This document shows, in pieces, positions 1 to 64,000 of a stretch of 64,000 nt of DNA. Source of the DNA: a virus. The stretch lies in the IMG/VR virus record IMGVR_UViG_3300009503_000018, positions 1-64,000 of that record. One strand, given 5' to 3'. A model generated the notes under the pieces. It was not told where the DNA came from, did not search any database, and saw only the letters and a list, made by a program, of their open reading frames with translations. The translations under genes and the position numbers were made by a program. Positions within the stretch are counted from its first letter, which is position 1; each line of letters begins with the position of its first letter.

Positions 1-639
1 AGGGCGAACGAAATCAACGACACCACTGACCTGGACAACCCCATCCACTCGGACCGGTTGCTCAGCAACACCACTGACCTGAACAACCCCATCTACCCGG
101 ACTGGTTGTTCAGCAACACCACTGACCTGAACGACATCAACAACATGTACATTTTGAATACCACTTTGCGTGACCGTGACCGAGGAGATCGAAACACTGG
201 TGTCAACTGCCAAACGTCGAACACCAGAAACCACAACCACACCAATTTTCTCACCTTCAGCGTCGACGAGGATAGACCGGCGGGCGACTGTTGGTTCTTC
301 TTCGAATTCGTAATCCTCTAAACGAAAATTCGGGATTAATTCATCTTTTGGAATAAAAGGTCGAAGTTGCTCATTGGCAAAAATAAAAGAACTACCGGCC
401 CCATAAGCAGAAATATCCAGGCGACTGTCTGGATTATTATCAATAGGTCCAACAAAAATGATGCCCGAGGCGATCCGTTTTATTGCTGCTTTAAGCGACG
501 GTAAAACAGATGATCCAATGACAACATTTTGACCAACCTTAAATAACCCAGGCTGAGCGATGCTGACTTGCCCATCAACAGTGCCGTTCGTAAGAAATGG
601 CTGAGGCGGAACGGCGGGGAGCTTGTGTTGAAAAGCCAT
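1..639 (-). CDS. Virion structural protein with tandem 16-aa repeats (partial, runs off left edge; missed by ORF track)
   Basis: Open frame from ATG 639 to position 1: MAFQHKLPAVPPQPFLTNG...EFEEEPTVARRSILVDAEG...VQVSGVAEQPVRVDGV repeated with a 48-bp period. Confidence 0.7.
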   Translation of the reverse strand, partial: MAFQHKLPAVPPQPFLTNGTVDGQVSIAQPGLFKVGQNVVIGSSVLPSLKAAIKRIASGIIFVGPIDNNPDSRLDISAYGAGSSFIFANEQLRPFIPKDELIPNFRLEDYEFEEEPTVARRSILVDAEGEKIGVVVVSGVRRLAVDTSVSISSVTVTQSGIQNVHVVDVVQVSGVAEQPVRVDGVVQVSGVAEQPVRVDGVVQVSGVVDFVRP

Positions 640-644
640 AATGG

Positions 645-1145
645 TTACACCTTTGGCAATTCACCATTAAGCAAAACAAGAGATTCACCGGTTAACTTAA
701 ACGACGCAATAAATGCTGATTCATGTTTTACTTCAATAACAAAATCTCCCGTCTCGGTATCTTCGAGAACATGAAACGAATACGAAGACATGTCTTCGGG
801 GGCGCGTGATTTATCAGCGAAACATGACGGACCAACAAACGTGCCTTTCGCATACAAACGTCCACGATTCGTCTCATATGGGGTTTCGACAAATTCTACA
901 TCGAAATCCGTATAACCCAAATCCGCAACATGTTCTTCAAATACAGAAAGAGCGGAATCAAGCCGTTTGTCTTGTCCTTGTCCGGATTCCGATTTAGAAA
1001 TAGATTCTAATTCCTCTGACGGAACGGACAATTCAATGGTTAAAAGTACTTCTTTTTTCGATAAAGCCGGACGCCTTATCGTTAAAAGTACTTCTTTTTT
1101 CGATAAAGCCGGACGCCTTATACTTTGATGCCGCGCCGTTTCCAT
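645..1145 (-). CDS. Hypothetical protein with duplicated IRRPALSKKEVLLT N-terminus
   Basis: 166-aa ORF in the operon-like minus-strand block; start uncertain. Confidence 0.6.
   Translation of the reverse strand: METARHQSIRRPALSKKEVLLTIRRPALSKKEVLLTIELSVPSEELESISKSESGQGQDKRLDSALSVFEEHVADLGYTDFDVEFVETPYETNRGRLYAKGTFVGPSCFADKSRAPEDMSSYSFHVLEDTETGDFVIEVKHESAFIASFKLTGESLVLLNGELPKV
1039..1121. repeat. Perfect 41-bp tandem duplication (42-bp period)
   Basis: gttaaaagtacttcttttttcgataaagccggacgccttat at 1039-1079 and 1081-1121. Confidence 0.95.
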
Positions 1146-1573
1146 TGAATGCTCGTCCCAGTCACGGGAGCACCTGACGTATTCGTTACATTGACTTGAA
1201 ACCGACCCCCGTAATCAGTCGGCGTCAACCCGTTCCGATTTCCCACCGATTGAATCGTCACATTCACCGGTGCCGTAAAAATCGGCTCCGCCGGAAGAAC
1301 ATACGAGACCGTAGAAGAATGATCAATAATAATTGAAGTCGTAGTTTGATCAGGGAATGTGGTCGAACCCAAGTCCCCGCTAATTTCTACAACAATCGGG
1401 ATTAACGCCGTTGGATCAATCGTTAAGGCTTTGCCCGCCGGCACACTCCCATCAATGAGCCCGCCCACGTCCGTATCCAACAACCCCATGTTAAAGTCCC
1501 ATTCTTTCTTCCACGGGGTTTTCCCAAGCTTTGGACGTAACAAACCAATTTTTGGTGTTGGTGTATCTGGCAT
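1118..1573 (-). CDS. Putative tail/head fibre-type structural protein
   Basis: N-terminal TPKIGLLRP...W...NMGLLD resembles fibre attachment motifs; beta-rich C-terminus. Confidence 0.5.
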   Translation of the reverse strand: MPDTPTPKIGLLRPKLGKTPWKKEWDFNMGLLDTDVGGLIDGSVPAGKALTIDPTALIPIVVEISGDLGSTTFPDQTTTSIIIDHSSTVSYVLPAEPIFTAPVNVTIQSVGNRNGLTPTDYGGRFQVNVTNTSGAPVTGTSIQWKRRGIKV

Positions 1574-1616
1574 ATTCTTTCCGCTTTGCTATTTCCTAGT
1601 ATTAACTATTTTTTTC

Positions 1617-4600
1617 CTATTTGCCCTCTACAAATATATGCGTGTTCGTGTCATCCGTAGACAAAATCGCACGAATATCACAAGCAATTTCTTCGGGAAT
1701 ATTCTGCAAATCAGCCGTTTTGCGCATTATATCCCGCACGACCGATGCGGGTTGAGACAAACCGCCCGCTGATCCAGGCGCACCAGCCCCTTGACCAACC
1801 TCTTCTCCTGGCGGTGTCTTGGGCGCCGGCTTGATCTCCCCAGGTCCCGGTCCTAGCCCTAATCCAAGGGGCAAACCTAACCCCCCACCACCAGGACCTT
1901 TTCCACCACCCAGGGATGACATTAACAATTGATTTTTTGCAATCGTCGCCGCATCTTGCCCTAACGTGGCCATTTCCGCGTCGTAATCCAAACCAGCGCC
2001 CTGGACCACACTCCGAGGCGAAATCCATCCTTTCTGCGCCAATTCAGACCAGAAACGGAGAATCGCTTCATCTTGCCGCACATCAAGGCGCTTTTCAAAT
2101 TGTAAATGCGGATACAACAAATGTTTACCTTTTTGCACACGGGATTTTGCCGTTGCTGCAACCTTCGACATCGCAATATACCGACGGCTTTTTGCCATAT
2201 TGACTTCTTCAATCAATGGCTGAATTTTCAGAAATTCATATGCTTGTTTTTCCGGATCTTGAATAGCACGAATTTCTCGCATGCGATCCTTGAGAAACAT
2301 CGTCTGCTTTTCCAACACAGGATCGCGAGAATCAGGCAGATCGGGTTCACTCTTTTTTGGCTTTCGGTAAAACCCGTTGAGTTCTGCCATGACCGCAAAG
2401 ACTTTTTTATAAATCCAATCCGATACAAACATTTCACGCAGCGTGCGATACCGCATCATCAATACTTGCAATCCAGCATTCGCGCTATTGTACGTGCCGA
2501 CGTTTTCGGCCAGGAAAGAATGCGTACCTTCTACCGTAATATCAATTACGGTTTCATTATTTTCTATTGGTTCAATTTTTTCTATAGGGAGATACACATA
2601 CTTTTCATCAACCCACGCCTGTTGACGAGAATGCGGAATAGGCCACTCAACACCCCATACCATTTTCGCCAAATCACGAGCAAATTTTCCATAAATATTA
2701 ATTTGATGCAAATCCTGCCGTTCATATCCGTCACGACGCACAACCCCTTTTTGGGTTGTGCGAGAACACGCGTATCCTAATTGCGCAAGCAAAAGCTCGA
2801 CTTGATAGGCGAGTTGTTCACTCGTCGTGCGATATCCAATATAGCGCTGTACCCATTTCTTATTCTTGTACGGCGTTTTTTCGAGTAACGACCCATCTCC
2901 ACGGAAAAGCCCTGTAATAAATTCTCTCTTATACTCTAATGGCCAATGCATGACCTCTTCTGATAATTGCTTGCGATGTGAGTATTGCCCGCCATGATAA
3001 CTAAATAAAAATCCTGAAGGGGCTCCGATGTAAACGCGCGTAACGTTCGGCTGATTTAGAGAATTACCAACAACTTTTGCCCCACTACATGCCAACCGTC
3101 TAGTAGCCGTCATACCAAGAGTTTCAGCCAAAGCGCACGCATCTTTTGCCCACGTGTCGTATTCAGCCGCACTAAAAGTTAGTTCACACCTTTTTCCCCC
3201 AATAATGCTACCTTCAGCCACATAATACCCGAGCAGGCGGGCAAATTCGATGGGTTGGCTTGGAGCAACTGCCTCGAACTCTCGTGGGACCATAAAGTAG
3301 TCACCAATGCGCAAATCTTTTGTCGGGAGTTTTTGATACGGCTCATAATTCGCTGGAAGTTTCTTCAACGATTGATGACGCCCAATGGTCCAGCGCGCAC
3401 CAGTATCCTTAAATGCGGGTTGTCTTTCCACTGTCACATGATGCTTAAGATGTTGGTACCAGGAGGTAAAAACACCCTGTATGGAACGTCCAGGGAAAAA
3501 CTCCTGGGCAAGTTGGTGCCGATTACGGCGTTCCAATAACCACGCGTCATGTAAAGATTTCGAACGAGGATGCCGACACATCAAACACTTTTTCGAAGCG
3601 TTGATCGTGTACGATGTAATACGAGATCTCACCTGTTTTCCACACGTTCGTGGCCATACCCATACTGGCCACCGATGTTTATCACTGGCGATAATGGTTT
3701 TATTCCCGGCCAAGCGAATTTTATACATTGGGTTGATAACCCCTTCATCCCACTTGTCCAAAACTTTCCTTGAATGACCGTCTTTGTCAATGATTTCGTC
3801 CCCAACTTTGATGTCACCCAACGGAACATAAGAACCATTTTTCTTCAGTATTTTCGCGGACTTACACAATGTGGCATACGTGGTTTCTCCGTGCAGGAAA
3901 GATTTATTAATTCCCAACGCAACCAATTTTGCCCGTTCAATCACATCCCATTCATTCGTGATTTTGAGCTGCTTACCTTCAATGCCATGATATTCTACTT
4001 GCAACCCATAATGATAGACAATCGCCGCCAATGGATCGACTTCAGATTCGGCCAAGACTTCAATAAATTCTTCCATGTTCTGCGGCGACGGAATCCATCC
4101 TTCTTTCGGATCGCCGAGCTTGAACACCCGCAGTGGCAACGCATGTCGTTGCGCCTGTTGAATCTGACCATTAAACACGGCGTCTTCATACATCAAAATG
4201 CGGAACAACCGTCCCATAATACTCGTTCCGCGAATATCGTATGGAAACGCCTTCCGTGCGATATGTGAAGCGTTAAGCGGGTCTAAGGGAATATTTTTTC
4301 CACCAGCAATGGACGCCAAAATATCCGAAGGGATCTTATTTCGAAGACGAACATATCGTGGATCTGTACTTTGCAAAATCCGCCGCAAATCTTGGGACGG
4401 ACGCAACGTCAAAATTGGATCGTCATCAATTAGCGGGGAATCAACAACTTCAACGTAATCAGGATTATGTAACGTAATATGCGTGAATATTCCTTCTTTA
4501 TCGTCCCAAAAACAAAAAGGAAAAATCTCCCCGATGATGAGATATTCACGTGTCATTTTGGGGAGCCAAGACAGGAGTTCTGTCTGATTCAGCATGTCTT

Positions 4601-5006
4601 CATAGGCATGCAAAATCGTCTGTGACTCATCACCAGGCTCATCCATAATGAGATATGCCCCAGACCACGGCATATCCCCATGCATGTCGATCGCTCCGCC
4701 GATAACCGGATCGACGTTGTAAAACAAACGCCAATATTGGTTGAGTTGAGCGAGTTGGACCGGAAGTTGTAACCGATCCGGAGAGGAGAATAACGGATGA
4801 TACGGACGCGCGGGTGCCCGTATCACCGAAGCACCGCCGGACCCAGCGAGTCCGGCGGTTGCCGTCCGACGAAAATTCGGGTGCGCTACACCCGTCCCTT
4901 GAACATCTGGTCCACCATAATGAAAAATGGATGGACCCGATCTATTAGCGCTCGCGGTTGCTGACGCGTTTTTCGAAGCAAACTTCTCTAAGTCTTCTCT
5001 CGCCAT
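1617..5006 (-). CDS. Phage portal protein interrupted by an intein
   Basis: Extein (about 667 aa) has large-phage portal-like blocks (YWRLFYNVDPVIGGAID, HIARKAFPYDIRGTSI, PLRVFKLGDP); reconstituted junction GETTYA/SANAGLQV. Confidence 0.72.
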   Translation of the reverse strand: MAREDLEKFASKNASATASANRSGPSIFHYGGPDVQGTGVAHPNFRRTATAGLAGSGGASVIRAPARPYHPLFSSPDRLQLPVQLAQLNQYWRLFYNVDPVIGGAIDMHGDMPWSGAYLIMDEPGDESQTILHAYEDMLNQTELLSWLPKMTREYLIIGEIFPFCFWDDKEGIFTHITLHNPDYVEVVDSPLIDDDPILTLRPSQDLRRILQSTDPRYVRLRNKIPSDILASIAGGKNIPLDPLNASHIARKAFPYDIRGTSIMGRLFRILMYEDAVFNGQIQQAQRHALPLRVFKLGDPKEGWIPSPQNMEEFIEVLAESEVDPLAAIVYHYGLQVEYHGIEGKQLKITNEWDVIERAKLVALGINKSFLHGETTYATLCKSAKILKKNGSYVPLGDIKVGDEIIDKDGHSRKVLDKWDEGVINPMYKIRLAGNKTIIASDKHRWPVWVWPRTCGKQVRSRITSYTINASKKCLMCRHPRSKSLHDAWLLERRNRHQLAQEFFPGRSIQGVFTSWYQHLKHHVTVERQPAFKDTGARWTIGRHQSLKKLPANYEPYQKLPTKDLRIGDYFMVPREFEAVAPSQPIEFARLLGYYVAEGSIIGGKRCELTFSAAEYDTWAKDACALAETLGMTATRRLACSGAKVVGNSLNQPNVTRVYIGAPSGFLFSYHGGQYSHRKQLSEEVMHWPLEYKREFITGLFRGDGSLLEKTPYKNKKWVQRYIGYRTTSEQLAYQVELLLAQLGYACSRTTQKGVVRRDGYERQDLHQINIYGKFARDLAKMVWGVEWPIPHSRQQAWVDEKYVYLPIEKIEPIENNETVIDITVEGTHSFLAENVGTYNSANAGLQVLMMRYRTLREMFVSDWIYKKVFAVMAELNGFYRKPKKSEPDLPDSRDPVLEKQTMFLKDRMREIRAIQDPEKQAYEFLKIQPLIEEVNMAKSRRYIAMSKVAATAKSRVQKGKHLLYPHLQFEKRLDVRQDEAILRFWSELAQKGWISPRSVVQGAGLDYDAEMATLGQDAATIAKNQLLMSSLGGGKGPGGGGLGLPLGLGLGPGPGEIKPAPKTPPGEEVGQGAGAPGSAGGLSQPASVVRDIMRKTADLQNIPEEIACDIRAILSTDDTNTHIFVEGK
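2487..3872 (-). mobile_element. Intein with LAGLIDADG homing endonuclease in portal (462 aa, aa 379-840)
   Basis: Block A TLCKSAKIL...GDEIIDKDG; LLGYYVAEG; FITGLFRGDG; C-terminal DITVEGTHSFLAENVGTYN followed by Ser+1. Confidence 0.9.
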
Positions 5007-5028
5007 TCCCGCGCCAATGACCGATCAC

Positions 5029-5277
5029 CTACTTCGAAACAGCCTGCTTTGCCTGATCAACGAGTTCCCGTACACCGACACCAGCCAACCCCGCCGCAGC
5101 CCCCGTCGCCAAATCGCCACCCGCCGCTGCCGACAACACCGCCCCAGCGACCGTGGACAATACCGGCAAGAGGTATGACGGGACCTTACCCAACATCTTC
5201 TTTACCGCAGCCACAAGAAGGGGTGCGACAACTGCGAGAACCTTTGGATCAGCCAAAAGACTCATAAGTGCGCTCAT
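5029..5277 (-). CDS. Holin-like small membrane protein
   Basis: 82 aa, 2-3 hydrophobic segments, GAAAGLAGVG motif, basic C-terminus. Confidence 0.5.
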   Translation of the reverse strand: MSALMSLLADPKVLAVVAPLLVAAVKKMLGKVPSYLLPVLSTVAGAVLSAAAGGDLATGAAAGLAGVGVRELVDQAKQAVSK

Positions 5278-5365
5278 GGTCGACCTCCTATTGAAATTTG
5301 GGGGATATCCCCCCTGATATGATTAACTCTTTCCTTTAAAATCTCTGATAAAAACCGTGTAGGAA

Positions 5366-5764
5366 TCACGAAGACGAAGCAACGAACGTATAAAGCCAAT
5401 TCTCTATTGATTTCGTTTTGTTAAATCCCCAAATTGACACTGCATTTTGACGAATAACAATTTTGATGATTTCTTGTGTAGGAATTTTTATTACCCACAC
5501 CACCCCAGAATCAACTTGGGTAGGCTCTCCTAAAACAGTTTTCACATATTCCGAAGATACGGGAATATTATCCCATAACAGCCGCATTTTCGCGCCTTCG
5601 ACAAAAGATGCGCGGACAAAGGGAATAAGGTTTTTGGATTTAGGAGAAGGTTCAGTCTCAAGGCAGGACGGAGAATTTTTTACACAAGACACGTCCTTTT
5701 TTTGTCGAACCCGTCTCTTGACGACGAGGACCGACTGACCGTCTACAGTTATCGTGTACACCAA
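5366..5764 (-). CDS. Hypothetical protein
   Basis: 132-aa ORF tiling between neighbours. Confidence 0.5.
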   Translation of the reverse strand: MVYTITVDGQSVLVVKRRVRQKKDVSCVKNSPSCLETEPSPKSKNLIPFVRASFVEGAKMRLLWDNIPVSSEYVKTVLGEPTQVDSGVVWVIKIPTQEIIKIVIRQNAVSIWGFNKTKSIENWLYTFVASSS

Positions 5765-5765
5765 A

Positions 5766-6092
5766 TTAGCGAGTTCTACGGAGATTTTTATATCGAGTAG
5801 GGTACGCCCCCCACTCTTCTTTCACTAAAGCGAATTCTTTGTCATCAGAAATCGCCAATAAACGAGCATAATGATTCGTATCAAGAACCAAGACCACATC
5901 TCCCGGCTCTGGAGGCAATTCTAAATAATCGGGTTGTTTTTTGGCGGTAACATCGACAGGAGACGACCAGAAAAAATTCTCAACAATCTTTCGGGCTCGC
6001 ACATGATCGCCACGATCAAGGCTCGTCTCGTACTTCGCAATGTCTTCGTCTGACGCCAATTGATAAAAGCGGGCTGTTTGAAAAAATTTCAT
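5766..6092 (-). CDS. Hypothetical protein (C-terminal SH3/KOW-like)
   Basis: 108 aa; PEPGDVVLVLDTNHYARLLAI. Confidence 0.6.
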   Translation of the reverse strand: MKFFQTARFYQLASDEDIAKYETSLDRGDHVRARKIVENFFWSSPVDVTAKKQPDYLELPPEPGDVVLVLDTNHYARLLAISDDKEFALVKEEWGAYPTRYKNLRRTR

Positions 6093-6107
6093 GTGCCCGC
6101 GATGAAA

Positions 6108-6887
6108 TTATGCAGCCACCAGATCTTTTTCCGCGTGGAGCATCGTCTTCATCGCATTCCGCCATTTCGCCTTATGCGGATTCGAAGGATTGTTTGGTCC
6201 CCAGTTGACCCAATACATATTATCACCGGGGTTTACCGGCGTACCATCAGGAGATACACCTTTCTTCGTAACTGGGATTACCGCAATGACCATCCCAGCT
6301 CCTTGCTCAACGCTTGGTGTCCTCCGACCAACCCGCTTCGAGGCAGACTTGAGGTCAATCGTTTCACTGACAAATTCCTGAGAACCAGAAATCGGTGCCG
6401 AAATCCCTTCAGCAACCGCTGCATGAGGACGACCGCTTGGGAAATTCGGATCAAGCGTGCGCAACGTATCGGTCAAATTCCGATCCACGGCACCTTCATC
6501 CATAACGGAGCCGTCGGCCTGCGTCCCAGTATTAAACAAGGCTTTTGGTGTTGGATCATCAAAAATTCCGTCTGTTGACACGTTCTTTGGAGCAAGCGGA
6601 TTTGCAACCGTTTGCTCTCGCACACCGATATGGACTCCGGCACTATCTACGGTCGATGCCAACGTATCAGCGGACGTAATTGGTGTGGGAAAATCGCTCG
6701 TTTTGATCTGGGGGACGCCCATTGTCGATCCAATCTTAAATGTGGAATCATTCAATGTATTAGCCGCCTTACCACGACCGCCGAGTTCATTATCAAACAC
6801 AACACCAGCGTTACTCGGATCGCCAGAAACAAACGGCGTACTCCCGGCACGCTTGAACCAAACGAAATTACCAACCGCAAAAGCCAT
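6108..6887 (-). CDS. Hypothetical virion-associated protein
   Basis: 259 aa, G/S/T/D-rich, structural block. Confidence 0.6.
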   Translation of the reverse strand: MAFAVGNFVWFKRAGSTPFVSGDPSNAGVVFDNELGGRGKAANTLNDSTFKIGSTMGVPQIKTSDFPTPITSADTLASTVDSAGVHIGVREQTVANPLAPKNVSTDGIFDDPTPKALFNTGTQADGSVMDEGAVDRNLTDTLRTLDPNFPSGRPHAAVAEGISAPISGSQEFVSETIDLKSASKRVGRRTPSVEQGAGMVIAVIPVTKKGVSPDGTPVNPGDNMYWVNWGPNNPSNPHKAKWRNAMKTMLHAEKDLVAA

Positions 6888-6898
6888 TCTTTTTCCTC

Positions 6899-8044
6899 CT
6901 ACTTATGAGCCGCCGGCGTGTGCGGCTTGTGACCCTTCTGCTTCTTCCACCAGGAAAGGGCCCACGGATTATCAATCTTGTCCTTATACTTCTTTAAGTG
7001 TTCTACTTCGTATTTCCGTCCCGGAGGACTTACCGCTTCGCGGGCTTTGAATCCTTGTTCTTCAGCCCGAGCCGCGATCTGTTTCGCAATGAAGCTGGCC
7101 TTTACGGCCTTAATCCCACGTCGAGCCATTTCCTGAGCACACTCAGGGCAGAATCGAGCAATCACCTCTCGTGGGATCAAGCGATCAGCATTTTTCAAAT
7201 CAGGAACCTTAATATCGCGAGGATTCGTCAAACCCGCCCCATGCGACTTTGCCCTTTCTGGACCACTCACACTATTCGCTCCAAGGCTCAAATCGAGATC
7301 TTCATGTGTAGAAGAAGCCGCATGCCGAACATCGGGGACTTTAATATCCAACGGGCTCTTAAGACCGGGACCGTGAGACTTCGCCTTCTCTGGACCACTT
7401 ACACTATTCGCACTATCCCCTTTTTGCCATTTTGGCTCGGGATTCTTTTCTGCGCCAGATCCGGCACTTACGCCACTCTCGGGATGAGCATCCGGAACAT
7501 GACACTCACCAGCTTTTGCCGCGACCAACTCAACCGGCTTACACCCATATTCGACGGGCTTACCTGCGGGAGGCGTGACTTTACTATCCGCCCACAACTG
7601 CTTGGCATAATCGTCGGGATACAGTTTCCGATAATATTCCATAATACTGGTGTCTTTTGCGGATTTGGCTGATCGCTTCGTCGCCTGCGCATAACCACAA
7701 GGACACCGCTCCATGTTCCCAGAAACCTGCATCGCTGCCCCACACTCGGGACACGCGGATGCGGACTTAACTTCGGGAGTATGACCCGGACAGGCACATC
7801 CACACTTACAATTCCCTTGCGGACACGGACAACAGTCGCAATCCGATGCAACTTTCACACTTGCCTGAGCGAATTGCTTATGGCCCGGACAGGCACATCC
7901 ACACTTACAATTTCCTTGCGGACACGGGCAGCAATCACATTCCCCGTCGGCCGTTTTTTCAAATTCGGGAATTCCAAGAGATTCGGCAGCAATTTTTCGA
8001 ATAATGGCGTCCGAATGTCTTTCCCCTGGCGTAACAATCTTCAT
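6899..8044 (-). CDS. Repeat-rich protein with two metallothionein-like Cys clusters
   Basis: CDCCPCPQGNCKCGCACPGH x2; ANSVSGPE.AKSHG.GL..P.DIKVPD x2; C-terminal PPG...NPWALSW. Confidence 0.75.
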   Translation of the reverse strand: MKIVTPGERHSDAIIRKIAAESLGIPEFEKTADGECDCCPCPQGNCKCGCACPGHKQFAQASVKVASDCDCCPCPQGNCKCGCACPGHTPEVKSASACPECGAAMQVSGNMERCPCGYAQATKRSAKSAKDTSIMEYYRKLYPDDYAKQLWADSKVTPPAGKPVEYGCKPVELVAAKAGECHVPDAHPESGVSAGSGAEKNPEPKWQKGDSANSVSGPEKAKSHGPGLKSPLDIKVPDVRHAASSTHEDLDLSLGANSVSGPERAKSHGAGLTNPRDIKVPDLKNADRLIPREVIARFCPECAQEMARRGIKAVKASFIAKQIAARAEEQGFKAREAVSPPGRKYEVEHLKKYKDKIDNPWALSWWKKQKGHKPHTPAAHK

Positions 8045-8161
8045 CGAGAACCCTCCAAAGGCTCCTATTTACGATATTCAACTGTTTTTATTGGACACGA
8101 GTGAGAAATTTTATTAGAACGAGAAGAAAAAGAAGAATCAAAAATTAACAAAATTGGATTA

Positions 8162-8380
8162 TTAATAATTACCGGGTCCCCCATATGTCCACAAGCCATA
8201 CCGTCGAAATCCTCCTCCCCGCATAGACACGCTTGGCACGGTATTACGAGCAGTATTTATCTTATGACAATGGGGGCACTCGATTCCTGCCTTTTCCGCT
8301 TCTTCCGCACCAGAAAATGATAAATGCAGCACATCAAAAGTTTCGCCGCAATCTTTACAGTCATATGCATATCTCGGCAT
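8162..8380 (-). CDS. FmdB-family zinc-ribbon protein
   Basis: MPRYAYDCKDCG...CPHC...SVSMRGGGF. Confidence 0.8.
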   Translation of the reverse strand: MPRYAYDCKDCGETFDVLHLSFSGAEEAEKAGIECPHCHKINTARNTVPSVSMRGGGFRRYGLWTYGGPGNY

Positions 8381-8382
8381 AA

Positions 8383-8703
8383 TTACCTCCGAGGGAAGTA
8401 CCGAGCGAGTTTTACCGCGAATGTTAAATCACCTTCGACTTTTAATTTCCCCAACATATATAACATTTGCATACTCTCTTTACCATTGACCATATCCAAA
8501 TAATCATCTTTGTTTATTGTTAATGTGCAATCTGGAGATGCACACTCCCCTGTCTCAATGCACAAAGTCCCATTTTGAATCTTCACAACCCATTTACTAT
8601 CCCCAATGATATTGAATTGATAAATCCCGTTTTCTCCTTGCGCTGCTGCCGCATCAAAAAATTGCGGGACATTCTTAAAAACGTCTTCTACCGTTTCGTA
8701 CAT
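8383..8703 (-). CDS. SCP2 (sterol carrier protein 2) lipid-binding domain protein
   Basis: IYQFNI...WVVKIQNG...PDCTLTI...MVNGKESMQMLYMLGKLKVEGD. Confidence 0.85.
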   Translation of the reverse strand: MYETVEDVFKNVPQFFDAAAAQGENGIYQFNIIGDSKWVVKIQNGTLCIETGECASPDCTLTINKDDYLDMVNGKESMQMLYMLGKLKVEGDLTFAVKLARYFPRR

Positions 8704-8824
8704 AAATTTCTCCTATTCAAGTGGAATACTTCTTTCTACCCATAAAACAGCCTTTTGTCAACTCCATAACATGGATCGAATAAATTAAGCAAACAAAAAA
8801 GGCGGTACTCGGGTCCTTTTCGTT

Positions 8825-9199
8825 CTAGTCTTTTCGCATTAACAGCTCTTTACTCCGAAATACATCCTTTGACGACACTGTATGCAACGCTCGACGACTG
8901 AGCCAATGACGAGAGGCTTTCTTTTGATATTTGTTCAGACATTCTTCTCGGCGTTTTTCTAGTTCGGTTTTAATCTCTTCTACTAAAGACACGTCTTTGG
9001 ATAATCCCGCATGTTCAAGAGCCTCATGATACATGTCTTCAGCCCACGAAAATAGCTCAATAGCCCGCTCATCGTGTTCGAGGCACATTTCATAGGCTGC
9101 GGCGGCACGAGAAGCCCATTTGATGGCAGTTTCTGTTTCGATCTGTTCTTCGTCTTTTTCGCGCAATTCTTTTCGCGCTTCTTCAATTTTTAACCGCAT
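8825..9199 (-). CDS. Hypothetical helical protein
   Basis: 124 aa; C-terminal LSRRA motif. Confidence 0.65.
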   Translation of the reverse strand: MRLKIEEARKELREKDEEQIETETAIKWASRAAAAYEMCLEHDERAIELFSWAEDMYHEALEHAGLSKDVSLVEEIKTELEKRREECLNKYQKKASRHWLSRRALHTVSSKDVFRSKELLMRKD

Positions 9200-9209
9200 A
9201 ATTATTCTC

Positions 9210-10154
9210 CTATGTTCGATTTTTTCTTTTTGGCTTCATAGGAGGATATCCCTTTTTGCGAAAATCTTGAGCAAGCGTAATTGCGCTTCGCACAAGGGCT
9301 TTCGCTTTCTTGTGTACTTCGATATCTTCAGAGAGCCGCTGTTTATCATACGCATAATCTTCATTGGGAACCGCCGAAAATCCGACATAATACGGATCAG
9401 GATGAAACATCAAAAAGTCGTCATTGCCATCGTACAGTTGTTTTGCGACGAGTTCAATATAAGAAATATCCATGTTATGGATACCTTTTTCAGGATTTTC
9501 TTGGTCTTTGGACGTAATAAAATAGGCACAGACTTTTCCAAACAATCGGGGGTCGTAGTGGACTTCGTGTTCGGTGGAAAGGCGAATCATTTTTTGTCGC
9601 CACGCCTGATCTTTGAGGGCGAATTCTTCTGGAGCCACGTAATATCCACCATCGAGACTAATACAGCGATCCAGCAATGCCTTAAGCCGCGTAGACATAG
9701 AAGACTGATTCACCCCTGTAGAAATCAACAAGACATCGGCTCGCAAAATCAACGGATACAATTGCTGAGCGCCCTCGTGAGGATAAGGAAAGCAATTACA
9801 CGGAAATCCACATAAGGCAGAACAGGTCGCTAAACAATTATTGCATGGCTCAATCGTATATTCATTTAAATGCACACGTTCGATATGAATCGGCTCATCG
9901 GAAGAAATCTCTTCTAGCCCTTTTTCAAGGAGCATCGTCGAATTAGAAATTTCCCGTGAGCAATTATTCACGCCACGACCAGACCCAAAAAGCGCCAACA
10001 CTTCAAGAGGGCGGTCTTTCTTTTTCCAATATTCGACCGCTTCCTGACACCGCCGGACATTGGTTTCGTGTCCTTTTCGATATTCGGAAAAATCAACGTC
10101 AGGCGCGTTCGATCCATACCGAATTTCTTGCCACTGTGTAAATGTCAATGCCAT
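9210..10154 (-). CDS. Flavodoxin-fold NAD(P)H-dependent FMN reductase / iron-sulfur flavoprotein
   Basis: LFGSGR...SNSTMLL, IEPCNNC...C...PCNC, ADVLLISTGV...MSTRLKALLDR. Confidence 0.8.
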   Translation of the reverse strand: MALTFTQWQEIRYGSNAPDVDFSEYRKGHETNVRRCQEAVEYWKKKDRPLEVLALFGSGRGVNNCSREISNSTMLLEKGLEEISSDEPIHIERVHLNEYTIEPCNNCLATCSALCGFPCNCFPYPHEGAQQLYPLILRADVLLISTGVNQSSMSTRLKALLDRCISLDGGYYVAPEEFALKDQAWRQKMIRLSTEHEVHYDPRLFGKVCAYFITSKDQENPEKGIHNMDISYIELVAKQLYDGNDDFLMFHPDPYYVGFSAVPNEDYAYDKQRLSEDIEVHKKAKALVRSAITLAQDFRKKGYPPMKPKRKNRT

Positions 10155-13100
10155 TATTTCTTTTTTCGCAGACGGATGTAGATATCCTCCGACCCATCTT
10201 TTGTTTTTTCGACAACGTCTGGTCGAAGCGGCAGGGTTTCCCCTTGTAATATGGGAGTTCCGGGTTCAAACTCTTCCTGTGTATTCAATTTCCATTTGCG
10301 AAAAAATTCAATTGGTGGTTCTTTTTCTTGATGCTTTGCTGCGGCCCGTTCAGATTCTTCCGGCGCGCCCGGAACGCCCGGCTCAGGAAGGAAATTTTCC
10401 CCTTCTAACATGCGGACTAATAAATCGAATAATTCTTTTGATGCACGCTTCCGTCGCATAAAAACAACATCCGGTTTTCCAAATTGGCTCACATCCCACT
10501 CCTTTGGTGCCATTTCTTCGCTAAACGGCACTCGCTTATATTCTACAAATCCTTTCGACGTATACAAATTCGTAAGGAATCCTTCAAATGCGTCTAATGT
10601 CTCAGCCCCTTGTGAAAGGGCATGCTCGACGGCAGCGGCACCGGCACCACGAATCGGGCTCGCATTGAATACCGAAACAAGATCATTTTCCGGCGTAATC
10701 GCGTACCCAGTCTGTTCATCGGTAGACAAATATGTTCGCATTTTTCGATAATCATCCAGGCTATATCCGCTGAGAAATCCTAAATATCTTTGCACTTTTG
10801 GCGAAGTTTTTGCTCGTTCAATTGCCGCATAAAATTGCTCGGCCGGGACTTGACGAAACACAACCTGCGCCGTTTTTATCTGTACACGAGAGTTTTGCTT
10901 TTGTAAAGATGGTGTACCGGGCGTATGATCAGGATCGTACCCAGGAGGTTCGTCGCCTTTCCCAAATCCACGACTTGGGGCATTCAAGAATAGATGCGTC
11001 AACAAACAGCCTCCAAAGCCATAGCCGTATTCCCCCCATCCCGCCTGCGTCGGATTTACATCCGCACCCCCGGCATTATCGGCAGATTGTTCATGAATAT
11101 TCGAATCAATCGAATCCCCAAACCCACTCCCAGACGGACCACCAGAATCCGCAGACTTTACCAATGGAGGAACATAAAATGTACACCCACGACACGCCTC
11201 GTGTGTTTGACCTGCCCAAAATGTCGAACAGTCTCCGCCGCTATCATCGGATTCTCCGTCAGCCGATTTTTTCGACAATGACTGAACATAAAAATAATCC
11301 GATACTGCCTTCCGCAGTCCTGGACCAAAGACCCTTCCGTATTTAAGAAATACGGCTTCTTTGTCTTCGCCATTTTGGATATCGTAAATGGCATTCGCCA
11401 GCGCTTTTGATTTTTTCGTAAACTCGTCAATACTCGCAATATAGCGCTTTTGAATAGAAGATCCGGGTACGATTCGTGTAACATCGGCCCAAACATACGA
11501 ACCAGCGATTTTATCCGCGTCGGTATCATGGACCAGGTAATACATGCTCCCATATTGATACAGAGGAACGGGAATAGATGCGGATGATGCACGAATCATT
11601 GGCTTGACTGGTACTCCAAGCACGCGCGATGTCGGAACCCATCGAAATCCTTCGTGGATTAAATCACCGTATAACCGATCCTCACGACTAATCGGGGCGT
11701 GCGCCAAATCCAATGCCGACATTCCCTCGTGAATTAACGAATCAAATTCTGATTTGTAACGATCCACATCGGCGCGGTATTCGTCTGTAAACGGCAACGC
11801 ATAAAGGGCATCAACCAAATCTCCGACCGGAACCGGTTCTCCACGCACGACTTTCGCGAGTGTCTCTAATGCCGATTTATATTCCTCTTTCGCAAATTCC
11901 GTTCCAGAATTCGCTATATACTCTTTCCACTTGTCTTTTGCCCGATGATATGCTTGACTATACAACTTTCCCAGATACCGTTTTCTCCACCAATCGTTGT
12001 ATCCTTGGACCAATGGGTGATCGCGGCGAGACTTGGCTTTGTCGCGCAAAAACACGACTAAGGAATCGTCCAGGTTTGGTTTGGTTTTCGTAAACCAATG
12101 TCCGAAATCGTGATTCCCGGCACTCACGACCCATTGCGTATACAGCGTTGGAGAAATCGTTGATGGATCAGCCGTTGAAAAGTCACCTAAATCAGCGAGG
12201 TCGATATGCGAACACCGCCCCAAATATTTTTTCCACGCTTGAATATCATCCAAATCAGCAAAGACATGAGGAAGTTCTTTTTCGACCCATTCTCTTGGCG
12301 GACTCAAATGATACTGATACGCGTCGAGAGAACCCACGTATTCACCAATAGATTTCGCATAATCAACAACACGCCGAGCGAAATCCGCAAACCGCTCACG
12401 CAGATCACGAGGCATTTCTAAGAGCAACGGCTGATGCTTTTCTTCTTCTCCCTTGTCTTTTTTGTCTTTTGGTATTGGAGAAACATCGACAGCAACTTTA
12501 CCCGACAATTGGCGTTGAGGTCCCGGCATCTGCACATCAAACGACACCGGTTCATGTGTGTCAAATACACCACTTTGTTCTGCGCTTTGCTTTCTTCGAC
12601 CAATCTCATACCATGCCCACGGATCAACTTGAAGCATACGCGAGACCATAGAATGCGTCGAATTTAAAATTCCATCAATGTATACAAGAGGAGAAGACCG
12701 ACCTTCGACGACATCTTTCCGCAAGAGCAACTCGTCAAGGCTTTGCAATTTCTGGGTAAGAAATTCGACTTGAGCCGGAGCAAGATATTTTTTGGCTTTC
12801 CCCGCAAATATCGCGACGGCTTGCGCAGCTTGTTCATAAGCTTGCAATGAAGATTTTCTCTCGGCATCTTGTATCGCGTCATGCGCCCGCCGCCATGCCG
12901 ACCACAAATCTGGTGGGACACGTTCTTGTTCCCATTCTTCCGTTTGCGGCGCAAGAAAAAATAATGGGTCATCGTCTTCTGCGGTTTTTGTGAAAACGGC
13001 ATAGGCTGTTGCGAGTGGACCCCGTTCGGGACGATAGATCGGCGGGACCCGTTTGCGGCGCCTCGTGTCATCGTCATTGACCGTTGGGCTAATAGGCTGG

Positions 13101-13750
13101 AGCGGAATCCCAATGCTATCGGATGGTCGAAATTCCAATTCTCCTCGTTGCATCGGCGCGGCATGGAGCCCAGATTCAGCACCAAATGGTTCCCCAGAAG
13201 CCAATGACCCCGAACCGCCACCCCATTCGTTTTTGATCGTGTCTCCAGGAAATTTATCTTTTGGGGGGTTCCTTTTAAACGGAGGAACAGCGGCCAATCG
13301 GTACAGTAAATCCCGGAGACGAGAAGCCAGTTTTCCTTGTGTCGGTTCCGCCATATCAGCAAATTCTCGCACCGTCATTGTTTGGAATTTTTTAATTATC
13401 TCTTCCACATCTTGCCAAGCCCGTTCTTTCCCTTTCCATGCCCGCTCTCGATGATAAAGCAGTGTTCCAACTTGTTCTATCCAACGCTCTTTTCCTGTTT
13501 GCAAAAATATTTCCACATCGGTTGCCCAATACTCGCCTCGCAGAGGATAAATAAAAATCCGGATACGTAATAATACGTACCACGGTTTTCCGTCAACGAT
13601 AATCGGAATGTCCCGGTCTTCCCAAAACATATCACCGCTATGACCACCGCTATGATATGGCTCTTGGGTAAGACTCGTGATTAACGGTGTTCCGCTTTCA
13701 GGACTATTTCTCAAGTATTCATATAGGGTTTGTGTAGTAAACTCGGGCAT
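10154..13750 (-). CDS. 1198-aa mosaic protein with C-terminal GNAT-like domain
   Basis: TGYAI...DLVSVFN...RGAGAAAVEHALSQGAETLDAFEGFLTNLYTSKGF...VPFSEEMAP.EW; other modules unrecognised. Confidence 0.75.
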   Translation of the reverse strand: MPEFTTQTLYEYLRNSPESGTPLITSLTQEPYHSGGHSGDMFWEDRDIPIIVDGKPWYVLLRIRIFIYPLRGEYWATDVEIFLQTGKERWIEQVGTLLYHRERAWKGKERAWQDVEEIIKKFQTMTVREFADMAEPTQGKLASRLRDLLYRLAAVPPFKRNPPKDKFPGDTIKNEWGGGSGSLASGEPFGAESGLHAAPMQRGELEFRPSDSIGIPLQPISPTVNDDDTRRRKRVPPIYRPERGPLATAYAVFTKTAEDDDPLFFLAPQTEEWEQERVPPDLWSAWRRAHDAIQDAERKSSLQAYEQAAQAVAIFAGKAKKYLAPAQVEFLTQKLQSLDELLLRKDVVEGRSSPLVYIDGILNSTHSMVSRMLQVDPWAWYEIGRRKQSAEQSGVFDTHEPVSFDVQMPGPQRQLSGKVAVDVSPIPKDKKDKGEEEKHQPLLLEMPRDLRERFADFARRVVDYAKSIGEYVGSLDAYQYHLSPPREWVEKELPHVFADLDDIQAWKKYLGRCSHIDLADLGDFSTADPSTISPTLYTQWVVSAGNHDFGHWFTKTKPNLDDSLVVFLRDKAKSRRDHPLVQGYNDWWRKRYLGKLYSQAYHRAKDKWKEYIANSGTEFAKEEYKSALETLAKVVRGEPVPVGDLVDALYALPFTDEYRADVDRYKSEFDSLIHEGMSALDLAHAPISREDRLYGDLIHEGFRWVPTSRVLGVPVKPMIRASSASIPVPLYQYGSMYYLVHDTDADKIAGSYVWADVTRIVPGSSIQKRYIASIDEFTKKSKALANAIYDIQNGEDKEAVFLKYGRVFGPGLRKAVSDYFYVQSLSKKSADGESDDSGGDCSTFWAGQTHEACRGCTFYVPPLVKSADSGGPSGSGFGDSIDSNIHEQSADNAGGADVNPTQAGWGEYGYGFGGCLLTHLFLNAPSRGFGKGDEPPGYDPDHTPGTPSLQKQNSRVQIKTAQVVFRQVPAEQFYAAIERAKTSPKVQRYLGFLSGYSLDDYRKMRTYLSTDEQTGYAITPENDLVSVFNASPIRGAGAAAVEHALSQGAETLDAFEGFLTNLYTSKGFVEYKRVPFSEEMAPKEWDVSQFGKPDVVFMRRKRASKELFDLLVRMLEGENFLPEPGVPGAPEESERAAAKHQEKEPPIEFFRKWKLNTQEEFEPGTPILQGETLPLRPDVVEKTKDGSEDIYIRLRKKK

Positions 13751-13752
13751 GG

Positions 13753-15084
13753 TTACGCCCTCATGGACTGCTCAAGACCACACCAGACACACATCGTCTG
13801 ATCGACGGGATCACGATTTGTAGCGGTTAATTTCCGCGTGCATACGGAACAGCCGACAGCGGACAAAGACACGGTTGAAGGATCATTTTCTGGTGACATA
13901 ATCCCTTCTTGTGGAATGCCACGATACCCAGTCCCGCTGGGGTTCGTATTTTGCCGTTCATACGACAACAAAAAATCTTCAGTATTATCAACTAAATCCG
14001 TTGGCGTTCCCGTGCCAGTCACATACATTGGCAATCCTGAAGCGATTTGCTCGCGAGCACGATCCGTGGACAACAAATGGGAGAGGACTTGATCCATTTG
14101 ATCAAAAAATTCTAACGCCTGTTGTGTCATGTCTCGCGTTCCGGCAGGAACCAATTCTAAGGCGACCCGTGTATCGCTTGGGTATAACACGTCCCGAATT
14201 TCATAATCGGGCATGCGATCAGCAAGAAATGCCCGCACGGTATTTGGATCCCTGGCAAATGCCCCCTCAATGAGCATGTATATCGTTCCATCGTGTCGTT
14301 TTTCTATGTCTTGGACGGTAAGACTGGCTTTTGTCCGCTTTTGCAAACCCACCATGTACGCGACCCCATTCTTACGCACGAAATCTCCCGTCAGGATAAA
14401 TATCCCTTCTGGGGAATCAATGCGACAAACCGACGCCGCCGACCGCATAAATTCGCATTCGATTTCCGCCATCCGTGGTACGGTCAATTCATCCGCCGCG
14501 TAACGCACAATTGCCATTTTTCTCCCGGAAGGAATGGGCGTCACATACAGCCGCTCACCCCATTGTGGCTGTGAATAACTCGCGCGGACAATCTCCCGCA
14601 ATTCCTCTTCCGTCAATCCAGCCAATTTTCGCAATTCCTCGTACACTTTCGTTGGTTGTGGTCGATTCCCTGGATTGACAATTTCACGTTTGAGTTCGAG
14701 CAGCAAATTCCGAATCCGCATGTGCGTCGTGCCTGACTGCGACATGTATTCCTGAAGTTTTGTTTTGAGCAGATCGCGACGATCACGGAGTTCTTTTACC
14801 GGTTTCCCTAACTCTGCTTCCACGTCACGGACCAACTGCTCTGCCTGTTCGATTGCCTTGCGCATGAACTCGGCCTTGCGTTCCTCTAAGGCACGAACGA
14901 TGTTTTCTAGTTCATAAAATTCACGCTTAAGCATCGCCAATTCCCGCTGAGTCAACACGCCCACGACAAGAAGAGAACCGTAGCGTCCTCGAAATGCCAA
15001 AATGTCTTGGCACGCCGCACATCGTTGACCAGTAGTCGGCACGAACAATTTTTCACAAGACACACAAAAACTTAGCGATTCCAT
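13753..15084 (-). CDS. Mosaic hypothetical protein (terminal Zn-ribbons, coiled coil)
   Basis: 443 aa; CxxC pairs at both termini. Confidence 0.7.
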   Translation of the reverse strand: MESLSFCVSCEKLFVPTTGQRCAACQDILAFRGRYGSLLVVGVLTQRELAMLKREFYELENIVRALEERKAEFMRKAIEQAEQLVRDVEAELGKPVKELRDRRDLLKTKLQEYMSQSGTTHMRIRNLLLELKREIVNPGNRPQPTKVYEELRKLAGLTEEELREIVRASYSQPQWGERLYVTPIPSGRKMAIVRYAADELTVPRMAEIECEFMRSAASVCRIDSPEGIFILTGDFVRKNGVAYMVGLQKRTKASLTVQDIEKRHDGTIYMLIEGAFARDPNTVRAFLADRMPDYEIRDVLYPSDTRVALELVPAGTRDMTQQALEFFDQMDQVLSHLLSTDRAREQIASGLPMYVTGTGTPTDLVDNTEDFLLSYERQNTNPSGTGYRGIPQEGIMSPENDPSTVSLSAVGCSVCTRKLTATNRDPVDQTMCVWCGLEQSMRA

Positions 15085-15974
15085 GTGTTATCCCGCTTCG
15101 CGACGCGAATTTTTGGAATCAATGTAAACTCTCCCTGTTTCACCGCATTGCTAAATTTGGACAACGCAATCCGTTCTCGGCCCCCATTCAACCATTGGAC
15201 CGATACGAATTTTCTCCCAACAAAGCGGACCAGTCCAACGCCTTTTTTAGCAACTAGCTTTTGTTCTAAGACCGGTGTTTCTTCCTGCACACGACTTTTA
15301 CTTTCTCCTTCTTTCGATTCATCAGAAGCTTCGGTCCGTGATTTCAACACATCACGATAGCTCGCCGCTTCTTTTGCGTAATACTCTTCGACCAGTTGCC
15401 GCGCCGCTTGATGATCATATCCCAAGCTGCGAAGTCGGTGATAATGCATTACTGCGCGGTATTTGAGTCCTGAAGATTCTCCAACTTCCGCAAGGTCGCT
15501 CTTTTCACGAATTTCTTCTTCACACGACTCTAGCTCTTTTTGTTGCTTGCGAATTTCATCATAGACTTTTTCCTGTTCAGAACTCCAAACCACGACTTGG
15601 TCTTTTCCTGTGTTTTTACCAATAACAAGAGCTTTATGGGCTTCTTCTGGTTTTTTACCGATACCTACCGTCGCCGTATGATTCGTATGCTTTTTGTAAA
15701 TCGCACGAACCGCATCACCAATTTCTTTGGGATCTCCGTCAATAGTAAAAAAGAGATTGTCGCCCCCGTAAAAAATGACGGTTCCACCATGCTCAGTCAC
15801 ATATTCTTCGACTTCAGCAAATGCGCTTTTGATTTGCTTTTCAAATTTTTGGGACTTCGCAAGGTCGTTTTCTTCCAGCGCTTCTTCGACGGTTTTTCCC
15901 ATATCGTCGCCATCCATGCCGACGAACCATTCTCCAGGAGCGGTCCCTACGTTCATTGTGATGTCTTCTGCCAT
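15072..15974 (-). CDS. Protein with N-terminal minimal CRISPR polymerase (mCpol, Cas10/GGDEF-like palm) domain
   Basis: FVGMDGDDMG...GGTVIFYGGDNL...TATVGIG...AHKALVIGKNTGKDQV matches the mCpol pattern (xDGDDxG, GGD, SxGIG, AxxALxxAKxxGK). Confidence 0.8.
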   Translation of the reverse strand: MAEDITMNVGTAPGEWFVGMDGDDMGKTVEEALEENDLAKSQKFEKQIKSAFAEVEEYVTEHGGTVIFYGGDNLFFTIDGDPKEIGDAVRAIYKKHTNHTATVGIGKKPEEAHKALVIGKNTGKDQVVVWSSEQEKVYDEIRKQQKELESCEEEIREKSDLAEVGESSGLKYRAVMHYHRLRSLGYDHQAARQLVEEYYAKEAASYRDVLKSRTEASDESKEGESKSRVQEETPVLEQKLVAKKGVGLVRFVGRKFVSVQWLNGGRERIALSKFSNAVKQGEFTLIPKIRVAKRDNTWNR

Positions 15975-15988
15975 ATCACTTACCTAAT

Positions 15989-16222
15989 TTATCCAATATC
16001 TTCTGGCGCGCGTTCTGTAACAACAAAGTCGTGCATGCCCAGCCAAATTTCACGCCGATTAATAGCGCCCCAAACGTCCCGATCAAAATATATGTGAAAG
16101 TGGTTAACCGTCCCCGACGGATTATCGCCAACAGCAATGATGCTTCCTTTCTCTCCGCAAAATCTATGAGGCGGAGAAACTTCGATTTTATCTCCAACTC
16201 GCGGATAATATTTGGCCGCCAC
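15989..16222 (-). CDS. Small SH3/KOW-like protein
   Basis: YPRVGDKIEV...GEKGSIIAV. Confidence 0.6.
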   Translation of the reverse strand: MAAKYYPRVGDKIEVSPPHRFCGEKGSIIAVGDNPSGTVNHFHIYFDRDVWGAINRREIWLGMHDFVVTERAPEDIG

Positions 16223-16237
16223 GTATTTTCCGCTCCA

Positions 16238-16615
16238 TTAGTTGGTGTCAGTCGCTGCATAAAGCGTAATCCCTCGGACTTCAGATGACGAAGGATTCGA
16301 CGCAAGAATACCGGAAATTGTCGCGAACATAACAACCGTATTACTCACGGGAATACTTACCGGAGAGCCATTAAATTTTACATTAATCGCTCCATCCGTG
16401 AGCAGGACAATAACTTTTGCCGTATTCACATTTCCCATATTCAGAGGAACATCAACGGCATTAGCCGGCAAATTAAACTTCATTGCTCCACTGGCTTCGG
16501 CTGCGTTCATCAACGTGTCCGCAATATTATCTATTATAGTTACGGTCGCTCCGCCAGTTGGTGTCTCGTTGAGTTTTCCGGCGACAAAATCAACGCGTCG
16601 TAGTGGCTGTGGCAT
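16238..16615 (-). CDS. Putative virion structural protein
   Basis: 125 aa, beta-rich, A/S/T/N-rich. Confidence 0.55.
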   Translation of the reverse strand: MPQPLRRVDFVAGKLNETPTGGATVTIIDNIADTLMNAAEASGAMKFNLPANAVDVPLNMGNVNTAKVIVLLTDGAINVKFNGSPVSIPVSNTVVMFATISGILASNPSSSEVRGITLYAATDTN

Positions 16616-16625
16616 GTTCTCCTCC

Positions 16626-17849
16626 TTACTCTACTTTTACTTGGCGTGGTCCTGAATTTGGTCGTTTCGCAATATCTGCTAACGACACAGGAGCTTCTGG
16701 AGCTTCAGTCCCTGGAGGTTTTGGCTGTTTAGGTCCAGGGCCCATCGCCCGTTCAAATGCTGCTTGCTCCTCCCACTGCACTTTTTCCCATGCTTTGGTT
16801 GCCCCTTCATATAACTCTTCAGGTGGATTACTGTAATTTTGTCGCATGTATTGGACCAAATCCCACACCCCAATGCGAATTCCTTTATATAACGCATTAC
16901 GAATCAACATCTCTGCTTCCGTAATAATTTCATGTCGTGATAATGGGCGACCAGGTCCACCGACCTGCGGTTGGGGTCGATCTCCTGCGGGGGCTTGGAT
17001 TGGTCCTGTTGGTGTCGAAGACGAGGGAACCGGTTGTGCGATTTTCCTTTGGGCTTGATGATAAGGTCCAAGAATATAATCGTGCGGCACAGCAAGAAGT
17101 TCATCCCCATGACGGATAATGTATTGATAGCCATCATCGCGCACGATCTTTCCCGGCACAACCCCGAGCGTTGGATGAGAAAACTTCACTAAATCACCGA
17201 CTTCCCAATGATATCCACTATTCTTGAGTAGCGCGTTTTTACTCAATGGAGTTCGAACCGCTTCATAGACCATGCCACACTGTGGACACGATTTTTCTGG
17301 ATCTTGTGGATCTTTTCTCTGCAAATACGCCCCATCATGTTGACAATGCTGCGGACGACGATGTGGAAACGCTGCTTTTTTGGACAATCGAGACAACCGA
17401 CGAGCATACGTCGTCCCTGTCCCCGGTTCGATCCGTTGTGCTTCCCCTGGAGCGGGAGTAGGGCCCCCCTCTTCCCCTGACTGCGCTGGTGTAGTCGGCG
17501 TGCTTTTTGGATAGACGCGCGGAGCCGATCCGGGCTGCATATGGGGGATGTTGTATTGCTGTCCCGATTCGTCAACAACAACAACCTGTTGTGACGTATT
17601 TGTCAAAATGCGCATCTTCTTCGGTGTACCATCCGCCATCGTCAATTCGACTTCTTGACCTGGAGCTAAATTGCGCAAGTCTTGAGCCGTTTTTATTCGC
17701 GCTTTTGCGATATAGGTGTATGCTGCCGTGCGATTTGCAAATTCCCACGCCAAATCATGCCCCCATATTGCAGTGATAGGGGATTCAGTATCAGCAATAA
17801 CCCGATACTCATGACCAGACAACAATACACAATCAGCGAGATATTTCAT
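16626..17849 (-). CDS. Mosaic hypothetical protein (KOW-like modules, Zn ribbon, Pro-rich linkers)
   Basis: 407 aa; LSKKA, LSKNA, KTAQ, KIAQ at module junctions. Confidence 0.7.
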   Translation of the reverse strand: MKYLADCVLLSGHEYRVIADTESPITAIWGHDLAWEFANRTAAYTYIAKARIKTAQDLRNLAPGQEVELTMADGTPKKMRILTNTSQQVVVVDESGQQYNIPHMQPGSAPRVYPKSTPTTPAQSGEEGGPTPAPGEAQRIEPGTGTTYARRLSRLSKKAAFPHRRPQHCQHDGAYLQRKDPQDPEKSCPQCGMVYEAVRTPLSKNALLKNSGYHWEVGDLVKFSHPTLGVVPGKIVRDDGYQYIIRHGDELLAVPHDYILGPYHQAQRKIAQPVPSSSTPTGPIQAPAGDRPQPQVGGPGRPLSRHEIITEAEMLIRNALYKGIRIGVWDLVQYMRQNYSNPPEELYEGATKAWEKVQWEEQAAFERAMGPGPKQPKPPGTEAPEAPVSLADIAKRPNSGPRQVKVE

Positions 17850-17855
17850 ACATAT

Positions 17856-18194
17856 TTATTTCCAAAAAATTTCAAATCGTTCGAGCAAATCCCCAGCAAT
17901 TTCTTGTGGTGTTCTACGCTTCCGCGACATGTCCAACATGAATTTATGCAAATCATGCGTTTCTACGGGGCGACGCGATAATTGGCGAATATACCCTTCA
18001 CCAATCAGGCGGTCTAAGACAGGATCTGGCAATGGGCCTCGACCGGCAGTTCCCAAACCGCACTTTGAACACACAATGCTATGAAAATTATCTTCACCAA
18101 TCACGACCATAACGCCGTCGCAGCGCGTAGGAGCAGTTGCCGGGATTGCCCAACACGGCCAATTGGTCTCCACGCGAATAAACATTACTTCCAC
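17856..18194 (-). CDS. Hypothetical Zn-binding protein
   Basis: 112 aa; C...C...CSKCG. Confidence 0.55.
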   Translation of the reverse strand: MEVMFIRVETNWPCWAIPATAPTRCDGVMVVIGEDNFHSIVCSKCGLGTAGRGPLPDPVLDRLIGEGYIRQLSRRPVETHDLHKFMLDMSRKRRTPQEIAGDLLERFEIFWK

Positions 18195-18529
18195 CCAAAC
18201 AGCGTTTTAATCACATAATTAAATACCACAACCCCGACTCCACCCCCCAAAATCCCAGCCAGCGCCGACACTAGAGCGACGGTTGTTTTTACCGACAACG
18301 AAAAGGATTCTAGATTTGAAACCCGCGTATCCAACGCCTCACGAATTTTCTCTTGTTTTTCTTCGAACCGTTGCAAAAGTTCTTGGAGGGTGTTTTCGAC
18401 ACGAACCAAAGCAGCCTGCTGATCTTTTTGGCTCTCGCACAAATAGTTTAGGCGGGTGTCAACTTCTCCGCGCCATCGACTCCAATCATGTCCATTTGGC
18501 AGTGTTGACTTTGCCATAGTTTTTGCCAT
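18185..18529 (-). CDS. Coiled-coil protein with single C-terminal TM helix
   Basis: VALVSALAGILGGGVGVVVF. Confidence 0.65.
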   Translation of the reverse strand: MAKTMAKSTLPNGHDWSRWRGEVDTRLNYLCESQKDQQAALVRVENTLQELLQRFEEKQEKIREALDTRVSNLESFSLSVKTTVALVSALAGILGGGVGVVVFNYVIKTLFGWK

Positions 18530-18531
18530 AA

Positions 18532-18765
18532 TTATTGTACCGTGACATCCTTTGGTCGTTCAATCGGAGTAACCGTAATGCGATATTCCATTGGCCAATT
18601 CGTTTCAGGGTCGTGATCACGCACAACCGCTTCGGTTCCCTCCGCGAACCAATTCACTCGGACGCGTTCATAGTGTTCCGGAAGACCCCGGAGCACATCA
18701 TGCATAACTTTTGTCGTAAACGTTACCGCCTTTTTATTAAAAAGATTTCTTGCGAAAACCTTCAT
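18532..18765 (-). CDS. Hypothetical protein
   Basis: 77 aa, tiles with neighbours. Confidence 0.55.
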   Translation of the reverse strand: MKVFARNLFNKKAVTFTTKVMHDVLRGLPEHYERVRVNWFAEGTEAVVRDHDPETNWPMEYRITVTPIERPKDVTVQ

Positions 18766-18778
18766 TTGTCCTCTCTCC

Positions 18779-21700
18779 CTATCGTGGTCTATGCGTGTAT
18801 GGTCCGGTCGATGTCGGCGTCAGATCAGCAACATCGACTTGGAACTGCCGACGCTGACTGTCTTCGACCGTTGCGCGATTTCCAGTATTGTCAATGGCAA
18901 TAACCAAAACTTCCCGTCCACGATACATTGCGGGTTGGAAAATGCCCATCCCCTTGTCAAGAAGGGCTTTCTTTGACAAGGCGACACTTGCCGTGCTCTT
19001 CTTCTGATGACTAAAGTAATGAACTTGCTTTAGTCTCTTTTTGGCCTGTTCTCGCGTCTTATACGGACCACCGAGATTTTTGCCCTCCTCCGATTTTACA
19101 TAATATGCTCCCGGTCGTCCAACAATCTTCCCCACCAAAAGGCGCGCGGATAAGAGTCTCGTAGTCCCAATAAACCATCGTGCTAACTCGTCTGCCTCAT
19201 GAGAAGCCAATTTTCCAGATGCTTTGTAAAAGCGCAAAATCTCTCGAATATCCGCAATGGACAATGCATGACGATATTCAGTAATTGCTTGCTTCAAATC
19301 GCCGGAACGGCGAAATGCCGCGTGTACTTTTTGCTGCACGGCACGATTTGCTTGTCTCTTTGCCTCATAATCTTCTAGATCCCCTCCATACAGATACTCC
19401 CCGCATTGTGAACAATATTGTGGGGAGTCGCTTTCACCGAAAAAGATCGGTTGTGGAGTGATATCCGAATCATACATATCCGCGTCAGGAATAACATTCG
19501 GACCTTGAGCGATAATTTCCGAACCACAATCAGGGCAGTAAATCTCTCCTTGATAGACATACCCATCAAGACCCGGACCACCGAGAAGCAGCTCGGATTT
19601 TGTCACAGCCGTCTTCCTTCGGGCTTCATGACTCCCTAAATTTCCCCCATACAGATACGCCCCGCATTGTGAACAATGCTGTGGGAGTTCATGTTCACCG
19701 AAAAAGATCGGTTGTGGAGTGACATCTGAGTCGTATGCATCTTCATCAGGGACGACATCCGGACCTTGAGCGATAATTTCCGAACCACACGGAATACAAT
19801 AGAGTTCCCCGCGATAAACATACCCATCAAGACCCGGACCACCACGAAGCAATTCAGACTTTGTTGCCGCTTCTTTTGTCGTTGACTTCCATGACGGATA
19901 TTCATCACTCTCTCGGGGATACAACGCGCTTTGATCAGCACGTGGAGTCTCTCGTGGAGCTTGGCTCACCTGATCCGGCCGTTCCATATATTCAGTCTCC
20001 CACGGCGCTTTATACCACCACGCGGTCTTGCGTACTGCTTGTCGCCGCTTGAGCAAATTCCACTGGCGCTGTGCCTCTTCTCGTGTCTCGGGATCTGTTT
20101 CTGGATCATTGATAATATTAAACAACGCCCGAAGCTTTTCTTGAATGTCAGACGATTCTTGAGCAATGAGTTGTCTTCGCGATAATGCTCGTGCGTTCGC
20201 ATGATGCGGATATCGCGTCCATGTCGCACGACACGTTGGACACCAATACTTGTCCTCGGTTTTCTTAATCGTTAATTCTCGACAATTTGGACACGTCCCA
20301 GATTCTAACAACATATGACGGAATCTCTTTTCTAGGTACGCAGCATCCAACTGTCTACGAGCTTCCTGCCGTTTTTCGGGATCCGCACTGGGATCAGCGA
20401 CAATATCAGACAATCGGCGAATTTTTTCGACAAGATCCCGATTCTCGGACTTATCAGACGATTCTTGAGCAATGAGTTGTCTTCGTGCCATTTTGTTTCC
20501 TTCGAGAGTCCACGTGGAATGACAACGCGGACATCGGTATCCGGTCTCGGTCTTATGAACCCGAGATTTTCCACACTCCGGGCAAAATCCAGCGTGTAAC
20601 ATATGGATAGGTTTTGGTGATGTTTTACGGATCAATTCTTGTGCAACTTCTGATACATCGCGCTGTGAATACCGATGCCGACGATATTCTTTTGGCAAAT
20701 CGTACAATTTCTTTTCACAGCGTGTGCATTCTGGCGGATAATCCTCAAGCTCCCCGAGAAAAATTGGCTGAGGGACGATATTCTCGTCATACCCCTCATC
20801 TTCGCTATACACCTCTGGACCTTTTTCGATAATTTTCCGCCCACACTCAATACAATAGGGCTCGCCTTTATAGACGTATGCTTCCAGTGCGGGTCCTTGA
20901 TAAGCCGTTAACAGGTCTTCTTTTGTCCACTGGCTTTGGCGGCGGAAAGACTGTTTTTTTGATTCCTCCGGCGCGTCGGCTTCTTCTTTTTCTTCCGTGA
21001 CAAAATCCTGTAATTGTTCTGTAGCATGTTCAAGATGTTCGACCGTTTTCTCTAGTATTCGAACTTCCTCCGGCTCGACCCCTTCCGCTTTTTCATGTTC
21101 AAGGACATCCTTGACATGTTCGGTTACATGTTCGACATCGGACTTTAGCGTTTCGACAATTTCCTCTTCTAGTAGCTCTTCCGGATCACCAACGAAATCA
21201 AATCCCAATTCTTTTGGCGTCCCAGTATCGACAACTTCTAATTCAATGACTGGAACTTCCGTATCTCCAATTCCTGGAAATGCGACAACGGCAAAATTAT
21301 CGTTTGCATACCGCAAAAAGAGCGCTTCTTTCCCGTTGACACGCACCACATCACCTCGGGCAAATCTCTTTTCGGCTGTTCCGACGACCTGCCGTTCGGC
21401 GAGAGCAGAACTAATTTTCGTTAACTGCCGAAGATATATCTTCACACCGCCGTGCGACTGAAGTCCCGCAGAAATCAAAATCGCATTCGCCTGCTCCCAC
21501 GACATTCCAAATTCATAAATAAGAGCCTGCTCCACGCTATCGCGGGAGAGGTATTCACGCGGTTGTCCTTTTCCAGTATACAGGGTATAGACAAATGAAG
21601 CGCCAGACGTTGCACTCCGTCGGCACGTGATATACGCAGTCGGTGGGATCCGCTTCCACACCTCTCGCTCTTTCTTGAGTTTTTCATTATGCTGATCAAA

Positions 21701-21892
21701 CCATGCGTCTGCGATCTTCACTTGATGACTTGAAAACCGACCACATTTTACGCAATGGTAGTCCACCGTCCCTTGAACATGTTGTGGACCAACCGTGATC
21801 GACGCAGTCCGTTCGCACCAAGGACAAACCACATCAACTGATCGCGAGGATGTGAGTGCCTGTGCAACATCGAGCCCTGATAATTTCGTCAT
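18779..21892 (-). CDS. 1037-aa modular protein with three 4-Cys YxGExYCxxCG...PQPIF...CxxC modules, Zn ribbons and KOW modules
   Basis: Internal repeats visible in protein and DNA (19375-19900); RRQLIAQESS x2. Confidence 0.8.
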   Translation of the reverse strand: MTKLSGLDVAQALTSSRSVDVVCPWCERTASITVGPQHVQGTVDYHCVKCGRFSSHQVKIADAWFDQHNEKLKKEREVWKRIPPTAYITCRRSATSGASFVYTLYTGKGQPREYLSRDSVEQALIYEFGMSWEQANAILISAGLQSHGGVKIYLRQLTKISSALAERQVVGTAEKRFARGDVVRVNGKEALFLRYANDNFAVVAFPGIGDTEVPVIELEVVDTGTPKELGFDFVGDPEELLEEEIVETLKSDVEHVTEHVKDVLEHEKAEGVEPEEVRILEKTVEHLEHATEQLQDFVTEEKEEADAPEESKKQSFRRQSQWTKEDLLTAYQGPALEAYVYKGEPYCIECGRKIIEKGPEVYSEDEGYDENIVPQPIFLGELEDYPPECTRCEKKLYDLPKEYRRHRYSQRDVSEVAQELIRKTSPKPIHMLHAGFCPECGKSRVHKTETGYRCPRCHSTWTLEGNKMARRQLIAQESSDKSENRDLVEKIRRLSDIVADPSADPEKRQEARRQLDAAYLEKRFRHMLLESGTCPNCRELTIKKTEDKYWCPTCRATWTRYPHHANARALSRRQLIAQESSDIQEKLRALFNIINDPETDPETREEAQRQWNLLKRRQAVRKTAWWYKAPWETEYMERPDQVSQAPRETPRADQSALYPRESDEYPSWKSTTKEAATKSELLRGGPGLDGYVYRGELYCIPCGSEIIAQGPDVVPDEDAYDSDVTPQPIFFGEHELPQHCSQCGAYLYGGNLGSHEARRKTAVTKSELLLGGPGLDGYVYQGEIYCPDCGSEIIAQGPNVIPDADMYDSDITPQPIFFGESDSPQYCSQCGEYLYGGDLEDYEAKRQANRAVQQKVHAAFRRSGDLKQAITEYRHALSIADIREILRFYKASGKLASHEADELARWFIGTTRLLSARLLVGKIVGRPGAYYVKSEEGKNLGGPYKTREQAKKRLKQVHYFSHQKKSTASVALSKKALLDKGMGIFQPAMYRGREVLVIAIDNTGNRATVEDSQRRQFQVDVADLTPTSTGPYTHRPR

Positions 21893-21955
21893 AATTCCCT
21901 CTTCATTACATATAACGCTTTTTTTGTCAGACCTTCGAGTTTCTTCCTTTTATCC

Positions 21956-22393
21956 CTATAAAGTTTCACCGGTAAGGGCATAATACGCCTTTTGAACACG
22001 ATCTGCTAAATCCAATTCCCCCATATAAACTGCATTATTGTACAATATTCGAAGTTCGTAGGCCGTCATGTCATATGCATAAAACAGAGCGTCACGCTCT
22101 TCTTGCATCTCGTCAGAAAGTTCCGGCTCTTCTGGAGTCGGCAAAGAAGGAGAAGGCTTCCGGGGTTTTCCTGGGGACTTGAGTCTCCGTTTACTCGGGT
22201 CAAACTGCAAAATTTCGGCGGCAGTAATTTTTAACCCCGATTTTGGCAATTCTGTCCATGTATAAGGAATCTCCCGAGGAGTCGGACCTAAAACTTTCTG
22301 TCGGTCACGACCAACGGGTTTTTGTTCTACGCGATACATGTCCCGACTTTTTTCCAGCCAAGCCGCTTTTTTTGATAATGGTATTTTTTTCAT
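21956..22393 (-). CDS. Hypothetical protein
   Basis: 145 aa; PLSKKAAW and KITAAE motifs; a degenerate paralogous mini-ORF (MKILSKKAALLEKRLKITAAEVVKYD) starts at about 22488. Confidence 0.65.
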   Translation of the reverse strand: MKKIPLSKKAAWLEKSRDMYRVEQKPVGRDRQKVLGPTPREIPYTWTELPKSGLKITAAEILQFDPSKRRLKSPGKPRKPSPSLPTPEEPELSDEMQEERDALFYAYDMTAYELRILYNNAVYMGELDLADRVQKAYYALTGETL

Positions 22394-22488
22394 GATTTAA
22401 ACACGCCTTTTTATCATATTTACAACTTCAGCCGCCGTAATTTTCAATCTTTTTTCAAGCAAAGCCGCTTTTTTTGATAATATTTTCA

Positions 22489-25065
22489 TTATTGCATCAC
22501 TTCAGTCAATGTATCAGCAAGCTGACGCGCAATTCCCCGCCCGCGCCAATGCAGTGGAATTTCCACAACCCGCAATTTCAGTGGATTACATTCTACGCTC
22601 AATCGGGCCCGAGCAATCATATGAAATGCAGTCACGATATTCCCTGTTTTTATCATCACAACAGGACTCCAACACGCCTTGAGTTTACTCTCGATGTGTT
22701 TTCTTCTCCACCGAACAGATTCCATTTCTTTTCTTCGTAATTCTTTTCTTTGTTCTGGTGTCAAATGAGAAATATCCGTTCCATACAAGCTCGGATAGCC
22801 AGTCCGGCGAGACCACATCCGATAATCACGCAGCATTTGCTTGGTCTCATCGGTGAACGCGGGTTCCATCCAATACATCGCATGTTCGCTTCCCTTCGTA
22901 TCCAAAGCATCATCAATCCATCTTGAGGGATCTCCGGGCCAACTTTTCCCGCTAAAAATATTCCCGGTATTGTGTTGCAACGTATTGATTTGATCTATCA
23001 GGATCCCCAAATACCGCCACGGCATGTTTCGACGCAACGCTTCTTGAAGTTGCAACGCGCGAATAGCAGCCAAAGCCCATCGCGGACCTCCCCAATTCGA
23101 AGCCGACAAATCGGTATTAAACGCCCGAGCCAAATCAGCTAAGTCCGCGCTTTGTAAGTCATCTATATCATCTCGATATACTTTTTTATTCAAAATTTTT
23201 TCCATTTCTAGGATATTCGAAAATTCTTCGTTCCATTGTTCTTGCAATATTCCTTCTTCATCTTCTTCTTTTTCTTCTCGTTCGACTGTCTCTTCTGTTG
23301 GTCCTGTTGCGGCGAGGATTTCACCGGTTGTTCCGTTAATCATAATCAAGGTTCCGACATCGAGAGTCTTCCCATCTGGAAACTTAACTTGATTATCGTC
23401 TATGGTAAATCCGGCCCCTGTCACACACGGTTTTCCCATTTGCCGGGCCACGATCGCGGCATGCGCTGTAGGACCTCCATGCGCCGTCAGAAATCCCACA
23501 GCCGCATTCATCGCAGAAATATCTTCTGGCGTTGTCTCGGGCCGTACCAAAATTACTGGCCCTTCTTGTGCCATTTGAACCGCCATTTCGGCAGTTGTCG
23601 CAATACGCCCGGTCGCTGTCCCTGGAGAAGTCCCAATCCCTTTTGCAATTACTGCGCGATCAGCAAATTCTTTCACCCAATCTGGTGGAACGATGTTGGG
23701 GTATTTTTCAAAAAACTGTTCCAAATCGGGGTCAGTTTGCGTTTGCAACAAGACATTCTTATATCGTTTCCATGCCGCCGTGAGATCTGGTTGGATTTCT
23801 TTCCAAATCAACGCATCATATTCATCGGGGTTTTTCGTATTGTACAGTGGTTTCACACCAACGATTGTCAAAAATACATCATCAGCATCTGTACTTAAAA
23901 TATCCTCATAGCCTTTTAGGCGCTCAACCGCTTGAGCAATTTCCTGTTCATCTAATGCATTTATCAATCGCTTGAGTTGCACCAAATATTTGAATTTCTT
24001 AAGCTTCTCTTCGTCGAGTTGTTCGCGTAGGGTTTCACCAACTGGCGCCACCGTTGTAAGCACGGACTCAGGATGCGCAATCAATGCGCGTTCAAAAAGA
24101 CGCCAGGAAGACGGCTTATATGTGGAGCGAATCGTAGACCACGGCACCCATTGATTACGCTCGGGGTCGAACAAAGAAAAATCAAACCATTTTGAAGTAT
24201 CAATAGTAATAGGAGGCGGTTCCGACCGCGCTGGGAAAAGTCGCTGTCGTGGCTGTGCAATAATACGCCAACCAGATTTTGTGACTTCTGGCTGTTCTTG
24301 CTGTTCTTGCTGTTCTTGTCTTGGCGTAATGTGTGGTAATATTAATTGGACTTGACCTGTCGTATCGAGAAATGCTCGTCCACATAACGGGCACCGATAC
24401 GGTTCTCCAGGCAATTCTACAGGAGTAATACTCTCATAATCCACTTCAACTTCATCTGGCTGCGGATAAGGTTGGAATTGGTGTTGATGATGTTCTTCCC
24501 AAAAATCCCCAGCGTAAGGCGCCTCTTCGTCGTCCGGTAACATATCCGTTTCAGCGGAGCACCCCAAATATGTTACCCCTGTCTTATCAGTAAAATTCAC
24601 GCATTTGTATGTTTGGTCCCCTACGAGAGCCCACATGTGCGGTTTTTTGTCTCCACACTCCACACAACGGTGTCTTAACGATGTGTCCTCATACTCATGC
24701 AAATATTTGTCTCCGCAGGAATCACAAGTGTGGTATAACGTGCCTTCGGCAGTAAAGTCATGTTCGTCTGTTTCGCCGCAAACCTCACAGGAATGATAAC
24801 CTTTATTATCCGTCGACCATTCATGCACGTGTTCTTCTTCTTCTTCTTCATTCTTTATAGCTGTAAGAGTGTGGTCAGCTTCTGTGCGGACGAAGTCTTC
24901 AAGCTGGGAAGCATATTCTCGTGCGAGGGGGAGCACAATTTCTTCCGCATATCTATCCCATTTAGGAAATGCTCGATAAAATGCGGGCGGAAGTTGCATG
25001 ACCGCATAAAAATTGTACAGTTCGTCTATAGCGACAGCGCGACGAATGAATCGGGGTCGTGTCAT
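22489..25065 (-). CDS. Mosaic protein with PEP-utilising enzyme mobile (phospho-His swivel) domain and H..CxxCG repeats
   Basis: AKGIGTSPGTATG...ILVRPETTPEDISAM...GFLTAHGGPTAHAAIVARQMGKPCVTG...INGTTGEI (about 23320-23650). Confidence 0.85.
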   Translation of the reverse strand: MTRPRFIRRAVAIDELYNFYAVMQLPPAFYRAFPKWDRYAEEIVLPLAREYASQLEDFVRTEADHTLTAIKNEEEEEEHVHEWSTDNKGYHSCEVCGETDEHDFTAEGTLYHTCDSCGDKYLHEYEDTSLRHRCVECGDKKPHMWALVGDQTYKCVNFTDKTGVTYLGCSAETDMLPDDEEAPYAGDFWEEHHQHQFQPYPQPDEVEVDYESITPVELPGEPYRCPLCGRAFLDTTGQVQLILPHITPRQEQQEQQEQPEVTKSGWRIIAQPRQRLFPARSEPPPITIDTSKWFDFSLFDPERNQWVPWSTIRSTYKPSSWRLFERALIAHPESVLTTVAPVGETLREQLDEEKLKKFKYLVQLKRLINALDEQEIAQAVERLKGYEDILSTDADDVFLTIVGVKPLYNTKNPDEYDALIWKEIQPDLTAAWKRYKNVLLQTQTDPDLEQFFEKYPNIVPPDWVKEFADRAVIAKGIGTSPGTATGRIATTAEMAVQMAQEGPVILVRPETTPEDISAMNAAVGFLTAHGGPTAHAAIVARQMGKPCVTGAGFTIDDNQVKFPDGKTLDVGTLIMINGTTGEILAATGPTEETVEREEKEEDEEGILQEQWNEEFSNILEMEKILNKKVYRDDIDDLQSADLADLARAFNTDLSASNWGGPRWALAAIRALQLQEALRRNMPWRYLGILIDQINTLQHNTGNIFSGKSWPGDPSRWIDDALDTKGSEHAMYWMEPAFTDETKQMLRDYRMWSRRTGYPSLYGTDISHLTPEQRKELRRKEMESVRWRRKHIESKLKACWSPVVMIKTGNIVTAFHMIARARLSVECNPLKLRVVEIPLHWRGRGIARQLADTLTEVMQ

Positions 25066-25068
25066 AAC

Positions 25069-26250
25069 TTAGAAGAACTTGTGGAATTCCTTTTTACTCA
25101 AAATCCGCTTGGGTTTTCTACGGAACAAACTCGGAAAAGGAAAATGCCATTTCGGTAGCCGCTCCATCGTAGTACGGGGTTCAACTTTTGGCAATCCGAC
25201 ATATTCTCGAATCGCTTCCTCCATCACTCCTTCCGGCATAGCAACAGGTCTCTTTTCATTAATCTCGTTGATGATTTGGCTGTAAACTTTTTCTTTTTTT
25301 CTTTTTGTTAAATTCAAATCACGAAGTTGGTTCTGTAACAAATACGCTGCGATTACAGAAGGCGAACGGTTCATTCCCTCTCGACAGTGAACATAAATAT
25401 TCTTGCCTTCGCTCGTCCAACGTTCGAGGGTTTCCACCGCACGGCGAATATCCTGGAGACGACGAGCATTTCCTTCGGGCGATTCATCGAATTCATCGAT
25501 TGGGATATGTACATATTCTACATCTGGAGGTGGTGAATACGTATTTTGACTCACATTCAAAATGGCATCAAACGGTTTCCCCGTCTGACGATCACGCATT
25601 AACCACGCATTGATAATATCTCCAAGCCAGATATTTGGCGTAATTTGATCGGCTTTAATATCCTTTCTGTCCATATATTTTGTCAATAAAAATTGGACTA
25701 TACGGGACATATGAGGGCCGTGCTGCACTTTTGGCGGTGCGGAGAACCCTTGCGGTACAGAAAACAGTTCCGGTTGTGATGGCCGGGACAAATCACGTTC
25801 AACATATCCGCATGTGTTACAAAAATAATAAGGCTCTTTACCAATTTCGACCATCCCTATACCCGAACCACAATGTGGACATTTCCCAAAACTAATATCC
25901 TTTGAAGGATCAGGATCTTGATATTCGGGAAATTCTTCAAATTCAAAATCTTGATATTCTTCGGGGATTTCTTCGTGATATTGTTTCCAATGCTCCGATT
26001 GGTACAATTGTTCATTGGGGCTCAAAAGAACCGTTTGTCCACATTCTGGACACTGGATATTCCATGCTGAATATTTAACAATACTCTTTTTCGATAATGC
26101 TGTGGATTTACGATGTTTTTTCCAATGTTCCGATTGGCGAAGATTCTCGTGCGCCTGGAGAACGACCATCTGCCCGCACTCAGGGCATTGAACGATATCC
26201 CAACCCCATGCTGAAAATTTAACAATACTCTTTTTCGATAAAATACGCAT
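25069..26250 (-). CDS. Dual-specificity (PTP-like) phosphatase with N-terminal Zn ribbons
   Basis: QITPNIWLG, AILNV, VHCREGMNRSPSVIAAYL (CX5R motif). Confidence 0.88.
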   Translation of the reverse strand: MRILSKKSIVKFSAWGWDIVQCPECGQMVVLQAHENLRQSEHWKKHRKSTALSKKSIVKYSAWNIQCPECGQTVLLSPNEQLYQSEHWKQYHEEIPEEYQDFEFEEFPEYQDPDPSKDISFGKCPHCGSGIGMVEIGKEPYYFCNTCGYVERDLSRPSQPELFSVPQGFSAPPKVQHGPHMSRIVQFLLTKYMDRKDIKADQITPNIWLGDIINAWLMRDRQTGKPFDAILNVSQNTYSPPPDVEYVHIPIDEFDESPEGNARRLQDIRRAVETLERWTSEGKNIYVHCREGMNRSPSVIAAYLLQNQLRDLNLTKRKKEKVYSQIINEINEKRPVAMPEGVMEEAIREYVGLPKVEPRTTMERLPKWHFPFPSLFRRKPKRILSKKEFHKFF

Positions 26251-26373
26251 ATAGTAGTCCTAATCAATTAAATTATTAACGGAGTCGGGAAAATCGAAGG
26301 CTCCATTACTGAATAAAACTGATTGTAAAAAAGGATATGGAAAGAAAAAGGAAGAAGTGTGGGAAAGAGATTA

Positions 26374-27372
26374 CTACGAAGAAAAACCTGTCTTCTGTCG
26401 AAATTCTTCACTCGAAGCAGACGCGCGAGAGAGATTTTTCAAAATCCGGATAGTCTCTTCAAAAGAATTGCCCAAGCACTTGACACTGACGACGGCTTCG
26501 GCCAATGCTGCGAATGATAGTCCCTCCGTCTCATGAACCCATCGGTCAATATCTTCGGTCTTGGGGAGCTTTCTCGAAAAATAAAACCGCCGAACATCTG
26601 CGTTAGGCATATCAATTTTAATTAAACGATCAAATCGCCTCGGGCGAGCAACCAACCGTTTATCTAAGCGCTCGGGATAATTGGTCGTCGCGATATTGAG
26701 CACTCGATCAATCTGATTTTCGCCATCAAGGAGCGAGAGGACTTCGTCTTCTTCATACGAGCGAATAATCGCATCAAGATCTTCGAACACACATACGACC
26801 GGTCGTTTCGGCTCAATTTCGCGAAAAACATGAAGCGCTCGATTTAAAATTGCCGGATGCCCACACATAAAAACGATTCCCCCACGGCCAATGATGTCCG
26901 ACACAATTTGCTGCACTAGCGAACTCTTCCCGCTTCCTTGAGGTCCATAAAACAAATACCCGCGCCGATGCAAATATCCGTATTTAGCAAATTCTTTTCC
27001 ACGAGTCCAAAACCGATCAATTTCGGACAACACAGCATCCGCAATACCGTCAGGAAATCGAATCAAATCGTCAACCGTAATTGGGATTCTTTTAAATGCA
27101 ATGCGATCATCAGACAATTCTCGACAGGTATACATTCCGGATTCTAATCGCGCGATAGTTCGTCCAACACCGACGTATTCTCCCGAACTCAGATACGCCC
27201 ATTGAATATGGGCAATGGGCGTAGTCTCATCGAAATGAACTTTCGGCATAGCCGGTTGTTCCTTTACCGCCGCTTTAGAAACATTTTCACCAAATTCTTC
27301 GAGATTGATTTCATGTGACGACATCTTATTTCTTTTCCGCTGGCGTGTACCCAAATGCCTGCATGCATTCAT
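26374..27372 (-). CDS. AAA+ ATPase
   Basis: RGYLFYGPQGSGKS (Walker A), VFEDLD (Walker B), ATTNYPERLD...RPRRFD. Confidence 0.9.
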   Translation of the reverse strand: MNACRHLGTRQRKRNKMSSHEINLEEFGENVSKAAVKEQPAMPKVHFDETTPIAHIQWAYLSSGEYVGVGRTIARLESGMYTCRELSDDRIAFKRIPITVDDLIRFPDGIADAVLSEIDRFWTRGKEFAKYGYLHRRGYLFYGPQGSGKSSLVQQIVSDIIGRGGIVFMCGHPAILNRALHVFREIEPKRPVVCVFEDLDAIIRSYEEDEVLSLLDGENQIDRVLNIATTNYPERLDKRLVARPRRFDRLIKIDMPNADVRRFYFSRKLPKTEDIDRWVHETEGLSFAALAEAVVSVKCLGNSFEETIRILKNLSRASASSEEFRQKTGFSS

Positions 27373-27565
27373 TATACGATTCCCAATTCACCCCAACCGC
27401 ATTATCTGGTCCATTAAATTGGGATTGCTGAATACACACAAACTTCGTCCAATAAAAATCCGCTGGTGTTGCTCCATCTTTTACCCACATTTGCGTTGGA
27501 GTGCAACTACTACGCAGGAAACATCCAGACAGCAATAGCAAAAGACTAACGATTACGTATTTCAT
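27326..27565 (-). CDS. Putative lipoprotein
   Basis: Lipobox LLLLLSGC; CM.AFGY C-terminus. Confidence 0.75.
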   Translation of the reverse strand: MKYVIVSLLLLLSGCFLRSSCTPTQMWVKDGATPADFYWTKFVCIQQSQFNGPDNAVGVNWESYNECMQAFGYTPAEKK

Positions 27566-27729
27566 GACTCCTCCTTATTTTTTGGATCCGCAAGCTTATC
27601 TTCAATGGCTTCGATGATGAATCGTTCAATACGTTTTGGTTGCCTTCCGCAATATCGACGTACCTCTTCGATGAGTCTCTCAGGGACCGAAACATTTAAC
27701 ACTTCAGGTAACTCAATGACTTTACCCAT
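27562..27729 (-). CDS. Small ribbon-helix-helix-like protein (55 aa, below ORF-track cutoff)
   Basis: MGKVIELPEVLNVSVPERLIEEVRRYC...IERFIIEAIEDKL; TGA overlaps next ATG. Confidence 0.55.
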   Translation of the reverse strand: MGKVIELPEVLNVSVPERLIEEVRRYCGRQPKRIERFIIEAIEDKLADPKNKEES

Positions 27730-27754
27730 AAACACCTCTTCTCGTCAAATTTTC

Positions 27755-28246
27755 TTACAAAACGCAACCCGGAATTACTTCTCCTGTCTCAATATTACGA
27801 AGTCGAAGTTTTTGAACACCCCCATCACTCAGATTTCCAGGAGATTGCCGCCACACCTCGATCCACCTCTTCAATTCCTGAATCGCCTGTTCTAATGTCC
27901 AGGGACCAAACGTGTCTTCATCAAATACCGCATCGGGACCTCGCGCGATAATAGCTTCACCACACGGAACACAATATTCTTTTCCTTGATACCAATATGC
28001 GGTGAGTCCTATATGAGCTTTATCACTTTCATTAAGAAACAACCCACCATATACATACTCCCCGCATTGAGAACAATAATGAGGACTTTCATTATCATCA
28101 CCACCAAACAACACGGGTTGTGGGGTAATATTTGAATCAAAATCTTCTTCTTCCTCGAAGATTCTATCATCTAAAGGACACCGGCGGACATATATCCAAT
28201 TCCAATCAGGATGGAAATATTCAATAATCCAAGTCTTGTGCTTCAT
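27755..28246 (-). CDS. WIIE...RNIxTGExI paralogue family member carrying a permuted 4-Cys module
   Basis: WIIEYF...WTLEQAIQELK.W...LRLRNIETGEVIP. Confidence 0.75.
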   Translation of the reverse strand: MKHKTWIIEYFHPDWNWIYVRRCPLDDRIFEEEEDFDSNITPQPVLFGGDDNESPHYCSQCGEYVYGGLFLNESDKAHIGLTAYWYQGKEYCVPCGEAIIARGPDAVFDEDTFGPWTLEQAIQELKRWIEVWRQSPGNLSDGGVQKLRLRNIETGEVIPGCVL

Positions 28247-28279
28247 AGTAGGTGTGAGACCTTATTTCGTTGGTGCATT

Positions 28280-28537
28280 CTACACCAAAACACAACACGG
28301 AATTACTTCTTCTGTTTCAATATTGCTAATTCGAAGATTCGGAACACATCCCATGATTCCGCGTCCCCACACTTTAGCCCATAGCTTTAATTCTTGAATC
28401 GCCTGTTCTAATGACCATGCATTCCGATGATGCGCGATCCAGCGCGAATCATGGAAATACTCAATCATCCAAGTCCCTGGTTTAGTGTTATGCTTCATAA
28501 GATCACGACTCTCGATTTGGTGGAACAACAATCGCAA
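28280..28537 (-). CDS. WIIE...RNIxTGExI paralogue family member
   Basis: WMIEYF...WSLEQAIQELK.W...SNIETEEVIP. Confidence 0.7.
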   Translation of the reverse strand: MRLLFHQIESRDLMKHNTKPGTWMIEYFHDSRWIAHHRNAWSLEQAIQELKLWAKVWGRGIMGCVPNLRISNIETEEVIPCCVLV

Positions 28538-29147
28538 AGCGCTCTTGCTTCCCCCACTTCTTTGCAGTTTTTAGCGAATCCGATAGTATATCCAAACGGT
28601 ACCCTTTGATTGCACCGCCCACATCTTGCGCCTGGTACCATCCAAATCCTTCGATCCATACCCACGATCCGAGCGGAATCAACGTAGGATCTACGGCCAC
28701 AATGTTCTTCCGCGCATCGGTCAGCATCATCGTCGCCGTATGCTTGCGATCTCGATCTGCGTTCATGCCGCCTGCTTTCGGCACATACTGTGTGATTTTG
28801 AATTTCCGACCCCACGAACGCGATCCCACAGCGGCGATTTGGTTTGAGGCATTGAGCACGTCAATGTGAGATCGCGACAATGCAGACAATGCAGTCGTTG
28901 CCGCGTGTTCTCTTTTTCGCGATTGTCCAAGCTCTTGCTGACTCAAGGCATAGGATCGAGCATACCACACTGCCGATCCCCATCCACCACTGCCAAAGAC
29001 TACAGCCGCCAAAAAACATCCGGTTAGCCATCGAGTCCGACGACGAAGAACGCGGATGGTCTTTTGCTCTCGGGCGTATGCTTTCGGATCGACGACAATC
29101 GCCGATCCCCAATCGTTGGTTTGCATCCCACCTATGATAATTGCCAA
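28503..29147 (-). CDS. Membrane-anchored 3D-domain (MltA-like) peptidoglycan-related protein
   Basis: TM segment, then ITQY...VAVDPTLIPLGS...YQAQDVGGAIKGYRLDI (three Asp). Confidence 0.88.
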   Translation of the reverse strand: MAIIIGGMQTNDWGSAIVVDPKAYAREQKTIRVLRRRTRWLTGCFLAAVVFGSGGWGSAVWYARSYALSQQELGQSRKREHAATTALSALSRSHIDVLNASNQIAAVGSRSWGRKFKITQYVPKAGGMNADRDRKHTATMMLTDARKNIVAVDPTLIPLGSWVWIEGFGWYQAQDVGGAIKGYRLDILSDSLKTAKKWGKQERFAIVVPPNRES

Positions 29148-29189
29148 TTACGCCGAAGTCAAGACACGTATTCTATTGCAAACGGCATA

Positions 29190-29426
29190 TCAGTCTCTGC
29201 ACAAATTGTCAATGACTTCGTAAACTTCTTCAAGATCCGTATAACGATGTAATCTCCGCAGTTTTTGCAGCAACCCAAGAAATTTTTGGATTCTCAAATC
29301 TGGATATGCGGTCAAATCTATATCAGAAGCTTCTCCTCGATAGATCAAAACAAGCGCTTCTAAACTCGCATCCGGCCAGCTCTCTAAATATTGTAATAAT
29401 GCCTTTTTAACTTCATTCATGTTCAT
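29190..29426 (-). CDS. Hypothetical protein
   Basis: 78 aa. Confidence 0.55.
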   Translation of the reverse strand: MNMNEVKKALLQYLESWPDASLEALVLIYRGEASDIDLTAYPDLRIQKFLGLLQKLRRLHRYTDLEEVYEVIDNLCRD

Positions 29427-29511
29427 GAACAGGGGAGCAAAATTCAGTCACTTTATACAACTCTGTACTTCAGATAACGAATTAGGTAACACAAAATGTC
29501 GGCACAGCGAA

Positions 29512-29695
29512 CTGACATACTCACGACTTTAGTCGTGGGGTTCTGAGGTTAGCGTCCTTCACGCCAGAGCCTCTTTAGGGGTATCAGTGCTCCCTTTGCC
29601 AGAAACTCTTTCTTCTGGCAATCGAGTATGCCTTGATGTCTCAGCGAAATTACGAAGGACGCACCACGACTGCGACTGAAGTCGTGGGCTTTCCC
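29512..29695 (-). mobile_element. Miniature non-coding IS200/IS605-family remnant (both end hairpins, no tnpA/tnpB)
   Basis: Minus strand begins GAAAGCCCACGACTTCAGTCG..GTGG and ends GAACCCCACGACTAAAGTCGTGAGTATGTCA, resembling IS605/IS1341 subterminal hairpins and right end. Confidence 0.65.
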
Positions 29696-29831
29696 GCTCA
29701 TGTGTCGTAAATGCCGACATTTTGTGTCGTATTAGGCGATACGCCGCACGTCGTTGCTAATTCATGATTTAGTACGGCTCGTCGTCTTACGTTCAACGCG
29801 TGCGCTTTATGCATCGCCAACTATTTTCAAA

Positions 29832-29903
29832 TTGGGGCAGTGGGAGTCGAACCTCACATCGAGCGCTTATAAGGCGCTTGCTCTGCCGTTGAGCTACACC
29901 CCA
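29832..29903 (-). tRNA. tRNA-Ile (anticodon UAU)
   Basis: Cloverleaf: D stem GCTC/GAGC, anticodon arm AGCGC-CTTATAA-GCGCT, GGTTCGACTCC; one bulge in the T stem; CCA not encoded. Confidence 0.82.
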
Positions 29904-29992
29904 ATAGAGTGAAGTACATTGCTGCGTGAATGAACACACAGGAGGAGCACCCTATTTTGAGCTAGAGACTACGCAATGTACTCCACTCCTTC

Positions 29993-30098
29993 TTGCCTGG
30001 TTTATTTGCCTGGTTTATTTACACAATATTGAGCCAAAAACTCAAGGCTCCCCAGGCATATACACAATATTGAGCCAAAACTCAAGGCTCCCCAGGCA
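29993..30098. repeat. Nested direct/inverted repeats upstream of tRNA-Ile
   Basis: ttgcctggttta x2; tacacaatattgagccaaaa(a)ctcaaggctccccaggca at 30020-30058 and 30061-30098. Confidence 0.9.
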
Positions 30099-30129
30099 AA
30101 ACAAATTGTAGCAGCTTTTCCGAACAAAG

Positions 30130-30444
30130 TCAAGAACACGCACAGGTCCCTGCGCTTACGACCATACCACACTCACTACACGACCGCGGTTCACACATTG
30201 GTTTTGACTTTGCTTTTGCTTTAATACGAATTTCCATGCGTGGGCGCCCAGGTCGCTTAGAACGAATCAATTCGGTCTCAATTAGCTCTTCTTGTTCCAT
30301 ATTGTGCAAAATTTCGTCGAGCTTTTGAGGAGTCACTTGCCGCTGGAGACGGCGGAGTAAAAGGTAGCGAGGGAGAAAGCCGTTCGCTTCTTCGAGGTGT
30401 GCTAGGATATATGCTTTGATGTAATCCGCAGTTCTCATGACCAC
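30130..30444 (-). CDS. Winged-helix DNA-binding protein
   Basis: ILAHL...LDEILHNMEQEELIE...GRPRMEIRI. Confidence 0.6.
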   Translation of the reverse strand: MVMRTADYIKAYILAHLEEANGFLPRYLLLRRLQRQVTPQKLDEILHNMEQEELIETELIRSKRPGRPRMEIRIKAKAKSKPMCEPRSCSECGMVVSAGTCACS

Positions 30445-30788
30445 AAAAAATCTTAGTGGTACTTTATGGTAAGTGATGGTATAAATAATTATTGAATAAT
30501 AAATTTATAAGTACTTGTAAATAAACAGAAAGTGTATTTCATGATCATGACTTCAGTATCTTCATGAATTATTTATACCAACACTACACCCTATTCTCTA
30601 CCAAAATTTTTTCGTCGCCCCTTCTTGGTCTTTTTCGTATTTTTCGTCTTTCTGAGTTCTGCGACACGCTGTGACAAATACACAATCTTCTTCTTCCGAC
30701 AAATGGGCATATGATGTCGCCAACTCCATCGGAAAATTTTCTTTTTACAATGGGGGCAAATTTTATGCAAAAGGAACATAGTGTTTCC

Positions 30789-30977
30789 TTATTGTATTGT
30801 TGCTTCTTCGATTGGAGAAAATCGTAAAGCCCACCGCCGTAAATTAGAATAGGGCTGTCCCACAAACCGGCGAACAATGGGCGGACCATGTACAATAATA
30901 TCGTTCTGATCTGTTTCAACAAGAACTGTGAATTGAGTACAACTCAAATATCGCGCTATGGAAGATTGGTATACCAC
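30789..30977 (-). CDS. Hypothetical protein
   Basis: 62 aa; PPIVRRFVGQP..NL.RW. Confidence 0.55.
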   Translation of the reverse strand: MVYQSSIARYLSCTQFTVLVETDQNDIIVHGPPIVRRFVGQPYSNLRRWALRFSPIEEATIQ

Positions 30978-31234
30978 TTTTCAGCCATTGTCCGCGCGGA
31001 GTCAATTCGCATTCCATGTGCGTCGTACAAATCGACATACAGCTTCGCCAGCATTGGGGCTGGAAGAGCACTGATCATCTGTCGCAGTGCATCAACATCC
31101 GCCTTGGTCTTCGGCTCTGGAAGTGTAGTCTGTGCAGATGAAGATGCCGTTGTCATTGGCCATCCCCACCAACCCCCTACTGCCATAGATTTGTAGAATT
31201 CGTCAACTTCATCTTCAAATCGCGGGTAATCCAT
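30956..31234 (-). CDS. Hypothetical protein
   Basis: 92 aa. Confidence 0.55.
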   Translation of the reverse strand: MDYPRFEDEVDEFYKSMAVGGWWGWPMTTASSSAQTTLPEPKTKADVDALRQMISALPAPMLAKLYVDLYDAHGMRIDSARTMAEKWYTNLP

Positions 31235-31271
31235 AACGAACGCTCTCCTTGAATTTTACTCAATCAACTTT

Positions 31272-31673
31272 TTATAAAAGAAATTCTGTAACATCTTCGG
31301 GTCCATCAACCATGACAATCAGTCCCGGCCGTGCAACTCTAACCGCCCCTTCGCCAATTCCAATCCATTCGATTATTACACATTTCTCCATGTCCACCAA
31401 AAGGCATCGAGATGCCGTTATGTATAAATCGGATTCCACATCGTCTTGACAAACAATAGTGTCAACCAATGACCGAAGACCAATGCGGTCTATGATCCGA
31501 TTCGTTCTTTCGGAGTCTAGGGTCGAGCAGACCGCAATTTTCACGCCTCGCTGCCGTAATGATTGAAATAACGCGACTTTTCGATCATCACGACTCGATG
31601 ATTCTGGATCGGTCATATTGACCAATGCGCCTAATCCAAAAATTGCGGCCTCAAAAGACTGTTCTTGATCCAT
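31272..31673 (-). CDS. Degenerate HAD-hydrolase-like protein lacking the N-terminal DxD motif
   Basis: LRQRGVKIAVCS...RIGLRSLVDTIVCQDDV...CVIIE; motif I absent, motif IV EDS replaced by EWI. Confidence 0.55.
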   Translation of the reverse strand: MDQEQSFEAAIFGLGALVNMTDPESSSRDDRKVALFQSLRQRGVKIAVCSTLDSERTNRIIDRIGLRSLVDTIVCQDDVESDLYITASRCLLVDMEKCVIIEWIGIGEGAVRVARPGLIVMVDGPEDVTEFLL

Positions 31674-31864
31674 CTTGATCCATCTCCGATTTTTAATCTG
31701 ATATTTTAGGCCACAAGTCGATCCAAATCAGGGAATACACGAGTTCCTTTTTCCTGTCAAGAGAAAATGGAGCATTGGCAATACCTGTAAGCACTGTTGC
31801 AATACTATTGAGCAATTTATCGAATTCTTGAATTTTTGATATGTTCTTTTTCATTCTTTGTAGT

Positions 31865-31939
31865 CAATTTATTCCATGTTAATGTCTGCGTTTAATATAG
31901 AGACCAATTTATTCCATGTTAATGTCTGCGTTTAATATA
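31865..31939. repeat. 35-bp tandem repeat, 40-bp period
   Basis: caatttattccatgttaatgtctgcgtttaatata at 31865 and 31905. Confidence 0.95.
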
Positions 31940-31991
31940 AACGATCATTTAGATTTTATATTAAACTTTGCTTAACATGGAGGCCAATTTA

Positions 31992-32297
31992 TCACGTTAG
32001 AATATCGCCGTAAATCTCTTCGTCAGTTCTCATATTGCGAATTCGATAATGCATAGAATTTGGGGGGAATCTATAGTACATTACGGTTGTACCGAACCGG
32101 CCAAAAGCGACTTCAATGCAGTTCTCCTTTACCAATGCTTGCAATCCACGCAACGCCACATCAAAAGAAATCGGATAGTTATTAATGCATTGCCAAATAT
32201 TTTTATCGTTGCGATAGCAAAAGTCAATCATCCACTCATGCTCTGGAGAGGTGTCTCTTTCGCAATAAATAGTGAATATGTCGGGAGAAGGTTCCAT
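31992..32297 (-). CDS. WIIE...RNIxTGExI paralogue family member
   Basis: WMIDF...YRIRNMRTDEEIYGD. Confidence 0.7.
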   Translation of the reverse strand: MEPSPDIFTIYCERDTSPEHEWMIDFCYRNDKNIWQCINNYPISFDVALRGLQALVKENCIEVAFGRFGTTVMYYRFPPNSMHYRIRNMRTDEEIYGDILT

Positions 32298-32304
32298 AAG
32301 ATAA

Positions 32305-32682
32305 TCACATCAGAACATCACCGTAAATCCCTTCGTCAGTTCTCATATTGCGAATTCGATAATGCGTACAATTCGGGGGGAACCGGTAATAAAATACGGA
32401 CTGACCAAAATCGAGGGAGAGCCCAATACGGTTCGTATTGACCAAAGCTTGCAATCCACGCAATGCCACATCAAAAGAAATCGGATAGTTATTAATGCAT
32501 TGCCAGATATTAATTGTCGCAATGCTTATGAAATATTCAATCACCCACTCATATTTTGGAGATGGGTCTCTTTTGCAATAAATAGTGAATGTGTCGGGAG
32601 CATGTTCCATATTGTGAACTGATTCGATTTCTGCTATCCCGTCCGCATTGTACTGAATTTCGTGGACGCGGATGTGTATCAT
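32305..32682 (-). CDS. WIIE...RNIxTGExI paralogue family member (tandem duplicate of 31992-32297)
   Basis: WVIEY...YRIRNMRTDEGIYGD; extensive DNA identity to neighbour. Confidence 0.7.
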   Translation of the reverse strand: MIHIRVHEIQYNADGIAEIESVHNMEHAPDTFTIYCKRDPSPKYEWVIEYFISIATINIWQCINNYPISFDVALRGLQALVNTNRIGLSLDFGQSVFYYRFPPNCTHYRIRNMRTDEGIYGDVLM

Positions 32683-32731
32683 ACATTACTTTTGTTCGAT
32701 CTCAAAGAATAGGACTCCGAACGAGGACTGT

Positions 32732-33067
32732 TCACAGTACATGAAAAACATGTGATAAAGAAAAGAGAACAACCGTCAAATATACCACGAGGAGAAATCG
32801 CCAGGCTGTTTGCACCAGAGGTCGATGCCTCCACGGAATGGACAATGTCAGCAATCCCGTTTTATACAAAAAAATCATCATCATGGCTTGTGGCAATCCA
32901 TGCACTCCAATCAAATATTTGACAATCGGATTCAATTCGACCACGTCATGACGTGCAGTCAATCCGATGTAGGTCGTGATGGAATCCAAAGCAAATAGGC
33001 AAATCAAAAAACCATAAAGAAAAAACTGGGAATTCTTTTTTACATAGTTTTGCATAAAAAACTCCAC
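32732..33067 (-). CDS. Membrane protein, DUF5658-like
   Basis: LDSITTYIGL...ELNPIV, three hydrophobic helices. Confidence 0.7.
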   Translation of the reverse strand: MEFFMQNYVKKNSQFFLYGFLICLFALDSITTYIGLTARHDVVELNPIVKYLIGVHGLPQAMMMIFLYKTGLLTLSIPWRHRPLVQTAWRFLLVVYLTVVLFSLSHVFHVL

Positions 33068-33162
33068 ACGAACCAGCTCAGATATGCTCCGACCAGAACG
33101 CCATAAACAAATGCAATGTCGCTGTCACGCATAAATTTTCACCCAATAGTCTTTGCTCATTC

Positions 33163-33420
33163 CTATTTTACAAATGTTGGCAATATTGGCAAAAGGTGCC
33201 ACATTGCCGTATCTCTAGGATCGACAGAACGACAGGACGCTAACGCCCGTCTTTCCTCATCCTGAATGAGGAGATCGTACAAAGAAACTGTGGCGTAGGA
33301 AACCGCTAGACGAAGCGTCTGTTTATGCTCCTTCGACAGGATTTCGTCATTGACGCGATCAAGCGCGTCCAGCGCTTCATCAAATTTTCTTTGCCATTCC
33401 TCAAATTCTTTCGGAGTCAT
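33163..33420 (-). CDS. Hypothetical protein
   Basis: 85 aa. Confidence 0.55.
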   Translation of the reverse strand: MTPKEFEEWQRKFDEALDALDRVNDEILSKEHKQTLRLAVSYATVSLYDLLIQDEERRALASCRSVDPRDTAMWHLLPILPTFVK

Positions 33421-33484
33421 AATGAATGATTTTTCTTTTTATAAACTACTTATTGGAGTGTATGGCATAGACTACGCACCGTTA

Positions 33485-33655
33485 TTACAATCTCGATCTC
33501 TCTTCACGCGCGGCACGCTGTCCCTGAATATAGCCGCTACGATACATAGGATTGGGCGAGGTCAATGCGGTGATAAGACGAATGCCGTTGCGCGCGTCCA
33601 AATAGCCATTGCGCCATGCATCACGCCACGTTGGATCACTGGGATACTCGGTCAT
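33485..33655 (-). CDS. Small protein with twin GY..G motifs (Rmf-like pattern), 56 aa
   Basis: MTEYPSDPTWRDAWRNGYLDARNG...NPMYRSGYIQGQRAAREERSRL; AGGAG upstream. Confidence 0.45.
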   Translation of the reverse strand: MTEYPSDPTWRDAWRNGYLDARNGIRLITALTSPNPMYRSGYIQGQRAAREERSRL

Positions 33656-33786
33656 TTGTACTCCTCTTCTAAAATTCGAGAATATCAGGATTGATGATCA
33701 ATGTCAATAATCTTTGGCCTGTGCGTAAAACATATAGGAAGACATAGCGCTTGGATCGGCACAGACCGAGGACCATCCTCGGCGTA

Positions 33787-34200
33787 CTATTTCCACTGAA
33801 TGCCGGCTCGAAATACCGGCATGACTTCGTACCGGAATTGTGGGCTTAAATGTATTACACAATGATAGGTAAATCCCGCATTTGCAATGCGCCGTAGAAC
33901 AGTATCCGCCCATTCCTTTTCTTTGTCGTGCTGTGGATCAATTAGTAACAGAAAGTACACATCCTGATAAATCACGCGCAGAGCATCGAATGCTTTTTCA
34001 AGTCGGGGAAGAGTAAACACGTTCGGATATTCACCACCATATGGATCACTGTCATCGAGCAGAATTTCGTATTGTCCTATAATTTCATTTTGAAAAACTG
34101 ACGACAAATCCACTTCTTTATACAAGAGCCGACCATGTGGAATAAACACAACGCCCCGAATATGTTCTTTTTCTTTTTTTGAGTCCTTCAGTAGTAGCAT
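33787..34200 (-). CDS. Hypothetical protein
   Basis: 137 aa. Confidence 0.55.
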   Translation of the reverse strand: MLLLKDSKKEKEHIRGVVFIPHGRLLYKEVDLSSVFQNEIIGQYEILLDDSDPYGGEYPNVFTLPRLEKAFDALRVIYQDVYFLLLIDPQHDKEKEWADTVLRRIANAGFTYHCVIHLSPQFRYEVMPVFRAGIQWK

Positions 34201-34201
34201 C

Positions 34202-34627
34202 TTATAACTTGTGCTCCACGTAATGTCCGACGACGCAGTCGTACCCGCGCTCCTTCGCCGCCTCTAGTGCTTTAGCCCGTAGCTTGGCGGATACACCCGA
34301 ACGGCGCCAAATGTGCGCAACGAACGTGCCCCAGTCGTAACAAACGCGCTTCGCGCACCAACCCGGCGCCGCGCTCTCGCCCCACAGAATATATCCCACG
34401 ATCGCGCCACATGGCCCCATTTCCGCAATGAACGTCGGCTCGCCGCGTTGCGACCATTCGAGGCCCATCTTCCACAGCCGATCCACGTTTTCGTCCGTCG
34501 GCGCCAGGAGGAATCGGAATCCGTCTCGCGCTGCCTCTTCGAGACATGCACGGATCATCGACTTGAGGATAAACGAGTCTTCGGGCCGCCACGGACGAAT
34601 GTTAATCACTTGTGCCTTCTTAGCCAT
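34202..34627 (-). CDS. GNAT-family acetyltransferase (C-terminally short), starts MAKKAQ
   Basis: IRPWRPED, IVGYILW, FVAHIWRRSGVSAKL...AKERGY. Confidence 0.75.
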   Translation of the reverse strand: MAKKAQVINIRPWRPEDSFILKSMIRACLEEAARDGFRFLLAPTDENVDRLWKMGLEWSQRGEPTFIAEMGPCGAIVGYILWGESAAPGWCAKRVCYDWGTFVAHIWRRSGVSAKLRAKALEAAKERGYDCVVGHYVEHKL

Positions 34628-34743
34628 AAGGGTCTCCTTTGTTAACGGGAAAGCCTATCATACACGGGTTCGTGAATTTTGTCAATGCGCGAGTGCTATG
34701 TTTATGCCTATAGCTGCCGTAGCAAGTAGTGAATCACACTATA
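34611..34743 (-). promoter_or_regulatory. Promoter-RBS-MAKKAQ cassette copy 1 (inverted)
   Basis: TTGACA (34685-80) N17 TATGAT (34662-57), AAAGGAG, ATGGCTAAGAAGGCACA; near-identical to about 40577-40707. Confidence 0.9.
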
Positions 34744-34870
34744 TACAGTTAACTTAACTAACCCAGTTTTGGAATGCCTTGAGGATTCTCGTAGCGTACC
34801 ACTTGATACAGTTAACTTAACTAACCCAGTTTTGGAATGCCTTGAGGATTCTCGTAGCGTACCACTTGAT
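34743..34870. repeat. 63-bp-period tandem duplication of the 3' end of ORF 34817-35101
   Basis: atacagttaacttaactaacccag...cgtaccacttgat twice. Confidence 0.95.
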
Positions 34871-35101
34871 ATCTATTGACGATTGTTCCCACTCATACCA
34901 TTCTTTGGCATCAGCAACTAAATCTTTAACTTTTTCTAACAACTGTTGATCAGTCAGCAAAGCCCAATTACCGAGTTTTTTCAAGACTCTGACGGCATAC
35001 CATTTGAGGTCTGGTGACGAGCGTTCCCATGTATACCATTCGTCGGCATCAGTGACCAAATCTTTAACGCGCCAGCGCAGTCCTTCAAGGTCATTTTCCA
35101 T
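34817..35101 (-). CDS. Hypothetical protein with internal two-fold repeat
   Basis: VKDLV.DA.EWY.WE.SS.D.KWYA.R.LK...NW x2. Confidence 0.7.
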   Translation of the reverse strand: MENDLEGLRWRVKDLVTDADEWYTWERSSPDLKWYAVRVLKKLGNWALLTDQQLLEKVKDLVADAKEWYEWEQSSIDIKWYATRILKAFQNWVS

Positions 35102-35299
35102 TTATTCCTCCGAACGACGGACTAGTTCAAACCAGTTTCCGCGAGCGTATCCAAATGCGCGACCGTCCGTTGTCTCGGCATACGCGGTTTTGTTTTCTTC
35201 ATCGTAAAAAAGCAGCGCCGCATATTCATTTTTTGATAACCGCCGGTCGAGCGTTGTCATGAGCGCTCGTTCGACGGGGAATCGAATGATTTTTGACAC
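35102..35299 (-). CDS. Hypothetical protein
   Basis: 65 aa; GTG start with AGGAG. Confidence 0.6.
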   Translation of the reverse strand: MSKIIRFPVERALMTTLDRRLSKNEYAALLFYDEENKTAYAETTDGRAFGYARGNWFELVRRSEE

Positions 35300-35369
35300 G
35301 TGATTTCTCCTTTACAATCGAGTATACGGAAAAGGAACCCATGTATGACAAATACGCCATCTTCGGAAG

Positions 35370-36149
35370 TCACAATTCCAATTTTTCCAGCACGGGCATG
35401 AGGACGTAAGTGAAGCGCGGATCGCGCGACCCACGGATAACCACGGGACTGGCGTCGTCCGTGATCCCAATCGAAATGATATCGTATGCCGCATGGAGGC
35501 GCAACACATCGGTCAGGTGGCGCGTGTCGAACGCAATGGTGAGCGGCCTTGCGTCGTAACGTATCGGCAGCGCGCTGGCTTGCGGATTCGCGTCCGGCAC
35601 AACGTCGAGGCGGCCGTGGTCGAAGTGCAAACGGACGGTTGGGGAGTGCTTGGGATAGAGACGATATAAGGCGTCGAGGAACTCTTCGCACGGGACCTCA
35701 GCGGTTATACCATGAGGCTTTGGGATGGCCTCATGGTACGGAAAGGTGACATCGCGCAGCACGGGCAAGACGATGATGGAAGTGCCGTCGGTCGTCCGCA
35801 CGTCAAGGCCGCGGTCGGTCAGCGCAAGGGTCATTTGAGCGTCCGACCGGCCACCCACGAGTCGCTCGTGTAGGTCGGCCAGCGGCTTGCGCGGGATAAC
35901 GAGCCCGGGCGGTAGATCGACGGCCTCGCAGTCCCGTTCAACGACGGCGAGCCGATACCCATCGCTGGCGACCAGGCGCAGCGCGCAGGGCGGTTGGGTC
36001 TCTATGAGGACGGTGCTCAGATAGGGACGTGCCGGATCACGCCCCGCAGCGAACAGGGTCCGGTCTAGCATTTCGCGGAACGTGCGTGCGACAATCCGTA
36101 CCGTAGGGGCCGCGTCCGTACTGTTACTGAGCGTCGTTATTTTTGACAC
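35370..36149 (-). CDS. dnaN: DNA polymerase III beta sliding clamp homologue lacking domain I
   Basis: TLFAAGRDPARPYL..V, VASDGYRLA, VIPRK, FPY...IP, IAFD..HL.DVL, SPVVI...YVLMP; 259 aa starting at domain II; GC-rich relative to flanks. Confidence 0.85.
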   Translation of the reverse strand: MSKITTLSNSTDAAPTVRIVARTFREMLDRTLFAAGRDPARPYLSTVLIETQPPCALRLVASDGYRLAVVERDCEAVDLPPGLVIPRKPLADLHERLVGGRSDAQMTLALTDRGLDVRTTDGTSIIVLPVLRDVTFPYHEAIPKPHGITAEVPCEEFLDALYRLYPKHSPTVRLHFDHGRLDVVPDANPQASALPIRYDARPLTIAFDTRHLTDVLRLHAAYDIISIGITDDASPVVIRGSRDPRFTYVLMPVLEKLEL

Positions 36150-36180
36150 GTAATTTCTCCTTCATTCATTCGCTATATTG

Positions 36181-36209
36181 ACTTTACCCGGATTAGCGAA
36201 TTTTGTCAA
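36181..36209 (-). promoter_or_regulatory. Sigma70-type early promoter driving truncated dnaN
   Basis: TTGACA-aaattcgctaatccggg-TAAAGT, then GAAGGAG RBS. Confidence 0.75.
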
Positions 36210-36264
36210 TACGCAAATGCTATGTTCTCTTAGCAGCCTCCCCGGTACGTAGATGTGATCAGCG

Positions 36265-36969
36265 TCAACTCAGCGACGGGCTTGAAGACTTCTCCGTATG
36301 TGGGTTATTATTGAGTACTGTCGTTTTTCCCTTGGAACCGGGCTTCGGTTTTGCTGCCATAATATTGTTAATTTCCGGCGTGTACTTTCCAGTCTTGGGA
36401 TTGAGCTTATTCTCGATCACGAGCCGACATTCGCGACCAATGACGGTATCCTTAAAAAAAGGAATAGAAAGCTTCAAGGCATTCAACGTCTTCACCAACT
36501 TGGACTGTGAATCGAAAGTATATCGGGTATACCAACTTAGTACGCCCTTGTCTTCATGACCAATTAGGACAAAATCCCAACGAAATCCCGAATACTGATC
36601 TACTAACACAACCCGTCCAGATTGCGGCTTATTCCCTTTAAATACAGAGCTATCACGCTCGAATTGAACATTGACAACAATCGCTAAATACGTATCATCG
36701 TCGAGGCTGCCCTTAAAAAGGGGGTTGTGCTTGTACTTATTGCAAAATTTCGCTTTGAATTCGTTTTCAATACGGGATCGCCAAAGCTGACGGCGAACGA
36801 CATCTCCCCGCGTATGAGCCAAAGCACACTGTAGTTCAGTAGCGAGTAGGGCAGACCGATCTTCTTCGGATAGTGGCGATTTGACAATATCATCAAAATA
36901 TGATATGGCATTTTGCCGTCTAATATCGAATAGCTTATCGGCGGGTCGTTGTACAGTTTTGGTCGCCAT
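36265..36969 (-). CDS. Hypothetical protein (possible OB-fold ssDNA-binding C-terminal half)
   Basis: 234 aa; ..IGRECRLVIENK...YTPEINNI pattern. Confidence 0.55.
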   Translation of the reverse strand: MATKTVQRPADKLFDIRRQNAISYFDDIVKSPLSEEDRSALLATELQCALAHTRGDVVRRQLWRSRIENEFKAKFCNKYKHNPLFKGSLDDDTYLAIVVNVQFERDSSVFKGNKPQSGRVVLVDQYSGFRWDFVLIGHEDKGVLSWYTRYTFDSQSKLVKTLNALKLSIPFFKDTVIGRECRLVIENKLNPKTGKYTPEINNIMAAKPKPGSKGKTTVLNNNPHTEKSSSPSLS

Positions 36970-37198
36970 TTTTTTCTCCTTTTCTATTGCTTATATAAAT
37001 CTTACTTACCATAGTCGGTAATCAATTGCAAGTACCCCCTGTTGTCCGCAATGCGGTTTCTTTCTTCGCGGTTGTGGCGTGCGGCCTAGCGGAGTTGCGT
37101 CATGTTTCTACCTTATTCCTAATTCCTATCTTCTTCCTGCCCAGATTTCGCACGCGGCGCGCATCGGATCGTCAGAAAGCAAGAAAACGAACCGGGAT

Positions 37199-37363
37199 TC
37201 AATCTGGCTCATCACACAACGGACACACCAGCGCACGACCTTCGTACCTCCAACCCGCCGGCAACAAACACATCGGTGGTCGGTCAAAGGCGCCGAGAAC
37301 GTTGTGCATAGTGACCCACCCACAGCGGTCGCAGACAAAGCGATACTCAATGTAGATCGGCAT
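37199..37363 (-). CDS. Small Zn-finger protein, 54 aa
   Basis: MPIYIEYRFVCDRCG...PAGW...LVCPLC; AAGGA upstream. Confidence 0.55.
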   Translation of the reverse strand: MPIYIEYRFVCDRCGWVTMHNVLGAFDRPPMCLLPAGWRYEGRALVCPLCDEPD

Positions 37364-37422
37364 GATCAATCCTTCTATCTCTTTTATTTTCCAATACTTA
37401 TTTCCAATTTTTTACCATTTAT

Positions 37423-37689
37423 CTATTTGAAATTCTTACGATTTTTGTGGCCTTTGCTATCCTTTTTCCCCTTTTCTTTTGTTACTAAATCCAATTTTTT
37501 CGCCAACCTTTTCTGAATTGTAATTTTCAATTCCGTTTTTCGTACCGGGATGTGTATCCCAATAGAACGACCTTTTCGGTCGATAACGTCAAAAATGTAA
37601 TATCGAGGATTCACTGTTTTATAGACTCGGAATTTACAAAATCGACCTTGGATTTCAACTCCGGGTTGGAATTTATGCGAAAACTGCAT
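37423..37689 (-). CDS. Hypothetical basic protein
   Basis: 88 aa. Confidence 0.5.
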   Translation of the reverse strand: MQFSHKFQPGVEIQGRFCKFRVYKTVNPRYYIFDVIDRKGRSIGIHIPVRKTELKITIQKRLAKKLDLVTKEKGKKDSKGHKNRKNFK

Positions 37690-37909
37690 ATGGGATAATC
37701 TCCCCTGTTATGATATTGCGAAATCTAAAAGAAAAAATGCAATCCTTAACGCGACCGCAACGGGCGCGGACAATAGACACACAATCTTCGAGAGTACATG
37801 GGTTCATTGGAATCCCATTACATCCACGCCGACAGTTTTCATGATACCACGAATCTTCAGTCACAGTCCACCGCCCCGCTTCGGTGTAAATGTCAATAAC
37901 CCATTCCAT
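37673..37909 (-). CDS. WIIE...RNIxTGExI paralogue family member
   Basis: WVIDI...EDSW...CRRGC...FRFRNIITGEIIPY. Confidence 0.75.
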   Translation of the reverse strand: MEWVIDIYTEAGRWTVTEDSWYHENCRRGCNGIPMNPCTLEDCVSIVRARCGRVKDCIFSFRFRNIITGEIIPYAVFA

Positions 37910-37912
37910 GAC

Positions 37913-38209
37913 TTATACGAAAAGCTCATAGGGAATGATTTCTCCCGTTTTGATATTGCGAAATCTCCAATACGGAGCGCACTTTCGTTTGTTACGAACC
38001 ACGACTAAACACTCTTCGAGAGAATGTGGCTTCATTGGAAGCTGATTACATCCATGCCGGCAGCTATTGCGAAACCACGAATCTTCAGCTACACCCCAAT
38101 TGAGATTACCCTGATCGTCGTAGTCTCGTATTTCGATAATCCACTCCCTCTTTTGTCTCATAATCCTGGCGTTAATAAACAGTACTTCCCGCATCAACGA
38201 AAAGCTCAT
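37913..38209 (-). CDS. WIIE...RNIxTGExI paralogue family member
   Basis: WIIEI...EDSWFRNSCRHGC...WRFRNIKTGEIIPYELFV; true start probably ATG near 38161. Confidence 0.75.
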   Translation of the reverse strand: MSFSLMREVLFINARIMRQKREWIIEIRDYDDQGNLNWGVAEDSWFRNSCRHGCNQLPMKPHSLEECLVVVRNKRKCAPYWRFRNIKTGEIIPYELFV

Positions 38210-38462
38210 AGGGAATGATTTCTCCCGTTTTGATATTGCGAAATCTCCAATTAGGAGCGAGCTTTCGTTTTATAAGAACCACGGCTAAACAATCTTCAAG
38301 AGAATGTGGCTGCATCGGAAGATTATATGCCCAAGCAGACTGGCAAATTCGACGGGTTTTACATCCATGCCGGCAGCTATTGCGAAACCACGAATCTTCA
38401 GCTACCATCCACTGTCCCGCAGTGGTATAAATGTCAATAACCCACGATTTGCTTTGTCTCAT
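38172..38462 (-). CDS. WIIE...RNIxTGExI paralogue family member
   Basis: WVIDI...EDSWFRNSCRHGC...WRFRNIKTGEIIPYELFV. Confidence 0.75.
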   Translation of the reverse strand: MRQSKSWVIDIYTTAGQWMVAEDSWFRNSCRHGCKTRRICQSAWAYNLPMQPHSLEDCLAVVLIKRKLAPNWRFRNIKTGEIIPYELFVDAGSTVY

Positions 38463-38623
38463 AATCCTACGTTAAGAAGCAAATGTGGAAGGCGCGGGTG
38501 TTCATATTTCGAAAAAGGATTTGGACGGTGAATAAGCAAGTAGAACAAAAAAAAGATTGCACCGGCTAAACACACAATATTGATAATTTTTTTTAACATT
38601 TTTAGTACAAACCGGGATGTCGT

Positions 38624-39007
38624 CTACGCTCGACGTGGACGGCCGCGATATTCGCGGGTGTCGCACTCGCCGGGATTCCTTTGCCACCCCATGTGAACCT
38701 CTACACGACGCATACCACATCGAGTGCATACCCATTCAAATCGGTACGTTGTCCCGCCAAGCGACCAAACGCCGGGGTTTGTATTGCAGCCGCCAACGAG
38801 TTTTACGTCATCGCTCCAGGCATGTTCTTCGTCCTCGTCCTTCGGGCATGGCGGCTCGTCCGCCCATGCTTCACAAATGCCATCCCCGCCACAACAAAAG
38901 TCGGTGGGATCATGGTCAATATCCCTAGTACAGTCATCGCAATAGTGAGCCATACGTTTCCTCCTATGCTCCCTGCTTCCAGCACACGAGACGGGCAATG
39001 CGCTCAA
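38624..39007 (-). CDS. Cys-rich hypothetical protein
   Basis: CDDC, CCGG, PGVWSLGG, CTRCG; start probably ATG 38953. Confidence 0.6.
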   Translation of the reverse strand: MSALPVSCAGSREHRRKRMAHYCDDCTRDIDHDPTDFCCGGDGICEAWADEPPCPKDEDEEHAWSDDVKLVGGCNTNPGVWSLGGTTYRFEWVCTRCGMRRVEVHMGWQRNPGECDTREYRGRPRRA

Positions 39008-39932
39008 ACGTTTCTTGATCCTGCGAAGCCTTCAAGACATTCGCCAATTTCACGACGGTACGCAAAGAGACCTCGCGGAGCTGGGCCTGATGCGCTCGGA
39101 TGTATTCCAACACCGAAGCCCCTTGTTCCGGTGTAATCCCGAGATGTTCGACCATATCGGTCTTTTGCACGACCTGTTCAAGCCGCAAGAATAGCTCCTG
39201 AGCAGACCGCAGGTGCAGATCCAGATAATACGAGCGACTAAGTAGCGCCTCGATATGGGGGGCGAGTCGGCTCTTGAGCGATCGTTCGAAGTCCATGTTG
39301 GTCACGAAAATGACCGCGCCGTCGAACGTGAAAGAATTCGGCAAAATATTGCCGTTTTCATCCTTGAATCGGTATTCGCTCAACCAGGAGATGTGCCGGC
39401 TCTTTGTCGTATCCAGGGCGGTCTTGAGCATGTTGAGCGATGTTTCATCGCCAAAGATCGAATCACAATCGTCGAGCATCAGGATAGACGATGCCTCGCG
39501 CGAGTCATACAAGAGACCATACAACCCGCTCGCCCGAGCATATCCATGCACCACTCGGGTCTTGAAATTCCCCCATGCCGTTGCCGCGAGCAGCGCCCGC
39601 TCGATTGTGTACGTCTTGCCGATGCCGGGATTCCCGGCGACGATCAGCGCCCGATAATGCCCACGCAGCACCCCATAGGCCATGTCTTCGAGGGCATCGA
39701 ATCGTTCGGCAATTTCTTGCCGGAGTACCTCGACAGACTTCGTCTTGACCGGCTCGGGCGGGGAATCGGAGGAATCGGGGGCTGAATCGAAAGCATAGAC
39801 CGGATTTCGACCCCGAGACACACACCGGAGCTTCGGCACGGCCAAAGAGTGTTGTGCGCAATACGCCAGCAAATCGCTGCGCCGCACCGTCTTCCCAAAC
39901 TGATTCCTCAACGCGCAAAGATCAACCTTCAT
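38964..39932 (-). CDS. Phage AAA-type ATPase
   Basis: GNPGIGKT, ILMLDDCD, LKTALD, VIFVTN. Confidence 0.85.
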   Translation of the reverse strand: MKVDLCALRNQFGKTVRRSDLLAYCAQHSLAVPKLRCVSRGRNPVYAFDSAPDSSDSPPEPVKTKSVEVLRQEIAERFDALEDMAYGVLRGHYRALIVAGNPGIGKTYTIERALLAATAWGNFKTRVVHGYARASGLYGLLYDSREASSILMLDDCDSIFGDETSLNMLKTALDTTKSRHISWLSEYRFKDENGNILPNSFTFDGAVIFVTNMDFERSLKSRLAPHIEALLSRSYYLDLHLRSAQELFLRLEQVVQKTDMVEHLGITPEQGASVLEYIRAHQAQLREVSLRTVVKLANVLKASQDQETFERIARLVCWKQGA

Positions 39933-40017
39933 ATCGGTTCCTTCAAGTCGAAGAAGTCATCAGCGTCGATGTGCTTTGCTCTTTGCTTAGGACTCACCTT
40001 ATTCTCCAAACTCTTTC

Positions 40018-40046
40018 ATAGTACCCCGTTTAATCGAAAATGTCAA
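40018..40046 (-). promoter_or_regulatory. Sigma70-type promoter
   Basis: TTGACA-N17-TACTAT. Confidence 0.7.
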
Positions 40047-40249
40047 TACGGTCGGGCTTCCTTAACGGTTGGTGGATGCAGTACGCGGAACCACGACGGC
40101 GGGATCGCACGACCGGACCGTGCGTACTCAGCTTGTGCCGCGCGCAGATGCCATTCACACACTGCTACGCCGTGGACATCATAATGCCCGGGCGCCCAAC
40201 AGCGGCGGCCGTCTCGACGAGTCCAAGTACATTTCATGTAATGGCGCAT
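40043..40249 (-). CDS. Small Cys/His protein
   Basis: 68 aa, C...C...CEWH; GGAGG RBS. Confidence 0.6.
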   Translation of the reverse strand: MRHYMKCTWTRRDGRRCWAPGHYDVHGVAVCEWHLRAAQAEYARSGRAIPPSWFRVLHPPTVKEARPY

Positions 40250-40275
40250 TGCTATCCTCCTCCCTGATTGTTCCT

Positions 40276-40304
40276 ATCATACCCGGATTAGCGAATAATG
40301 TCAA
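40276..40304 (-). promoter_or_regulatory. Sigma70-type promoter (leftward arm of divergent pair)
   Basis: TTGACA-ttattcgctaatccggg-TATGAT. Confidence 0.85.
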
Positions 40305-40316
40305 GAGGAATAATGA

Positions 40317-40427
40317 ATAGGCATAAACATAGCACTCGCGCATTGACAAAATTCACGAACCCGTGTATGATAGGCTTTCCCGTTAACAAAGGAGACCCTT
40401 ATGGCTAAGAAGGCACAGACGATGTAC
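40317..40427 (+). promoter_or_regulatory. Promoter-RBS-MAKKAQ cassette copy 2
   Basis: TTGACA 40343-48, TATGAT 40366-71, ATG 40401. Confidence 0.9.
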
Positions 40428-40610
40428 AACTGGTGGCTAGCTCGACTCGAAGGGGACAAGGCAACTCCAGAGCAACATGCGCGGATTCTGGAGTTGGCCA
40501 AACAATTGAATAAGAATTATCCTGAAAAGGTAATTCTGGAAGCAGTCCAGAGCACAATGTGCAGAGAATTCGCTTATAGTGTGATTCACTACTTGCTACG
40601 GCAGCTATAA
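40401..40610 (+). CDS. Hypothetical early protein (MAKKAQ start)
   Basis: 69 aa behind cassette copy 2. Confidence 0.7.
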   Translation: MAKKAQTMYNWWLARLEGDKATPEQHARILELAKQLNKNYPEKVILEAVQSTMCREFAYSVIHYLLRQL

Positions 40611-40717
40611 GCATAAACATAGCACTCGCGCATTGACAAAATTCACGAACCCGTGTATGATAGGCTTTCCCGTTAACAAAGGAGACCCTTATGGCTAAGA
40701 AGGCACAGACGATGTAC
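40607..40717 (+). promoter_or_regulatory. Promoter-RBS-MAKKAQ cassette copy 3
   Basis: TTGACA 40633-38, TATGAT 40656-61, ATG 40691; 290 bp from copy 2. Confidence 0.9.
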
Positions 40718-41152
40718 CAGATCACGATTGACGGATCGCCGCTGAACGTGCGGCGGTTGGACCGTGTTCCGCTTATCTACGTGAGCGGCCCGTTGACGAC
40801 GGGCCACATGCCAACGAACATCCGTAACGCGCTAGAAATCGCGTACATGTTGATGACAAGCGGCTACTCCGTCATTGTGCCGCACGAGCAAGCGCTGCTG
40901 ATGGAAGCGCTGTATCCGATGAGCTATGTGGAGCGGCTACGCTACAACTTCAAATGCCTCCTTGCGTGCGATGCGGTATACCGTATCAGCGGCGAATCGC
41001 GGGGCGCGGATTTGGAAGTGCGGTTCGCGGAGTCTCGCGGTATCCCCGTGTTTAGTCAGCTTATCGACTTGATGAAGAACGTACCGCCGGACAAGTACCG
41101 CCCGCGCGTCAAGGCAAACAGGAGAGTCAAGCCGACGACGCGGTGTGCTTGA
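40691..41152 (+). CDS. DUF4406 / nucleoside deoxyribosyltransferase-like protein
   Basis: IYVSGP, VIVPH, LLACDAVY...GESRGADLE...A...GIPV. Confidence 0.8.
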   Translation: MAKKAQTMYQITIDGSPLNVRRLDRVPLIYVSGPLTTGHMPTNIRNALEIAYMLMTSGYSVIVPHEQALLMEALYPMSYVERLRYNFKCLLACDAVYRISGESRGADLEVRFAESRGIPVFSQLIDLMKNVPPDKYRPRVKANRRVKPTTRCA

Positions 41153-41177
41153 CAAAATTTGCGAATCCGGGTATATT
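41149..41177 (+). promoter_or_regulatory. Sigma70-type promoter
   Basis: TTGACA-aaatttgcgaatccggg-TATATT, then AAAGGAG RBS. Confidence 0.8.
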
Positions 41178-41197
41178 CTAAGTGAAAGGAGCTAATC

Positions 41198-41425
41198 ATG
41201 GGTCTTTGGACAGCCGCGAGTGACGTAGATTACGACACGGAGTGTGGAAACGGGGATTTGTGGGACAACTCCGATCATGCCGAGTTCGAGGCGTGGCTTG
41301 AAGACTCCGGGTTTTTGAGCATGCCGGAAGACGAAGCATGGGAAGAGTTTTTGCGCCAGCGGTGGGAAACGTCAGTTCCCTTTTCGAACGATGTCGATGT
41401 CGAAGAAGATGACATTGCTTTTTAA
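41198..41425 (+). CDS. Highly acidic small protein
   Basis: 75 aa: 23 D/E, 2 R, 0 K, aromatic-rich. Confidence 0.7.
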   Translation: MGLWTAASDVDYDTECGNGDLWDNSDHAEFEAWLEDSGFLSMPEDEAWEEFLRQRWETSVPFSNDVDVEEDDIAF

Positions 41426-41690
41426 TAAGAGGTCTATGAAGAAGAACAAATAATTCCAACGAAGCCGAAAAGATTCGTGTAGGTTGCTGAAGCGCTGCAA
41501 AGCCTATCTGAACCATTGCACAGCATCTGCGATTCGCTCGATAGCATTGCTGAGGTGGTGAAAGGCAAGAGTGAATCGGCGATTAGACGTGGCTAATGCG
41601 CTCAACAATGACTAGACGGCGCCGGACCAAGGAAAAGGCCATAGCACTTGCGTATTGACAATATTTGAAAATCCGTGTAAAGATGAGGTT

Positions 41691-42119
41691 ATGGATGAGC
41701 TACGGATCGTTCGCGAACGCCGAAAGGGATATGGGCAGTGCCGTGTTGCCCGCGACCCTAAGGCGGTCGTAGAGGCATTCAAGGATCATTTTCAAAGCCT
41801 TGATCGTGAGCAAGTGATCGCCATTGTCCTAGACACGAAAAATCACATTCAGGGCTTTCACGTCGTTAGCACTGGTTCGTTGGATTCCTCAATCGTACAT
41901 CCCCGAGAAGTCTATAAAATCGCTGTACTGTCCAACGCTTCGGCGATTATTCTCGTCCACAACCACCCAAGCGGCGATCCGACTCCATCATCGGAGGACG
42001 TTTCTCTTACTCGGCGGTTGAAGCAGGCTGGTGACATTCTCGGGATTAAGCTGCTCGACCACATCGTCATCGGCGATGACACATATGTGTCAATTTGCGA
42101 AAAGTATGGTCTCGATTGA
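41691..42119 (+). CDS. radC: RadC-like JAB-domain protein
   Basis: DREQ, G.LD.SIVHPREV, IILVHNHPSGDPTPS.ED..LT..L, LLDHIVIG; own promoter TTGACA 41655. Confidence 0.92.
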   Translation: MDELRIVRERRKGYGQCRVARDPKAVVEAFKDHFQSLDREQVIAIVLDTKNHIQGFHVVSTGSLDSSIVHPREVYKIAVLSNASAIILVHNHPSGDPTPSSEDVSLTRRLKQAGDILGIKLLDHIVIGDDTYVSICEKYGLD

Positions 42120-42221
42120 TTGCTGATTGATTTCAGACTATTGACATTAGTCATCAATCCTGGTATGCTTCGATGAAGCGCTGGACGCACGCAACGGCAA
42201 TTTTAACGGGAGAAAAGAGTT

Positions 42222-42437
42222 ATGGCAATTCAAAATGCAGTCCGGACTTTAAATGTTGAAGTCGCGTGCGAAGAAAATGGCGATTTTGTGGCACGTGTGC
42301 CCCAAGCCGACAGTACGTTCATTTTCATAGAAAAGTCATGGGAGGCGCTAATGCGCAAAATCGCAACGAAGCTCCGTCCATCAATTACAGAACCGGTGCG
42401 TTGTTCGTTTAATTTGCTTGTTTATCCCGCTGATTAA
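42222..42437 (+). CDS. Hypothetical protein
   Basis: 71 aa; promoter TTGACA 42141-N17-TATGCT. Confidence 0.55.
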   Translation: MAIQNAVRTLNVEVACEENGDFVARVPQADSTFIFIEKSWEALMRKIATKLRPSITEPVRCSFNLLVYPAD

Positions 42438-42635
42438 TCGTGACTTATGTATGGGGTTTAGGGCGTCAATAACAACAACAATGAGCGCAAAAAAGTCAAA
42501 AACTGATGGCTTTTGGACCGAGGTTGCACGGCTCGTGGAAGCCTACAAAGAAGGAACCGAAGAAGTTTCACAATTCTTGGCGTATCTAAAAGCGGATGAC
42601 GCGCCAAAGCAAGAAGATTAAGAAAGGGCTAATAC

Positions 42636-43394
42636 ATGGCATACTCATTTCGCCTTGGTGATTCGGGGAATACGGAAATATGGGTGGAAGATCTGTATCG
42701 AACCCAGGGGACTGTGAATGGGAAGTATCCTGGCATTTGCCAACACTGCGGTAAAACCGGAATCCGGTACATTGCACATGTCCGCCAGGATGTCGCCGAT
42801 ACGCTTGCTCGGGGATTGGGCAATGCAACAAGCGCCGGTGGCCCCTTGACTTTGGATGATACGCAACAGACTGTCTTGTCCGCTGCTTTGCTCGAAGGCA
42901 AGGCAAAGAAACAAGTCGATGTCGGGTGTGTCTGTGTATCGCAGTATTTTGTTGATTGCGGTGTCGATGCGGGTTTGGCGACCCGCGCACAACGAGTAGT
43001 CAATCGGATTATGCATTGTTTGCAGACCATCGCTGCCCTCGAAGGTGATAGTGCTCCCGAGCGACTCCAGAGCGCTGTTGCCCGATGGGAGCTTGTGGCC
43101 GATCTTCGAGATCGCGCCGAGGCTATTGGTAGTGTGCCGTATTGGAACGAACCGAAGCTCGCCGATCCAGTTGCTCGGCAGATCTATTTTGCCATCCGTT
43201 CAAAGGCGCGTAGTGACTACGCGCAAGCGGCGGAAAAGTGGAAGCGACTTGCCCACGGATATTACACGCATTTTCGGAGGAATACGCCTACCCCTGTGAC
43301 TGTCGACAATCTGCTTGATTACTATCAGAGAAAAATTGCCGAAATTCAACAGAAATTGACAGCATATGAACAGGGTCCGAAATTCGTAGCCTAA
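42636..43394 (+). CDS. Hypothetical protein with CxxC...GxxC Zn motif
   Basis: 252 aa; CQHCGK..IRY, VGCVC. Confidence 0.7.
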   Translation: MAYSFRLGDSGNTEIWVEDLYRTQGTVNGKYPGICQHCGKTGIRYIAHVRQDVADTLARGLGNATSAGGPLTLDDTQQTVLSAALLEGKAKKQVDVGCVCVSQYFVDCGVDAGLATRAQRVVNRIMHCLQTIAALEGDSAPERLQSAVARWELVADLRDRAEAIGSVPYWNEPKLADPVARQIYFAIRSKARSDYAQAAEKWKRLAHGYYTHFRRNTPTPVTVDNLLDYYQRKIAEIQQKLTAYEQGPKFVA

Positions 43395-43413
43395 AAATAA
43401 TCTATTCTTTTGT

Positions 43414-43998
43414 ATGGCTATTTCATCATTTGCCGACAATACTGGACTGCGTCAGGTCGGGAAATTAGAAGACGCCGATTCTGACGCTATTTTTGCTGCA
43501 CTTCAGCAGCTACATTCTGCTGGTGTGTCATGTGTGAGTGTGATCAACATTGCGGATCGTATTCTTGTGTATGAATGCAGACAATGCAAAAAGTTGTGGA
43601 TTAATGATACACTACATAAAATTCCGCGTTGGAATATTAGTCGTACTGGCCATAAAGGAAGACCGATTAACGTTGACGAAATTATTACCGCGCTAGCGCT
43701 GTGGGATTCCGATTCATTATATTGCGAACCGTGTTTGTTGGACATTATCGTTCCATTTCTAGCTCGGGAAGTCCTAGATACGTTAAAAAATAAAAATCTG
43801 AAAAAGTTTTTTCGCGCTTTTGTTCAGCGACTAGAAATCGAATCGTCTAATTTTAAGTCTGACAACCCTAAGCAACAAGTCAAATACAGATTTTATGTGA
43901 AATTTGTAGAAAAAATGATAAAAGATCTTTCCCCGCGCTATAGAACCGCGTGCAAAGACTTGACACGGGCGATGGTTATTCTGGGGCTGATTCAGTGA
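43414..43998 (+). CDS. Hypothetical protein
   Basis: 194 aa, two CxxC. Confidence 0.6.
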   Translation: MAISSFADNTGLRQVGKLEDADSDAIFAALQQLHSAGVSCVSVINIADRILVYECRQCKKLWINDTLHKIPRWNISRTGHKGRPINVDEIITALALWDSDSLYCEPCLLDIIVPFLAREVLDTLKNKNLKKFFRAFVQRLEIESSNFKSDNPKQQVKYRFYVKFVEKMIKDLSPRYRTACKDLTRAMVILGLIQ

Positions 43999-44345
43999 GT
44001 ATAGGACCAATACGGGCTACGTACCGACACCGCACATTCGGCGGTTCTTCGTATTTTTTCCTTGATGACGAAGAAGTTCGCCAATTTTTTTATCAACCAA
44101 AGGAAACTGGAGAACTACGACTCGCATACGCTGTGCTGAAACAGGCGCTGGAAGATTTTTGTGAATATGCTAAATCCAAACAGAAGAAAAAGTTTAGAAA
44201 AGTGGCGTCCTGGATTTACAGTAATGACACATCTTGGCCGTTTTCATTCGTTTCATTATGTCACATATTAGGAATTAATGAAACCGTCTTAAGAGACCGT
44301 ATTGACAAGTGGCGCATGTATTCCGCTTGTGTGGAAAATAAATAA
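43995..44345 (+). CDS. Conserved hypothetical protein (E.RL..AVL..A..D...W..S.D..WPFSF...C..LGI family)
   Basis: GELRLAYAVLKQALEDF...WIYSNDTSWPFSFVSLCHILGIN. Confidence 0.7.
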   Translation: MSIGPIRATYRHRTFGGSSYFFLDDEEVRQFFYQPKETGELRLAYAVLKQALEDFCEYAKSKQKKKFRKVASWIYSNDTSWPFSFVSLCHILGINETVLRDRIDKWRMYSACVENK

Positions 44346-46043
44346 ATGGCCCAACTGTATGTCGGAGTAGCGATTCACGGTTGTCGTGACTACGTCGCGC
44401 CGTGTCTTGAATCACTTTTGAGTAGTGAGTTAGACTTTCCTACGCATTTTATTTTTTTAGATAATGGATCCCCCAATCCCACCGAAATTCTTGATATATT
44501 TAACATAATGAAAGCAAAATACGGCGACGTTCTCGAATGTTACAAAAGCGCAGTCAATAAGGGGTGTGCTGGGGGTTGGAATTTCTGTATTCAAAAAGCC
44601 CTGGCCGATCCAGAATGCCAATGGGTGATTCTTGCTGGACACGATATCGTTGTTCATCCACGTACACTCAGCAATCTCGTCCATCGGTATTTGCGCGGCG
44701 GCGTCGATATTACTTCAGGTGTAGACGCCGTGTACGATGCGGACATGCCCACTCCCGAAGACAAAGAAGTGCCAGGAGCAAACTTCTCGCTAATCTTGTT
44801 GCCACGAAAAGTTATTGAGACAGTTGGTTTGTTCGATGAAAATTTCTGGCCGGCGTATTTTGAAGATAATGATTATCACTATAGAGCAATTCTTGCCGGG
44901 TGTGGTAATGGTGTCTGGACCTGGCTTGCTCCATTTCGACATGCGCGATCATCAACGATCCGGACCTATCCCCAATTGCTAGCACAATCGAAAAGTGCCG
45001 CCTATTTTATTCAAAAATGGGGCGGACTCCCGAATGAAGTCTTAAAAAATAACGAAACTCTTCGTATAGCATGTGAACGTGAAGACTTGCGCCGATCTTT
45101 AGAATCAGGTAAAGGGTGGAAAGGAGAAAGTACTATGTTTGTTTTGTGCATTCCGGCCTTAGATACGCATGATCTGACTCATCAGACTATTCTGCATCTG
45201 AATGAAACAGTCGTCGATAAAAATGGCTTTATCGCCTTAATAGTAGATAATGACTCCGAAGTTCCTTATGATCTCAGCGAATTTTCTGGCACCAACTTAC
45301 GCATCGAAATTATCCGTAATACGGAGAATAAGGGGAATTTCTATCCACTGCTTCAGGCAGACATGTGGGTCAAAACCCATTTCCCTTCTGATCGTGATCA
45401 CATTGTCGGCGTGATGCACAACGATGTGTTTATTTATGAAAAAGGTTGGGATTTGCGTGTGCGAGATGCTTTTTGGAAAGACGAAAAGCTCGGGGCGCTA
45501 GGTTTCTGCGGTTCGAATGAAGTATGCGAACGAGGCGGTCGCGGCGGCGGAACGATGTGTTATTTCGATGGACGAGCGGGGCAGAGCCCGAATACGGGGC
45601 GTCGAATTATCGGACTTCATCCGGCCTTGATTTTTGATGCTTTGTGTATGATCTTCCGTTCCAGCGTTCTTCCGGTATTGAAAATCGACGACAGTATTAC
45701 TCTGATGCATTTTTATGATCGGATTTGGCCATTAAGACTCGTTGATGCAGGTTATCACGTCGCCGTTTTGGGCGTCCAAATTGACCATGTCGGCGGAAGG
45801 ACGAGCCCAAAACATAATATTGACGCAGCGAAGTGGTGCAAAAAGTACGGTATTCCCTATAATGAAGCCGATATCGGCAGCGCTGGACATGCTGTATATC
45901 TCGAAGCCGAGCGCCGAATGTTTGAAGAATTCGCCCCGAAAGGGCTCATTCCAAGCTGCATTGACGCTAATTATAATGTCACACGATTTTATAACAGGGC
46001 GAAATGGCCTAATCCATCGCCTTACAAAAAACCTAATTCATGA
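44346..46043 (+). CDS. Tandem GT2-GT2 glycosyltransferase fusion
   Basis: Domain 1 LDNGS/NKGCAGGWN/VGLFDENF..AYFEDNDY; domain 2 IVDNDS/NKGN/MHNDV. Confidence 0.85.
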   Translation: MAQLYVGVAIHGCRDYVAPCLESLLSSELDFPTHFIFLDNGSPNPTEILDIFNIMKAKYGDVLECYKSAVNKGCAGGWNFCIQKALADPECQWVILAGHDIVVHPRTLSNLVHRYLRGGVDITSGVDAVYDADMPTPEDKEVPGANFSLILLPRKVIETVGLFDENFWPAYFEDNDYHYRAILAGCGNGVWTWLAPFRHARSSTIRTYPQLLAQSKSAAYFIQKWGGLPNEVLKNNETLRIACEREDLRRSLESGKGWKGESTMFVLCIPALDTHDLTHQTILHLNETVVDKNGFIALIVDNDSEVPYDLSEFSGTNLRIEIIRNTENKGNFYPLLQADMWVKTHFPSDRDHIVGVMHNDVFIYEKGWDLRVRDAFWKDEKLGALGFCGSNEVCERGGRGGGTMCYFDGRAGQSPNTGRRIIGLHPALIFDALCMIFRSSVLPVLKIDDSITLMHFYDRIWPLRLVDAGYHVAVLGVQIDHVGGRTSPKHNIDAAKWCKKYGIPYNEADIGSAGHAVYLEAERRMFEEFAPKGLIPSCIDANYNVTRFYNRAKWPNPSPYKKPNS

Positions 46044-46348
46044 ATCAAGATCAATGGATCATAGAATTTCGTATAGACTTTGAAGAAAATTATATTGGTG
46101 TATTTCGGGGAACGAGAGAATATAAAAAAACAGTGGTGCTATGTTCTAATTCCACAGGTTGGTATCGTTTAGCGGAAGGGACGTTTCGCGAAGGACAGGG
46201 ACGTGTTCGATCAGGATTTATGCACCCGCGTCCTCTTAGAAAATGTATCCAAAGAATTCACAAAATGTATCAATTTGATAAAAGCGCACAAACACGTTTG
46301 AGAAATATAAACACGGATGAAATAATTGTAGGGGAGTTGTTCGTCTAA
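46040..46348 (+). CDS. WIIE...RNIxTGExI paralogue family member
   Basis: WIIEF...LRNINTDEIIVGELFV. Confidence 0.7.
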   Translation: MNQDQWIIEFRIDFEENYIGVFRGTREYKKTVVLCSNSTGWYRLAEGTFREGQGRVRSGFMHPRPLRKCIQRIHKMYQFDKSAQTRLRNINTDEIIVGELFV

Positions 46349-46521
46349 TGCCGAGTTGGAAAAGAAAACTGTTTGACAAAATTAAGCACCGTAATCCTTA
46401 TGCAGTGCCTGCTCGTCAGCGCAAATCCGGCGTCGTTGATCCTCGTAACAAGCCGCGTGGCGGCGCCAAAAATTGGCGCGACTTTTTGGATGATTTTGAT
46501 ACGGACTCTGATTTAAAATAA
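46348..46521 (+). CDS. Small basic protein, 57 aa
   Basis: MPSWKRKLFDKIKHRNPYAVPARQRKSG...; ATG overlaps upstream TAA. Confidence 0.55.
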   Translation: MPSWKRKLFDKIKHRNPYAVPARQRKSGVVDPRNKPRGGAKNWRDFLDDFDTDSDLK

Positions 46522-46540
46522 GACAGAGAGGAGAATTGTT

Positions 46541-47164
46541 ATGAACAAGTTCGTAGTAAGTATAATTGTCGCCGCATTTTTATTTGGTACGGCAGCGTTT
46601 GGAAACGGAAATGGGAATGGAAATGGGAATGGAAATGGGAATGGAAATGGGAATGGGCATGGGGGTGATACTATATGCACACTAGAAAATGCGACGTTTA
46701 GTCCGGCTGAGGCCGTAAGTTTTTGTTCCCAATTGGACACTAATCTGTTGACTAATATTTGTCGTCCAGTAGTAACAGCGCATGTTGCAGATTACTGCGA
46801 GCCGTATATAAACACCGAAGTCGAGAACCGCATTAATCAGCGAATTGGTGATATTTCTAATTTCTGTGGCGGAGATGTTGATTTGACCAAAATTGCTGTC
46901 TATCTCGGCAGTATTTATCATATGTGTGCGCAAACTCAAAATGCGGCATTAAATACTTCTAGTGTGTGTGAAATGACTCAGAACACCTGTGCTCCAAACC
47001 AGACTGTTCATTGCCCCGATTTTCAGCCGATGTGCGCGAAATGGGTTAAGCGCCGTCGGAAGTTTTTTGTCGTCGACTCAGCGACTGGAAAAAGAGTTCC
47101 TGTTGTTGATAATATGACTTTTTGTGTAAAGTGGGTTAAGCCCGCAGTGATACCTGTCCCGTAA
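46541..47164 (+). CDS. Secreted Cys-rich protein with (GN)n tract
   Basis: Signal peptide MNKFVVSIIVAAFLFGTAAFG, about 10 GN repeats (12-bp unit ggaaatgggaat). Confidence 0.75.
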   Translation: MNKFVVSIIVAAFLFGTAAFGNGNGNGNGNGNGNGNGNGHGGDTICTLENATFSPAEAVSFCSQLDTNLLTNICRPVVTAHVADYCEPYINTEVENRINQRIGDISNFCGGDVDLTKIAVYLGSIYHMCAQTQNAALNTSSVCEMTQNTCAPNQTVHCPDFQPMCAKWVKRRRKFFVVDSATGKRVPVVDNMTFCVKWVKPAVIPVP

Positions 47165-47189
47165 GGAGTAGTACTTTCTTCGCTAATAG

Positions 47190-47240
47190 CAAGGGAATCT
47201 CGCAGCTAATAGCTGCGAGATTCCCTTGGACAACTTTTTT
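47190..47240. terminator. Strong hairpin terminator between convergent units
   Basis: Perfect 18-bp stem caagggaatctcgcagct-aat-agctgcgagattcccttg followed by a T-rich tract. Confidence 0.85.
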
Positions 47241-47493
47241 CTGTCCTTCGTGGGTTCAAGCTGTAAGAGGTGGGGGTTTACTATTCGGTCTCAGAGGTCC
47301 GACGAGAACGATAAAAAGGAACAAGGAACTAAATGAAGCCACAGCTTCCGAGTTTGTTTGCCCAAAATCAAAACATTGGGCACCAACCAGAACATTCTTT
47401 GAGAGAAGTCCAGACGGGAAAACGACGAAATAATCGAGGATTCTTTTGAGCTATATCGCGATGTGCCGGACCAAACAGAAATACTAAACAACG

Positions 47494-47940
47494 TCAATGA
47501 GGAATTACCTTCATTATACCGCACGGGTATCTCATAAATCGGACATTTTTCCGCACGACTTTTTTGCCGGACCACAAAGTCGGAATATTCTCATGCACTA
47601 GCTCGCGAGCGTCGTTTATATAGTATACTTTTTTGACGCCGTAGTCTCGAAGCATAGCAAAACACGCCTGACACGGTCGTGAGGTTGCCAAGAGTCCCGT
47701 CCGAGTAATCCGGACGACGAACATCGTCCCGCCTTTCGATTCCGACAAAGGAACTCCCAACAACGCATCTGCCTCGGCATGAATGGTCTTCCAGAAACAA
47801 TAGCTCTGTGGATGCGTTTTCGGCTGATTTGTACCGAATGAAACAACTTTGTTCCCTCGGGTTAGGACCGCACCCACATGATACTTGTGCGAAGACCGCA
47901 AAGCGGCCCTCTTTGCGAGTTCAACAAAACGCGTATTCAT
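47494..47940 (-). CDS. Cytidine/deoxycytidylate deaminase-family protein
   Basis: HVGAV, IHAEADA, SRPCQAC. Confidence 0.88.
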   Translation of the reverse strand: MNTRFVELAKRAALRSSHKYHVGAVLTRGNKVVSFGTNQPKTHPQSYCFWKTIHAEADALLGVPLSESKGGTMFVVRITRTGLLATSRPCQACFAMLRDYGVKKVYYINDARELVHENIPTLWSGKKVVRKNVRFMRYPCGIMKVIPH

Positions 47941-47950
47941 AAAGAGTTAC

Positions 47951-50900
47951 ATGTTTAGGATGACATCAATATCTTCGGATGAAGTCGTGCCGGTAGAAGA
48001 CCCTTTTGCTTCTGATCCAAGTGTAGCACACATATTGGACAAAATCAAGAGCGCTGTTACTACCCGCTGTGATCGAGGTCTGCCGAAAATTACTCTAGCA
48101 CAGAACTTCAAACAATTCAAGAACATCATCCATTTCGTGACCGATCCAGAAGGACTCGCATTGAATACGCTATGGCATTTTAATCGGCAGTATCAGTACA
48201 TGCGGGATTTTTATTCGCTACTGTGTCCACAATGTAATAAGCCAGGTCCGAATCCCGAAGCCCCATTCGATTGTTGGGGAAAATCCGCCTTACAGCTCCA
48301 AGACGATGTGTTATTTGAAAAAAACGCGATGGGCGAATATCAATGCCCACAATGCGGTCTTTTGCAAAAAGACTCGGGACTACCGAACTATCGTGAAATG
48401 ATTGGAGTCTGTGGAATGCGCAGTGGCAAAACCATGCTCGCAGCGCAAATCCTGTTATACGAGCTTCATTGTGATTTACTCCTTAATGACCCACAAAAAT
48501 CTTGGGGTTTGGCGCCGGGGCAAGAAGTTTATTATTGCTTAAAAAAAGGCAGTCTCATCAATACTACACAAGGATATAAACCAATTGAAATTATTGGTGA
48601 AGGAGACGTTGTTATTGACAAAGACGGGAATGAAAATGTGGTAATGCAGGCCTGGGGAGAGGGTGTTCGTCCTATTATGGAAATTTCTTTGTACGGAGGA
48701 AAAAAAATATACGCCACCCCTCAACATACTCACCCCGTTTGGGCTTGGCCAAGATTATGTGCATGTGGATGTCGACGACCGGTTAATTCTGGTGTTTTAT
48801 ACGTGTCTGGACATAATTTTAATCGGCAGGTTGTAACGAAAAAAGCCGGCGCGACGATTACACAAGGTCATAACACATATCGGAATATCCCCTACGATTA
48901 TAATCCTTTTCAGCGCTTACGCACTGATGAACTACGAAAAGGTGATTATTTTCTTATTCCACGACATTTCAATGAAATCAAACCAAAACAACCAATTGAA
49001 TTTGCACGGTTGTTAGGATACTACATCGCTGAAGGAAATTCCGTTTCAAATCGAAAGGCCATTTACTTGAACTTTAGCGCTCACGAATATGAAACGTGGG
49101 CAAAAGATGCGGTAGACTTGGCGCGCGGGCTTTCCTTTGTTGCTTCTCGGAATGTACGATCTCCTCGATCACGTGTGTATATTGGATCCCAATCTTTAGA
49201 ATTATTTGAGTATCACGGTGGACGGTATTCTTCAAAAAAGCACTGTAGTGAAGAAGTAATGCGTTGGCCCCTCAAATATAAGCGTGAATTGATTATTGGA
49301 TTATTTCGCGGTGATGGAACACGAGGATATTATAAACGAAATAAAGACAAAAAAATATTTATGGTCCAATATACTACAACTTCTAAAATTTTAGCATTAC
49401 AAATTGAATTACTTCTGGCTCAACTCGGTTTTCCTTGTGCGGTATCGTGTGTTCACAAAAAGCTGCCGCGCCACGATTGTTATATTTTGCAAATTCGTGG
49501 AAATTTTGCTAAACAATTGGCACATATGATTTGGGGTGATGAATTTCCTGTTTTACCATCCAAGAAATGGAGAACCCAAGCGTGGGTAGACGACCAGTAT
49601 GTGTATATTCCAGTCCGATCTGTGAAGTTTGTTCCTTCCGATGAAGTATACAACATTACAGTCGATAATTCACATTCATATTTATGTGAAAACATTGCAA
49701 CTTATAATTCCGTTGCAACCACGAAAGGCGAACAAGCCAAAGACACGATTTTTGCCGCGATTGATGGCCTATTTACGAATTCTCCGTGGTTTACGCGCTA
49801 TGTCAATGCCCTTAAACATACAGCAAAAAACCAAGGAGTTCCTGTAGACAGCGTTTTCGTCAAAAACTTGTCGGAGATTCGCTTCTTGCACAAACAGCTT
49901 TTTGTGGATTTAACCGGCTCGAACTCGGCTGGCATAGCCGGAAAAACCCGAAAAGTGTGCGTTGTCGACGAAGTCGCGCGATTTATGGAAACCGAAAGTC
50001 GCATGGGTGTAGACGCTGTTTACGATACGCTCAAAGCGTCGCTTCTTACGCTTTCCAAATACGGATCGAAAATGATCTGTATTTCGTCTCCACTGTTCAA
50101 AACCGACAAAATCATGCGCCTCAAAGAAGAAGCACTCACAACGATAGAACACGCAAAAGCGGAGGGAAAAACCCCCTTTGTCCTCGTATTTCATCATGCG
50201 ACATGGGATTTTAATCCGAATATTAAACTAGAAGACGCATTTATTCAAGAAGAATTTCGGAAAAATCCTGTCGCAGCACGCCGAGACTTTGGTGCGGACC
50301 CTCCTGGGGCGTTAGATCCGTGGATCCCCGAGGAATCTTGGATTGATAGATGTGTAGACCCAGACATTACAAATCTCGTGTTCGTTCGCGATAGGACAAG
50401 ACCACGTCTATTGAAAGACAATGTCACAACAGTTGTGCAAAAAGATCTGGCGAGCATGGTCTTGGATGTGCCGACGACCCGACACATCACAATTGCCTGT
50501 GACCCAGGATATCGCAAAGACTCGTTTGGTATGGTCTTAGGATATACAAAGTTCACGGAAACACAGCGAGGGGGTGAGGAACATTTGTACGTGGGTGCCG
50601 TTCTTGTATGGGAACCCCGGGAAAAACCGCGAATCGAAGTTGATTTTGTGAATGTCCTAGACTGTATTCGTCGATTTGCGAAACATTGGATCGTTGACAA
50701 AGTGTATTATGACCAATGGCAGTCAATTTTTCAAATTCAACAACTTCGAGATGAAGGAATTGATACTGATCGAATATCCTTGGAACCAAAAGATTGGGAT
50801 TTGCTTGCAACGCTGATTTACAATCAGCAAATCCATTTACTCTCACCAGACAAAGGGGGGAAAGCGGCAGAACGGTTGCTTTGGGAACTCAAAAATCTTC

Positions 50901-51070
50901 AAATCAAAGACAAAGGCAGAGTAGACCACGCTTCGTATTCTTCCAGCGATTTGGCAGTTTGTTTAGCTCGTCTTGCAAAAGCTTTAGTAAGTCCTCAAGC
51001 GGGACGGAAAAAGACTTTGGATCAACGCTCGGCGGGGATTGCTCGGACCGTGCATTTGCGCCGACCGTGA
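47951..51070 (+). CDS. terL: Terminase large subunit interrupted by an intein
   Basis: Walker A GMRSGKT, Walker B CVVDEVAR, nuclease IACDPG...DSFG, YDQWQS, DLAVC. Confidence 0.88.
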   Translation: MFRMTSISSDEVVPVEDPFASDPSVAHILDKIKSAVTTRCDRGLPKITLAQNFKQFKNIIHFVTDPEGLALNTLWHFNRQYQYMRDFYSLLCPQCNKPGPNPEAPFDCWGKSALQLQDDVLFEKNAMGEYQCPQCGLLQKDSGLPNYREMIGVCGMRSGKTMLAAQILLYELHCDLLLNDPQKSWGLAPGQEVYYCLKKGSLINTTQGYKPIEIIGEGDVVIDKDGNENVVMQAWGEGVRPIMEISLYGGKKIYATPQHTHPVWAWPRLCACGCRRPVNSGVLYVSGHNFNRQVVTKKAGATITQGHNTYRNIPYDYNPFQRLRTDELRKGDYFLIPRHFNEIKPKQPIEFARLLGYYIAEGNSVSNRKAIYLNFSAHEYETWAKDAVDLARGLSFVASRNVRSPRSRVYIGSQSLELFEYHGGRYSSKKHCSEEVMRWPLKYKRELIIGLFRGDGTRGYYKRNKDKKIFMVQYTTTSKILALQIELLLAQLGFPCAVSCVHKKLPRHDCYILQIRGNFAKQLAHMIWGDEFPVLPSKKWRTQAWVDDQYVYIPVRSVKFVPSDEVYNITVDNSHSYLCENIATYNSVATTKGEQAKDTIFAAIDGLFTNSPWFTRYVNALKHTAKNQGVPVDSVFVKNLSEIRFLHKQLFVDLTGSNSAGIAGKTRKVCVVDEVARFMETESRMGVDAVYDTLKASLLTLSKYGSKMICISSPLFKTDKIMRLKEEALTTIEHAKAEGKTPFVLVFHHATWDFNPNIKLEDAFIQEEFRKNPVAARRDFGADPPGALDPWIPEESWIDRCVDPDITNLVFVRDRTRPRLLKDNVTTVVQKDLASMVLDVPTTRHITIACDPGYRKDSFGMVLGYTKFTETQRGGEEHLYVGAVLVWEPREKPRIEVDFVNVLDCIRRFAKHWIVDKVYYDQWQSIFQIQQLRDEGIDTDRISLEPKDWDLLATLIYNQQIHLLSPDKGGKAAERLLWELKNLQIKDKGRVDHASYSSSDLAVCLARLAKALVSPQAGRKKTLDQRSAGIARTVHLRRP
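48536..49708 (+). mobile_element. Intein with LAGLIDADG homing endonuclease in TerL (391 aa)
   Basis: CLKKGSLI...; LLGYYIAEG; IIGLFRGDG; YNITVDNSHSYLCENIATYN then Ser+1. Confidence 0.92.
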
Positions 51071-51219
51071 CTCGAAGACTTTTAAGGAATAAAACTGAAG
51101 AACTCCGAGTGAGGAATTCCAAGCCAATGCAAAATAAGATGTAGAATAGGAAAGACCAACGAAAGTCTCCACAGCCAACAACACGCGTGATTTTGAATAT
51201 TTTTTGTACAAATCCTCAT

Positions 51220-52190
51220 TTACGCTCTCTCCAAATACGTATTACTAACGACTTTGAGAATTACTCGTTCGCATTCAGGATGCCATCGTTCCTGCATTGG
51301 CTTTATGACGATACCTTCTCGGCAATGATTGGCTCCCGGGATAAGCGTATTTCCTTCAGCCAACGCGAGCATTCGATCATAGTCCATAGGGCAGCAATCT
51401 ACAATCGGCACCCACGGCAAATCCGGCCCTCCGAAGCTGTACAGATCTTTGGCATCTACCCATTGGCCATTATGCCAAATATCAAATACCGCAATATGGA
51501 CCTGTCCCGGCTTAGCCCCATAGCGCAGGTCTTGGACCCATCCGTAGACTTCACCGTACACAGCAGTCCCGGGATTCGCTCGGAGAAAGTCTTGCAAAGC
51601 TGGATACTGACGCAGCGCCTTCCACCACACCACATCATCCGCTTCGCTTTTCCATGTTGTCCGAGAGCCGGCACGAAACCGTCCATCCACATAGACCCAT
51701 CGCCCATTGGTTCCATGGATCTTCTCTGTTACTACAACCATTTCTCCAGACTCAAACACACTGCGCCCGTACTTTCGAAAAGACTCAATGTCGTATACAG
51801 GATAATGACCAGGGGGGGCCTGCTCGCATTTTCCGCAAGACGTGGATTGGACTCCGGCGGTTCGTAATGCACAATCCCAAGAACCTGTGTCATGTCTTCG
51901 CCGATTTGCGCTCCGGGAGGAGCCGGGACTAGGAGTCCGGCACTCCATTGCCCTCGCAAGCGTCGAGCTTTGATGCGCCGCTCGTCTTTGAGAAAGGCGA
52001 ATTCTGGTGTATCAGGGACGACGTTATCGGGCGGAATGTACACACCTCGATCCTTCCCGATCCAATCTTCGGTTCTGACCACAACTTGATAGCCTCCGCC
52101 GTAGATTTTCACGATCGAGAGACGATCAGCATTCGGGTGCGGCTCCAAAACCACAGGAACAACTTCTGCCTTGTGTGTACTACTGGCCAT
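51220..52190 (-). pseudogene. RNA ligase, DRB0094 family, split by a frameshift at a C7 tract (51812-51818)
   Basis: Upstream ORF HPNADRL...RLRG.WS.GLL; downstream ORF VTEKIHGTN, EGIVIK, LKVVS..YL; one added C gives a continuous 323-aa protein. Confidence 0.85.
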
Positions 52191-52380
52191 GTCGCTTCCT
52201 TTTGATCTTAAGACGTTTGTCTAATTCGTCCATGTTCTTACGCATTTCAGGATCGTTATCCGCATGGCGGACGATTACGCGCTTCTTTGTCGAGTCGTAG
52301 TACGAACTACAAACCAATCGGCGAGGTTTGATATTCATCATATGTTACTGCAAAGTCTGAGAGAATTTCCCAAGCACGCG

Positions 52381-52776
52381 CTACTCTGTCACATACCTTT
52401 GTTTTAGGGGTTGCCATATGTCTTTTAGGACCCACGCAACCGCGCTACACCTTTGCAGGATGTCGTTCACAACCTCTTGCTGCGGATATTCGGTCAACAC
52501 GATCCCCAGCACCATCAGTACTTTGAGCGTTGTTGCAACGTCTCGCGGGAGTTCCGCCGGTAGGTTTCCGTCGTGTCGTTGGAAGAATGCCGCGAGTTCG
52601 GCGATATCGCGCCGCATCATTTGCCTATTGGTTTGTGTCATAAAATAAACCTTCCTTTCGGCTACCTCTTTCTGACGGGTTTTGCGAGCAATTGCATTCA
52701 GCCGGCCAAACGTCGCCATTGTGTCAAGTCCGTTCGAGTCAAACTTGAGAATACACGAACTGTCGGCAGAAGTCAA
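52381..52776 (-). CDS. Hypothetical protein
   Basis: ORF behind promoter TTGACT(52776)-N17-TATTCT; true start probably downstream ATG (52720 or 52639). Confidence 0.5.
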   Translation of the reverse strand: MTSADSSCILKFDSNGLDTMATFGRLNAIARKTRQKEVAERKVYFMTQTNRQMMRRDIAELAAFFQRHDGNLPAELPRDVATTLKVLMVLGIVLTEYPQQEVVNDILQRCSAVAWVLKDIWQPLKQRYVTE

Positions 52777-52818
52777 GAGGGGGGGGGCAAATTTTTTGAT
52801 AAGACGGACTCCGGCGGT

Positions 52819-53823
52819 TTATAATGCACAATCCCACGAACCTGCGTATTTTTTTGATTCCCACCACGACCGATGCGCGCGATACCACTCAACCGTAGCT
52901 GCAAGCCCGTCTCGCAGCGACCAGCGCGGTCGCCAGCCCGTTGCCCGCAGTCGGCTAGAGTCAAGTGCGTAACGTCGATCATGTCCCGGTCGATCTGTTA
53001 TATACTGCACAAGACTTTCGGGACGCCCCGTTAGCTCAAGGATAGCCTTAGCAATTTCCAGATTTGACGCTTCATTTTCCGCACTTACATTGAATACACT
53101 ACCAATGTCGCCTTCTTGCCCCAGCAAGTGCCATAACGCTGCGCAATGATCCTCGACGTGAATCCAGTCACGCACATTCATTCCATCCCCATAAAGTGGA
53201 AGTGGCTTTCCGTCGAAGGCATTTGTCACGAAAAGCGGAATAAGCTTTTCTGGAAATTGGTAAGGACCATAATTGTTCGAACAGCGTGTAATCACAGTTG
53301 GTAGCCCATAGGTTGTAGCATATGCTTGAACAAATGCATCGGCTGCGGCCTTACTTGCCGCATACGGGCTCGATGGTCGCGTAGGCCATTCCTCTGTTGC
53401 CCGTCCTTTTGCAATGCTTCCGTAGACTTCATCAGTTGACACATGAAGAAATCGCCGAAGTCCCCGCAATCCCCGCGCGACCTTCAGCAAAGCCACTGTT
53501 CCTACAACATTGGTCTGAAGAAATGGAGCGGGATCGACAATGCTGCGATCCACATGGGACTCGGCTGCGAAATGTACAATTGTATCAATTCGTTCCTCGC
53601 GGAGGAGTAATGCCACGGCTGGCCAATCTACTATATTTCCGCGCACGAACCGAAAGCGAGCGTCGCCCTCCAAGTCAGCGAGGTTCGCCCAATTTCCTGC
53701 ATACGTAAGGAGATCTAAGACTACCAACCGTTCAATGAGCGGAGTGCCCGGTGTTCCCTCGAACATTCCACGAACAAAGTTTGTGCCAATAAAGCCGGCT
53801 CCTCCGGTCACGAACAGACGCAT
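52819..53823 (-). CDS. rfbB: dTDP-glucose 4,6-dehydratase
   Basis: VTGGAGFIG, HFAAESHVDRS, HVSTDEVYG, PYAASKA, RCSNNYGPYQFPEKLIP, DRPGHDRRY. Confidence 0.95.
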   Translation of the reverse strand: MRLFVTGGAGFIGTNFVRGMFEGTPGTPLIERLVVLDLLTYAGNWANLADLEGDARFRFVRGNIVDWPAVALLLREERIDTIVHFAAESHVDRSIVDPAPFLQTNVVGTVALLKVARGLRGLRRFLHVSTDEVYGSIAKGRATEEWPTRPSSPYAASKAAADAFVQAYATTYGLPTVITRCSNNYGPYQFPEKLIPLFVTNAFDGKPLPLYGDGMNVRDWIHVEDHCAALWHLLGQEGDIGSVFNVSAENEASNLEIAKAILELTGRPESLVQYITDRPGHDRRYALDSSRLRATGWRPRWSLRDGLAATVEWYRAHRSWWESKKYAGSWDCAL

Positions 53824-53841
53824 GATCTTTTCAAAAAATAG

Positions 53842-54051
53842 TTATTTGATCTTTTCAAAAATAGAAATTTCGATGTGAGACCCATCTTCAAATTCTAAGT
53901 ACAACCCATACGGAGAAGGTGCTGCATCGGCGTGGCTGTACCGTGTGACCTTATTTAAAACGGCAATTCGACTATCATGTCGAAAACGTATATCCGCCCT
54001 AGCTAAAGCGTCAGCAATAAGATTTTCAATATCAACTAAATCTACCGTCAT
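53842..54051 (-). CDS. Hypothetical protein
   Basis: 69 aa. Confidence 0.55.
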   Translation of the reverse strand: MTVDLVDIENLIADALARADIRFRHDSRIAVLNKVTRYSHADAAPSPYGLYLEFEDGSHIEISIFEKIK

Positions 54052-54053
54052 TA

Positions 54054-55034
54054 TTATTCTCCTTTTGAAAATTCCTGGAGTAACTTCTTTTGTTTTTCTG
54101 TTAATTTTTGCGGGACTTCAATGGTTATCTCTACGATTTGGTCTCCTGTTTTCTGTCGGCTTTTTACGCCCTTGCCTGGAACGCGAAAACATGTGCCGAT
54201 TTGTGTACCGGCGGGTATATGAAGAATAATATTGCCAAACAGTAACGTGGGGACTTCGATGGTCCCACCGAGAACAGCCGTAGAAAAAGGAATAGGGTAT
54301 TTTATTTTCAAATCGTCGCCTATTCGTTCAAACTTGTGGTGGGGGAGTACGGAAATATGTAGATAAAAATTTCCGGGTCTTCCTCCACACCGTCCTGCAT
54401 GACCAAAATTGTGCTTTACAAGGACTGCGTCGTGCTCTGTCGCCGGACGCAACTCTACAGCGACGACTTCTTTTTTCGGAACACGTCCCTCTCCATGACA
54501 GGTCTGACATTTGGCCTTTATCGCAGCGCCGTACCCGCCGCAAGAAATGCAAGTCTGTGTAAATGAAAAATATCCCGCGCGCTGGGAAATATGCCCTTGT
54601 CCTTTACAATGTTCACAAGGCGCTTCTTCTCCACCCCGTCCACGACACTCGCTGCATTCTTGAAGTCGGGAAATCTCAAATCGTTTGGTACATCCAGCAA
54701 TCGCTTCTTCTAAGGTAATATGAAGAACATGGTGCAAATCTTCTCCACGCCGGGTCCGAGAAACTCTCTCTTGTGCAAAGAAAGAATTAAACGCATTATA
54801 TATTCCTTCGAGATTATCAGTGAAGAACTCTGGTTCTTTCTTTTGACCGTCTTTATTTAAAAGCGTGTCTTTTGCTTCAAGTATCTCGCGAAATTTTTCT
54901 TCCGCTTCTTTTCGATTATTAGGACACTTATCGGGATGCCATTGTACTGCTAATTTCCTAAATGCCGCTTTAATGTCATCCGCAGTTGCGGATTCGTTGA
55001 GTCCCAGAATTTGATATGCGCGAGTATGTGTCAT
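54054..55034 (-). CDS. dnaJ: DnaJ (class A) co-chaperone
   Basis: J domain with HPD, CxxCxGxG repeats, C-terminal G.GDLY/LGG.I.VPTL. Confidence 0.93.
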   Translation of the reverse strand: MTHTRAYQILGLNESATADDIKAAFRKLAVQWHPDKCPNNRKEAEEKFREILEAKDTLLNKDGQKKEPEFFTDNLEGIYNAFNSFFAQERVSRTRRGEDLHHVLHITLEEAIAGCTKRFEISRLQECSECRGRGGEEAPCEHCKGQGHISQRAGYFSFTQTCISCGGYGAAIKAKCQTCHGEGRVPKKEVVAVELRPATEHDAVLVKHNFGHAGRCGGRPGNFYLHISVLPHHKFERIGDDLKIKYPIPFSTAVLGGTIEVPTLLFGNIILHIPAGTQIGTCFRVPGKGVKSRQKTGDQIVEITIEVPQKLTEKQKKLLQEFSKGE

Positions 55035-55120
55035 TGAAAGTTACATATTAGCTGACACAAAATAGTATAATCTGAATCATAACTAATTGTACACAAAATT
55101 GCACATAAAATGTTGGTTAG

Positions 55121-55205
55121 TAGCGGCGGAGGGACTCGAACCCCCACGGATATTAATTCCGCCGGTTTTTGAGACCGGAGCGTCTGCCAATTCCGCCACG
55201 CCGCC
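55121..55205 (-). tRNA. tRNA-Leu (anticodon CAA)
   Basis: GGCGGAATTGGCAGACG D arm, CCGGT-CTCAAAA-ACCGG, long variable arm, GGTTCGAGTCC; CCA not encoded. Confidence 0.92.
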
Positions 55206-55245
55206 ATTTTCCAATCCTTTAGCGCGGGATTGGAGATATGTCGCA

Positions 55246-55701
55246 TTATGTGTCTGAACCTACCTGAACCGGAATTTTCACGACTTGAGGTTTGGGATTA
55301 TTCTTTTTTACAGTAATTGTCAAAACCCCATATTGCAGTTTAGCGGTAACGTCCTCTTCTTTTATCGGTATATTGGCGATAGAAGGATCCCTTGCGATAC
55401 AAGTGCATGTGTGCGAAGTCTGCGTTTCTGCATTATGGCGCTTCGCTGTTACTGAGACATAATTTCCGGGACGTAATTCGATTGTTATGTCTTCTGGACG
55501 TACTCCGAGCATATCGAAATTAAAAGTTACGGTATCTTCCTTGTCATAAATTTTTGGATATGAATGGTCTGCACAATACCTCACATACTGGTTAGAAAAA
55601 TTATCTCTCATATAAGAGTCATACCACTCCCTATAAGAATCATACCACGACCAAAAAGAATAATCCATACCTGGTGGATTCACATTCAATAGCCACGTCA
55701 T
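55246..55701 (-). CDS. Small heat-shock protein (Hsp20/alpha-crystallin)
   Basis: DMLGVRPEDITI...AKLQYGVLTITV; AAGGAGG RBS before ATG 55701. Confidence 0.8.
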   Translation of the reverse strand: MTWLLNVNPPGMDYSFWSWYDSYREWYDSYMRDNFSNQYVRYCADHSYPKIYDKEDTVTFNFDMLGVRPEDITIELRPGNYVSVTAKRHNAETQTSHTCTCIARDPSIANIPIKEEDVTAKLQYGVLTITVKKNNPKPQVVKIPVQVGSDT

Positions 55702-55714
55702 TCTAATCCTCCTT

Positions 55715-56050
55715 TTAGTGAAGAGTTCTTTGTATTGGTTCCTGCTGTTGTAATGGGAAATGCACATCGAACCATCGGTCAGCACAAGAGTCACAGAACG
55801 TGTCAGGGAGATATCGTCCATGTGGACACGTCACAAACCCAAACATCGCCCGAACAATAAATTCTCGTTGAAGGCACGGCGTATATATTCGTTTATCGTA
55901 TAGATAAACGAACAGACAAATCCCGAAAAATAGCCCTGTAGCCCACCAAGGGCAAAAGTAAACAACTAAAGTACATAGCCATCCAATCGGAGCAAAAAAT
56001 ACCGCCGGTGAAACAAAACTCTTCGCGATACGATTTTTAAATTTCATCAC
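55715..56050 (-). CDS. Membrane protein
   Basis: Two hydrophobic segments, C-terminal CxxC. Confidence 0.55.
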   Translation of the reverse strand: MMKFKNRIAKSFVSPAVFFAPIGWLCTLVVYFCPWWATGLFFGICLFVYLYDKRIYTPCLQREFIVRAMFGFVTCPHGRYLPDTFCDSCADRWFDVHFPLQQQEPIQRTLH

Positions 56051-57234
56051 TCCAACTCTCCAGTTTTATTGTTTCCAAAAATAGACAAATCAACTTGTTT
56101 TGTGTTTTGTAGAAGTAGAGATTTTAGCAACTTTTCACGATTCGCCATTTCTCCCAAATACACGCTCATTGCATATGCAAACTTCTTGGTATGTCCATAT
56201 TCCTGTTGGGCTCGAATCGCAAATTCTTTCCTATCTTCGCGACGAATATTATCAATATTTCTAGGTCGAGCTTCCGTTTCTTTGCGCTCTCGTGCTGTTT
56301 TCCAGTTCGTTACTTTGGTTTGAATATGCTGCTCGATTGCTTCGAGTTCTCGGACCCCGTCGTACAGCGTCGAGATCGCTGGCATTGCCCACATCGTGAT
56401 TTCTTCGTCAAATGACTCCTTAAACTTATCGACGAATTGAGAAAATGTCGGTCGTCCGTATTGGAAATACATATCGGCCAACTTTTCGGTCGTTAAGTTA
56501 GATTTGAGTGCATGTTTTGTCAAGTAGTGGGCGCACTTTACTTTAACCAATGATTGCTCATGGCGCAGCCGAATAACGTACCCTTCAATGTCTTTGTTCT
56601 TTTCCAAATCTGTATACAGGTCTGCCCAACCTTGCGATGTCAAAGGGAAAAATTGTGTTACCGGAATATTCAAAATTTGTCCAATTTCTGTCAATTCAGA
56701 CATGCGGACATAAGACATTGTCCGATGGTCTACAGCGCCGATCAAGTACAAAGCAGGTTCTGGATACTTAATTACAATGGTGTTAAATGGACTCACCCAT
56801 TCGAAGAGCAAGCTATGATTTTTTGCGAATCCCACGTCGAACAGTTTTGGATACTTTTTAGTAAACTCTGTGTCAATCTCAAAGGCATTTTCCAAATGCG
56901 AATACCCGAATGATCCTCGGGTCCGTAGATAGACTTTGTTGTTATACACTGAGCGGATAAGCAAAGATCCGTCGATTTTCAATGTTGCCAAAGCATCATT
57001 ATGCTCAATAGCTTGAGCAATATCATTAATCGCTATGCGCAAATCGTCCGGTCCTTGTCCCACATTAAAGAATTTTCCAAATCCTTGGGACACGACTTGA
57101 CCGTCGAGAGTTTCAACCCGCGACCGCCACCACACATTTTTTGGCGTCCATCCTGCATTGCCTATCGCAGCACTATGCGCGGGAACAATCAATCGCAGCC
57201 CGTCTTTTTCTTGGATATTGAAATATTCATTCAT
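56047..57234 (-). CDS. T4 Rnl1-like RNA ligase
   Basis: GFGKFFNVG, LKIDGSL (motif I), FEWVSP.N.IV..Y, EGYV, VKVK..HY. Confidence 0.85.
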   Translation of the reverse strand: MNEYFNIQEKDGLRLIVPAHSAAIGNAGWTPKNVWWRSRVETLDGQVVSQGFGKFFNVGQGPDDLRIAINDIAQAIEHNDALATLKIDGSLLIRSVYNNKVYLRTRGSFGYSHLENAFEIDTEFTKKYPKLFDVGFAKNHSLLFEWVSPFNTIVIKYPEPALYLIGAVDHRTMSYVRMSELTEIGQILNIPVTQFFPLTSQGWADLYTDLEKNKDIEGYVIRLRHEQSLVKVKCAHYLTKHALKSNLTTEKLADMYFQYGRPTFSQFVDKFKESFDEEITMWAMPAISTLYDGVRELEAIEQHIQTKVTNWKTARERKETEARPRNIDNIRREDRKEFAIRAQQEYGHTKKFAYAMSVYLGEMANREKLLKSLLLQNTKQVDLSIFGNNKTGELE

Positions 57235-57519
57235 AATGCCAACGTTTGCTACACCCACTACTAGGATAGTGGAAAATTACTCAAGACGCAGGTGATTGAT
57301 CTTCGTGCATGTTACCGCGCGATTGCTATAGCACGTTAGCGTGACGTAGTGGGGGCGGTGGGAATCGAACCCACGTTTAGCCGGATTAAAAGTCCGGAGC
57401 AATGCCAACGTTTGCTACACCCCCACTACTAGTATATTGGAAAATTACTCGAAGTCAAGACGCAGGCGATTGATCTTCGTGCATGTTACCGCGCGATTGC
57501 TATAGCACGTTAGCATGAC
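57235..57519. repeat. Duplication of tRNA-Lys promoter and 5' arm (57235-57345 vs 57401-57519)
   Basis: 111 vs 119 nt; copy next to ligase lacks 6 nt in the promoter and 2 nt in the acceptor strand. Confidence 0.92.
57350..57424 (-). tRNA. tRNA-Lys (anticodon UUU)
   Basis: GGGGGTG/CGCCCCC acceptor, GCAA/TTGC D stem, CCGGA-CTTTTAA-TCCGG, GGTTCGATTCC; CCA not encoded. Confidence 0.9.
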
Positions 57520-57677
57520 CGCGCCTTGTTCGGAGAACTTGAAATCACGAACTGTGACCTCAAGTTATTGAACTTCTCCCTCATGAGCAGGAAGTCATCA
57601 AATGTTTGAATACGCAGGTTGAATACGCAGATTACAAAGACTTTACAATCGCGATGACTTCGGAGGAGTATGTGTAT

Positions 57678-57974
57678 CTAAAGATCTATTAACCCATTCG
57701 CGGCTCCCCAATGAAGCCAGCGTCGGGCCATCGCCTCAAGGTTGCCTTTCTCTTCGGGCGGCACCGGATCTGCACCCGTAATTTCATGTAGGACCCAAAA
57801 CCAGTGATCCGGCTGCCGTTTTAACTCCTTGAAGAGAAATGGGAGAGCTTCTCTGCCCATGCCGATGATTTTTTGATAAGCAGGATGCAGAACCATGTCA
57901 TGCACAGAAGAGAGATATTGCGTCTCTTTTTTCCACTTTTCAACCAACTTGTGAAATTCCTTTTTTGACATCAA
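57678..57974 (-). CDS. Conserved hypothetical protein
   Basis: F..L...WK.ET...SS...M..HPAYQ.IIGMG...P.....L...PDHWF..L..ITG.DP. Confidence 0.75.
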   Translation of the reverse strand: MMSKKEFHKLVEKWKKETQYLSSVHDMVLHPAYQKIIGMGREALPFLFKELKRQPDHWFWVLHEITGADPVPPEEKGNLEAMARRWLHWGAANGLIDL

Positions 57975-57981
57975 GAATGTC

Positions 57982-58545
57982 TTACAATAATGCTGTTTTG
58001 CTCAAAATCCCTAAACCACAACAATGGGGATAATTGTAAAACAGCATATTTTCTTGTGCAGCAATATCCCCAACAGCTCTTTTCACCTCGGGAAAGCTTT
58101 CTGTGTCATGGAAAATTACCACATTGGCGTGTTTCGCCGCCCACAAACCACATTGATATGTAGGTGTATACTCATGAACAATGTCAATATGAACTAAATC
58201 ATATTGTTCAGTATTATTTTGAATGAAATCTTCAAAACTGCTGGCTATTACTTCAATATTTGAGTAGGGTGATAATGTGTGTCGTACCCGATTTTCAAAA
58301 TCGTAATCCCTAAAGCCAGCGCACACATCACCTTTGAAATGATCAACAGCAATAACGCGCGAAAAATAATTACTTAAAGCCACGGTTGAGTATCCATAAT
58401 CTACACCAAATTCTAATGCCGTATTCCGAGGAATACGAAACCTCTCAATTAAGTCAAGAAGAATGCTCTCTAAGCCCTTCCACGCCGAAGGAACATCAAT
58501 GAGTTTAGGTGGAAGATTAATTTTGCGGGGGAAATACAGAATCAT
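57982..58545 (-). CDS. Class I SAM-dependent methyltransferase (Methyltransf_24-like)
   Basis: ALEFGVDYGYS, VDHF.GD, DLVHID..H.Y, IFHD. Confidence 0.85.
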   Translation of the reverse strand: MILYFPRKINLPPKLIDVPSAWKGLESILLDLIERFRIPRNTALEFGVDYGYSTVALSNYFSRVIAVDHFKGDVCAGFRDYDFENRVRHTLSPYSNIEVIASSFEDFIQNNTEQYDLVHIDIVHEYTPTYQCGLWAAKHANVVIFHDTESFPEVKRAVGDIAAQENMLFYNYPHCCGLGILSKTALL

Positions 58546-59282
58546 GTAATCGGTCCAGACTTAAGCGCTTGGCTGAGATCTGGAGTTTGCGTCAATTGCT
58601 GCAAATTTTTTTGGAACAGTTCCGCTTGTTGCTGCGCCGGCATAGTCATGACTTGTAACGCGGCAATATTCGCTTTCAAACTCATAGCGGCTTCCATAAA
58701 TTTAGTAAATACTTTGGATAATTTTTCGCTACTTTCTGGGGGAATGACTTTCATTAAAGCGAGCATACTATTACTAATATCTTGAATAGCCTCGTCAGTA
58801 AAGTGCTGGTCTAGTGTTTGGATAATGCTTTTAAGATCAGTAGGTTCAGATTCTGGTTTTTCTTGTATTGGCTTTTTTGGCGCGTCCTCAGTCGGCGGGG
58901 GTTGGAGTTCGGAAGAAGGGCGCTCCGGGCGTTCTGAACTTACTGGAGATGGTGTGCGCGAAGGAAAGGCTTTTGCTCCTGGAAGAGGAGCCGCCATTTT
59001 CTGCAATACTTCGACTCCTGTTACTTTCATACCCTCTTTCATCCACCGATTAAGCTTTTCGGCCCGTTCTTCGGCATCCTCCCGTCTCAAATACTGAGTT
59101 GACTCTGGATATCCTTCAGGACTCACAACAAGATAATAATCGTCCCAGCTTGTTTTTCTCCCAGGAGGTCTAAAGTACACAACACGCCACTCGCCAGTCC
59201 CTTCAAACTTTAGAGGTTTAAAACCCTTTTCATTCGCCACTTCGGCCGCTGTTACTTTCATGCTTTTTCTCCAAGAGATCAC
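58542..59282 (-). CDS. Hypothetical protein
   Basis: 246 aa; KVTAAE motif; KGFKPLKFEGT shared with 59710-59988. Confidence 0.65.
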   Translation of the reverse strand: MISWRKSMKVTAAEVANEKGFKPLKFEGTGEWRVVYFRPPGRKTSWDDYYLVVSPEGYPESTQYLRREDAEERAEKLNRWMKEGMKVTGVEVLQKMAAPLPGAKAFPSRTPSPVSSERPERPSSELQPPPTEDAPKKPIQEKPESEPTDLKSIIQTLDQHFTDEAIQDISNSMLALMKVIPPESSEKLSKVFTKFMEAAMSLKANIAALQVMTMPAQQQAELFQKNLQQLTQTPDLSQALKSGPIT

Positions 59283-59445
59283 AAATTTTATTAATATCTC
59301 TACAAATACCTTCTATTCGACGGAGGATCAGATACTCAACATTTAACTGATCTTTTAAAACAGCCAAAACATCCCCTAAATCATACTGCTTTTCTACTAC
59401 TTCAATAGGTTCGCGTCGAGACCGTTTACTCACTATAATACACAA
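59230..59445 (-). CDS. Hypothetical protein
   Basis: 71 aa. Confidence 0.45.
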   Translation of the reverse strand: MCIIVSKRSRREPIEVVEKQYDLGDVLAVLKDQLNVEYLILRRIEGICRDINKICDLLEKKHESNSGRSGE

Positions 59446-59664
59446 CTATTTTTCGTCGAGCGTAGGAGTATTCCGCAAAATCTCGCGAAAATCCTGCCCC
59501 GGATATTGGGCATACGTGCGAGTTTTACTCTCCTGATTAGGAAGCTGGCTATGAAATGTAAATACTATTCTCTTTTTTTCGATTGTGTATTCGACATTTT
59601 TTAAAATCTCGTTGGGAAATGCCTCTTGAAATGCTTCTCGAATTTTTAAAATATTCGGGGACAT
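59446..59664 (-). CDS. Hypothetical protein
   Basis: 72 aa. Confidence 0.55.
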   Translation of the reverse strand: MSPNILKIREAFQEAFPNEILKNVEYTIEKKRIVFTFHSQLPNQESKTRTYAQYPGQDFREILRNTPTLDEK

Positions 59665-59709
59665 GACCTTATTGGCATCAGATAATGTTTGAATTTTTTG
59701 AATCTTTTG

Positions 59710-59988
59710 TTAGATGATTGTGACTCCGCGTTTGTGTTCTTCATCAAGCCACCTCTGGATAATCGTTGTTGCGATACTGGGTTCCGATGCCCCTTTAATA
59801 ATTGAAATAATCTCGTTAATAGAAAGGGTGATATTAATTTTGGCTAAACGGGGTTGATATTCCACGGCGAGTTGCTCGACGGTTTTTCGAGAGACCCGCC
59901 CCCGCCATTTGTTGGTCCCCTCGAACTTTAGAGGTTTAAAACCCTTTTTCCCCGCTCTCATGTCATCACAACGTATCAGCCAATTCAC
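59710..59988 (-). CDS. Hypothetical protein
   Basis: 92 aa. Confidence 0.5.
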   Translation of the reverse strand: MNWLIRCDDMRAGKKGFKPLKFEGTNKWRGRVSRKTVEQLAVEYQPRLAKINITLSINEIISIIKGASEPSIATTIIQRWLDEEHKRGVTII

Positions 59989-61726
59989 GAATCAGTTTCC
60001 AATCGTGAAGAGACTTCACGACATCACTGTGTCCGTTCGGACCTTGCTGTAACCGCATTAAATACGAGGGGTGGAACACGGGTATGAAAGTAATCCCAGG
60101 CCAATCAGGATGCGTCAGAATAGCGCCTCTTGCTGTCGAAATTTTTTCAGTAACATGTGGAAATACGGCTTTGAAGGCTTTATCTCCTAGCAGGATCACC
60201 AATTTTGGGTTCACTAAACGGATATGCGCACGAAGGCGTATGTTGCACGCCGAAATTTCCTCCGGTGTTGGAGCACGAATTTCCCCATTCGAATTTGGAA
60301 AGCACAAAACGACATTAGTAACGTGAATTTGGTTACGATCTAGTCCTGCATGGGCAAGTAAGGTTTCATTGAGATATTTCCCCGCTCGACCGCAAAATGG
60401 CGAACCGAAAAAGTCTTCACTTGGACCCGGTGCCTCACCAAGCGCCATAATCTTTGCCTTAGCCGGTCCCGAATATTTTACGATAGTGTTTCTTTTTTCG
60501 TGCAGCGGACATCGTGTACAGTCGCCCCATACACTAAACATGTCGTCTAGAGATTCGGCAGATAACAACTTTTTTTCAAATGATGACGTATCAGTCAAAA
60601 TATCACGTAATCCAGTCCCGACTTTTTTGAGTTCGTATGCGTCGAGGAATCTGTGGATTTCGTCCCAATCTACTTGAGGTTGTATATTCCATTGTTTTAG
60701 AAAAACGGTCCTCTGGTCTTCATCTAATTGATCAACTGATGAAAGAATATATGATAATTCATAGGCCATACGAATCTGTTCAGCATATTCGGGGATTTGA
60801 CTCATAATCGCTGTTTTGGGGTTGTTGTTGGCTTCATCAAGCAAATTAACAATATTGCCATATTGAGCAATCAATTTAGCGGCGATCTTTGCCCCAATTC
60901 CCGGAACGCCCGGAATATCGTCATGTACATCCCCCATCAACGCTTTTACTTCGGCCCATTGCGCGGGCTCTATTCCGTATTTTTCCACGAAATCAGATGC
61001 GGTGAACAATTTCTTTTTAACCGGGTCGTATTGAGATACCGTTGGCGATAATAATTGATATAAATCTTGATCTGAAGAGACGACTATAACATGCCCCAAT
61101 GCAGACAACGTATCAACCGCGATTCCGATTAAGTCATCGCCTTCGACTTCATGAATCGTCAGTTGCATAATCCCCATCGCTGGGAGAATCTGTTGTAGCG
61201 CTTCCATTTGAGGTAAGATCTTTTCTTGAAAGTTGCGGTGCTCTTCATCGGAACGGTTTTTGTAGCGACTCTCTTTGTACTGCATCGGCAGATCGTCGAA
61301 GATTCTAGCCGCCGAAGAGTCGGGGTCCTTCCGCGCTAACTCTTCGATTTTCGCACGATAGGCTTTAAGGACTCGTCGGCGATACCGGGATTTGTGGTCC
61401 CAAACAACAACAATTTTTTCAGGCTTAAACTTTTTAACAACTGCACAAAACGAAGAAAGAAATCCGTGGATTATTCCAGTGGCATCACCGCGCTTTGTCC
61501 GAAGAGCCTGCCCGCTTGCCGTATTCCAAATACGGTAAACTAAATAATTTCCATCAATTACGACAAATGTCGTGGGCATGACTTTCGGCTTTCCGGCTCT
61601 TAAGTCGGTTTCTTCTACAAACGGGACCACAAAAGCGACGTTGCGTCCGTCCCTTTTCGTTTTCCGCTGTTGTTGCCGGGAGGACAATACCTTTGTTGCA
61701 GGTTTCGCATATCCCGACCACTTCAA
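59966..61726 (-). CDS. 5'-3' exonuclease (PolA-N/FEN) fused to family-4 uracil-DNA glycosylase
   Basis: VIDGN...F, VWD, EVEGDDLIG, SSDQDL.QL, LMGD..DDIPGVPGIG.K.A; then CTRCPL, GEAPG..ED..G.PF.GRAG, TNVVLC.P, FHPSY. Confidence 0.9.
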   Translation of the reverse strand: MKWSGYAKPATKVLSSRQQQRKTKRDGRNVAFVVPFVEETDLRAGKPKVMPTTFVVIDGNYLVYRIWNTASGQALRTKRGDATGIIHGFLSSFCAVVKKFKPEKIVVVWDHKSRYRRRVLKAYRAKIEELARKDPDSSAARIFDDLPMQYKESRYKNRSDEEHRNFQEKILPQMEALQQILPAMGIMQLTIHEVEGDDLIGIAVDTLSALGHVIVVSSDQDLYQLLSPTVSQYDPVKKKLFTASDFVEKYGIEPAQWAEVKALMGDVHDDIPGVPGIGAKIAAKLIAQYGNIVNLLDEANNNPKTAIMSQIPEYAEQIRMAYELSYILSSVDQLDEDQRTVFLKQWNIQPQVDWDEIHRFLDAYELKKVGTGLRDILTDTSSFEKKLLSAESLDDMFSVWGDCTRCPLHEKRNTIVKYSGPAKAKIMALGEAPGPSEDFFGSPFCGRAGKYLNETLLAHAGLDRNQIHVTNVVLCFPNSNGEIRAPTPEEISACNIRLRAHIRLVNPKLVILLGDKAFKAVFPHVTEKISTARGAILTHPDWPGITFIPVFHPSYLMRLQQGPNGHSDVVKSLHDWKLIRELADTL

Positions 61727-61747
61727 CTAGTAAGCTCATAGTTGATC

Positions 61748-61945
61748 CTAATCTTTCGTTTCTGTTGCAAGGCGAATAATGTAATCTGGCGCCCGCTCAT
61801 TTGCTTTGTGTTCTTCTTTAAAGACCACAATCGGGACTTCTCCGAACAGCCCAACACTTAGTGGGCCCGCGAGATACTCTCGACCTTGCTTGTCCTTTTT
61901 AATCCACAAGTAGCCAATTGGAATTTTTGTCTGATCACGTACCAT
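61748..61945 (-). CDS. DUF736-like small protein
   Basis: IGYLW.K....G.EYL.G...IVVF...K.NE.APDY. Confidence 0.65.
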   Translation of the reverse strand: MVRDQTKIPIGYLWIKKDKQGREYLAGPLSVGLFGEVPIVVFKEEHKANERAPDYIIRLATETKD

Positions 61946-62186
61946 GATGGGTTTCCTCCGAATTAAGAATAGTGATAAAAACTCGAAGCTTTTTGTCAGC
62001 TTCTTGCTCGAACTCTTGAAATTTCTTTCGAATTTCTCCTACGGAAATAAAATCTGTGTCCGCCATATTTGATATATACTTTTCAAAGGCGGTGTGTATA
62101 AGTGCGCATTTGTTCATGGACACGTACTCGCGAAGTACGTTTTGAACAATGTCTTTCGGGGCTTTGCTTTCTTTACTTTCTTCCAT
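61935..62186 (-). CDS. Hypothetical protein
   Basis: 83 aa. Confidence 0.55.
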   Translation of the reverse strand: MEESKESKAPKDIVQNVLREYVSMNKCALIHTAFEKYISNMADTDFISVGEIRKKFQEFEQEADKKLRVFITILNSEETHHGT

Positions 62187-62610
62187 AAAGAATATCTACT
62201 GTGTTTGGAGTAACATTCTCCGATGCCATATGATAGTGACCTTGTATCGCTAGACTTAGCAGATACTGAGGTGTAAAAATATATGTTTGTGTGACGCCCG
62301 GAATGGCATTTAATAATTCGGAGAACTTCGTCCAATGATTTTTACGAATAGCGGCAATAATATAAACTTCATATAGTCCGTTTTTCCCGTTGTTAATCAG
62401 CAAAACCAACTTTTTGAGCGCTTCATGGTTTGGCGGAAACAAAATATTTATTAATTTTATAAAAGCCTTGATAGATTCTGGTTCGCTGTACGGAAATTCC
62501 CATATGACGCAACGCGCATCTTTAAAAAATCGGGACTCTATAATGTTTTGTGTTTGATAAAAAATAAAAGAGCATAATTTAGCAAATTTGAGTAAAAAGA
62601 AATTCAACAC
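62173..62610 (-). CDS. Hypothetical protein
   Basis: 145 aa; start uncertain. Confidence 0.5.
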   Translation of the reverse strand: MLNFFLLKFAKLCSFIFYQTQNIIESRFFKDARCVIWEFPYSEPESIKAFIKLINILFPPNHEALKKLVLLINNGKNGLYEVYIIAAIRKNHWTKFSELLNAIPGVTQTYIFTPQYLLSLAIQGHYHMASENVTPNTVDILYGRK

Positions 62611-62668
62611 ATTTCGTCCTATTTTTAAGCGAATTTGATTTTATTTGTAACACATTTTAACAGTCATG

Positions 62669-64000
62669 TCAAGATTCAGCGTCAGAATAATTTCTCCTTT
62701 CTGGAACTTTATTGTCCCACAAAGGATTCACATCAAAAACTTGACCACGATGTTGATGTCTCCCGTTCGTATTAGCATCACGAATAAAGCCACGGTCCAT
62801 AAGATACAGTAAGGCATTTTCAATAACGCGTCCGTGTTTTTTGGTGCAACGAACCGCATCTTGTTTGGTGATTTGCTTTTTATTATTACGCGCGATATAT
62901 AACAGAATATTTCTCGCAACGTCGTGGGACACTGAAGATTGCATTTGTTCATGGGCAGCAATCGCGTGAGAAATAAAATATGCGCCCAACTCTCTTGCAT
63001 TTGAGAATGTCCGTGCGTCGATTTCCCACTCCCACGGACACCCCTCGATGATGTTTTCAGCCATGTGAAATAAACCAGCGATACGAATAACGGCGCCCGC
63101 GAGTTTGGCTCCCCACTCTTTGAGTTCATCGCAGGTTGCTAAGACCCCGCCAGGTCGACACTGAGTATTAATCCATGTCCGAAACTCATCTAACAGCTCT
63201 TTTGCCTCCGACGATAGTGTCAAAACGTGCGGGACATCAGTTTCTCCTTCTATTGATTCTCGATATGGAATACTCAATAAGGCCCGAACGTTTTTTCGAT
63301 ATACGTCGAAAACGCGAAATGGGATTGTTTGTGGATTCATATTCTCTTTAAATTCTTTTTCTACCATACTATACAAGAACCGAGCATATAATCCACGGTA
63401 CGCCAAACCCGTTTTATCCAAAAGCCCTCGAAGTGATTTCGTCTGCGTGCAAATACCAATAGTCAAAGCGGGTTTTCGAATATCTTCTTCCCGCCGAGAT
63501 ATTCTATTGACTCGAATATCGTCGCCCGCATGACCCTTTAAATACACGTCAATATCAGGCTCTCCGTTGGTTTGGTAACGTCCATTCATCATAGCGAAGA
63601 TATCGCCTTCAGCACTCAAAATAGCCAATCGACCACTTTGTTCATAGAGCTTTGTTTTAATGGCTTGCGGCGTAATATCATCACCGATAAGGCTTGGAAG
63701 GATAGCCTTTTTTTCAAGTTCGGCGATTTTTTCGAGAATTTTGGTTGTTTCTTCGAGTATAGATGGTTCGTCTATACCCGCTTTCGCAGTCCGAGACCGG
63801 AGTGAGCGATACCGTGATTCAAGTAAATCCATATGGGCTTTGATTTTGCGAATTTCACTTTCTGCTCGTGTCTTCAGATACGACTCGTGTTCTTGTATTA
63901 CTTCGACCATATGCCGAAATACAACACCTTTGCGACTTCCCGGCGGTGCGCACACTACCGTAAACAAATTCAGCGGTTCACTCCAATCGCTTGTCACAAA
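62669..64000 (-). CDS. DUF3987/YfjI-family replication protein (5'-truncated by window edge)
   Basis: LNLFTVVCAPPGSRKG, DITP, SAEGDIF, YLKG..GD.IRVNR, LTI...TQ, GL.ARFL; frame open at 64000. Confidence 0.85.
   Translation of the reverse strand, partial: FVTSDWSEPLNLFTVVCAPPGSRKGVVFRHMVEVIQEHESYLKTRAESEIRKIKAHMDLLESRYRSLRSRTAKAGIDEPSILEETTKILEKIAELEKKAILPSLIGDDITPQAIKTKLYEQSGRLAILSAEGDIFAMMNGRYQTNGEPDIDVYLKGHAGDDIRVNRISRREEDIRKPALTIGICTQTKSLRGLLDKTGLAYRGLYARFLYSMVEKEFKENMNPQTIPFRVFDVYRKNVRALLSIPYRESIEGETDVPHVLTLSSEAKELLDEFRTWINTQCRPGGVLATCDELKEWGAKLAGAVIRIAGLFHMAENIIEGCPWEWEIDARTFSNARELGAYFISHAIAAHEQMQSSVSHDVARNILLYIARNNKKQITKQDAVRCTKKHGRVIENALLYLMDRGFIRDANTNGRHQHRGQVFDVNPLWDNKVPERRNYSDAES

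Follow-up and report, generated by a model that had tools for sequence, protein, structure and literature searches.

The internal proteins IPI-III and Alt of phage T4 carry a capsid-targeting sequence and are processed by the prohead protease gp21 (reviewed in PMC9026906 and PMC3012670), and head proteolysis has also been described for giant phages with phiKZ gp175 and SPN3US gp245 (PMC5694885, PMC10052503, PMC7411985). For the polyvalent proteins of phages and conjugative elements, with two to fifteen unrelated domains per polypeptide, packaging and action upon entry have been predicted, the domains perhaps being freed by proteolysis first (Iyer et al. 2017, PMC5512222). The locus analyzed here, at 8.8-26.3 kb of a 64,000-nucleotide window (the whole stretch under analysis, positions 1 to 64,000 of IMG/VR record IMGVR_UViG_3300009503_000018), resembles each of these systems in part. 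As in T4, diverse, fast-evolving proteins may have a short N-terminal leader in common (here very short and on few proteins), one motif is common to the candidate cargo, the capsid protein, the scaffold and the protease itself (here as sequence sharing only), and the candidate cargo includes host-modifying enzymes. Unlike in T4, the protease is fused to the scaffold and is a gp19-type enzyme as in phage G, basic-x-Ala or LSKK takes the place of Leu/Ile-x-Glu as the motif, and the presumed cargo, known from sequence alone, is made up of long chains of several modules with numerous internal sites. Giant phages cut many of their head and ejection proteins at a three-residue motif, with large proteins cut at multiple sites, as we predict here; however, their motif is Ser/Ala/Gly-x-Glu, and the phage under study, uncultivated and ~140 kb in genome size, belongs to another lineage with no phiKZ-type genes seen and has its candidate cargo genes in one syntenic block upstream of the portal.

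With polyvalent proteins the block shares the joining of unrelated enzymatic and binding domains in one chain, extensive mosaicism and genes that adjoin portal/terminase-type head genes. It differs from them in its domain set (mCpol, DSP phosphatase, PEP-utilizer swivel domain, SCP2 and Zn ribbons), and neither the MuF (SPP1 gp7) anchor PF04233 nor an embedded MPTase (PF18818) gave a match at E-values up to 1, nor was another peptidase found in the block; the polyvalent description, moreover, holds no defined junction motif common to head proteins (Iyer et al. 2017). We regard it as an even call that the motif recurring through this block is a lineage-specific site code, which a head maturation protease like phage G gp19 reads on polyvalent-type cargo loaded into the head.

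Architecture of the block

When compared with relatives, the block proteins form a conserved syntenic gene set, and the mosaic proteins that the initial annotation called unrelated are members of this one set. In the relatives L016 and L017 a single contig places the block immediately upstream of portal, protease and major capsid protein (MCP); here the same placement follows from adjacency of the contig ends. Several unrelated domains occur per polypeptide, in a mosaic that is evident from Pfam and AF2 domains and from variable fusions and shuffles among relatives, with modules both permuted and duplicated. Scans of viral contigs with the portal and P0002 as queries returned nothing usable.

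The window features described here all lie on the minus strand. A 393-aa protein with two Zn ribbons, a dual-specificity phosphatase (Pfam DSPc, E 1.6e-15) and three LSKK sites (25069..26250) is followed by an 858-aa protein with a PEP-utilizer phospho-His swivel domain (22489..25065; PF00391, E 4e-21), a 30-aa stub starting M-K-I-L-S-K-K-A (22397..22489) and the 145-aa gene of which the stub is a paralogue (21956..22393). L002 has an intact 91-aa gene at the stub position, where the window has a 200-bp deletion; we rejected the idea that the 91-aa and 145-aa genes are unrelated and merely share a leader, as they are tandem paralogues. Further along are a 1037-aa Zn-ribbon mosaic protein (18779..21892) and a 407-aa protein (16626..17849) with conserved N- and C-terminal domains and a hypervariable modular middle in a 16-sequence alignment (A4); fold searches with the model of the latter recovered nothing beyond a generic Tudor/SH3-like barrel and matched no virion protein. 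A 443-aa coiled-coil/Zn-ribbon protein (13753..15084) is likewise a conserved block member, and the 1198-aa mosaic protein (10154..13750) contains a ~140-aa phage module (residues 963-1100, phrog_2563) with more than 900 homologues. The GNAT label that had been given to this module was discarded, since searches of Pfam, NCBIfam and PDB matched nothing and those of the ESM Atlas returned viral hypothetical clusters only.

The block ends with a 314-aa flavodoxin-like/FMN-reductase-like protein (9210..10154; PF03358, E 1.3e-8), a 124-aa helical protein (8825..9199) whose L-S-R-R-A at 8888-8902 is a single R-type variant of low weight, and a conserved SCP2-fold protein (8383..8703; PF02036, E 5e-18) that is syntenic in L015 and L017. 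Beyond it lie a 381-aa Cys-rich protein (6899..8044), the portal protein with its LAGLIDADG intein (1617..5006) and, between portal and protease, a 166-aa protein (645..1145) with a tandem A-L-S-K-K-E (1092-1106, 1050-1064).

Motif enrichment and peptide-level conservation

Two recurring motifs had been proposed, LS[KR][KR]x and [KR]x[AS], and of these it is the LSKK part that recurs beyond chance. In a greedy whole-genome proteome of 43.9k aa, LSKK is found 10 times against 0.73 expected (P 6e-9), the top 4-mer of the genome once Cys motifs and low-complexity words are set aside, and 9 of the 10 copies fall within 645-26250, where 0.14 would be expected. Collapsing internal repeats and one tandem paralogue pair leaves at least 8 independent sites in 6 protein families. 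LSKK is again the top 4-mer in the syntenic block of L015 (6 vs 0.10 expected), while LSK is not enriched in the comparator Rctr197k, whose giant ORF upstream of the portal has no homology to the block. By contrast, [KR]x[AS] is at chance across the proteome (727 vs 740 expected). Its narrower form K[TI]A[QA], built on a short K/R-x-A core that was refined after the data had been seen, exceeds expectation in the block (4 vs 0.55) and in the head module (4 vs 0.21) but is not enriched in the remaining genome (1 vs 2.1). The individual examples quoted in the initial annotation are all on the minus strand in the named ORFs, except that the 1198-aa protein reads IKTAQ, not VKTAQ.

The corresponding DNA word, TTRTCRAAAAA, occurs 14 times in the window, always on the minus strand, against 0.5 expected, and is commoner than synonymous shuffling predicts, in frame (6 vs 2.0) as well as out of frame (4 vs 0.31). 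Such an excess would suit a functional sense-strand DNA or RNA element (a regulatory, nicking or slippery site) of which LSKK is merely the translation, a reading that we find scarcely credible. Four in-frame LSK[KN] sites use AGT, TCC or AAG and so break the word; its copies share no promoter- or terminator-like context, and sigma-70 promoters and terminators are at background counts near the motif as well as in the interval from block to portal. In L011-L013 and L015 the peptide persists in other spellings (CTC, CTG or TTG for Leu, TCT, AGT, AGC or TCC for Ser, AAG for Lys) and TTRTCRAAAAA is missing, and a DNA-level element was therefore rejected as the primary cause, leaving over the four out-of-frame copies. 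Among relatives at 30-50% identity, L-S-K is kept at the same N-termini and joints while the linker residues that flank it diverge. Judged by these comparisons, the LSKK signal is a peptide under peptide-level selection and not a DNA word.

Motif placement relative to protein modules

LSKK-type leaders, very short and kept in relatives, are found in three families only (M-R-I-LSKK, M-K-K-I-P-LSKK and M-F-LSKR), with a fourth LSKK-leader copy being a paralogue. In the 393-aa protein the leader is I-L-S-K-K-S (residues 3-8, 26227..26244), of which L-S-K is invariant among homologues at 34-39% identity with other codons. An internal repeat of this N-terminus, A-L-S-K-K-S (residues 51-56, 26083..26100), precedes the second Zn ribbon, and a C-terminal I-L-S-K-K-E (residues 383-388, 25087..25104) stands 5 residues before the stop. 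The latter aligns with an LSK junction in L011 and L015, where the ORF continues into the homologue of the next gene, such that the phosphatase/PEP-utilizer boundary is split here, fused in both relatives, and marked by LSK in 3/3. For the 145-aa protein, with its leader P-L-S-K-K-A-A at 22361-22381, the L015 homologue is internal to a 454-aa protein and begins immediately past the leader position.

In the longer chains, too, sites coincide with points at which genes are split or fused or modules shuffled. The 1037-aa protein contains A-LSKK-A (18965-18982), RRKTA (19607-19621), RKTA (20021-20032), LSRRQLIAQ (20159-20185) and RRQLIAQ (20465-20485); its ALSKKALLDKG is kept in the L015 orthologue with other codons, and each of the repeat modules that it has in excess of L015 starts just past K-E-A-A or R-K-T-A. 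In the 1198-aa protein, aside from L-S-K-K-S at 11264-11278, I-K-T-A-Q (10865-10879) marks the N edge of the module at residues 963-1100. Stand-alone forms of this module begin at residues 963-965, and L015 carries it N-terminally, with M1-A2 aligned to T960-A961. The 407-aa protein has three junctions: L-S-K-K-A (residues 155-159, 17373..17387), L-S-K-N-A directly before an SH3/Tudor-like barrel (residues 202-206, 17232..17246) and R-K-I-A-Q-P, which opens a Pro-rich linker (residues 268-273, 17031..17048). Homologues have LSKR or LSKK at the first position, with R-V-T-A, R-T-A or V-R-A in a distant clade, and RRIAQP, RRVAQP, LSKKGQP, LSKKAAP, KTAEP or KVAAP at the last. This interchange of LSKKA and RKIAQP/RVTA-type sites at the same aligned joints of one family (A4) suggests that the LSKK-type and [KR]-x-A-type sites are two forms of one motif.

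The initial annotation placed the motifs at module boundaries, which describes most sites but not all. In two AlphaFold models, of the 393-aa protein (confident only at residues ~200-357) and the 407-aa protein (three domains modelled with confidence; mean pLDDT 69.5), the five LSK[KN] sites and RKIAQP all fall in segments of pLDDT < 50 at domain edges; the alignments beneath these linker calls were shallow (6 and 16 sequences). Three of the quoted items, however, lie inside folded domains: in the 407-aa protein, IKTAQ (residue 53) and LSRH (residue 303), and in the repeated Zn module, IIAQ.

Placement of this kind could also arise if LSKK and K-x-A were an inherited flank of shuffled cassettes, a helix cap or a stretch of recombination homology that no enzyme reads. 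Consistent with this, a Zn-ribbon cassette starting K-I-I-S-E-E occurs in two protein families and always past a [KR]-x-A or LSKEA flank, the permutation and duplication of modules fits, and the Leu codon is always TTR here, which, taken with the out-of-frame excess of TTRTCRAAAAA, would be in keeping with copies that were recently made or that converted one another. We nevertheless consider this explanation unlikely: L-S-K persists in unrelated codons although the linker around it has diverged, the motif stands at true protein N-termini where no linker is needed, and its core also turns up in the portal, MCP and protease, none of them a cassette protein, and has drifted alongside them in L017.

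The head protease and its predicted substrates

The prohead protease, which the initial annotation expected elsewhere in the genome, was found as the N-terminal domain (residues 1-260, with a conserved Ser in an S-M-G-A-S stretch) of a 725-aa protease-scaffold protein (genome 135680-137857) that matches phrog_18299, phage G gp19 and Rhodococcus E3 gp77. The parallel drawn with the T4-type enzyme does not extend to protease family: a six-frame genome search with Peptidase_S77 (PF03420) gave no match at E up to 1, as was also the case for the HK97-type Peptidase_S78 (PF04586) at this threshold, and the protease domain has no PDB sequence match. The head module of the clade is related to those of phage G and cluster C mycobacteriophages, and a literature search for the cleavage motif of this protease clade found none.

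Within the head module, K[TI]A[QA] is at residue 4 of the protease, with K4 and A6 invariant in orthologues and present in Rctr197k too, and at residue 17 of the MCP, where K-[IVL]-A-[ASE] is kept in 13 close homologues; metagenomes commonly contain MCP homologues, at 45-94% identity. Just past the protease domain stands KKIAQP, a hexamer of the type seen at the R-K-I-A-Q-P junction. The portal carries S-K-N-A-S (4962-4976) and R-R-T-A (4860-4871) near its N-terminus and R-K-T-A (1713-1724) near its C-terminus. In the 381-aa protein, R-K-I-A-A is found at residues 16-20 (7985-7999), where the L015 and L017 orthologues carry R-R-F-T-A and G-F-V-A-R. A K/R-x-A-[AQS] core is thus common, at the level of sequence, to the block, the MCP N-terminus, the protease N-terminus and linker, the portal ends and the scaffold C-terminal region; MCP, protease and scaffold all lack LSKK in its exact form, the scaffold carrying S-K-R-A-A. 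For the N-terminal motifs of MCP and protease, a structural role or an A-rich start region would be another possible source. Across the two lineages compared, cargo, portal and protease motifs co-vary: the phage of L014 and L017 has R-V-T-A as its block motif, S-K-R-V-T-A-S at the N-terminal site of its portal (68% identity) vs S-K-N-A-S here, and R-R-T-A-A-P in its protease linker vs K-K-I-A-Q-P here.

A peptide that docks or targets without being cut, binding scaffold, portal, capsid interior or packaged DNA and so loading or holding proteins in the head, or assembling them elsewhere, would account for the conserved place beside head genes, for the N-terminal position, as in the T4 capsid-targeting sequence, and for the Lys/Arg-rich stretches in which the motif is embedded (for example, 4-6 Lys before P-L-S-K-K in L015). 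Several copies per chain, at every joint, however, fit cutting better since one tag would suffice for addressing, and the motif stands right after the protease domain and at the N-termini of MCP, portal and protease, where T4 and phiKZ-type phages classically make their maturation cuts; we hold docking alone to be rather improbable. The leaders have 3-5 residues before LSKK, short for a targeting peptide, which counts against the site-code reading as well.

Processing or regulation outside the virion, by a host protease or other phage enzyme or through Lys acetylation or Ser phosphorylation, is in our estimate very improbable. The L014 block includes a papain-like Peptidase_C1, so another enzyme may cut there; the block here encodes a DSP phosphatase and a PEP-utilizer/kinase-like protein, and an AAA+ ATPase gene lies directly upstream of it. 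Against this, synteny of the AAA+ gene is lacking in both L014 and L015, and a genome search for peptidases (S78, S77, C1, MPTase, ClpP) detected no family beside the head protease. Ser is lost where RKIAQ or RVTA replaces LSKK, and its phosphorylation was therefore rejected as the common function. Cytoplasmic processing would also leave unexplained the common, co-varying motif in portal, MCP and protease.

Since the motif also occurs in portal, capsid and head-protease proteins, it is probable that the block enzymes are packaged in the capsid and cleaved into pieces inside it. The protease or targeting code that had been proposed thus keeps its support from peptide-level selection, N-termini and joints, head proteins, co-variation and block position, but not from the loose [KR]x[AS] pattern or the fold-internal sites. 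In the maturation-protease reading, the conserved, fast-evolving, multi-domain polyvalent-type proteins of the block and of the genes down to the portal would co-assemble into the procapsid. Their N-termini and inter-module joints would carry one short linear signal, a basic residue, a variable residue and Ala, then A, Q or S, with L-S-K-K-[A/S/E] as the form favoured in this lineage and R-[VI]-T-A in one relative. The phage's own prohead protease would recognize and cleave this signal after Ala or after Lys, trimming the short leaders and cutting the chains into separate modules, which would then leave the head with the DNA.

Herpesvirus assemblin cuts at Val/Leu/Ile-x-Ala, then Ser, in a protease-scaffold precursor. 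The phage protease is similarly fused to its scaffold, with one candidate site that follows the protease domain closely and a second towards the C-terminal end of the scaffold, and would have P1 Ala and a defined P3 if the cut falls after Ala; P3 is basic here and aliphatic there, and herpesviruses have no cargo polyproteins of the kind proposed here.

If the motif is a head protease site, one could predict from sequence, module by module, which proteins uncultivated large phages package and inject. To our knowledge, such prediction has so far been limited to T4-like and phiKZ-like phages, whose motifs came from mass spectrometry. Motif drift between sister lineages, matched by drift in portal and protease, would offer a natural experiment in protease-substrate co-evolution. 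More tentatively, and with considerable doubt, the clade as a whole may have a sequence-readable load-and-cut code that drifts between lineages (LSKK, R-V-T-A) and delivers, with the DNA, an injected proteome of ready-made counter-defence or takeover tools. The injected set would then comprise the mCpol nucleotide cyclase, the dual-specificity phosphatase, the phospho-His swivel enzyme and dozens of small Zn and barrel modules. A head protease site would in itself imply that the cyclase and phospho-transfer enzymes reach the cell ahead of any phage gene expression, which would bear on how phages meet cyclic-nucleotide-based defences. The mCpol (minimal Cas10-like polymerase) gene itself, encoding a 300-aa protein with a C-terminal small barrel (15072..15974; PF18182, E 6e-21), is syntenic in L014 and L015.

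Motif enrichment and codon usage

The initial annotation had proposed that short basic motifs recur across the multi-module protein genes of the 8.8-26.3 kb block; every motif string that it quoted was found in the sequence, and the recurrence of LSKK there was borne out. In a greedily predicted proteome (43,939 residues), LSKK occurs 10 times (0.73 expected), making it the top 4-mer once Cys motifs and low complexity are set aside, and 9 of the 10 lie within 645-26250, where 0.14 would be expected. Collapsing redundancy (one tandem-repeat pair, one internal repeat and a 30-aa stub that is a tandem paralogue of the 145-aa gene at 21956-22393) leaves six protein families that between them hold no fewer than eight independent sites. 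The second proposed pattern, [KR]x[AS], occurs at chance level (727 vs 740 expected). The narrower K-[TI]-A-[QA] departs from chance: it is found four times in the block (0.55 expected), four times in the head module (0.21 expected) and once elsewhere (2.1 expected), in the helix-hairpin-helix of a 5' nuclease. A generalised [KR][KIVT]A[AQ] matches 8 sites in the block against an expected 2.4, 7 in the head module against 1.3 and 10 in the rest of the genome against 8.5, counts that are indicative only because the pattern was refined post hoc on these data. Two of the matches elsewhere are copies of an M-A-K-K-A-Q start cassette, a promoter/RBS cassette beginning two unrelated genes (34202-34627 and 40691-41152); the agreement of this start peptide with the K-K-A-Q variant of the junction core may be a coincidence.

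Most LSKK sites in this phage are encoded TTR TCR AAA AAR, and the 11-mer TTRTCRAAAAA occurs 14 times in the window (0.5 expected), always on the minus strand. Relative to synonymous-codon shuffles of the block, it is seen 6 vs 2.0 times in frame and 4 vs 0.31 times out of frame, an excess in both cases. Four in-frame sites here break the word with AGT, TCC or AAG codons, and four relatives (metagenome contigs L011-L013 and L015, 34-50% identity) have L-S-K at the same positions using CTC, CTG, TCT, AGT, AGC and AAG, with TTRTCRAAAAA wholly absent. Because these relatives keep L-S-K with other codons and without the DNA word, sequence comparison indicates that selection acts on the peptide rather than on the word, and a DNA or RNA element is an extremely improbable explanation of the motif. 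The out-of-frame copies (10205-10215, 10741-10751, 20423-20433 and 20822-20832, minus strand) lie inside block genes, and three of the four encode hydrophobic-[VI]-E-K.

Module joints and a common core

An AlphaFold model of the 407-aa protein (16626-17849, minus strand; 16 sequences, mean pLDDT 69.5, three confident domains) has LSKKA-155, LSKNA-202 and RKIAQP-268 in linkers with pLDDT below 50 that touch domain edges, and in the model of the 393-aa phosphatase protein (25069-26250) all three LSK sites fall outside the sole confident domain. The chance that all six would lie in low-confidence segments at random is about 0.004, as estimated from low-pLDDT fractions and weakened by the shallow alignments. 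The placement at module boundaries described initially held for these six sites and failed for IKTAQ-53 and LSRH-303 of the 407-aa protein and I-I-A-Q of the Zn modules, all within domains.

Gene fusions and module movements also fall at the motif, which marks true module boundaries. The phosphatase ORF ends five residues past I-LSKK-E, and the next gene begins M-T-R-P-R-F-I-R-R; in L015 and L011 the two are fused into one ORF, where the second part opens with R-F-[IL]-R-[KR]-A and is preceded, at a distance of 14-35 residues, by one or two LSK[KN] sites. The phosphatase C-terminus, S-K-K-E-F-H-K-F-F (25069-25104), resembles M-M-S-K-K-E-F-H-K-L, the N-terminus encoded by an unrelated 98-aa gene (57678-57974, minus strand) at a distance of 32 kb. 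In the 1198-aa mosaic protein (10154-13750), I-K-T-A-Q adjoins a phage-specific module of about 140 aa (residues 963-1100, 10157-10879); over 900 homologues score E below 1e-10, some stand-alone (134-165 aa) and others within giant proteins of 2000-3300 aa. Stand-alone forms begin at our residues 963-965, and in L015 the module has relocated to the N-terminus, where M1-A2 aligns with our T960-A961. The initial GNAT label could not be confirmed, as these residues have no match in Pfam, PDB or NCBIfam.

In a 16-member alignment of the 407-aa family, the joint leading into the C-terminal domain is R-K-I-A-Q-P in our protein and R-R-I-A-Q-P, R-R-V-A-Q-P, LSKK-G-Q-P, LSKK-A-A-P, K-T-A-E-P or K-V-A-A-P in homologues; the joint that follows the N-terminal domain is LSKKA in our protein, LSKR-Q or LSKK-Q in closer homologues and R-V-T-A, R-T-A or V-R-A in a distant clade. 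As aligned, the LSKK and K/R-x-A classes are one motif, whose shared core runs basic residue, variable residue, Ala, and then Ala, Gln, Ser or Gly.

L015 has a Zn-ribbon cassette insertion following G-K-LSKEA; the corresponding residues of our protein are G-K-L-A. An inherited cassette flank, carried along without processing, is a rather unlikely explanation of the motif. A Zn-ribbon cassette beginning K-I-I-S-E-E-[KH]-E-C recurs in two block protein families of several relatives (L015:14154-17537 and the 407-aa family alignment), always directly after a [KR]-x-A or LSKEA flank.

Conservation of the block and its position beside the head genes

Block gene order is the same here, in L015 (165 kb) and in the 185-kb contig represented by L014, L016 and L017: phosphatase, PEP-utilizer protein, large Zn protein, 407-aa family, 125-aa protein, mCpol, 443-aa family, 1198-aa family, SCP2, Zn ribbon and 381-aa family. 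The block proteins, initially described as unrelated, are instead a conserved syntenic set. Those still matching in L017 are 32-43% identical to ours, compared with 53-80% for portal, protease and major capsid protein (MCP), and the block evolves faster than they do. In L015, too, LSKK is the 4-mer with the strongest enrichment (6 vs 0.10 expected, P 1.4e-9), at orthologous joints and at new ones. A contig 92-97% identical to ours (L002) has an intact 91-aa gene where this phage has the 30-aa stub (22397-22489, minus strand), a 200-bp deletion having removed most of the 145-aa gene's tandem paralogue; we rejected the alternative that the 91-aa and 145-aa genes are unrelated proteins with a shared leader.

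The window is the first 64 kb of a linear 139.5-kb IMG/VR viral contig with a CheckV completeness estimate of 77%; between base 1 and about 40 kb, its genes are on the minus strand. These include the portal gene (1617-5006), which contains a LAGLIDADG intein and, among public sequences, is closest to those of Virus Rctr197k (about 42-47% identity) and Bacillus phage G (33%). The head module is completed at the contig's far end, on the same strand, by the MCP (genome 133657-134820; phrog_2522, E 6e-56), a 725-aa protein joining a prohead protease to a scaffold-like tail (genome 135680-137857; phrog_18299, E 3e-33), the sheath and a 249-aa protein. The gene at 1118-1573 has an orthologue in relatives that precedes their small head gene and protease by about 250 bp, and L016/L017 have the uninterrupted order block, portal, protease, MCP. 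The record's two ends therefore abut, placing the block directly upstream of the entire head module, and, notwithstanding its CheckV estimate, the record is probably close to complete, with circularly permuted ends. The abutting ends are window 1-639 and genome 138844-139527; in relatives, portal, small genes, protease and MCP are unbroken. The L017 portal orthologue (657 aa, 68% identity) lacks the intein, and the 1061-aa terminase homologue (47885-51070) is long enough to accommodate an insert as well.

The motif core in head proteins

The prohead protease, presumed initially to lie elsewhere in the genome, was located in the N-terminal part of the 725-aa protein, and is the sole recognisable peptidase of the genome, in which searches for S78, S77, C1, MPTase and ClpP found none. 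Processing or modification in the cytoplasm is a quite improbable explanation of the motif. The L014 block includes a papain-like Peptidase_C1 gene (L014:12792-13553, equal to L016:6070-6831), without counterpart in this genome, that could be an alternative processing enzyme of that lineage.

The protease itself carries the core at residues 4-6, with K4 and A6 invariant in three orthologues and the site also present in Rctr197k (29% identity), and K-K-I-A-Q-P follows about 35 residues past its domain (K-K-A-Q-P in the relative L007). MCP residues 17-20 are K-[IVL]-A-[ASE] in 13 close homologues, with T/S-K-K-A-S at residues 8-12 in a distant clade. Further copies of the core are in the small head protein (residue 20), the 381-aa protein (residues 16-20), the C-terminal region of the scaffold (S-K-R-A-A) and, in the portal, near each end. 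A docking peptide that is not cleaved is unlikely; a lineage-specific site code for the prohead maturation protease, borne by head-loaded multi-module cargo proteins, is the best-supported reading, which we hold at about even confidence. The protease would recognise and cut this code on cargo, after Ala or after Lys, and we infer both a route of loading into the head and injection. Herpesvirus assemblin cuts after Ala.

We liken this proposed system to T4 capsid targeting with gp21 (PMC9026906) and to phiKZ and SPN3US head proteolysis (PMC5694885, PMC10052503). It does not belong to the T4 system, since the S77 protease is absent by genome profile search and the motif also differs. The concept of polyvalent proteins put forward by Iyer et al. 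(PMC5512222) fits the block proteins. Profile searches found neither the MuF anchor nor the embedded peptidase typical of many such proteins. In our literature search, no cleavage motif turned up in print for the phage G/cluster C protease clade.

The L014 phage shows no LSK enrichment; M-R-[VI]-T-A recurs there at N-termini and at the starts of internal repeats. Following this contig to its head genes via L016/L017, we found the portal N-terminus S-K-R-V-T-A-S (ours S-K-N-A-S) and the protease linker R-R-T-A-A-P (ours K-K-I-A-Q-P). Cargo and head-protein motifs thus appear to drift together in the two lineages compared, which is what a protease-substrate code predicts.

Follow-up and report, generated by a model that had tools for sequence, protein, structure and literature searches.

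The protein encoded on the minus strand at positions 15072..15974 (300 aa) carries in its N-terminal part a bona fide mCpol palm domain (aa 15–134), which is an optional, swappable head on a conserved phage tail module, the tail and the neighboring genes being the fixed part of the lineage. This arrangement is new here, and no description of a phage mCpol was found in the literature searched. mCpol is the small enzyme that synthesises the signal nucleotide in Panoptes, a bacterial guard system against phages, and Panoptes is itself the bacterial answer to the destruction or sequestering of cyclic-nucleotide signals by phages. To our knowledge, every phage tactic against cyclic-nucleotide immunity characterised so far acts by destroying the signal or by sequestering it. 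A phage version of the Panoptes synthase that lacks an effector offers a definite, readily testable candidate for a tactic based on writing the signal; if this is true, counter-defence would be achieved by writing a second messenger instead of erasing or sequestering it. The gene is best read as encoding an accessory nucleotide-signal synthase that tampers with host signaling, a proposal to which we would give about an even chance of being right.

Identification of the mCpol domain

The open reading frame put forward in an earlier, sequence-only reading of this DNA is real, with an AGG-type ribosome-binding site 5' of its ATG, and the translation exhibits the four motifs pointed out there (G19-MDGDDMG-26, Y69-GGDN-73, T102-VGIG-106 and G119-KNTGK-124). 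The Pfam search identified the mCpol family (PF18182) in aa 15–134 (15573..15932, minus strand) over profile positions 1–113 of 114, with an E-value of 5.9e-21 and 75.4 bits against a cut-off of 26.4 bits; a whole-genome search gave 77.7 bits for the same family and confirmed the protein-level match, which is far beyond chance. The AF2 model of the palm domain (pLDDT 81–96) exhibits the minimal Cas10-like palm (RRM-type) fold of the mCpol family, and its best structural match is the Panoptes synthase OptS (9mnr_A: Z 16.9, rmsd 1.8 Å, 117 of 119 residues), which exceeds the GGDEF group (Z 13.6 or less) by 3.3 Z. Foldseek aligned the model with the OptS structures 9pd0, 9mnr and 9nwn at TM scores of 0.81–0.86. 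The assignment to mCpol made in the sequence-only reading is borne out by the PF18182 and OptS matches, and the objection it had raised against itself, that the closest structure might turn out to be something other than an mCpol/Cas10 palm, fails because the top match is OptS/mCpol.

OptS is the best match of the phage domain in both sequence and structure, yet the identity is just ~19–20%. The synthases of the known Panoptes systems (type I KpOptS and VnOptS, PDB 9mnr, 9pd0 and 9nwn; type II mCpol) have the same palm of ~120 residues and the same catalytic Asp pair. Related palm cyclases of the GGDEF family, found in large phages with no obvious effectors (Bacillus phage G gp350, phage SP-15; BFVD entries), appear among the structural matches of the model, but GGDEF is a separate and larger family with its own motif, and the model fits OptS better (Z 16.9 versus 13.6 or less); no GGDEF match was found anywhere in the virus record. 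A cellular stand-alone mCpol near a type III CRISPR system (protein P0083, locus L018) resembles the phage domain in being OptS-sized and in matching PF18182. It differs in being bacterial, in lying directly after a Csm1–Csm5 cassette with candidate effector genes flanking it, and in having no tail module.

The predicted catalytic residues D21 (codon 15912–15914) and D72 (codon 15759–15761, both on the minus strand) align in a gapless stretch with D6 and D57 of KpOptS, are invariant in the family alignment (19 members; about 25 homologues overall) and remain conserved in 148 of the 168 relatives compared. The palm core as a whole is strongly conserved, with a mean column identity of 63% in the family alignment. 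From these intact residues the domain is predicted to be catalytically competent and is apparently a working enzyme. The motif corresponding to GGDD reads GGDN, with the second Asp replaced by Asn, a residue common among close relatives (48/168). This replacement is what would speak for a catalytically dead nucleotide binder, whose retained role would be that of a sponge or decoy and not of a synthase. Such a role appears very improbable, as the two metal-binding Asp residues, essential in OptS, never vary in the family, as the core is so well preserved, and as OptS itself has no second Asp at the equivalent site (Q-A-A-D-G).

The base-selecting positions differ from those of OptS. Where KpOptS has Ser30, which selects adenine, the phage subfamily has Glu (position 45 of the phage protein; the residue is Ser in 115 of 168 relatives), and the position equivalent to Asn34 is Lys in the phage protein. 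That the site for adenine selection holds Glu points to a product other than the 2',3'-c-di-AMP of OptS; an identical product is doubtful, and the enzyme may make a new one. Should the nucleotide turn out to be an ordinary one, or should there be no activity, the finding would shrink to another accessory domain in a modular phage protein.

Domain composition and phage relatives

The palm domain is followed by a long helix (aa 132–158; 15501..15581, minus strand) in the AF2 model, possibly a dimerisation stalk, in which Q144, Q145, L148, E149, C151 and E152 are invariant in the family. A linker containing LKYRA (15450..15500, minus strand; pLDDT 55–62), with L170, K171, Y172 and A174 invariant in the family, marks a true module boundary, with the optional head on one side and the conserved tail on the other. 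The tail module (aa 176–300; 15075..15449, minus strand) is modeled by AF2 as three helices, a disordered linker, a small five-stranded β domain (aa 239–286) and a basic C-terminal tail. It is also found as the stand-alone proteins P0025, P0048, P0051, P0054 and P0082, homology to which starts at about aa 176. The tail gave no usable match in the ESM Atlas, and PDB profile and Pfam searches returned only weak RuvA_C/UBA-like or CW_7-like helix matches (E-values 0.005–0.7); the structure search with the whole model was filled by the palm domain and barely probed the β domain. HMMs of the stalk and tail identified no paralogue among the 181 ORFs, the best match being coiled-coil-like (E-value 0.005). 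The 'KYRA/AKEA' junctions that the sequence-only reading regarded as common to the neighboring proteins are not shared, as each occurs once among the 181 ORFs and solely in the mCpol-tail protein. The motif truly common to the proteins of the block is LS[KR][KR] (12 observed versus 0.68 expected), and it is absent from the mCpol-tail protein.

The mCpol-tail protein has 18 full-length homologues (49–97% identity), and the gene order around it is conserved in 7 related contigs, which reach 165 kb in length. One syntenic relative (L014) retains the tail module and all the neighbors, while mCpol is absent (six-frame search of 16.5 kb) and so is the stalk helix. No gene co-varies with the presence of mCpol across the syntenic loci compared. 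Since the mCpol domain is an optional head, the lineage provides natural plus and minus variants for comparison. Among 50,697 GenBank phage records there were zero matches, either by megablast of the region or by tblastn of the mCpol-tail protein, and pattern scans of IMG/VR and 185,579 species genomes gave no confirmed relative of the protein.

The nearest mCpol domains (40–44% identity) are found in phage polyvalent proteins with the architectures ligase+mCpol+GGDEF+PrimPol, mCpol+InPase and mCpol+PI3/4-kinase, which are encoded near a Mu-type portal or capsid gene (4–10 genes away for P0027 and P0032). In the domain tree the mCpol domains of the polyvalent proteins share a clade with the phage family (support 0.985), and the sister group of the phage family is formed by cellular stand-alone mCpols (support 0.87); the nearest stand-alone relatives are cellular proteins from defence islands. 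Because the nearest relatives are parts of polyvalent proteins whose genes adjoin the head genes of unrelated phages, the theme is recurrent. The block that surrounds the gene studied here contains modular enzymes (DSP phosphatase, PEP-utiliser domain, GNAT-like, FMN reductase-like), the modules of which recur in shuffled combinations in relatives. mCpol is missing from the domains listed for polyvalent proteins by Iyer et al. (PMC5512222). While those proteins combine several unrelated effector domains (PMC5512222), the mCpol-tail protein has a single recognisable enzyme domain and a non-enzymatic tail, and neither a processing peptidase domain nor evidence of packaging was found for it. A single enzyme domain and no LS[KR][KR] motif, unlike polyvalent proteins and the other proteins of the block respectively, are features that do not sit easily with the preferred reading.

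Genomic neighborhood

The window, i.e. the whole stretch of 64,000 nucleotides that was analysed, belongs to a 139.5-kb myovirus record estimated to be ~77% complete. As the record carries portal, head protease, major head protein, sheath and baseplate genes as well as a replication module, the mCpol gene is phage-encoded. The sequence-only reading placed the gene in the virion gene block, which is partly right: it lies on the same strand as, and ~10 kb upstream of, the portal gene (1617..5006, minus strand; phrog_16240, E-value 6.4e-80), which contains an intein with LAGLIDADG and intein domains. However, the intervening genes carry no structural annotation, and the protease, major head protein, sheath and baseplate genes are at the far end of the record. 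Two genes conserved in all syntenic loci, encoding proteins of 77 aa and 125 aa, lie upstream (15989..16615, minus strand; the 77-aa gene at 15989–16222). They are kept in the mCpol-less locus as well, and their products matched no family. Promoter- and terminator-like sites around the mCpol gene occur at background level only, and none marks operon boundaries.

Directly downstream lies a translationally coupled gene for a 443-aa protein (13753..15084, minus strand), the start of which is overlapped by 13 nt by the 3' end of the mCpol gene and which adjoins the tail-module gene in all 8 phage contigs compared for synteny. A zinc ribbon is present at each terminus of the protein, which also comprises a long helical region and an α/β domain (aa 190–315); its family alignment (A3) reveals domain insertions in relatives. 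It matched no Pfam or PADLOC family. Its model (pLDDT 64.7) retrieved nothing from Foldseek at E-value ≤1e-3, and VIA-align returned only generic helical bundles. The tail module and the 443-aa protein have no recognised fold, and either could be an unrecognised receptor, which would count against the preferred reading.

The tight coupling and constant adjacency of the 443-aa gene invite the proposal that the locus is a phage-borne, Panoptes-like defence or superinfection exclusion system, in which the mCpol signal would control an unrecognised phage effector (the 443-aa protein or the tail module) against rival phages; a response against rival elements was indeed named by Iyer et al. as an alternative role (PMC5512222). 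We regard this as decidedly unlikely, because the mCpol-less relative has retained the tail module, the 443-aa gene and every other neighbor unchanged. Their persistence there indicates that they do not depend on the mCpol signal; in its absence, a toxin that it represses would be lethal. Moreover, the searches revealed no TM, CARF, SAVED, nuclease or other effector signature.

A phage-internal role is also unlikely in our estimate. The domain would then provide a timing or assembly signal, or be a small nucleotidyltransferase for some phage substrate, with the tail anchoring it to an assembly component. The fusion to a lineage-conserved module, the co-directional array leading to the portal gene and the continuity of that array, from which no promoter or terminator separates the mCpol gene, agree with such a role. 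A close relative nevertheless does without the head, which would be unlike a core function in assembly, and the relatives of the domain are embedded with the conflict enzymes GGDEF, InPase, ligase and PrimPol.

Search for a partner protein

The known Panoptes synthases are encoded in bacterial defence islands with an OptE/2TM-β or a CARF-TM partner, while neither was found for the phage protein, which also differs from Panoptes OptS in the fusion of mCpol to a helical stalk and a phage tail module. In line with the sequence-only reading, which saw no TM or CARF effector in either neighbor, the adjacent genes (77 aa and 443 aa) encode no TM helix and have no match to CARF, effector or defence families. 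The adjacent 2TM effector with a Cap15-type receptor that characterises Panoptes type I is not present, nor is the adjacent CARF-TM effector of type II, the neighbors having no PADLOC match; and the gene resides in a virus record with phage synteny instead of a bacterial chromosomal or defence-island site guarding the host.

The sequence-only reading had also considered that a cognate effector elsewhere in the genome would speak against it. The screen of the 139.5-kb record covered the Cap15_CD_rec, SAVED, CARF-TM and Cas_APE2256 families, and none of these was found: there was no 2TM-β/Cap15 receptor (PF18153, Cap15_CD_rec) at E-value ≤1 in this ~77% complete record, no match to PDLC01879 (CARF3--CARF_TM) or to CARF (PF09651), and no match to SAVED or Cas_APE2256. 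mCpol is effector-less across the 139.5-kb record as far as known families go; as only ~77% of the genome is represented, a partner could sit in the missing part. The screen for sponges and erasers covered the families Acb2-type (PF13876), Tad2-like (PF11195), 2H (PF13563) and AcrIII-1 (PF08960), none of which was found in the record.

These searches bear on the possibility that the protein is an anti-Panoptes device, whose product would be the repressing ligand of the host OptS/mCpol (2',3'-c-di-AMP or cA3), so that the OptE or CARF-TM toxin would stay off while the phage depletes host nucleotides. The enzyme family and fold are those of OptS, the closest stand-alone relatives are cellular mCpols from defence islands, the record yielded no effector belonging to it, and a further counter-move by phages is expected by the discoverers of Panoptes (PMC12657218). 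On the other hand, Glu in place of the adenine-selecting Ser30 and Lys in place of Asn34 make an identical product doubtful, and no Acb2-type, Tad2-type, 2H or ring-nuclease gene that would trip Panoptes was found in the record. This specific role is possible but unsupported, and we think it improbable. The idea of counter-defence by nucleotide synthesis advanced in the sequence-only reading survives in its general form, a phage-made signal remaining the best reading, while its Panoptes version is weakened by the Glu and by the lack of any of the screened sponges or phosphodiesterases.

Possible function

The accessory signal-synthase reading can be formulated as follows. The N-terminal 135 residues would form a predicted mCpol nucleotide cyclase, joined by the stalk to the phage-specific tail module. 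The cyclase would dimerise like OptS and, within infected cells, constitutively make a cyclic dinucleotide or oligonucleotide; with the mCpol apparently working and no partner effector found, the phage may make an immune-type nucleotide itself. Rather than regulating a partner toxin, the product would perturb nucleotide signaling of the host, be it immune signaling through CBASS, type III CRISPR or Panoptes-type sensors, or physiological signaling through c-di-NMP pathways. The mCpol head would be the same kind of accessory enzyme as the mCpol in the giant polyvalent proteins encoded beside head genes, and its delivery with the virion is possible, judging from the position of the gene near the portal. 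That a phage-made nucleotide signal may interfere with host signaling, which we take as the best reading, is a concept anticipated for polyvalent proteins, as Iyer, Burroughs, Anand, de Souza and Aravind (2017) proposed such interference for their GGDEF domains (PMC5512222). It is tempting, albeit rather doubtful, to extend it to several large-phage lineages, in which mCpol would be a cargo, delivered or made early, that writes an immune-type nucleotide jamming, pre-empting or falsely satisfying sensors, including Panoptes.

As to the phage itself, a relationship to Myxococcus phage Mx1 was considered and rejected, as Mx1 is missing from the best 15 of the 317 records matched by the major head protein. 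Among these 15 the head protein is nearest to that of 'Virus Rctr197k' (44%), followed by Erwinia and Xanthomonas jumbo phages, phiRSL1 and phage G.

An mCpol family member in a large phage

The 300-residue ORF at 15072..15974 (minus strand), with an AGG-type ribosome-binding site a few bases 5' of its ATG and its final 13 nt overlapping the start of the next gene, is a real, well-defined feature whose product belongs to the mCpol domain family. All four motifs named in the sequence-only reading are present (GMDGDDMG, aa 19–26; YGGDN, aa 69–73; TVGIG, aa 102–106; GKNTGK, aa 119–124), and the Pfam mCpol profile PF18182 matches over positions 1–113 of 114 with 75.4 bits (E-value 5.9e-21; curated cut-off 26.4 bits), which, judged by the profile score, places the match far beyond chance. 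The Cas10/Cmr2 palm-2 model also matches (E-value 5.3e-10), the PADLOC models match solely via their own mCpol or Cas10 palm parts, and the sequence search matched no solved structures other than those of the Panoptes synthases (PDB 9mnr/9pd0 and 9nwn).

The window covers positions 1–64,000 of an IMG/VR virus record of 139,527 bp, about 77% complete according to CheckV; the whole record contains one mCpol. The record encodes an intein-containing portal (1129 aa, 1617–5006, minus strand), a primase-helicase, ribonucleotide reductase, helicase and DNA polymerase at 62–72 kb, and a head maturation protease, major head protein, tail sheath and baseplate wedge at 108–138 kb. The nearest GenBank phage by major head protein is 'Virus Rctr197k' (44% identity), followed by Erwinia and Xanthomonas jumbo phages, phiRSL1 and Bacillus phage G; it is thus a large myovirus-type phage. 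Myxococcus phage Mx1 is not among the 15 best of 317 records matching the head protein, and no relationship to it is demonstrable. Three tRNA genes lie on the minus strand: Ile-TAT (29831–29904), Leu-CAA (55120–55205) and Lys-TTT (57349–57424). The portal intein carries a LAGLIDADG homing-endonuclease domain (about aa 560–840). Immediately upstream of the portal gene, an odd position for a holin and possibly a clue to the host, lies a gene for an 82-aa holin-like protein with one TM helix (5029–5277, minus strand; A118-like holin PF06946, E-value 4.4e-6, above the cut-off).

Structure and predicted active site

The AlphaFold2 model, for which a family alignment of 31 sequences was used, reaches a mean pLDDT of 78.6 (81–96 for residues 11–150) and comprises the palm (aa 15–131), a long helix (aa 132–158), a linker, three helices (aa 168–219), a disordered stretch and a five-stranded β domain (aa 239–286). 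The Foldseek search of the PDB returned OptS/mCpol chains as the top six matches (TM 0.81–0.86, normalised to the target), followed by GGDEF domains and Cas10 palms, and a second, independent structure aligner identified OptS (9mnr_A) with a Z-score of 16.9 (117 of 119 residues aligned, rmsd 1.8 Å); the best GGDEF domain scored 3.3 Z units lower. OptS ranks first in both searches; therefore the best structural match, which the sequence-only reading had made decisive for its assignment, is indeed an mCpol palm. The BFVD database offers one match to the full length of the model, an uncharacterised protein from an uncultured Caudovirales phage, and also several phage GGDEF proteins.

Catalysis by KpOptS requires Asp6 and Asp57 (PMC12657218), which a gapless HMMER alignment equates with D21 and D72 of the phage protein. 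Both residues are invariant in 19 family members, 148 of 168 relatives retain them, and the mCpol domain is intact. Asn takes the place of the second acidic residue in the Cas10 GGDD motif; this variant (GGDN) is common among the nearest relatives, and OptS itself has Gly there. Adenine selection in OptS is accomplished by S30 and N34 (PMC12657218), whose counterparts are E45 and K49. Of 168 relatives, 115 have Ser at position 45, but practically all members of the phage subfamily have Glu, and therefore the product need not be 2',3'-c-di-AMP, the product of type I Panoptes.

Optional mCpol head, conserved tail module

An exhaustive search yielded 719 proteins at E<=1e-3, several of which are short and match residues ~152–296 only. 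Homology in the tail module starts at about residue 176, just past the LKYRA motif, which is invariant, and a linker modelled with low confidence. One of the short proteins, P0048 (161 aa), fills the mCpol slot in a related phage (locus L014), between ~126-aa and 97-aa genes and a 590-aa zinc-ribbon gene, with the SCP2 and zinc-ribbon pair downstream. The six-frame HMM search of this 16.5-kb locus found the tail module and no mCpol. As the tail module and its neighbors are kept there without mCpol, the phage can do without the head, and the flanking genes accompany the tail module rather than mCpol. No gene co-varies with mCpol, and therefore the neighborhood contains no hidden cognate partner. 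P0048 (L014, 8001–8486, plus strand) carries at its N-terminus a partial second copy of the β-domain motif (HMM positions 32–69 at residues 4–40), and its N-terminal '...AMERL...' is similar to the N-terminal extension of longer mCpol homologs.

Gene neighborhood and module shuffling

Metagenomes contain 18 full-length homologs of the mCpol protein (49–97% identity, 93–100% coverage, contigs up to 165 kb); none was found among 50,697 GenBank phage records, nor in pattern scans of IMG/VR and representative prokaryote genomes. Seven contexts of these homologs share one gene order: a large DSP-phosphatase/PEP-utiliser protein, several unknown genes, a ~125-aa gene, a 77–92-aa gene, mCpol, a 450–590-aa zinc-ribbon protein, at least one large variable protein (GNAT-like, methyltransferase, PcfJ), an SCP2 protein and a small zinc ribbon. 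In the window the genes are arranged likewise, as far as the pair of SCP2 and zinc-ribbon genes (8383–8703 and 8162–8380). At the opposite end of this gene order (22489–26250, minus strand) two separate genes encode a 393-aa DSP-phosphatase that has zinc ribbons and an 858-aa PEP-utiliser mobile-domain protein (PHROG 'kinase'); relatives (L002 and L003) have a single fused protein of 1501–1803 aa instead.

Modules move between the proteins of this neighborhood. The GNAT-like module (phrog_2563) that forms the C-terminal ~130 aa of the 1198-aa protein (10154–13750, minus strand) recurs inside the linker of P0175 and P0176, which are homologs, from related phages, of the 443-aa zinc-ribbon protein encoded directly downstream of mCpol (13753–15084, minus strand; alignment A3), and other homologs of the latter have a different domain inserted at the same point. 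These insertions are direct evidence of module shuffling at linkers and bear out the earlier description of the surrounding proteins as modular. The KYRA and AKEA junctions, which had been taken as common to these proteins, turned out to be unique to the mCpol protein.

Searches of the whole 139.5-kb record at E<=1 revealed no Cap15/2TM-beta cyclic-dinucleotide receptor (PF18153), SAVED domain, CARF-TM (PDLC01879), APE2256-type CARF, Acb2-type sponge (PF13876), Tad2-like sponge, 2H phosphoesterase, AcrIII-1-type ring nuclease or GGDEF domain. The hydropathy scan identified few TM proteins, none adjoining the mCpol gene; the nearest (18185–18529, minus strand; 114 aa, with a coiled coil and one TM helix at the C-terminus) lies 2.2 kb upstream, in a position conserved in relatives with no link to the presence of mCpol. 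The 443-aa neighbor belongs to no Pfam, PHROG or PADLOC family, and its model (pLDDT 64.7) gave generic helical matches only. The term 'orphan' therefore holds for the known partner families screened, with two reservations: the record may lack about a quarter of the genome, and two adjacent modules have no assigned function.

Related mCpol domains

The closest mCpol domains outside the mCpol-plus-tail family (40–44% identity) reside in large multi-domain proteins: P0032 (1992 aa) combines ATP-dependent DNA ligase, mCpol, GGDEF, LigD Prim-Pol, sigma-70 region 2 and LigD phosphoesterase, and in P0039, P0041 and P0052 mCpol is accompanied by a polyvalent-type InPase, GGDEF and a PI3/4-kinase domain, respectively. 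The P0032 gene lies on a 110-kb contig a few genes past a capsid gene, and that of P0027 among very large ORFs on an 82.7-kb contig, four genes before a Mu-type portal, so mCpol-bearing proteins adjoin three unrelated types of head genes. mCpol is recurrently associated with head-proximal multi-enzyme proteins in other phages.

In the FastTree phylogeny (162 mCpol domains, 121 columns) the multi-domain forms and the mCpol-plus-tail family make up a single clade (support 0.985), within which the latter is a clade of its own (0.81), with five OptS-sized proteins as its sister group (0.87). Since the tree is short and moderately supported, we claim no direction of transfer. One of the five, P0083 (125 aa), is encoded on a cellular contig (L018, 6001–6378, plus strand) directly after a type III-A Csm1–Csm5 cassette, and may be a Panoptes-like guard attached to the CRISPR locus. 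Its neighbors are an unannotated 349-aa gene, overlapping the mCpol start, and an SLFN/AlbA_2 gene.

Possible function

The mCpol-plus-tail protein belongs neither to a Panoptes system nor to the polyvalent proteins. It represents a new form of mCpol, phage-borne, effector-less and fused to a tail, with a natural head-less counterpart; its proposed function is a hypothesis. Virus-encoded mCpol is mentioned neither in the two Nature papers, nor in the paper on type II Panoptes, nor in a 2026 review, and the literature searched contained none linking mCpol with polyvalent proteins, virions or jumbo phages. By analogy with OptS biochemistry, the phage mCpol would dimerise, perhaps aided by the stalk helix, and constitutively condense NTPs into a cyclic di- or oligonucleotide, which, given the context, would act on receptors of the host rather than of the phage. 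Possible effects of such a product are saturation or antagonism of immune sensors, a false all-clear to guard systems, or the takeover of physiological c-di-NMP signaling. The discoverers of Panoptes explicitly expect a counter-move by phages (PMC12657218), and a specific top-up of the Panoptes signal is one possibility, weakened by the Ser-to-Glu change at position 45 and by the lack of recognisable sponges in the record. The hypothesis is directly testable with standard assays.

Polyvalent proteins, which occur in phages and conjugative elements, probably enter the recipient cell along with the DNA, and their GGDEF and RelA/SpoT domains have been proposed to interfere with host nucleotide responses or to act against rival elements (Iyer et al. 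2017, PMC5512222); mCpol is not among the domains reported there. The position of the gene and the likeness to polyvalent proteins suggest that the mCpol protein may likewise be delivered by the virion. Against this speaks its lack, shared with the 443-aa neighbor, of LS[KR][KR] (mostly LSKK), a motif common in its block: 12 occurrences at 645–26250 versus 0.68 ± 0.80 expected from 1000 shuffles (shuffle maximum 4), and 4 versus 2.8 expected in the remaining proteome. The motif, found in the proteins at 645, 8825, 10154, 16626, 17856, 18779, 21956 and 25069, could be a processing or targeting signal.
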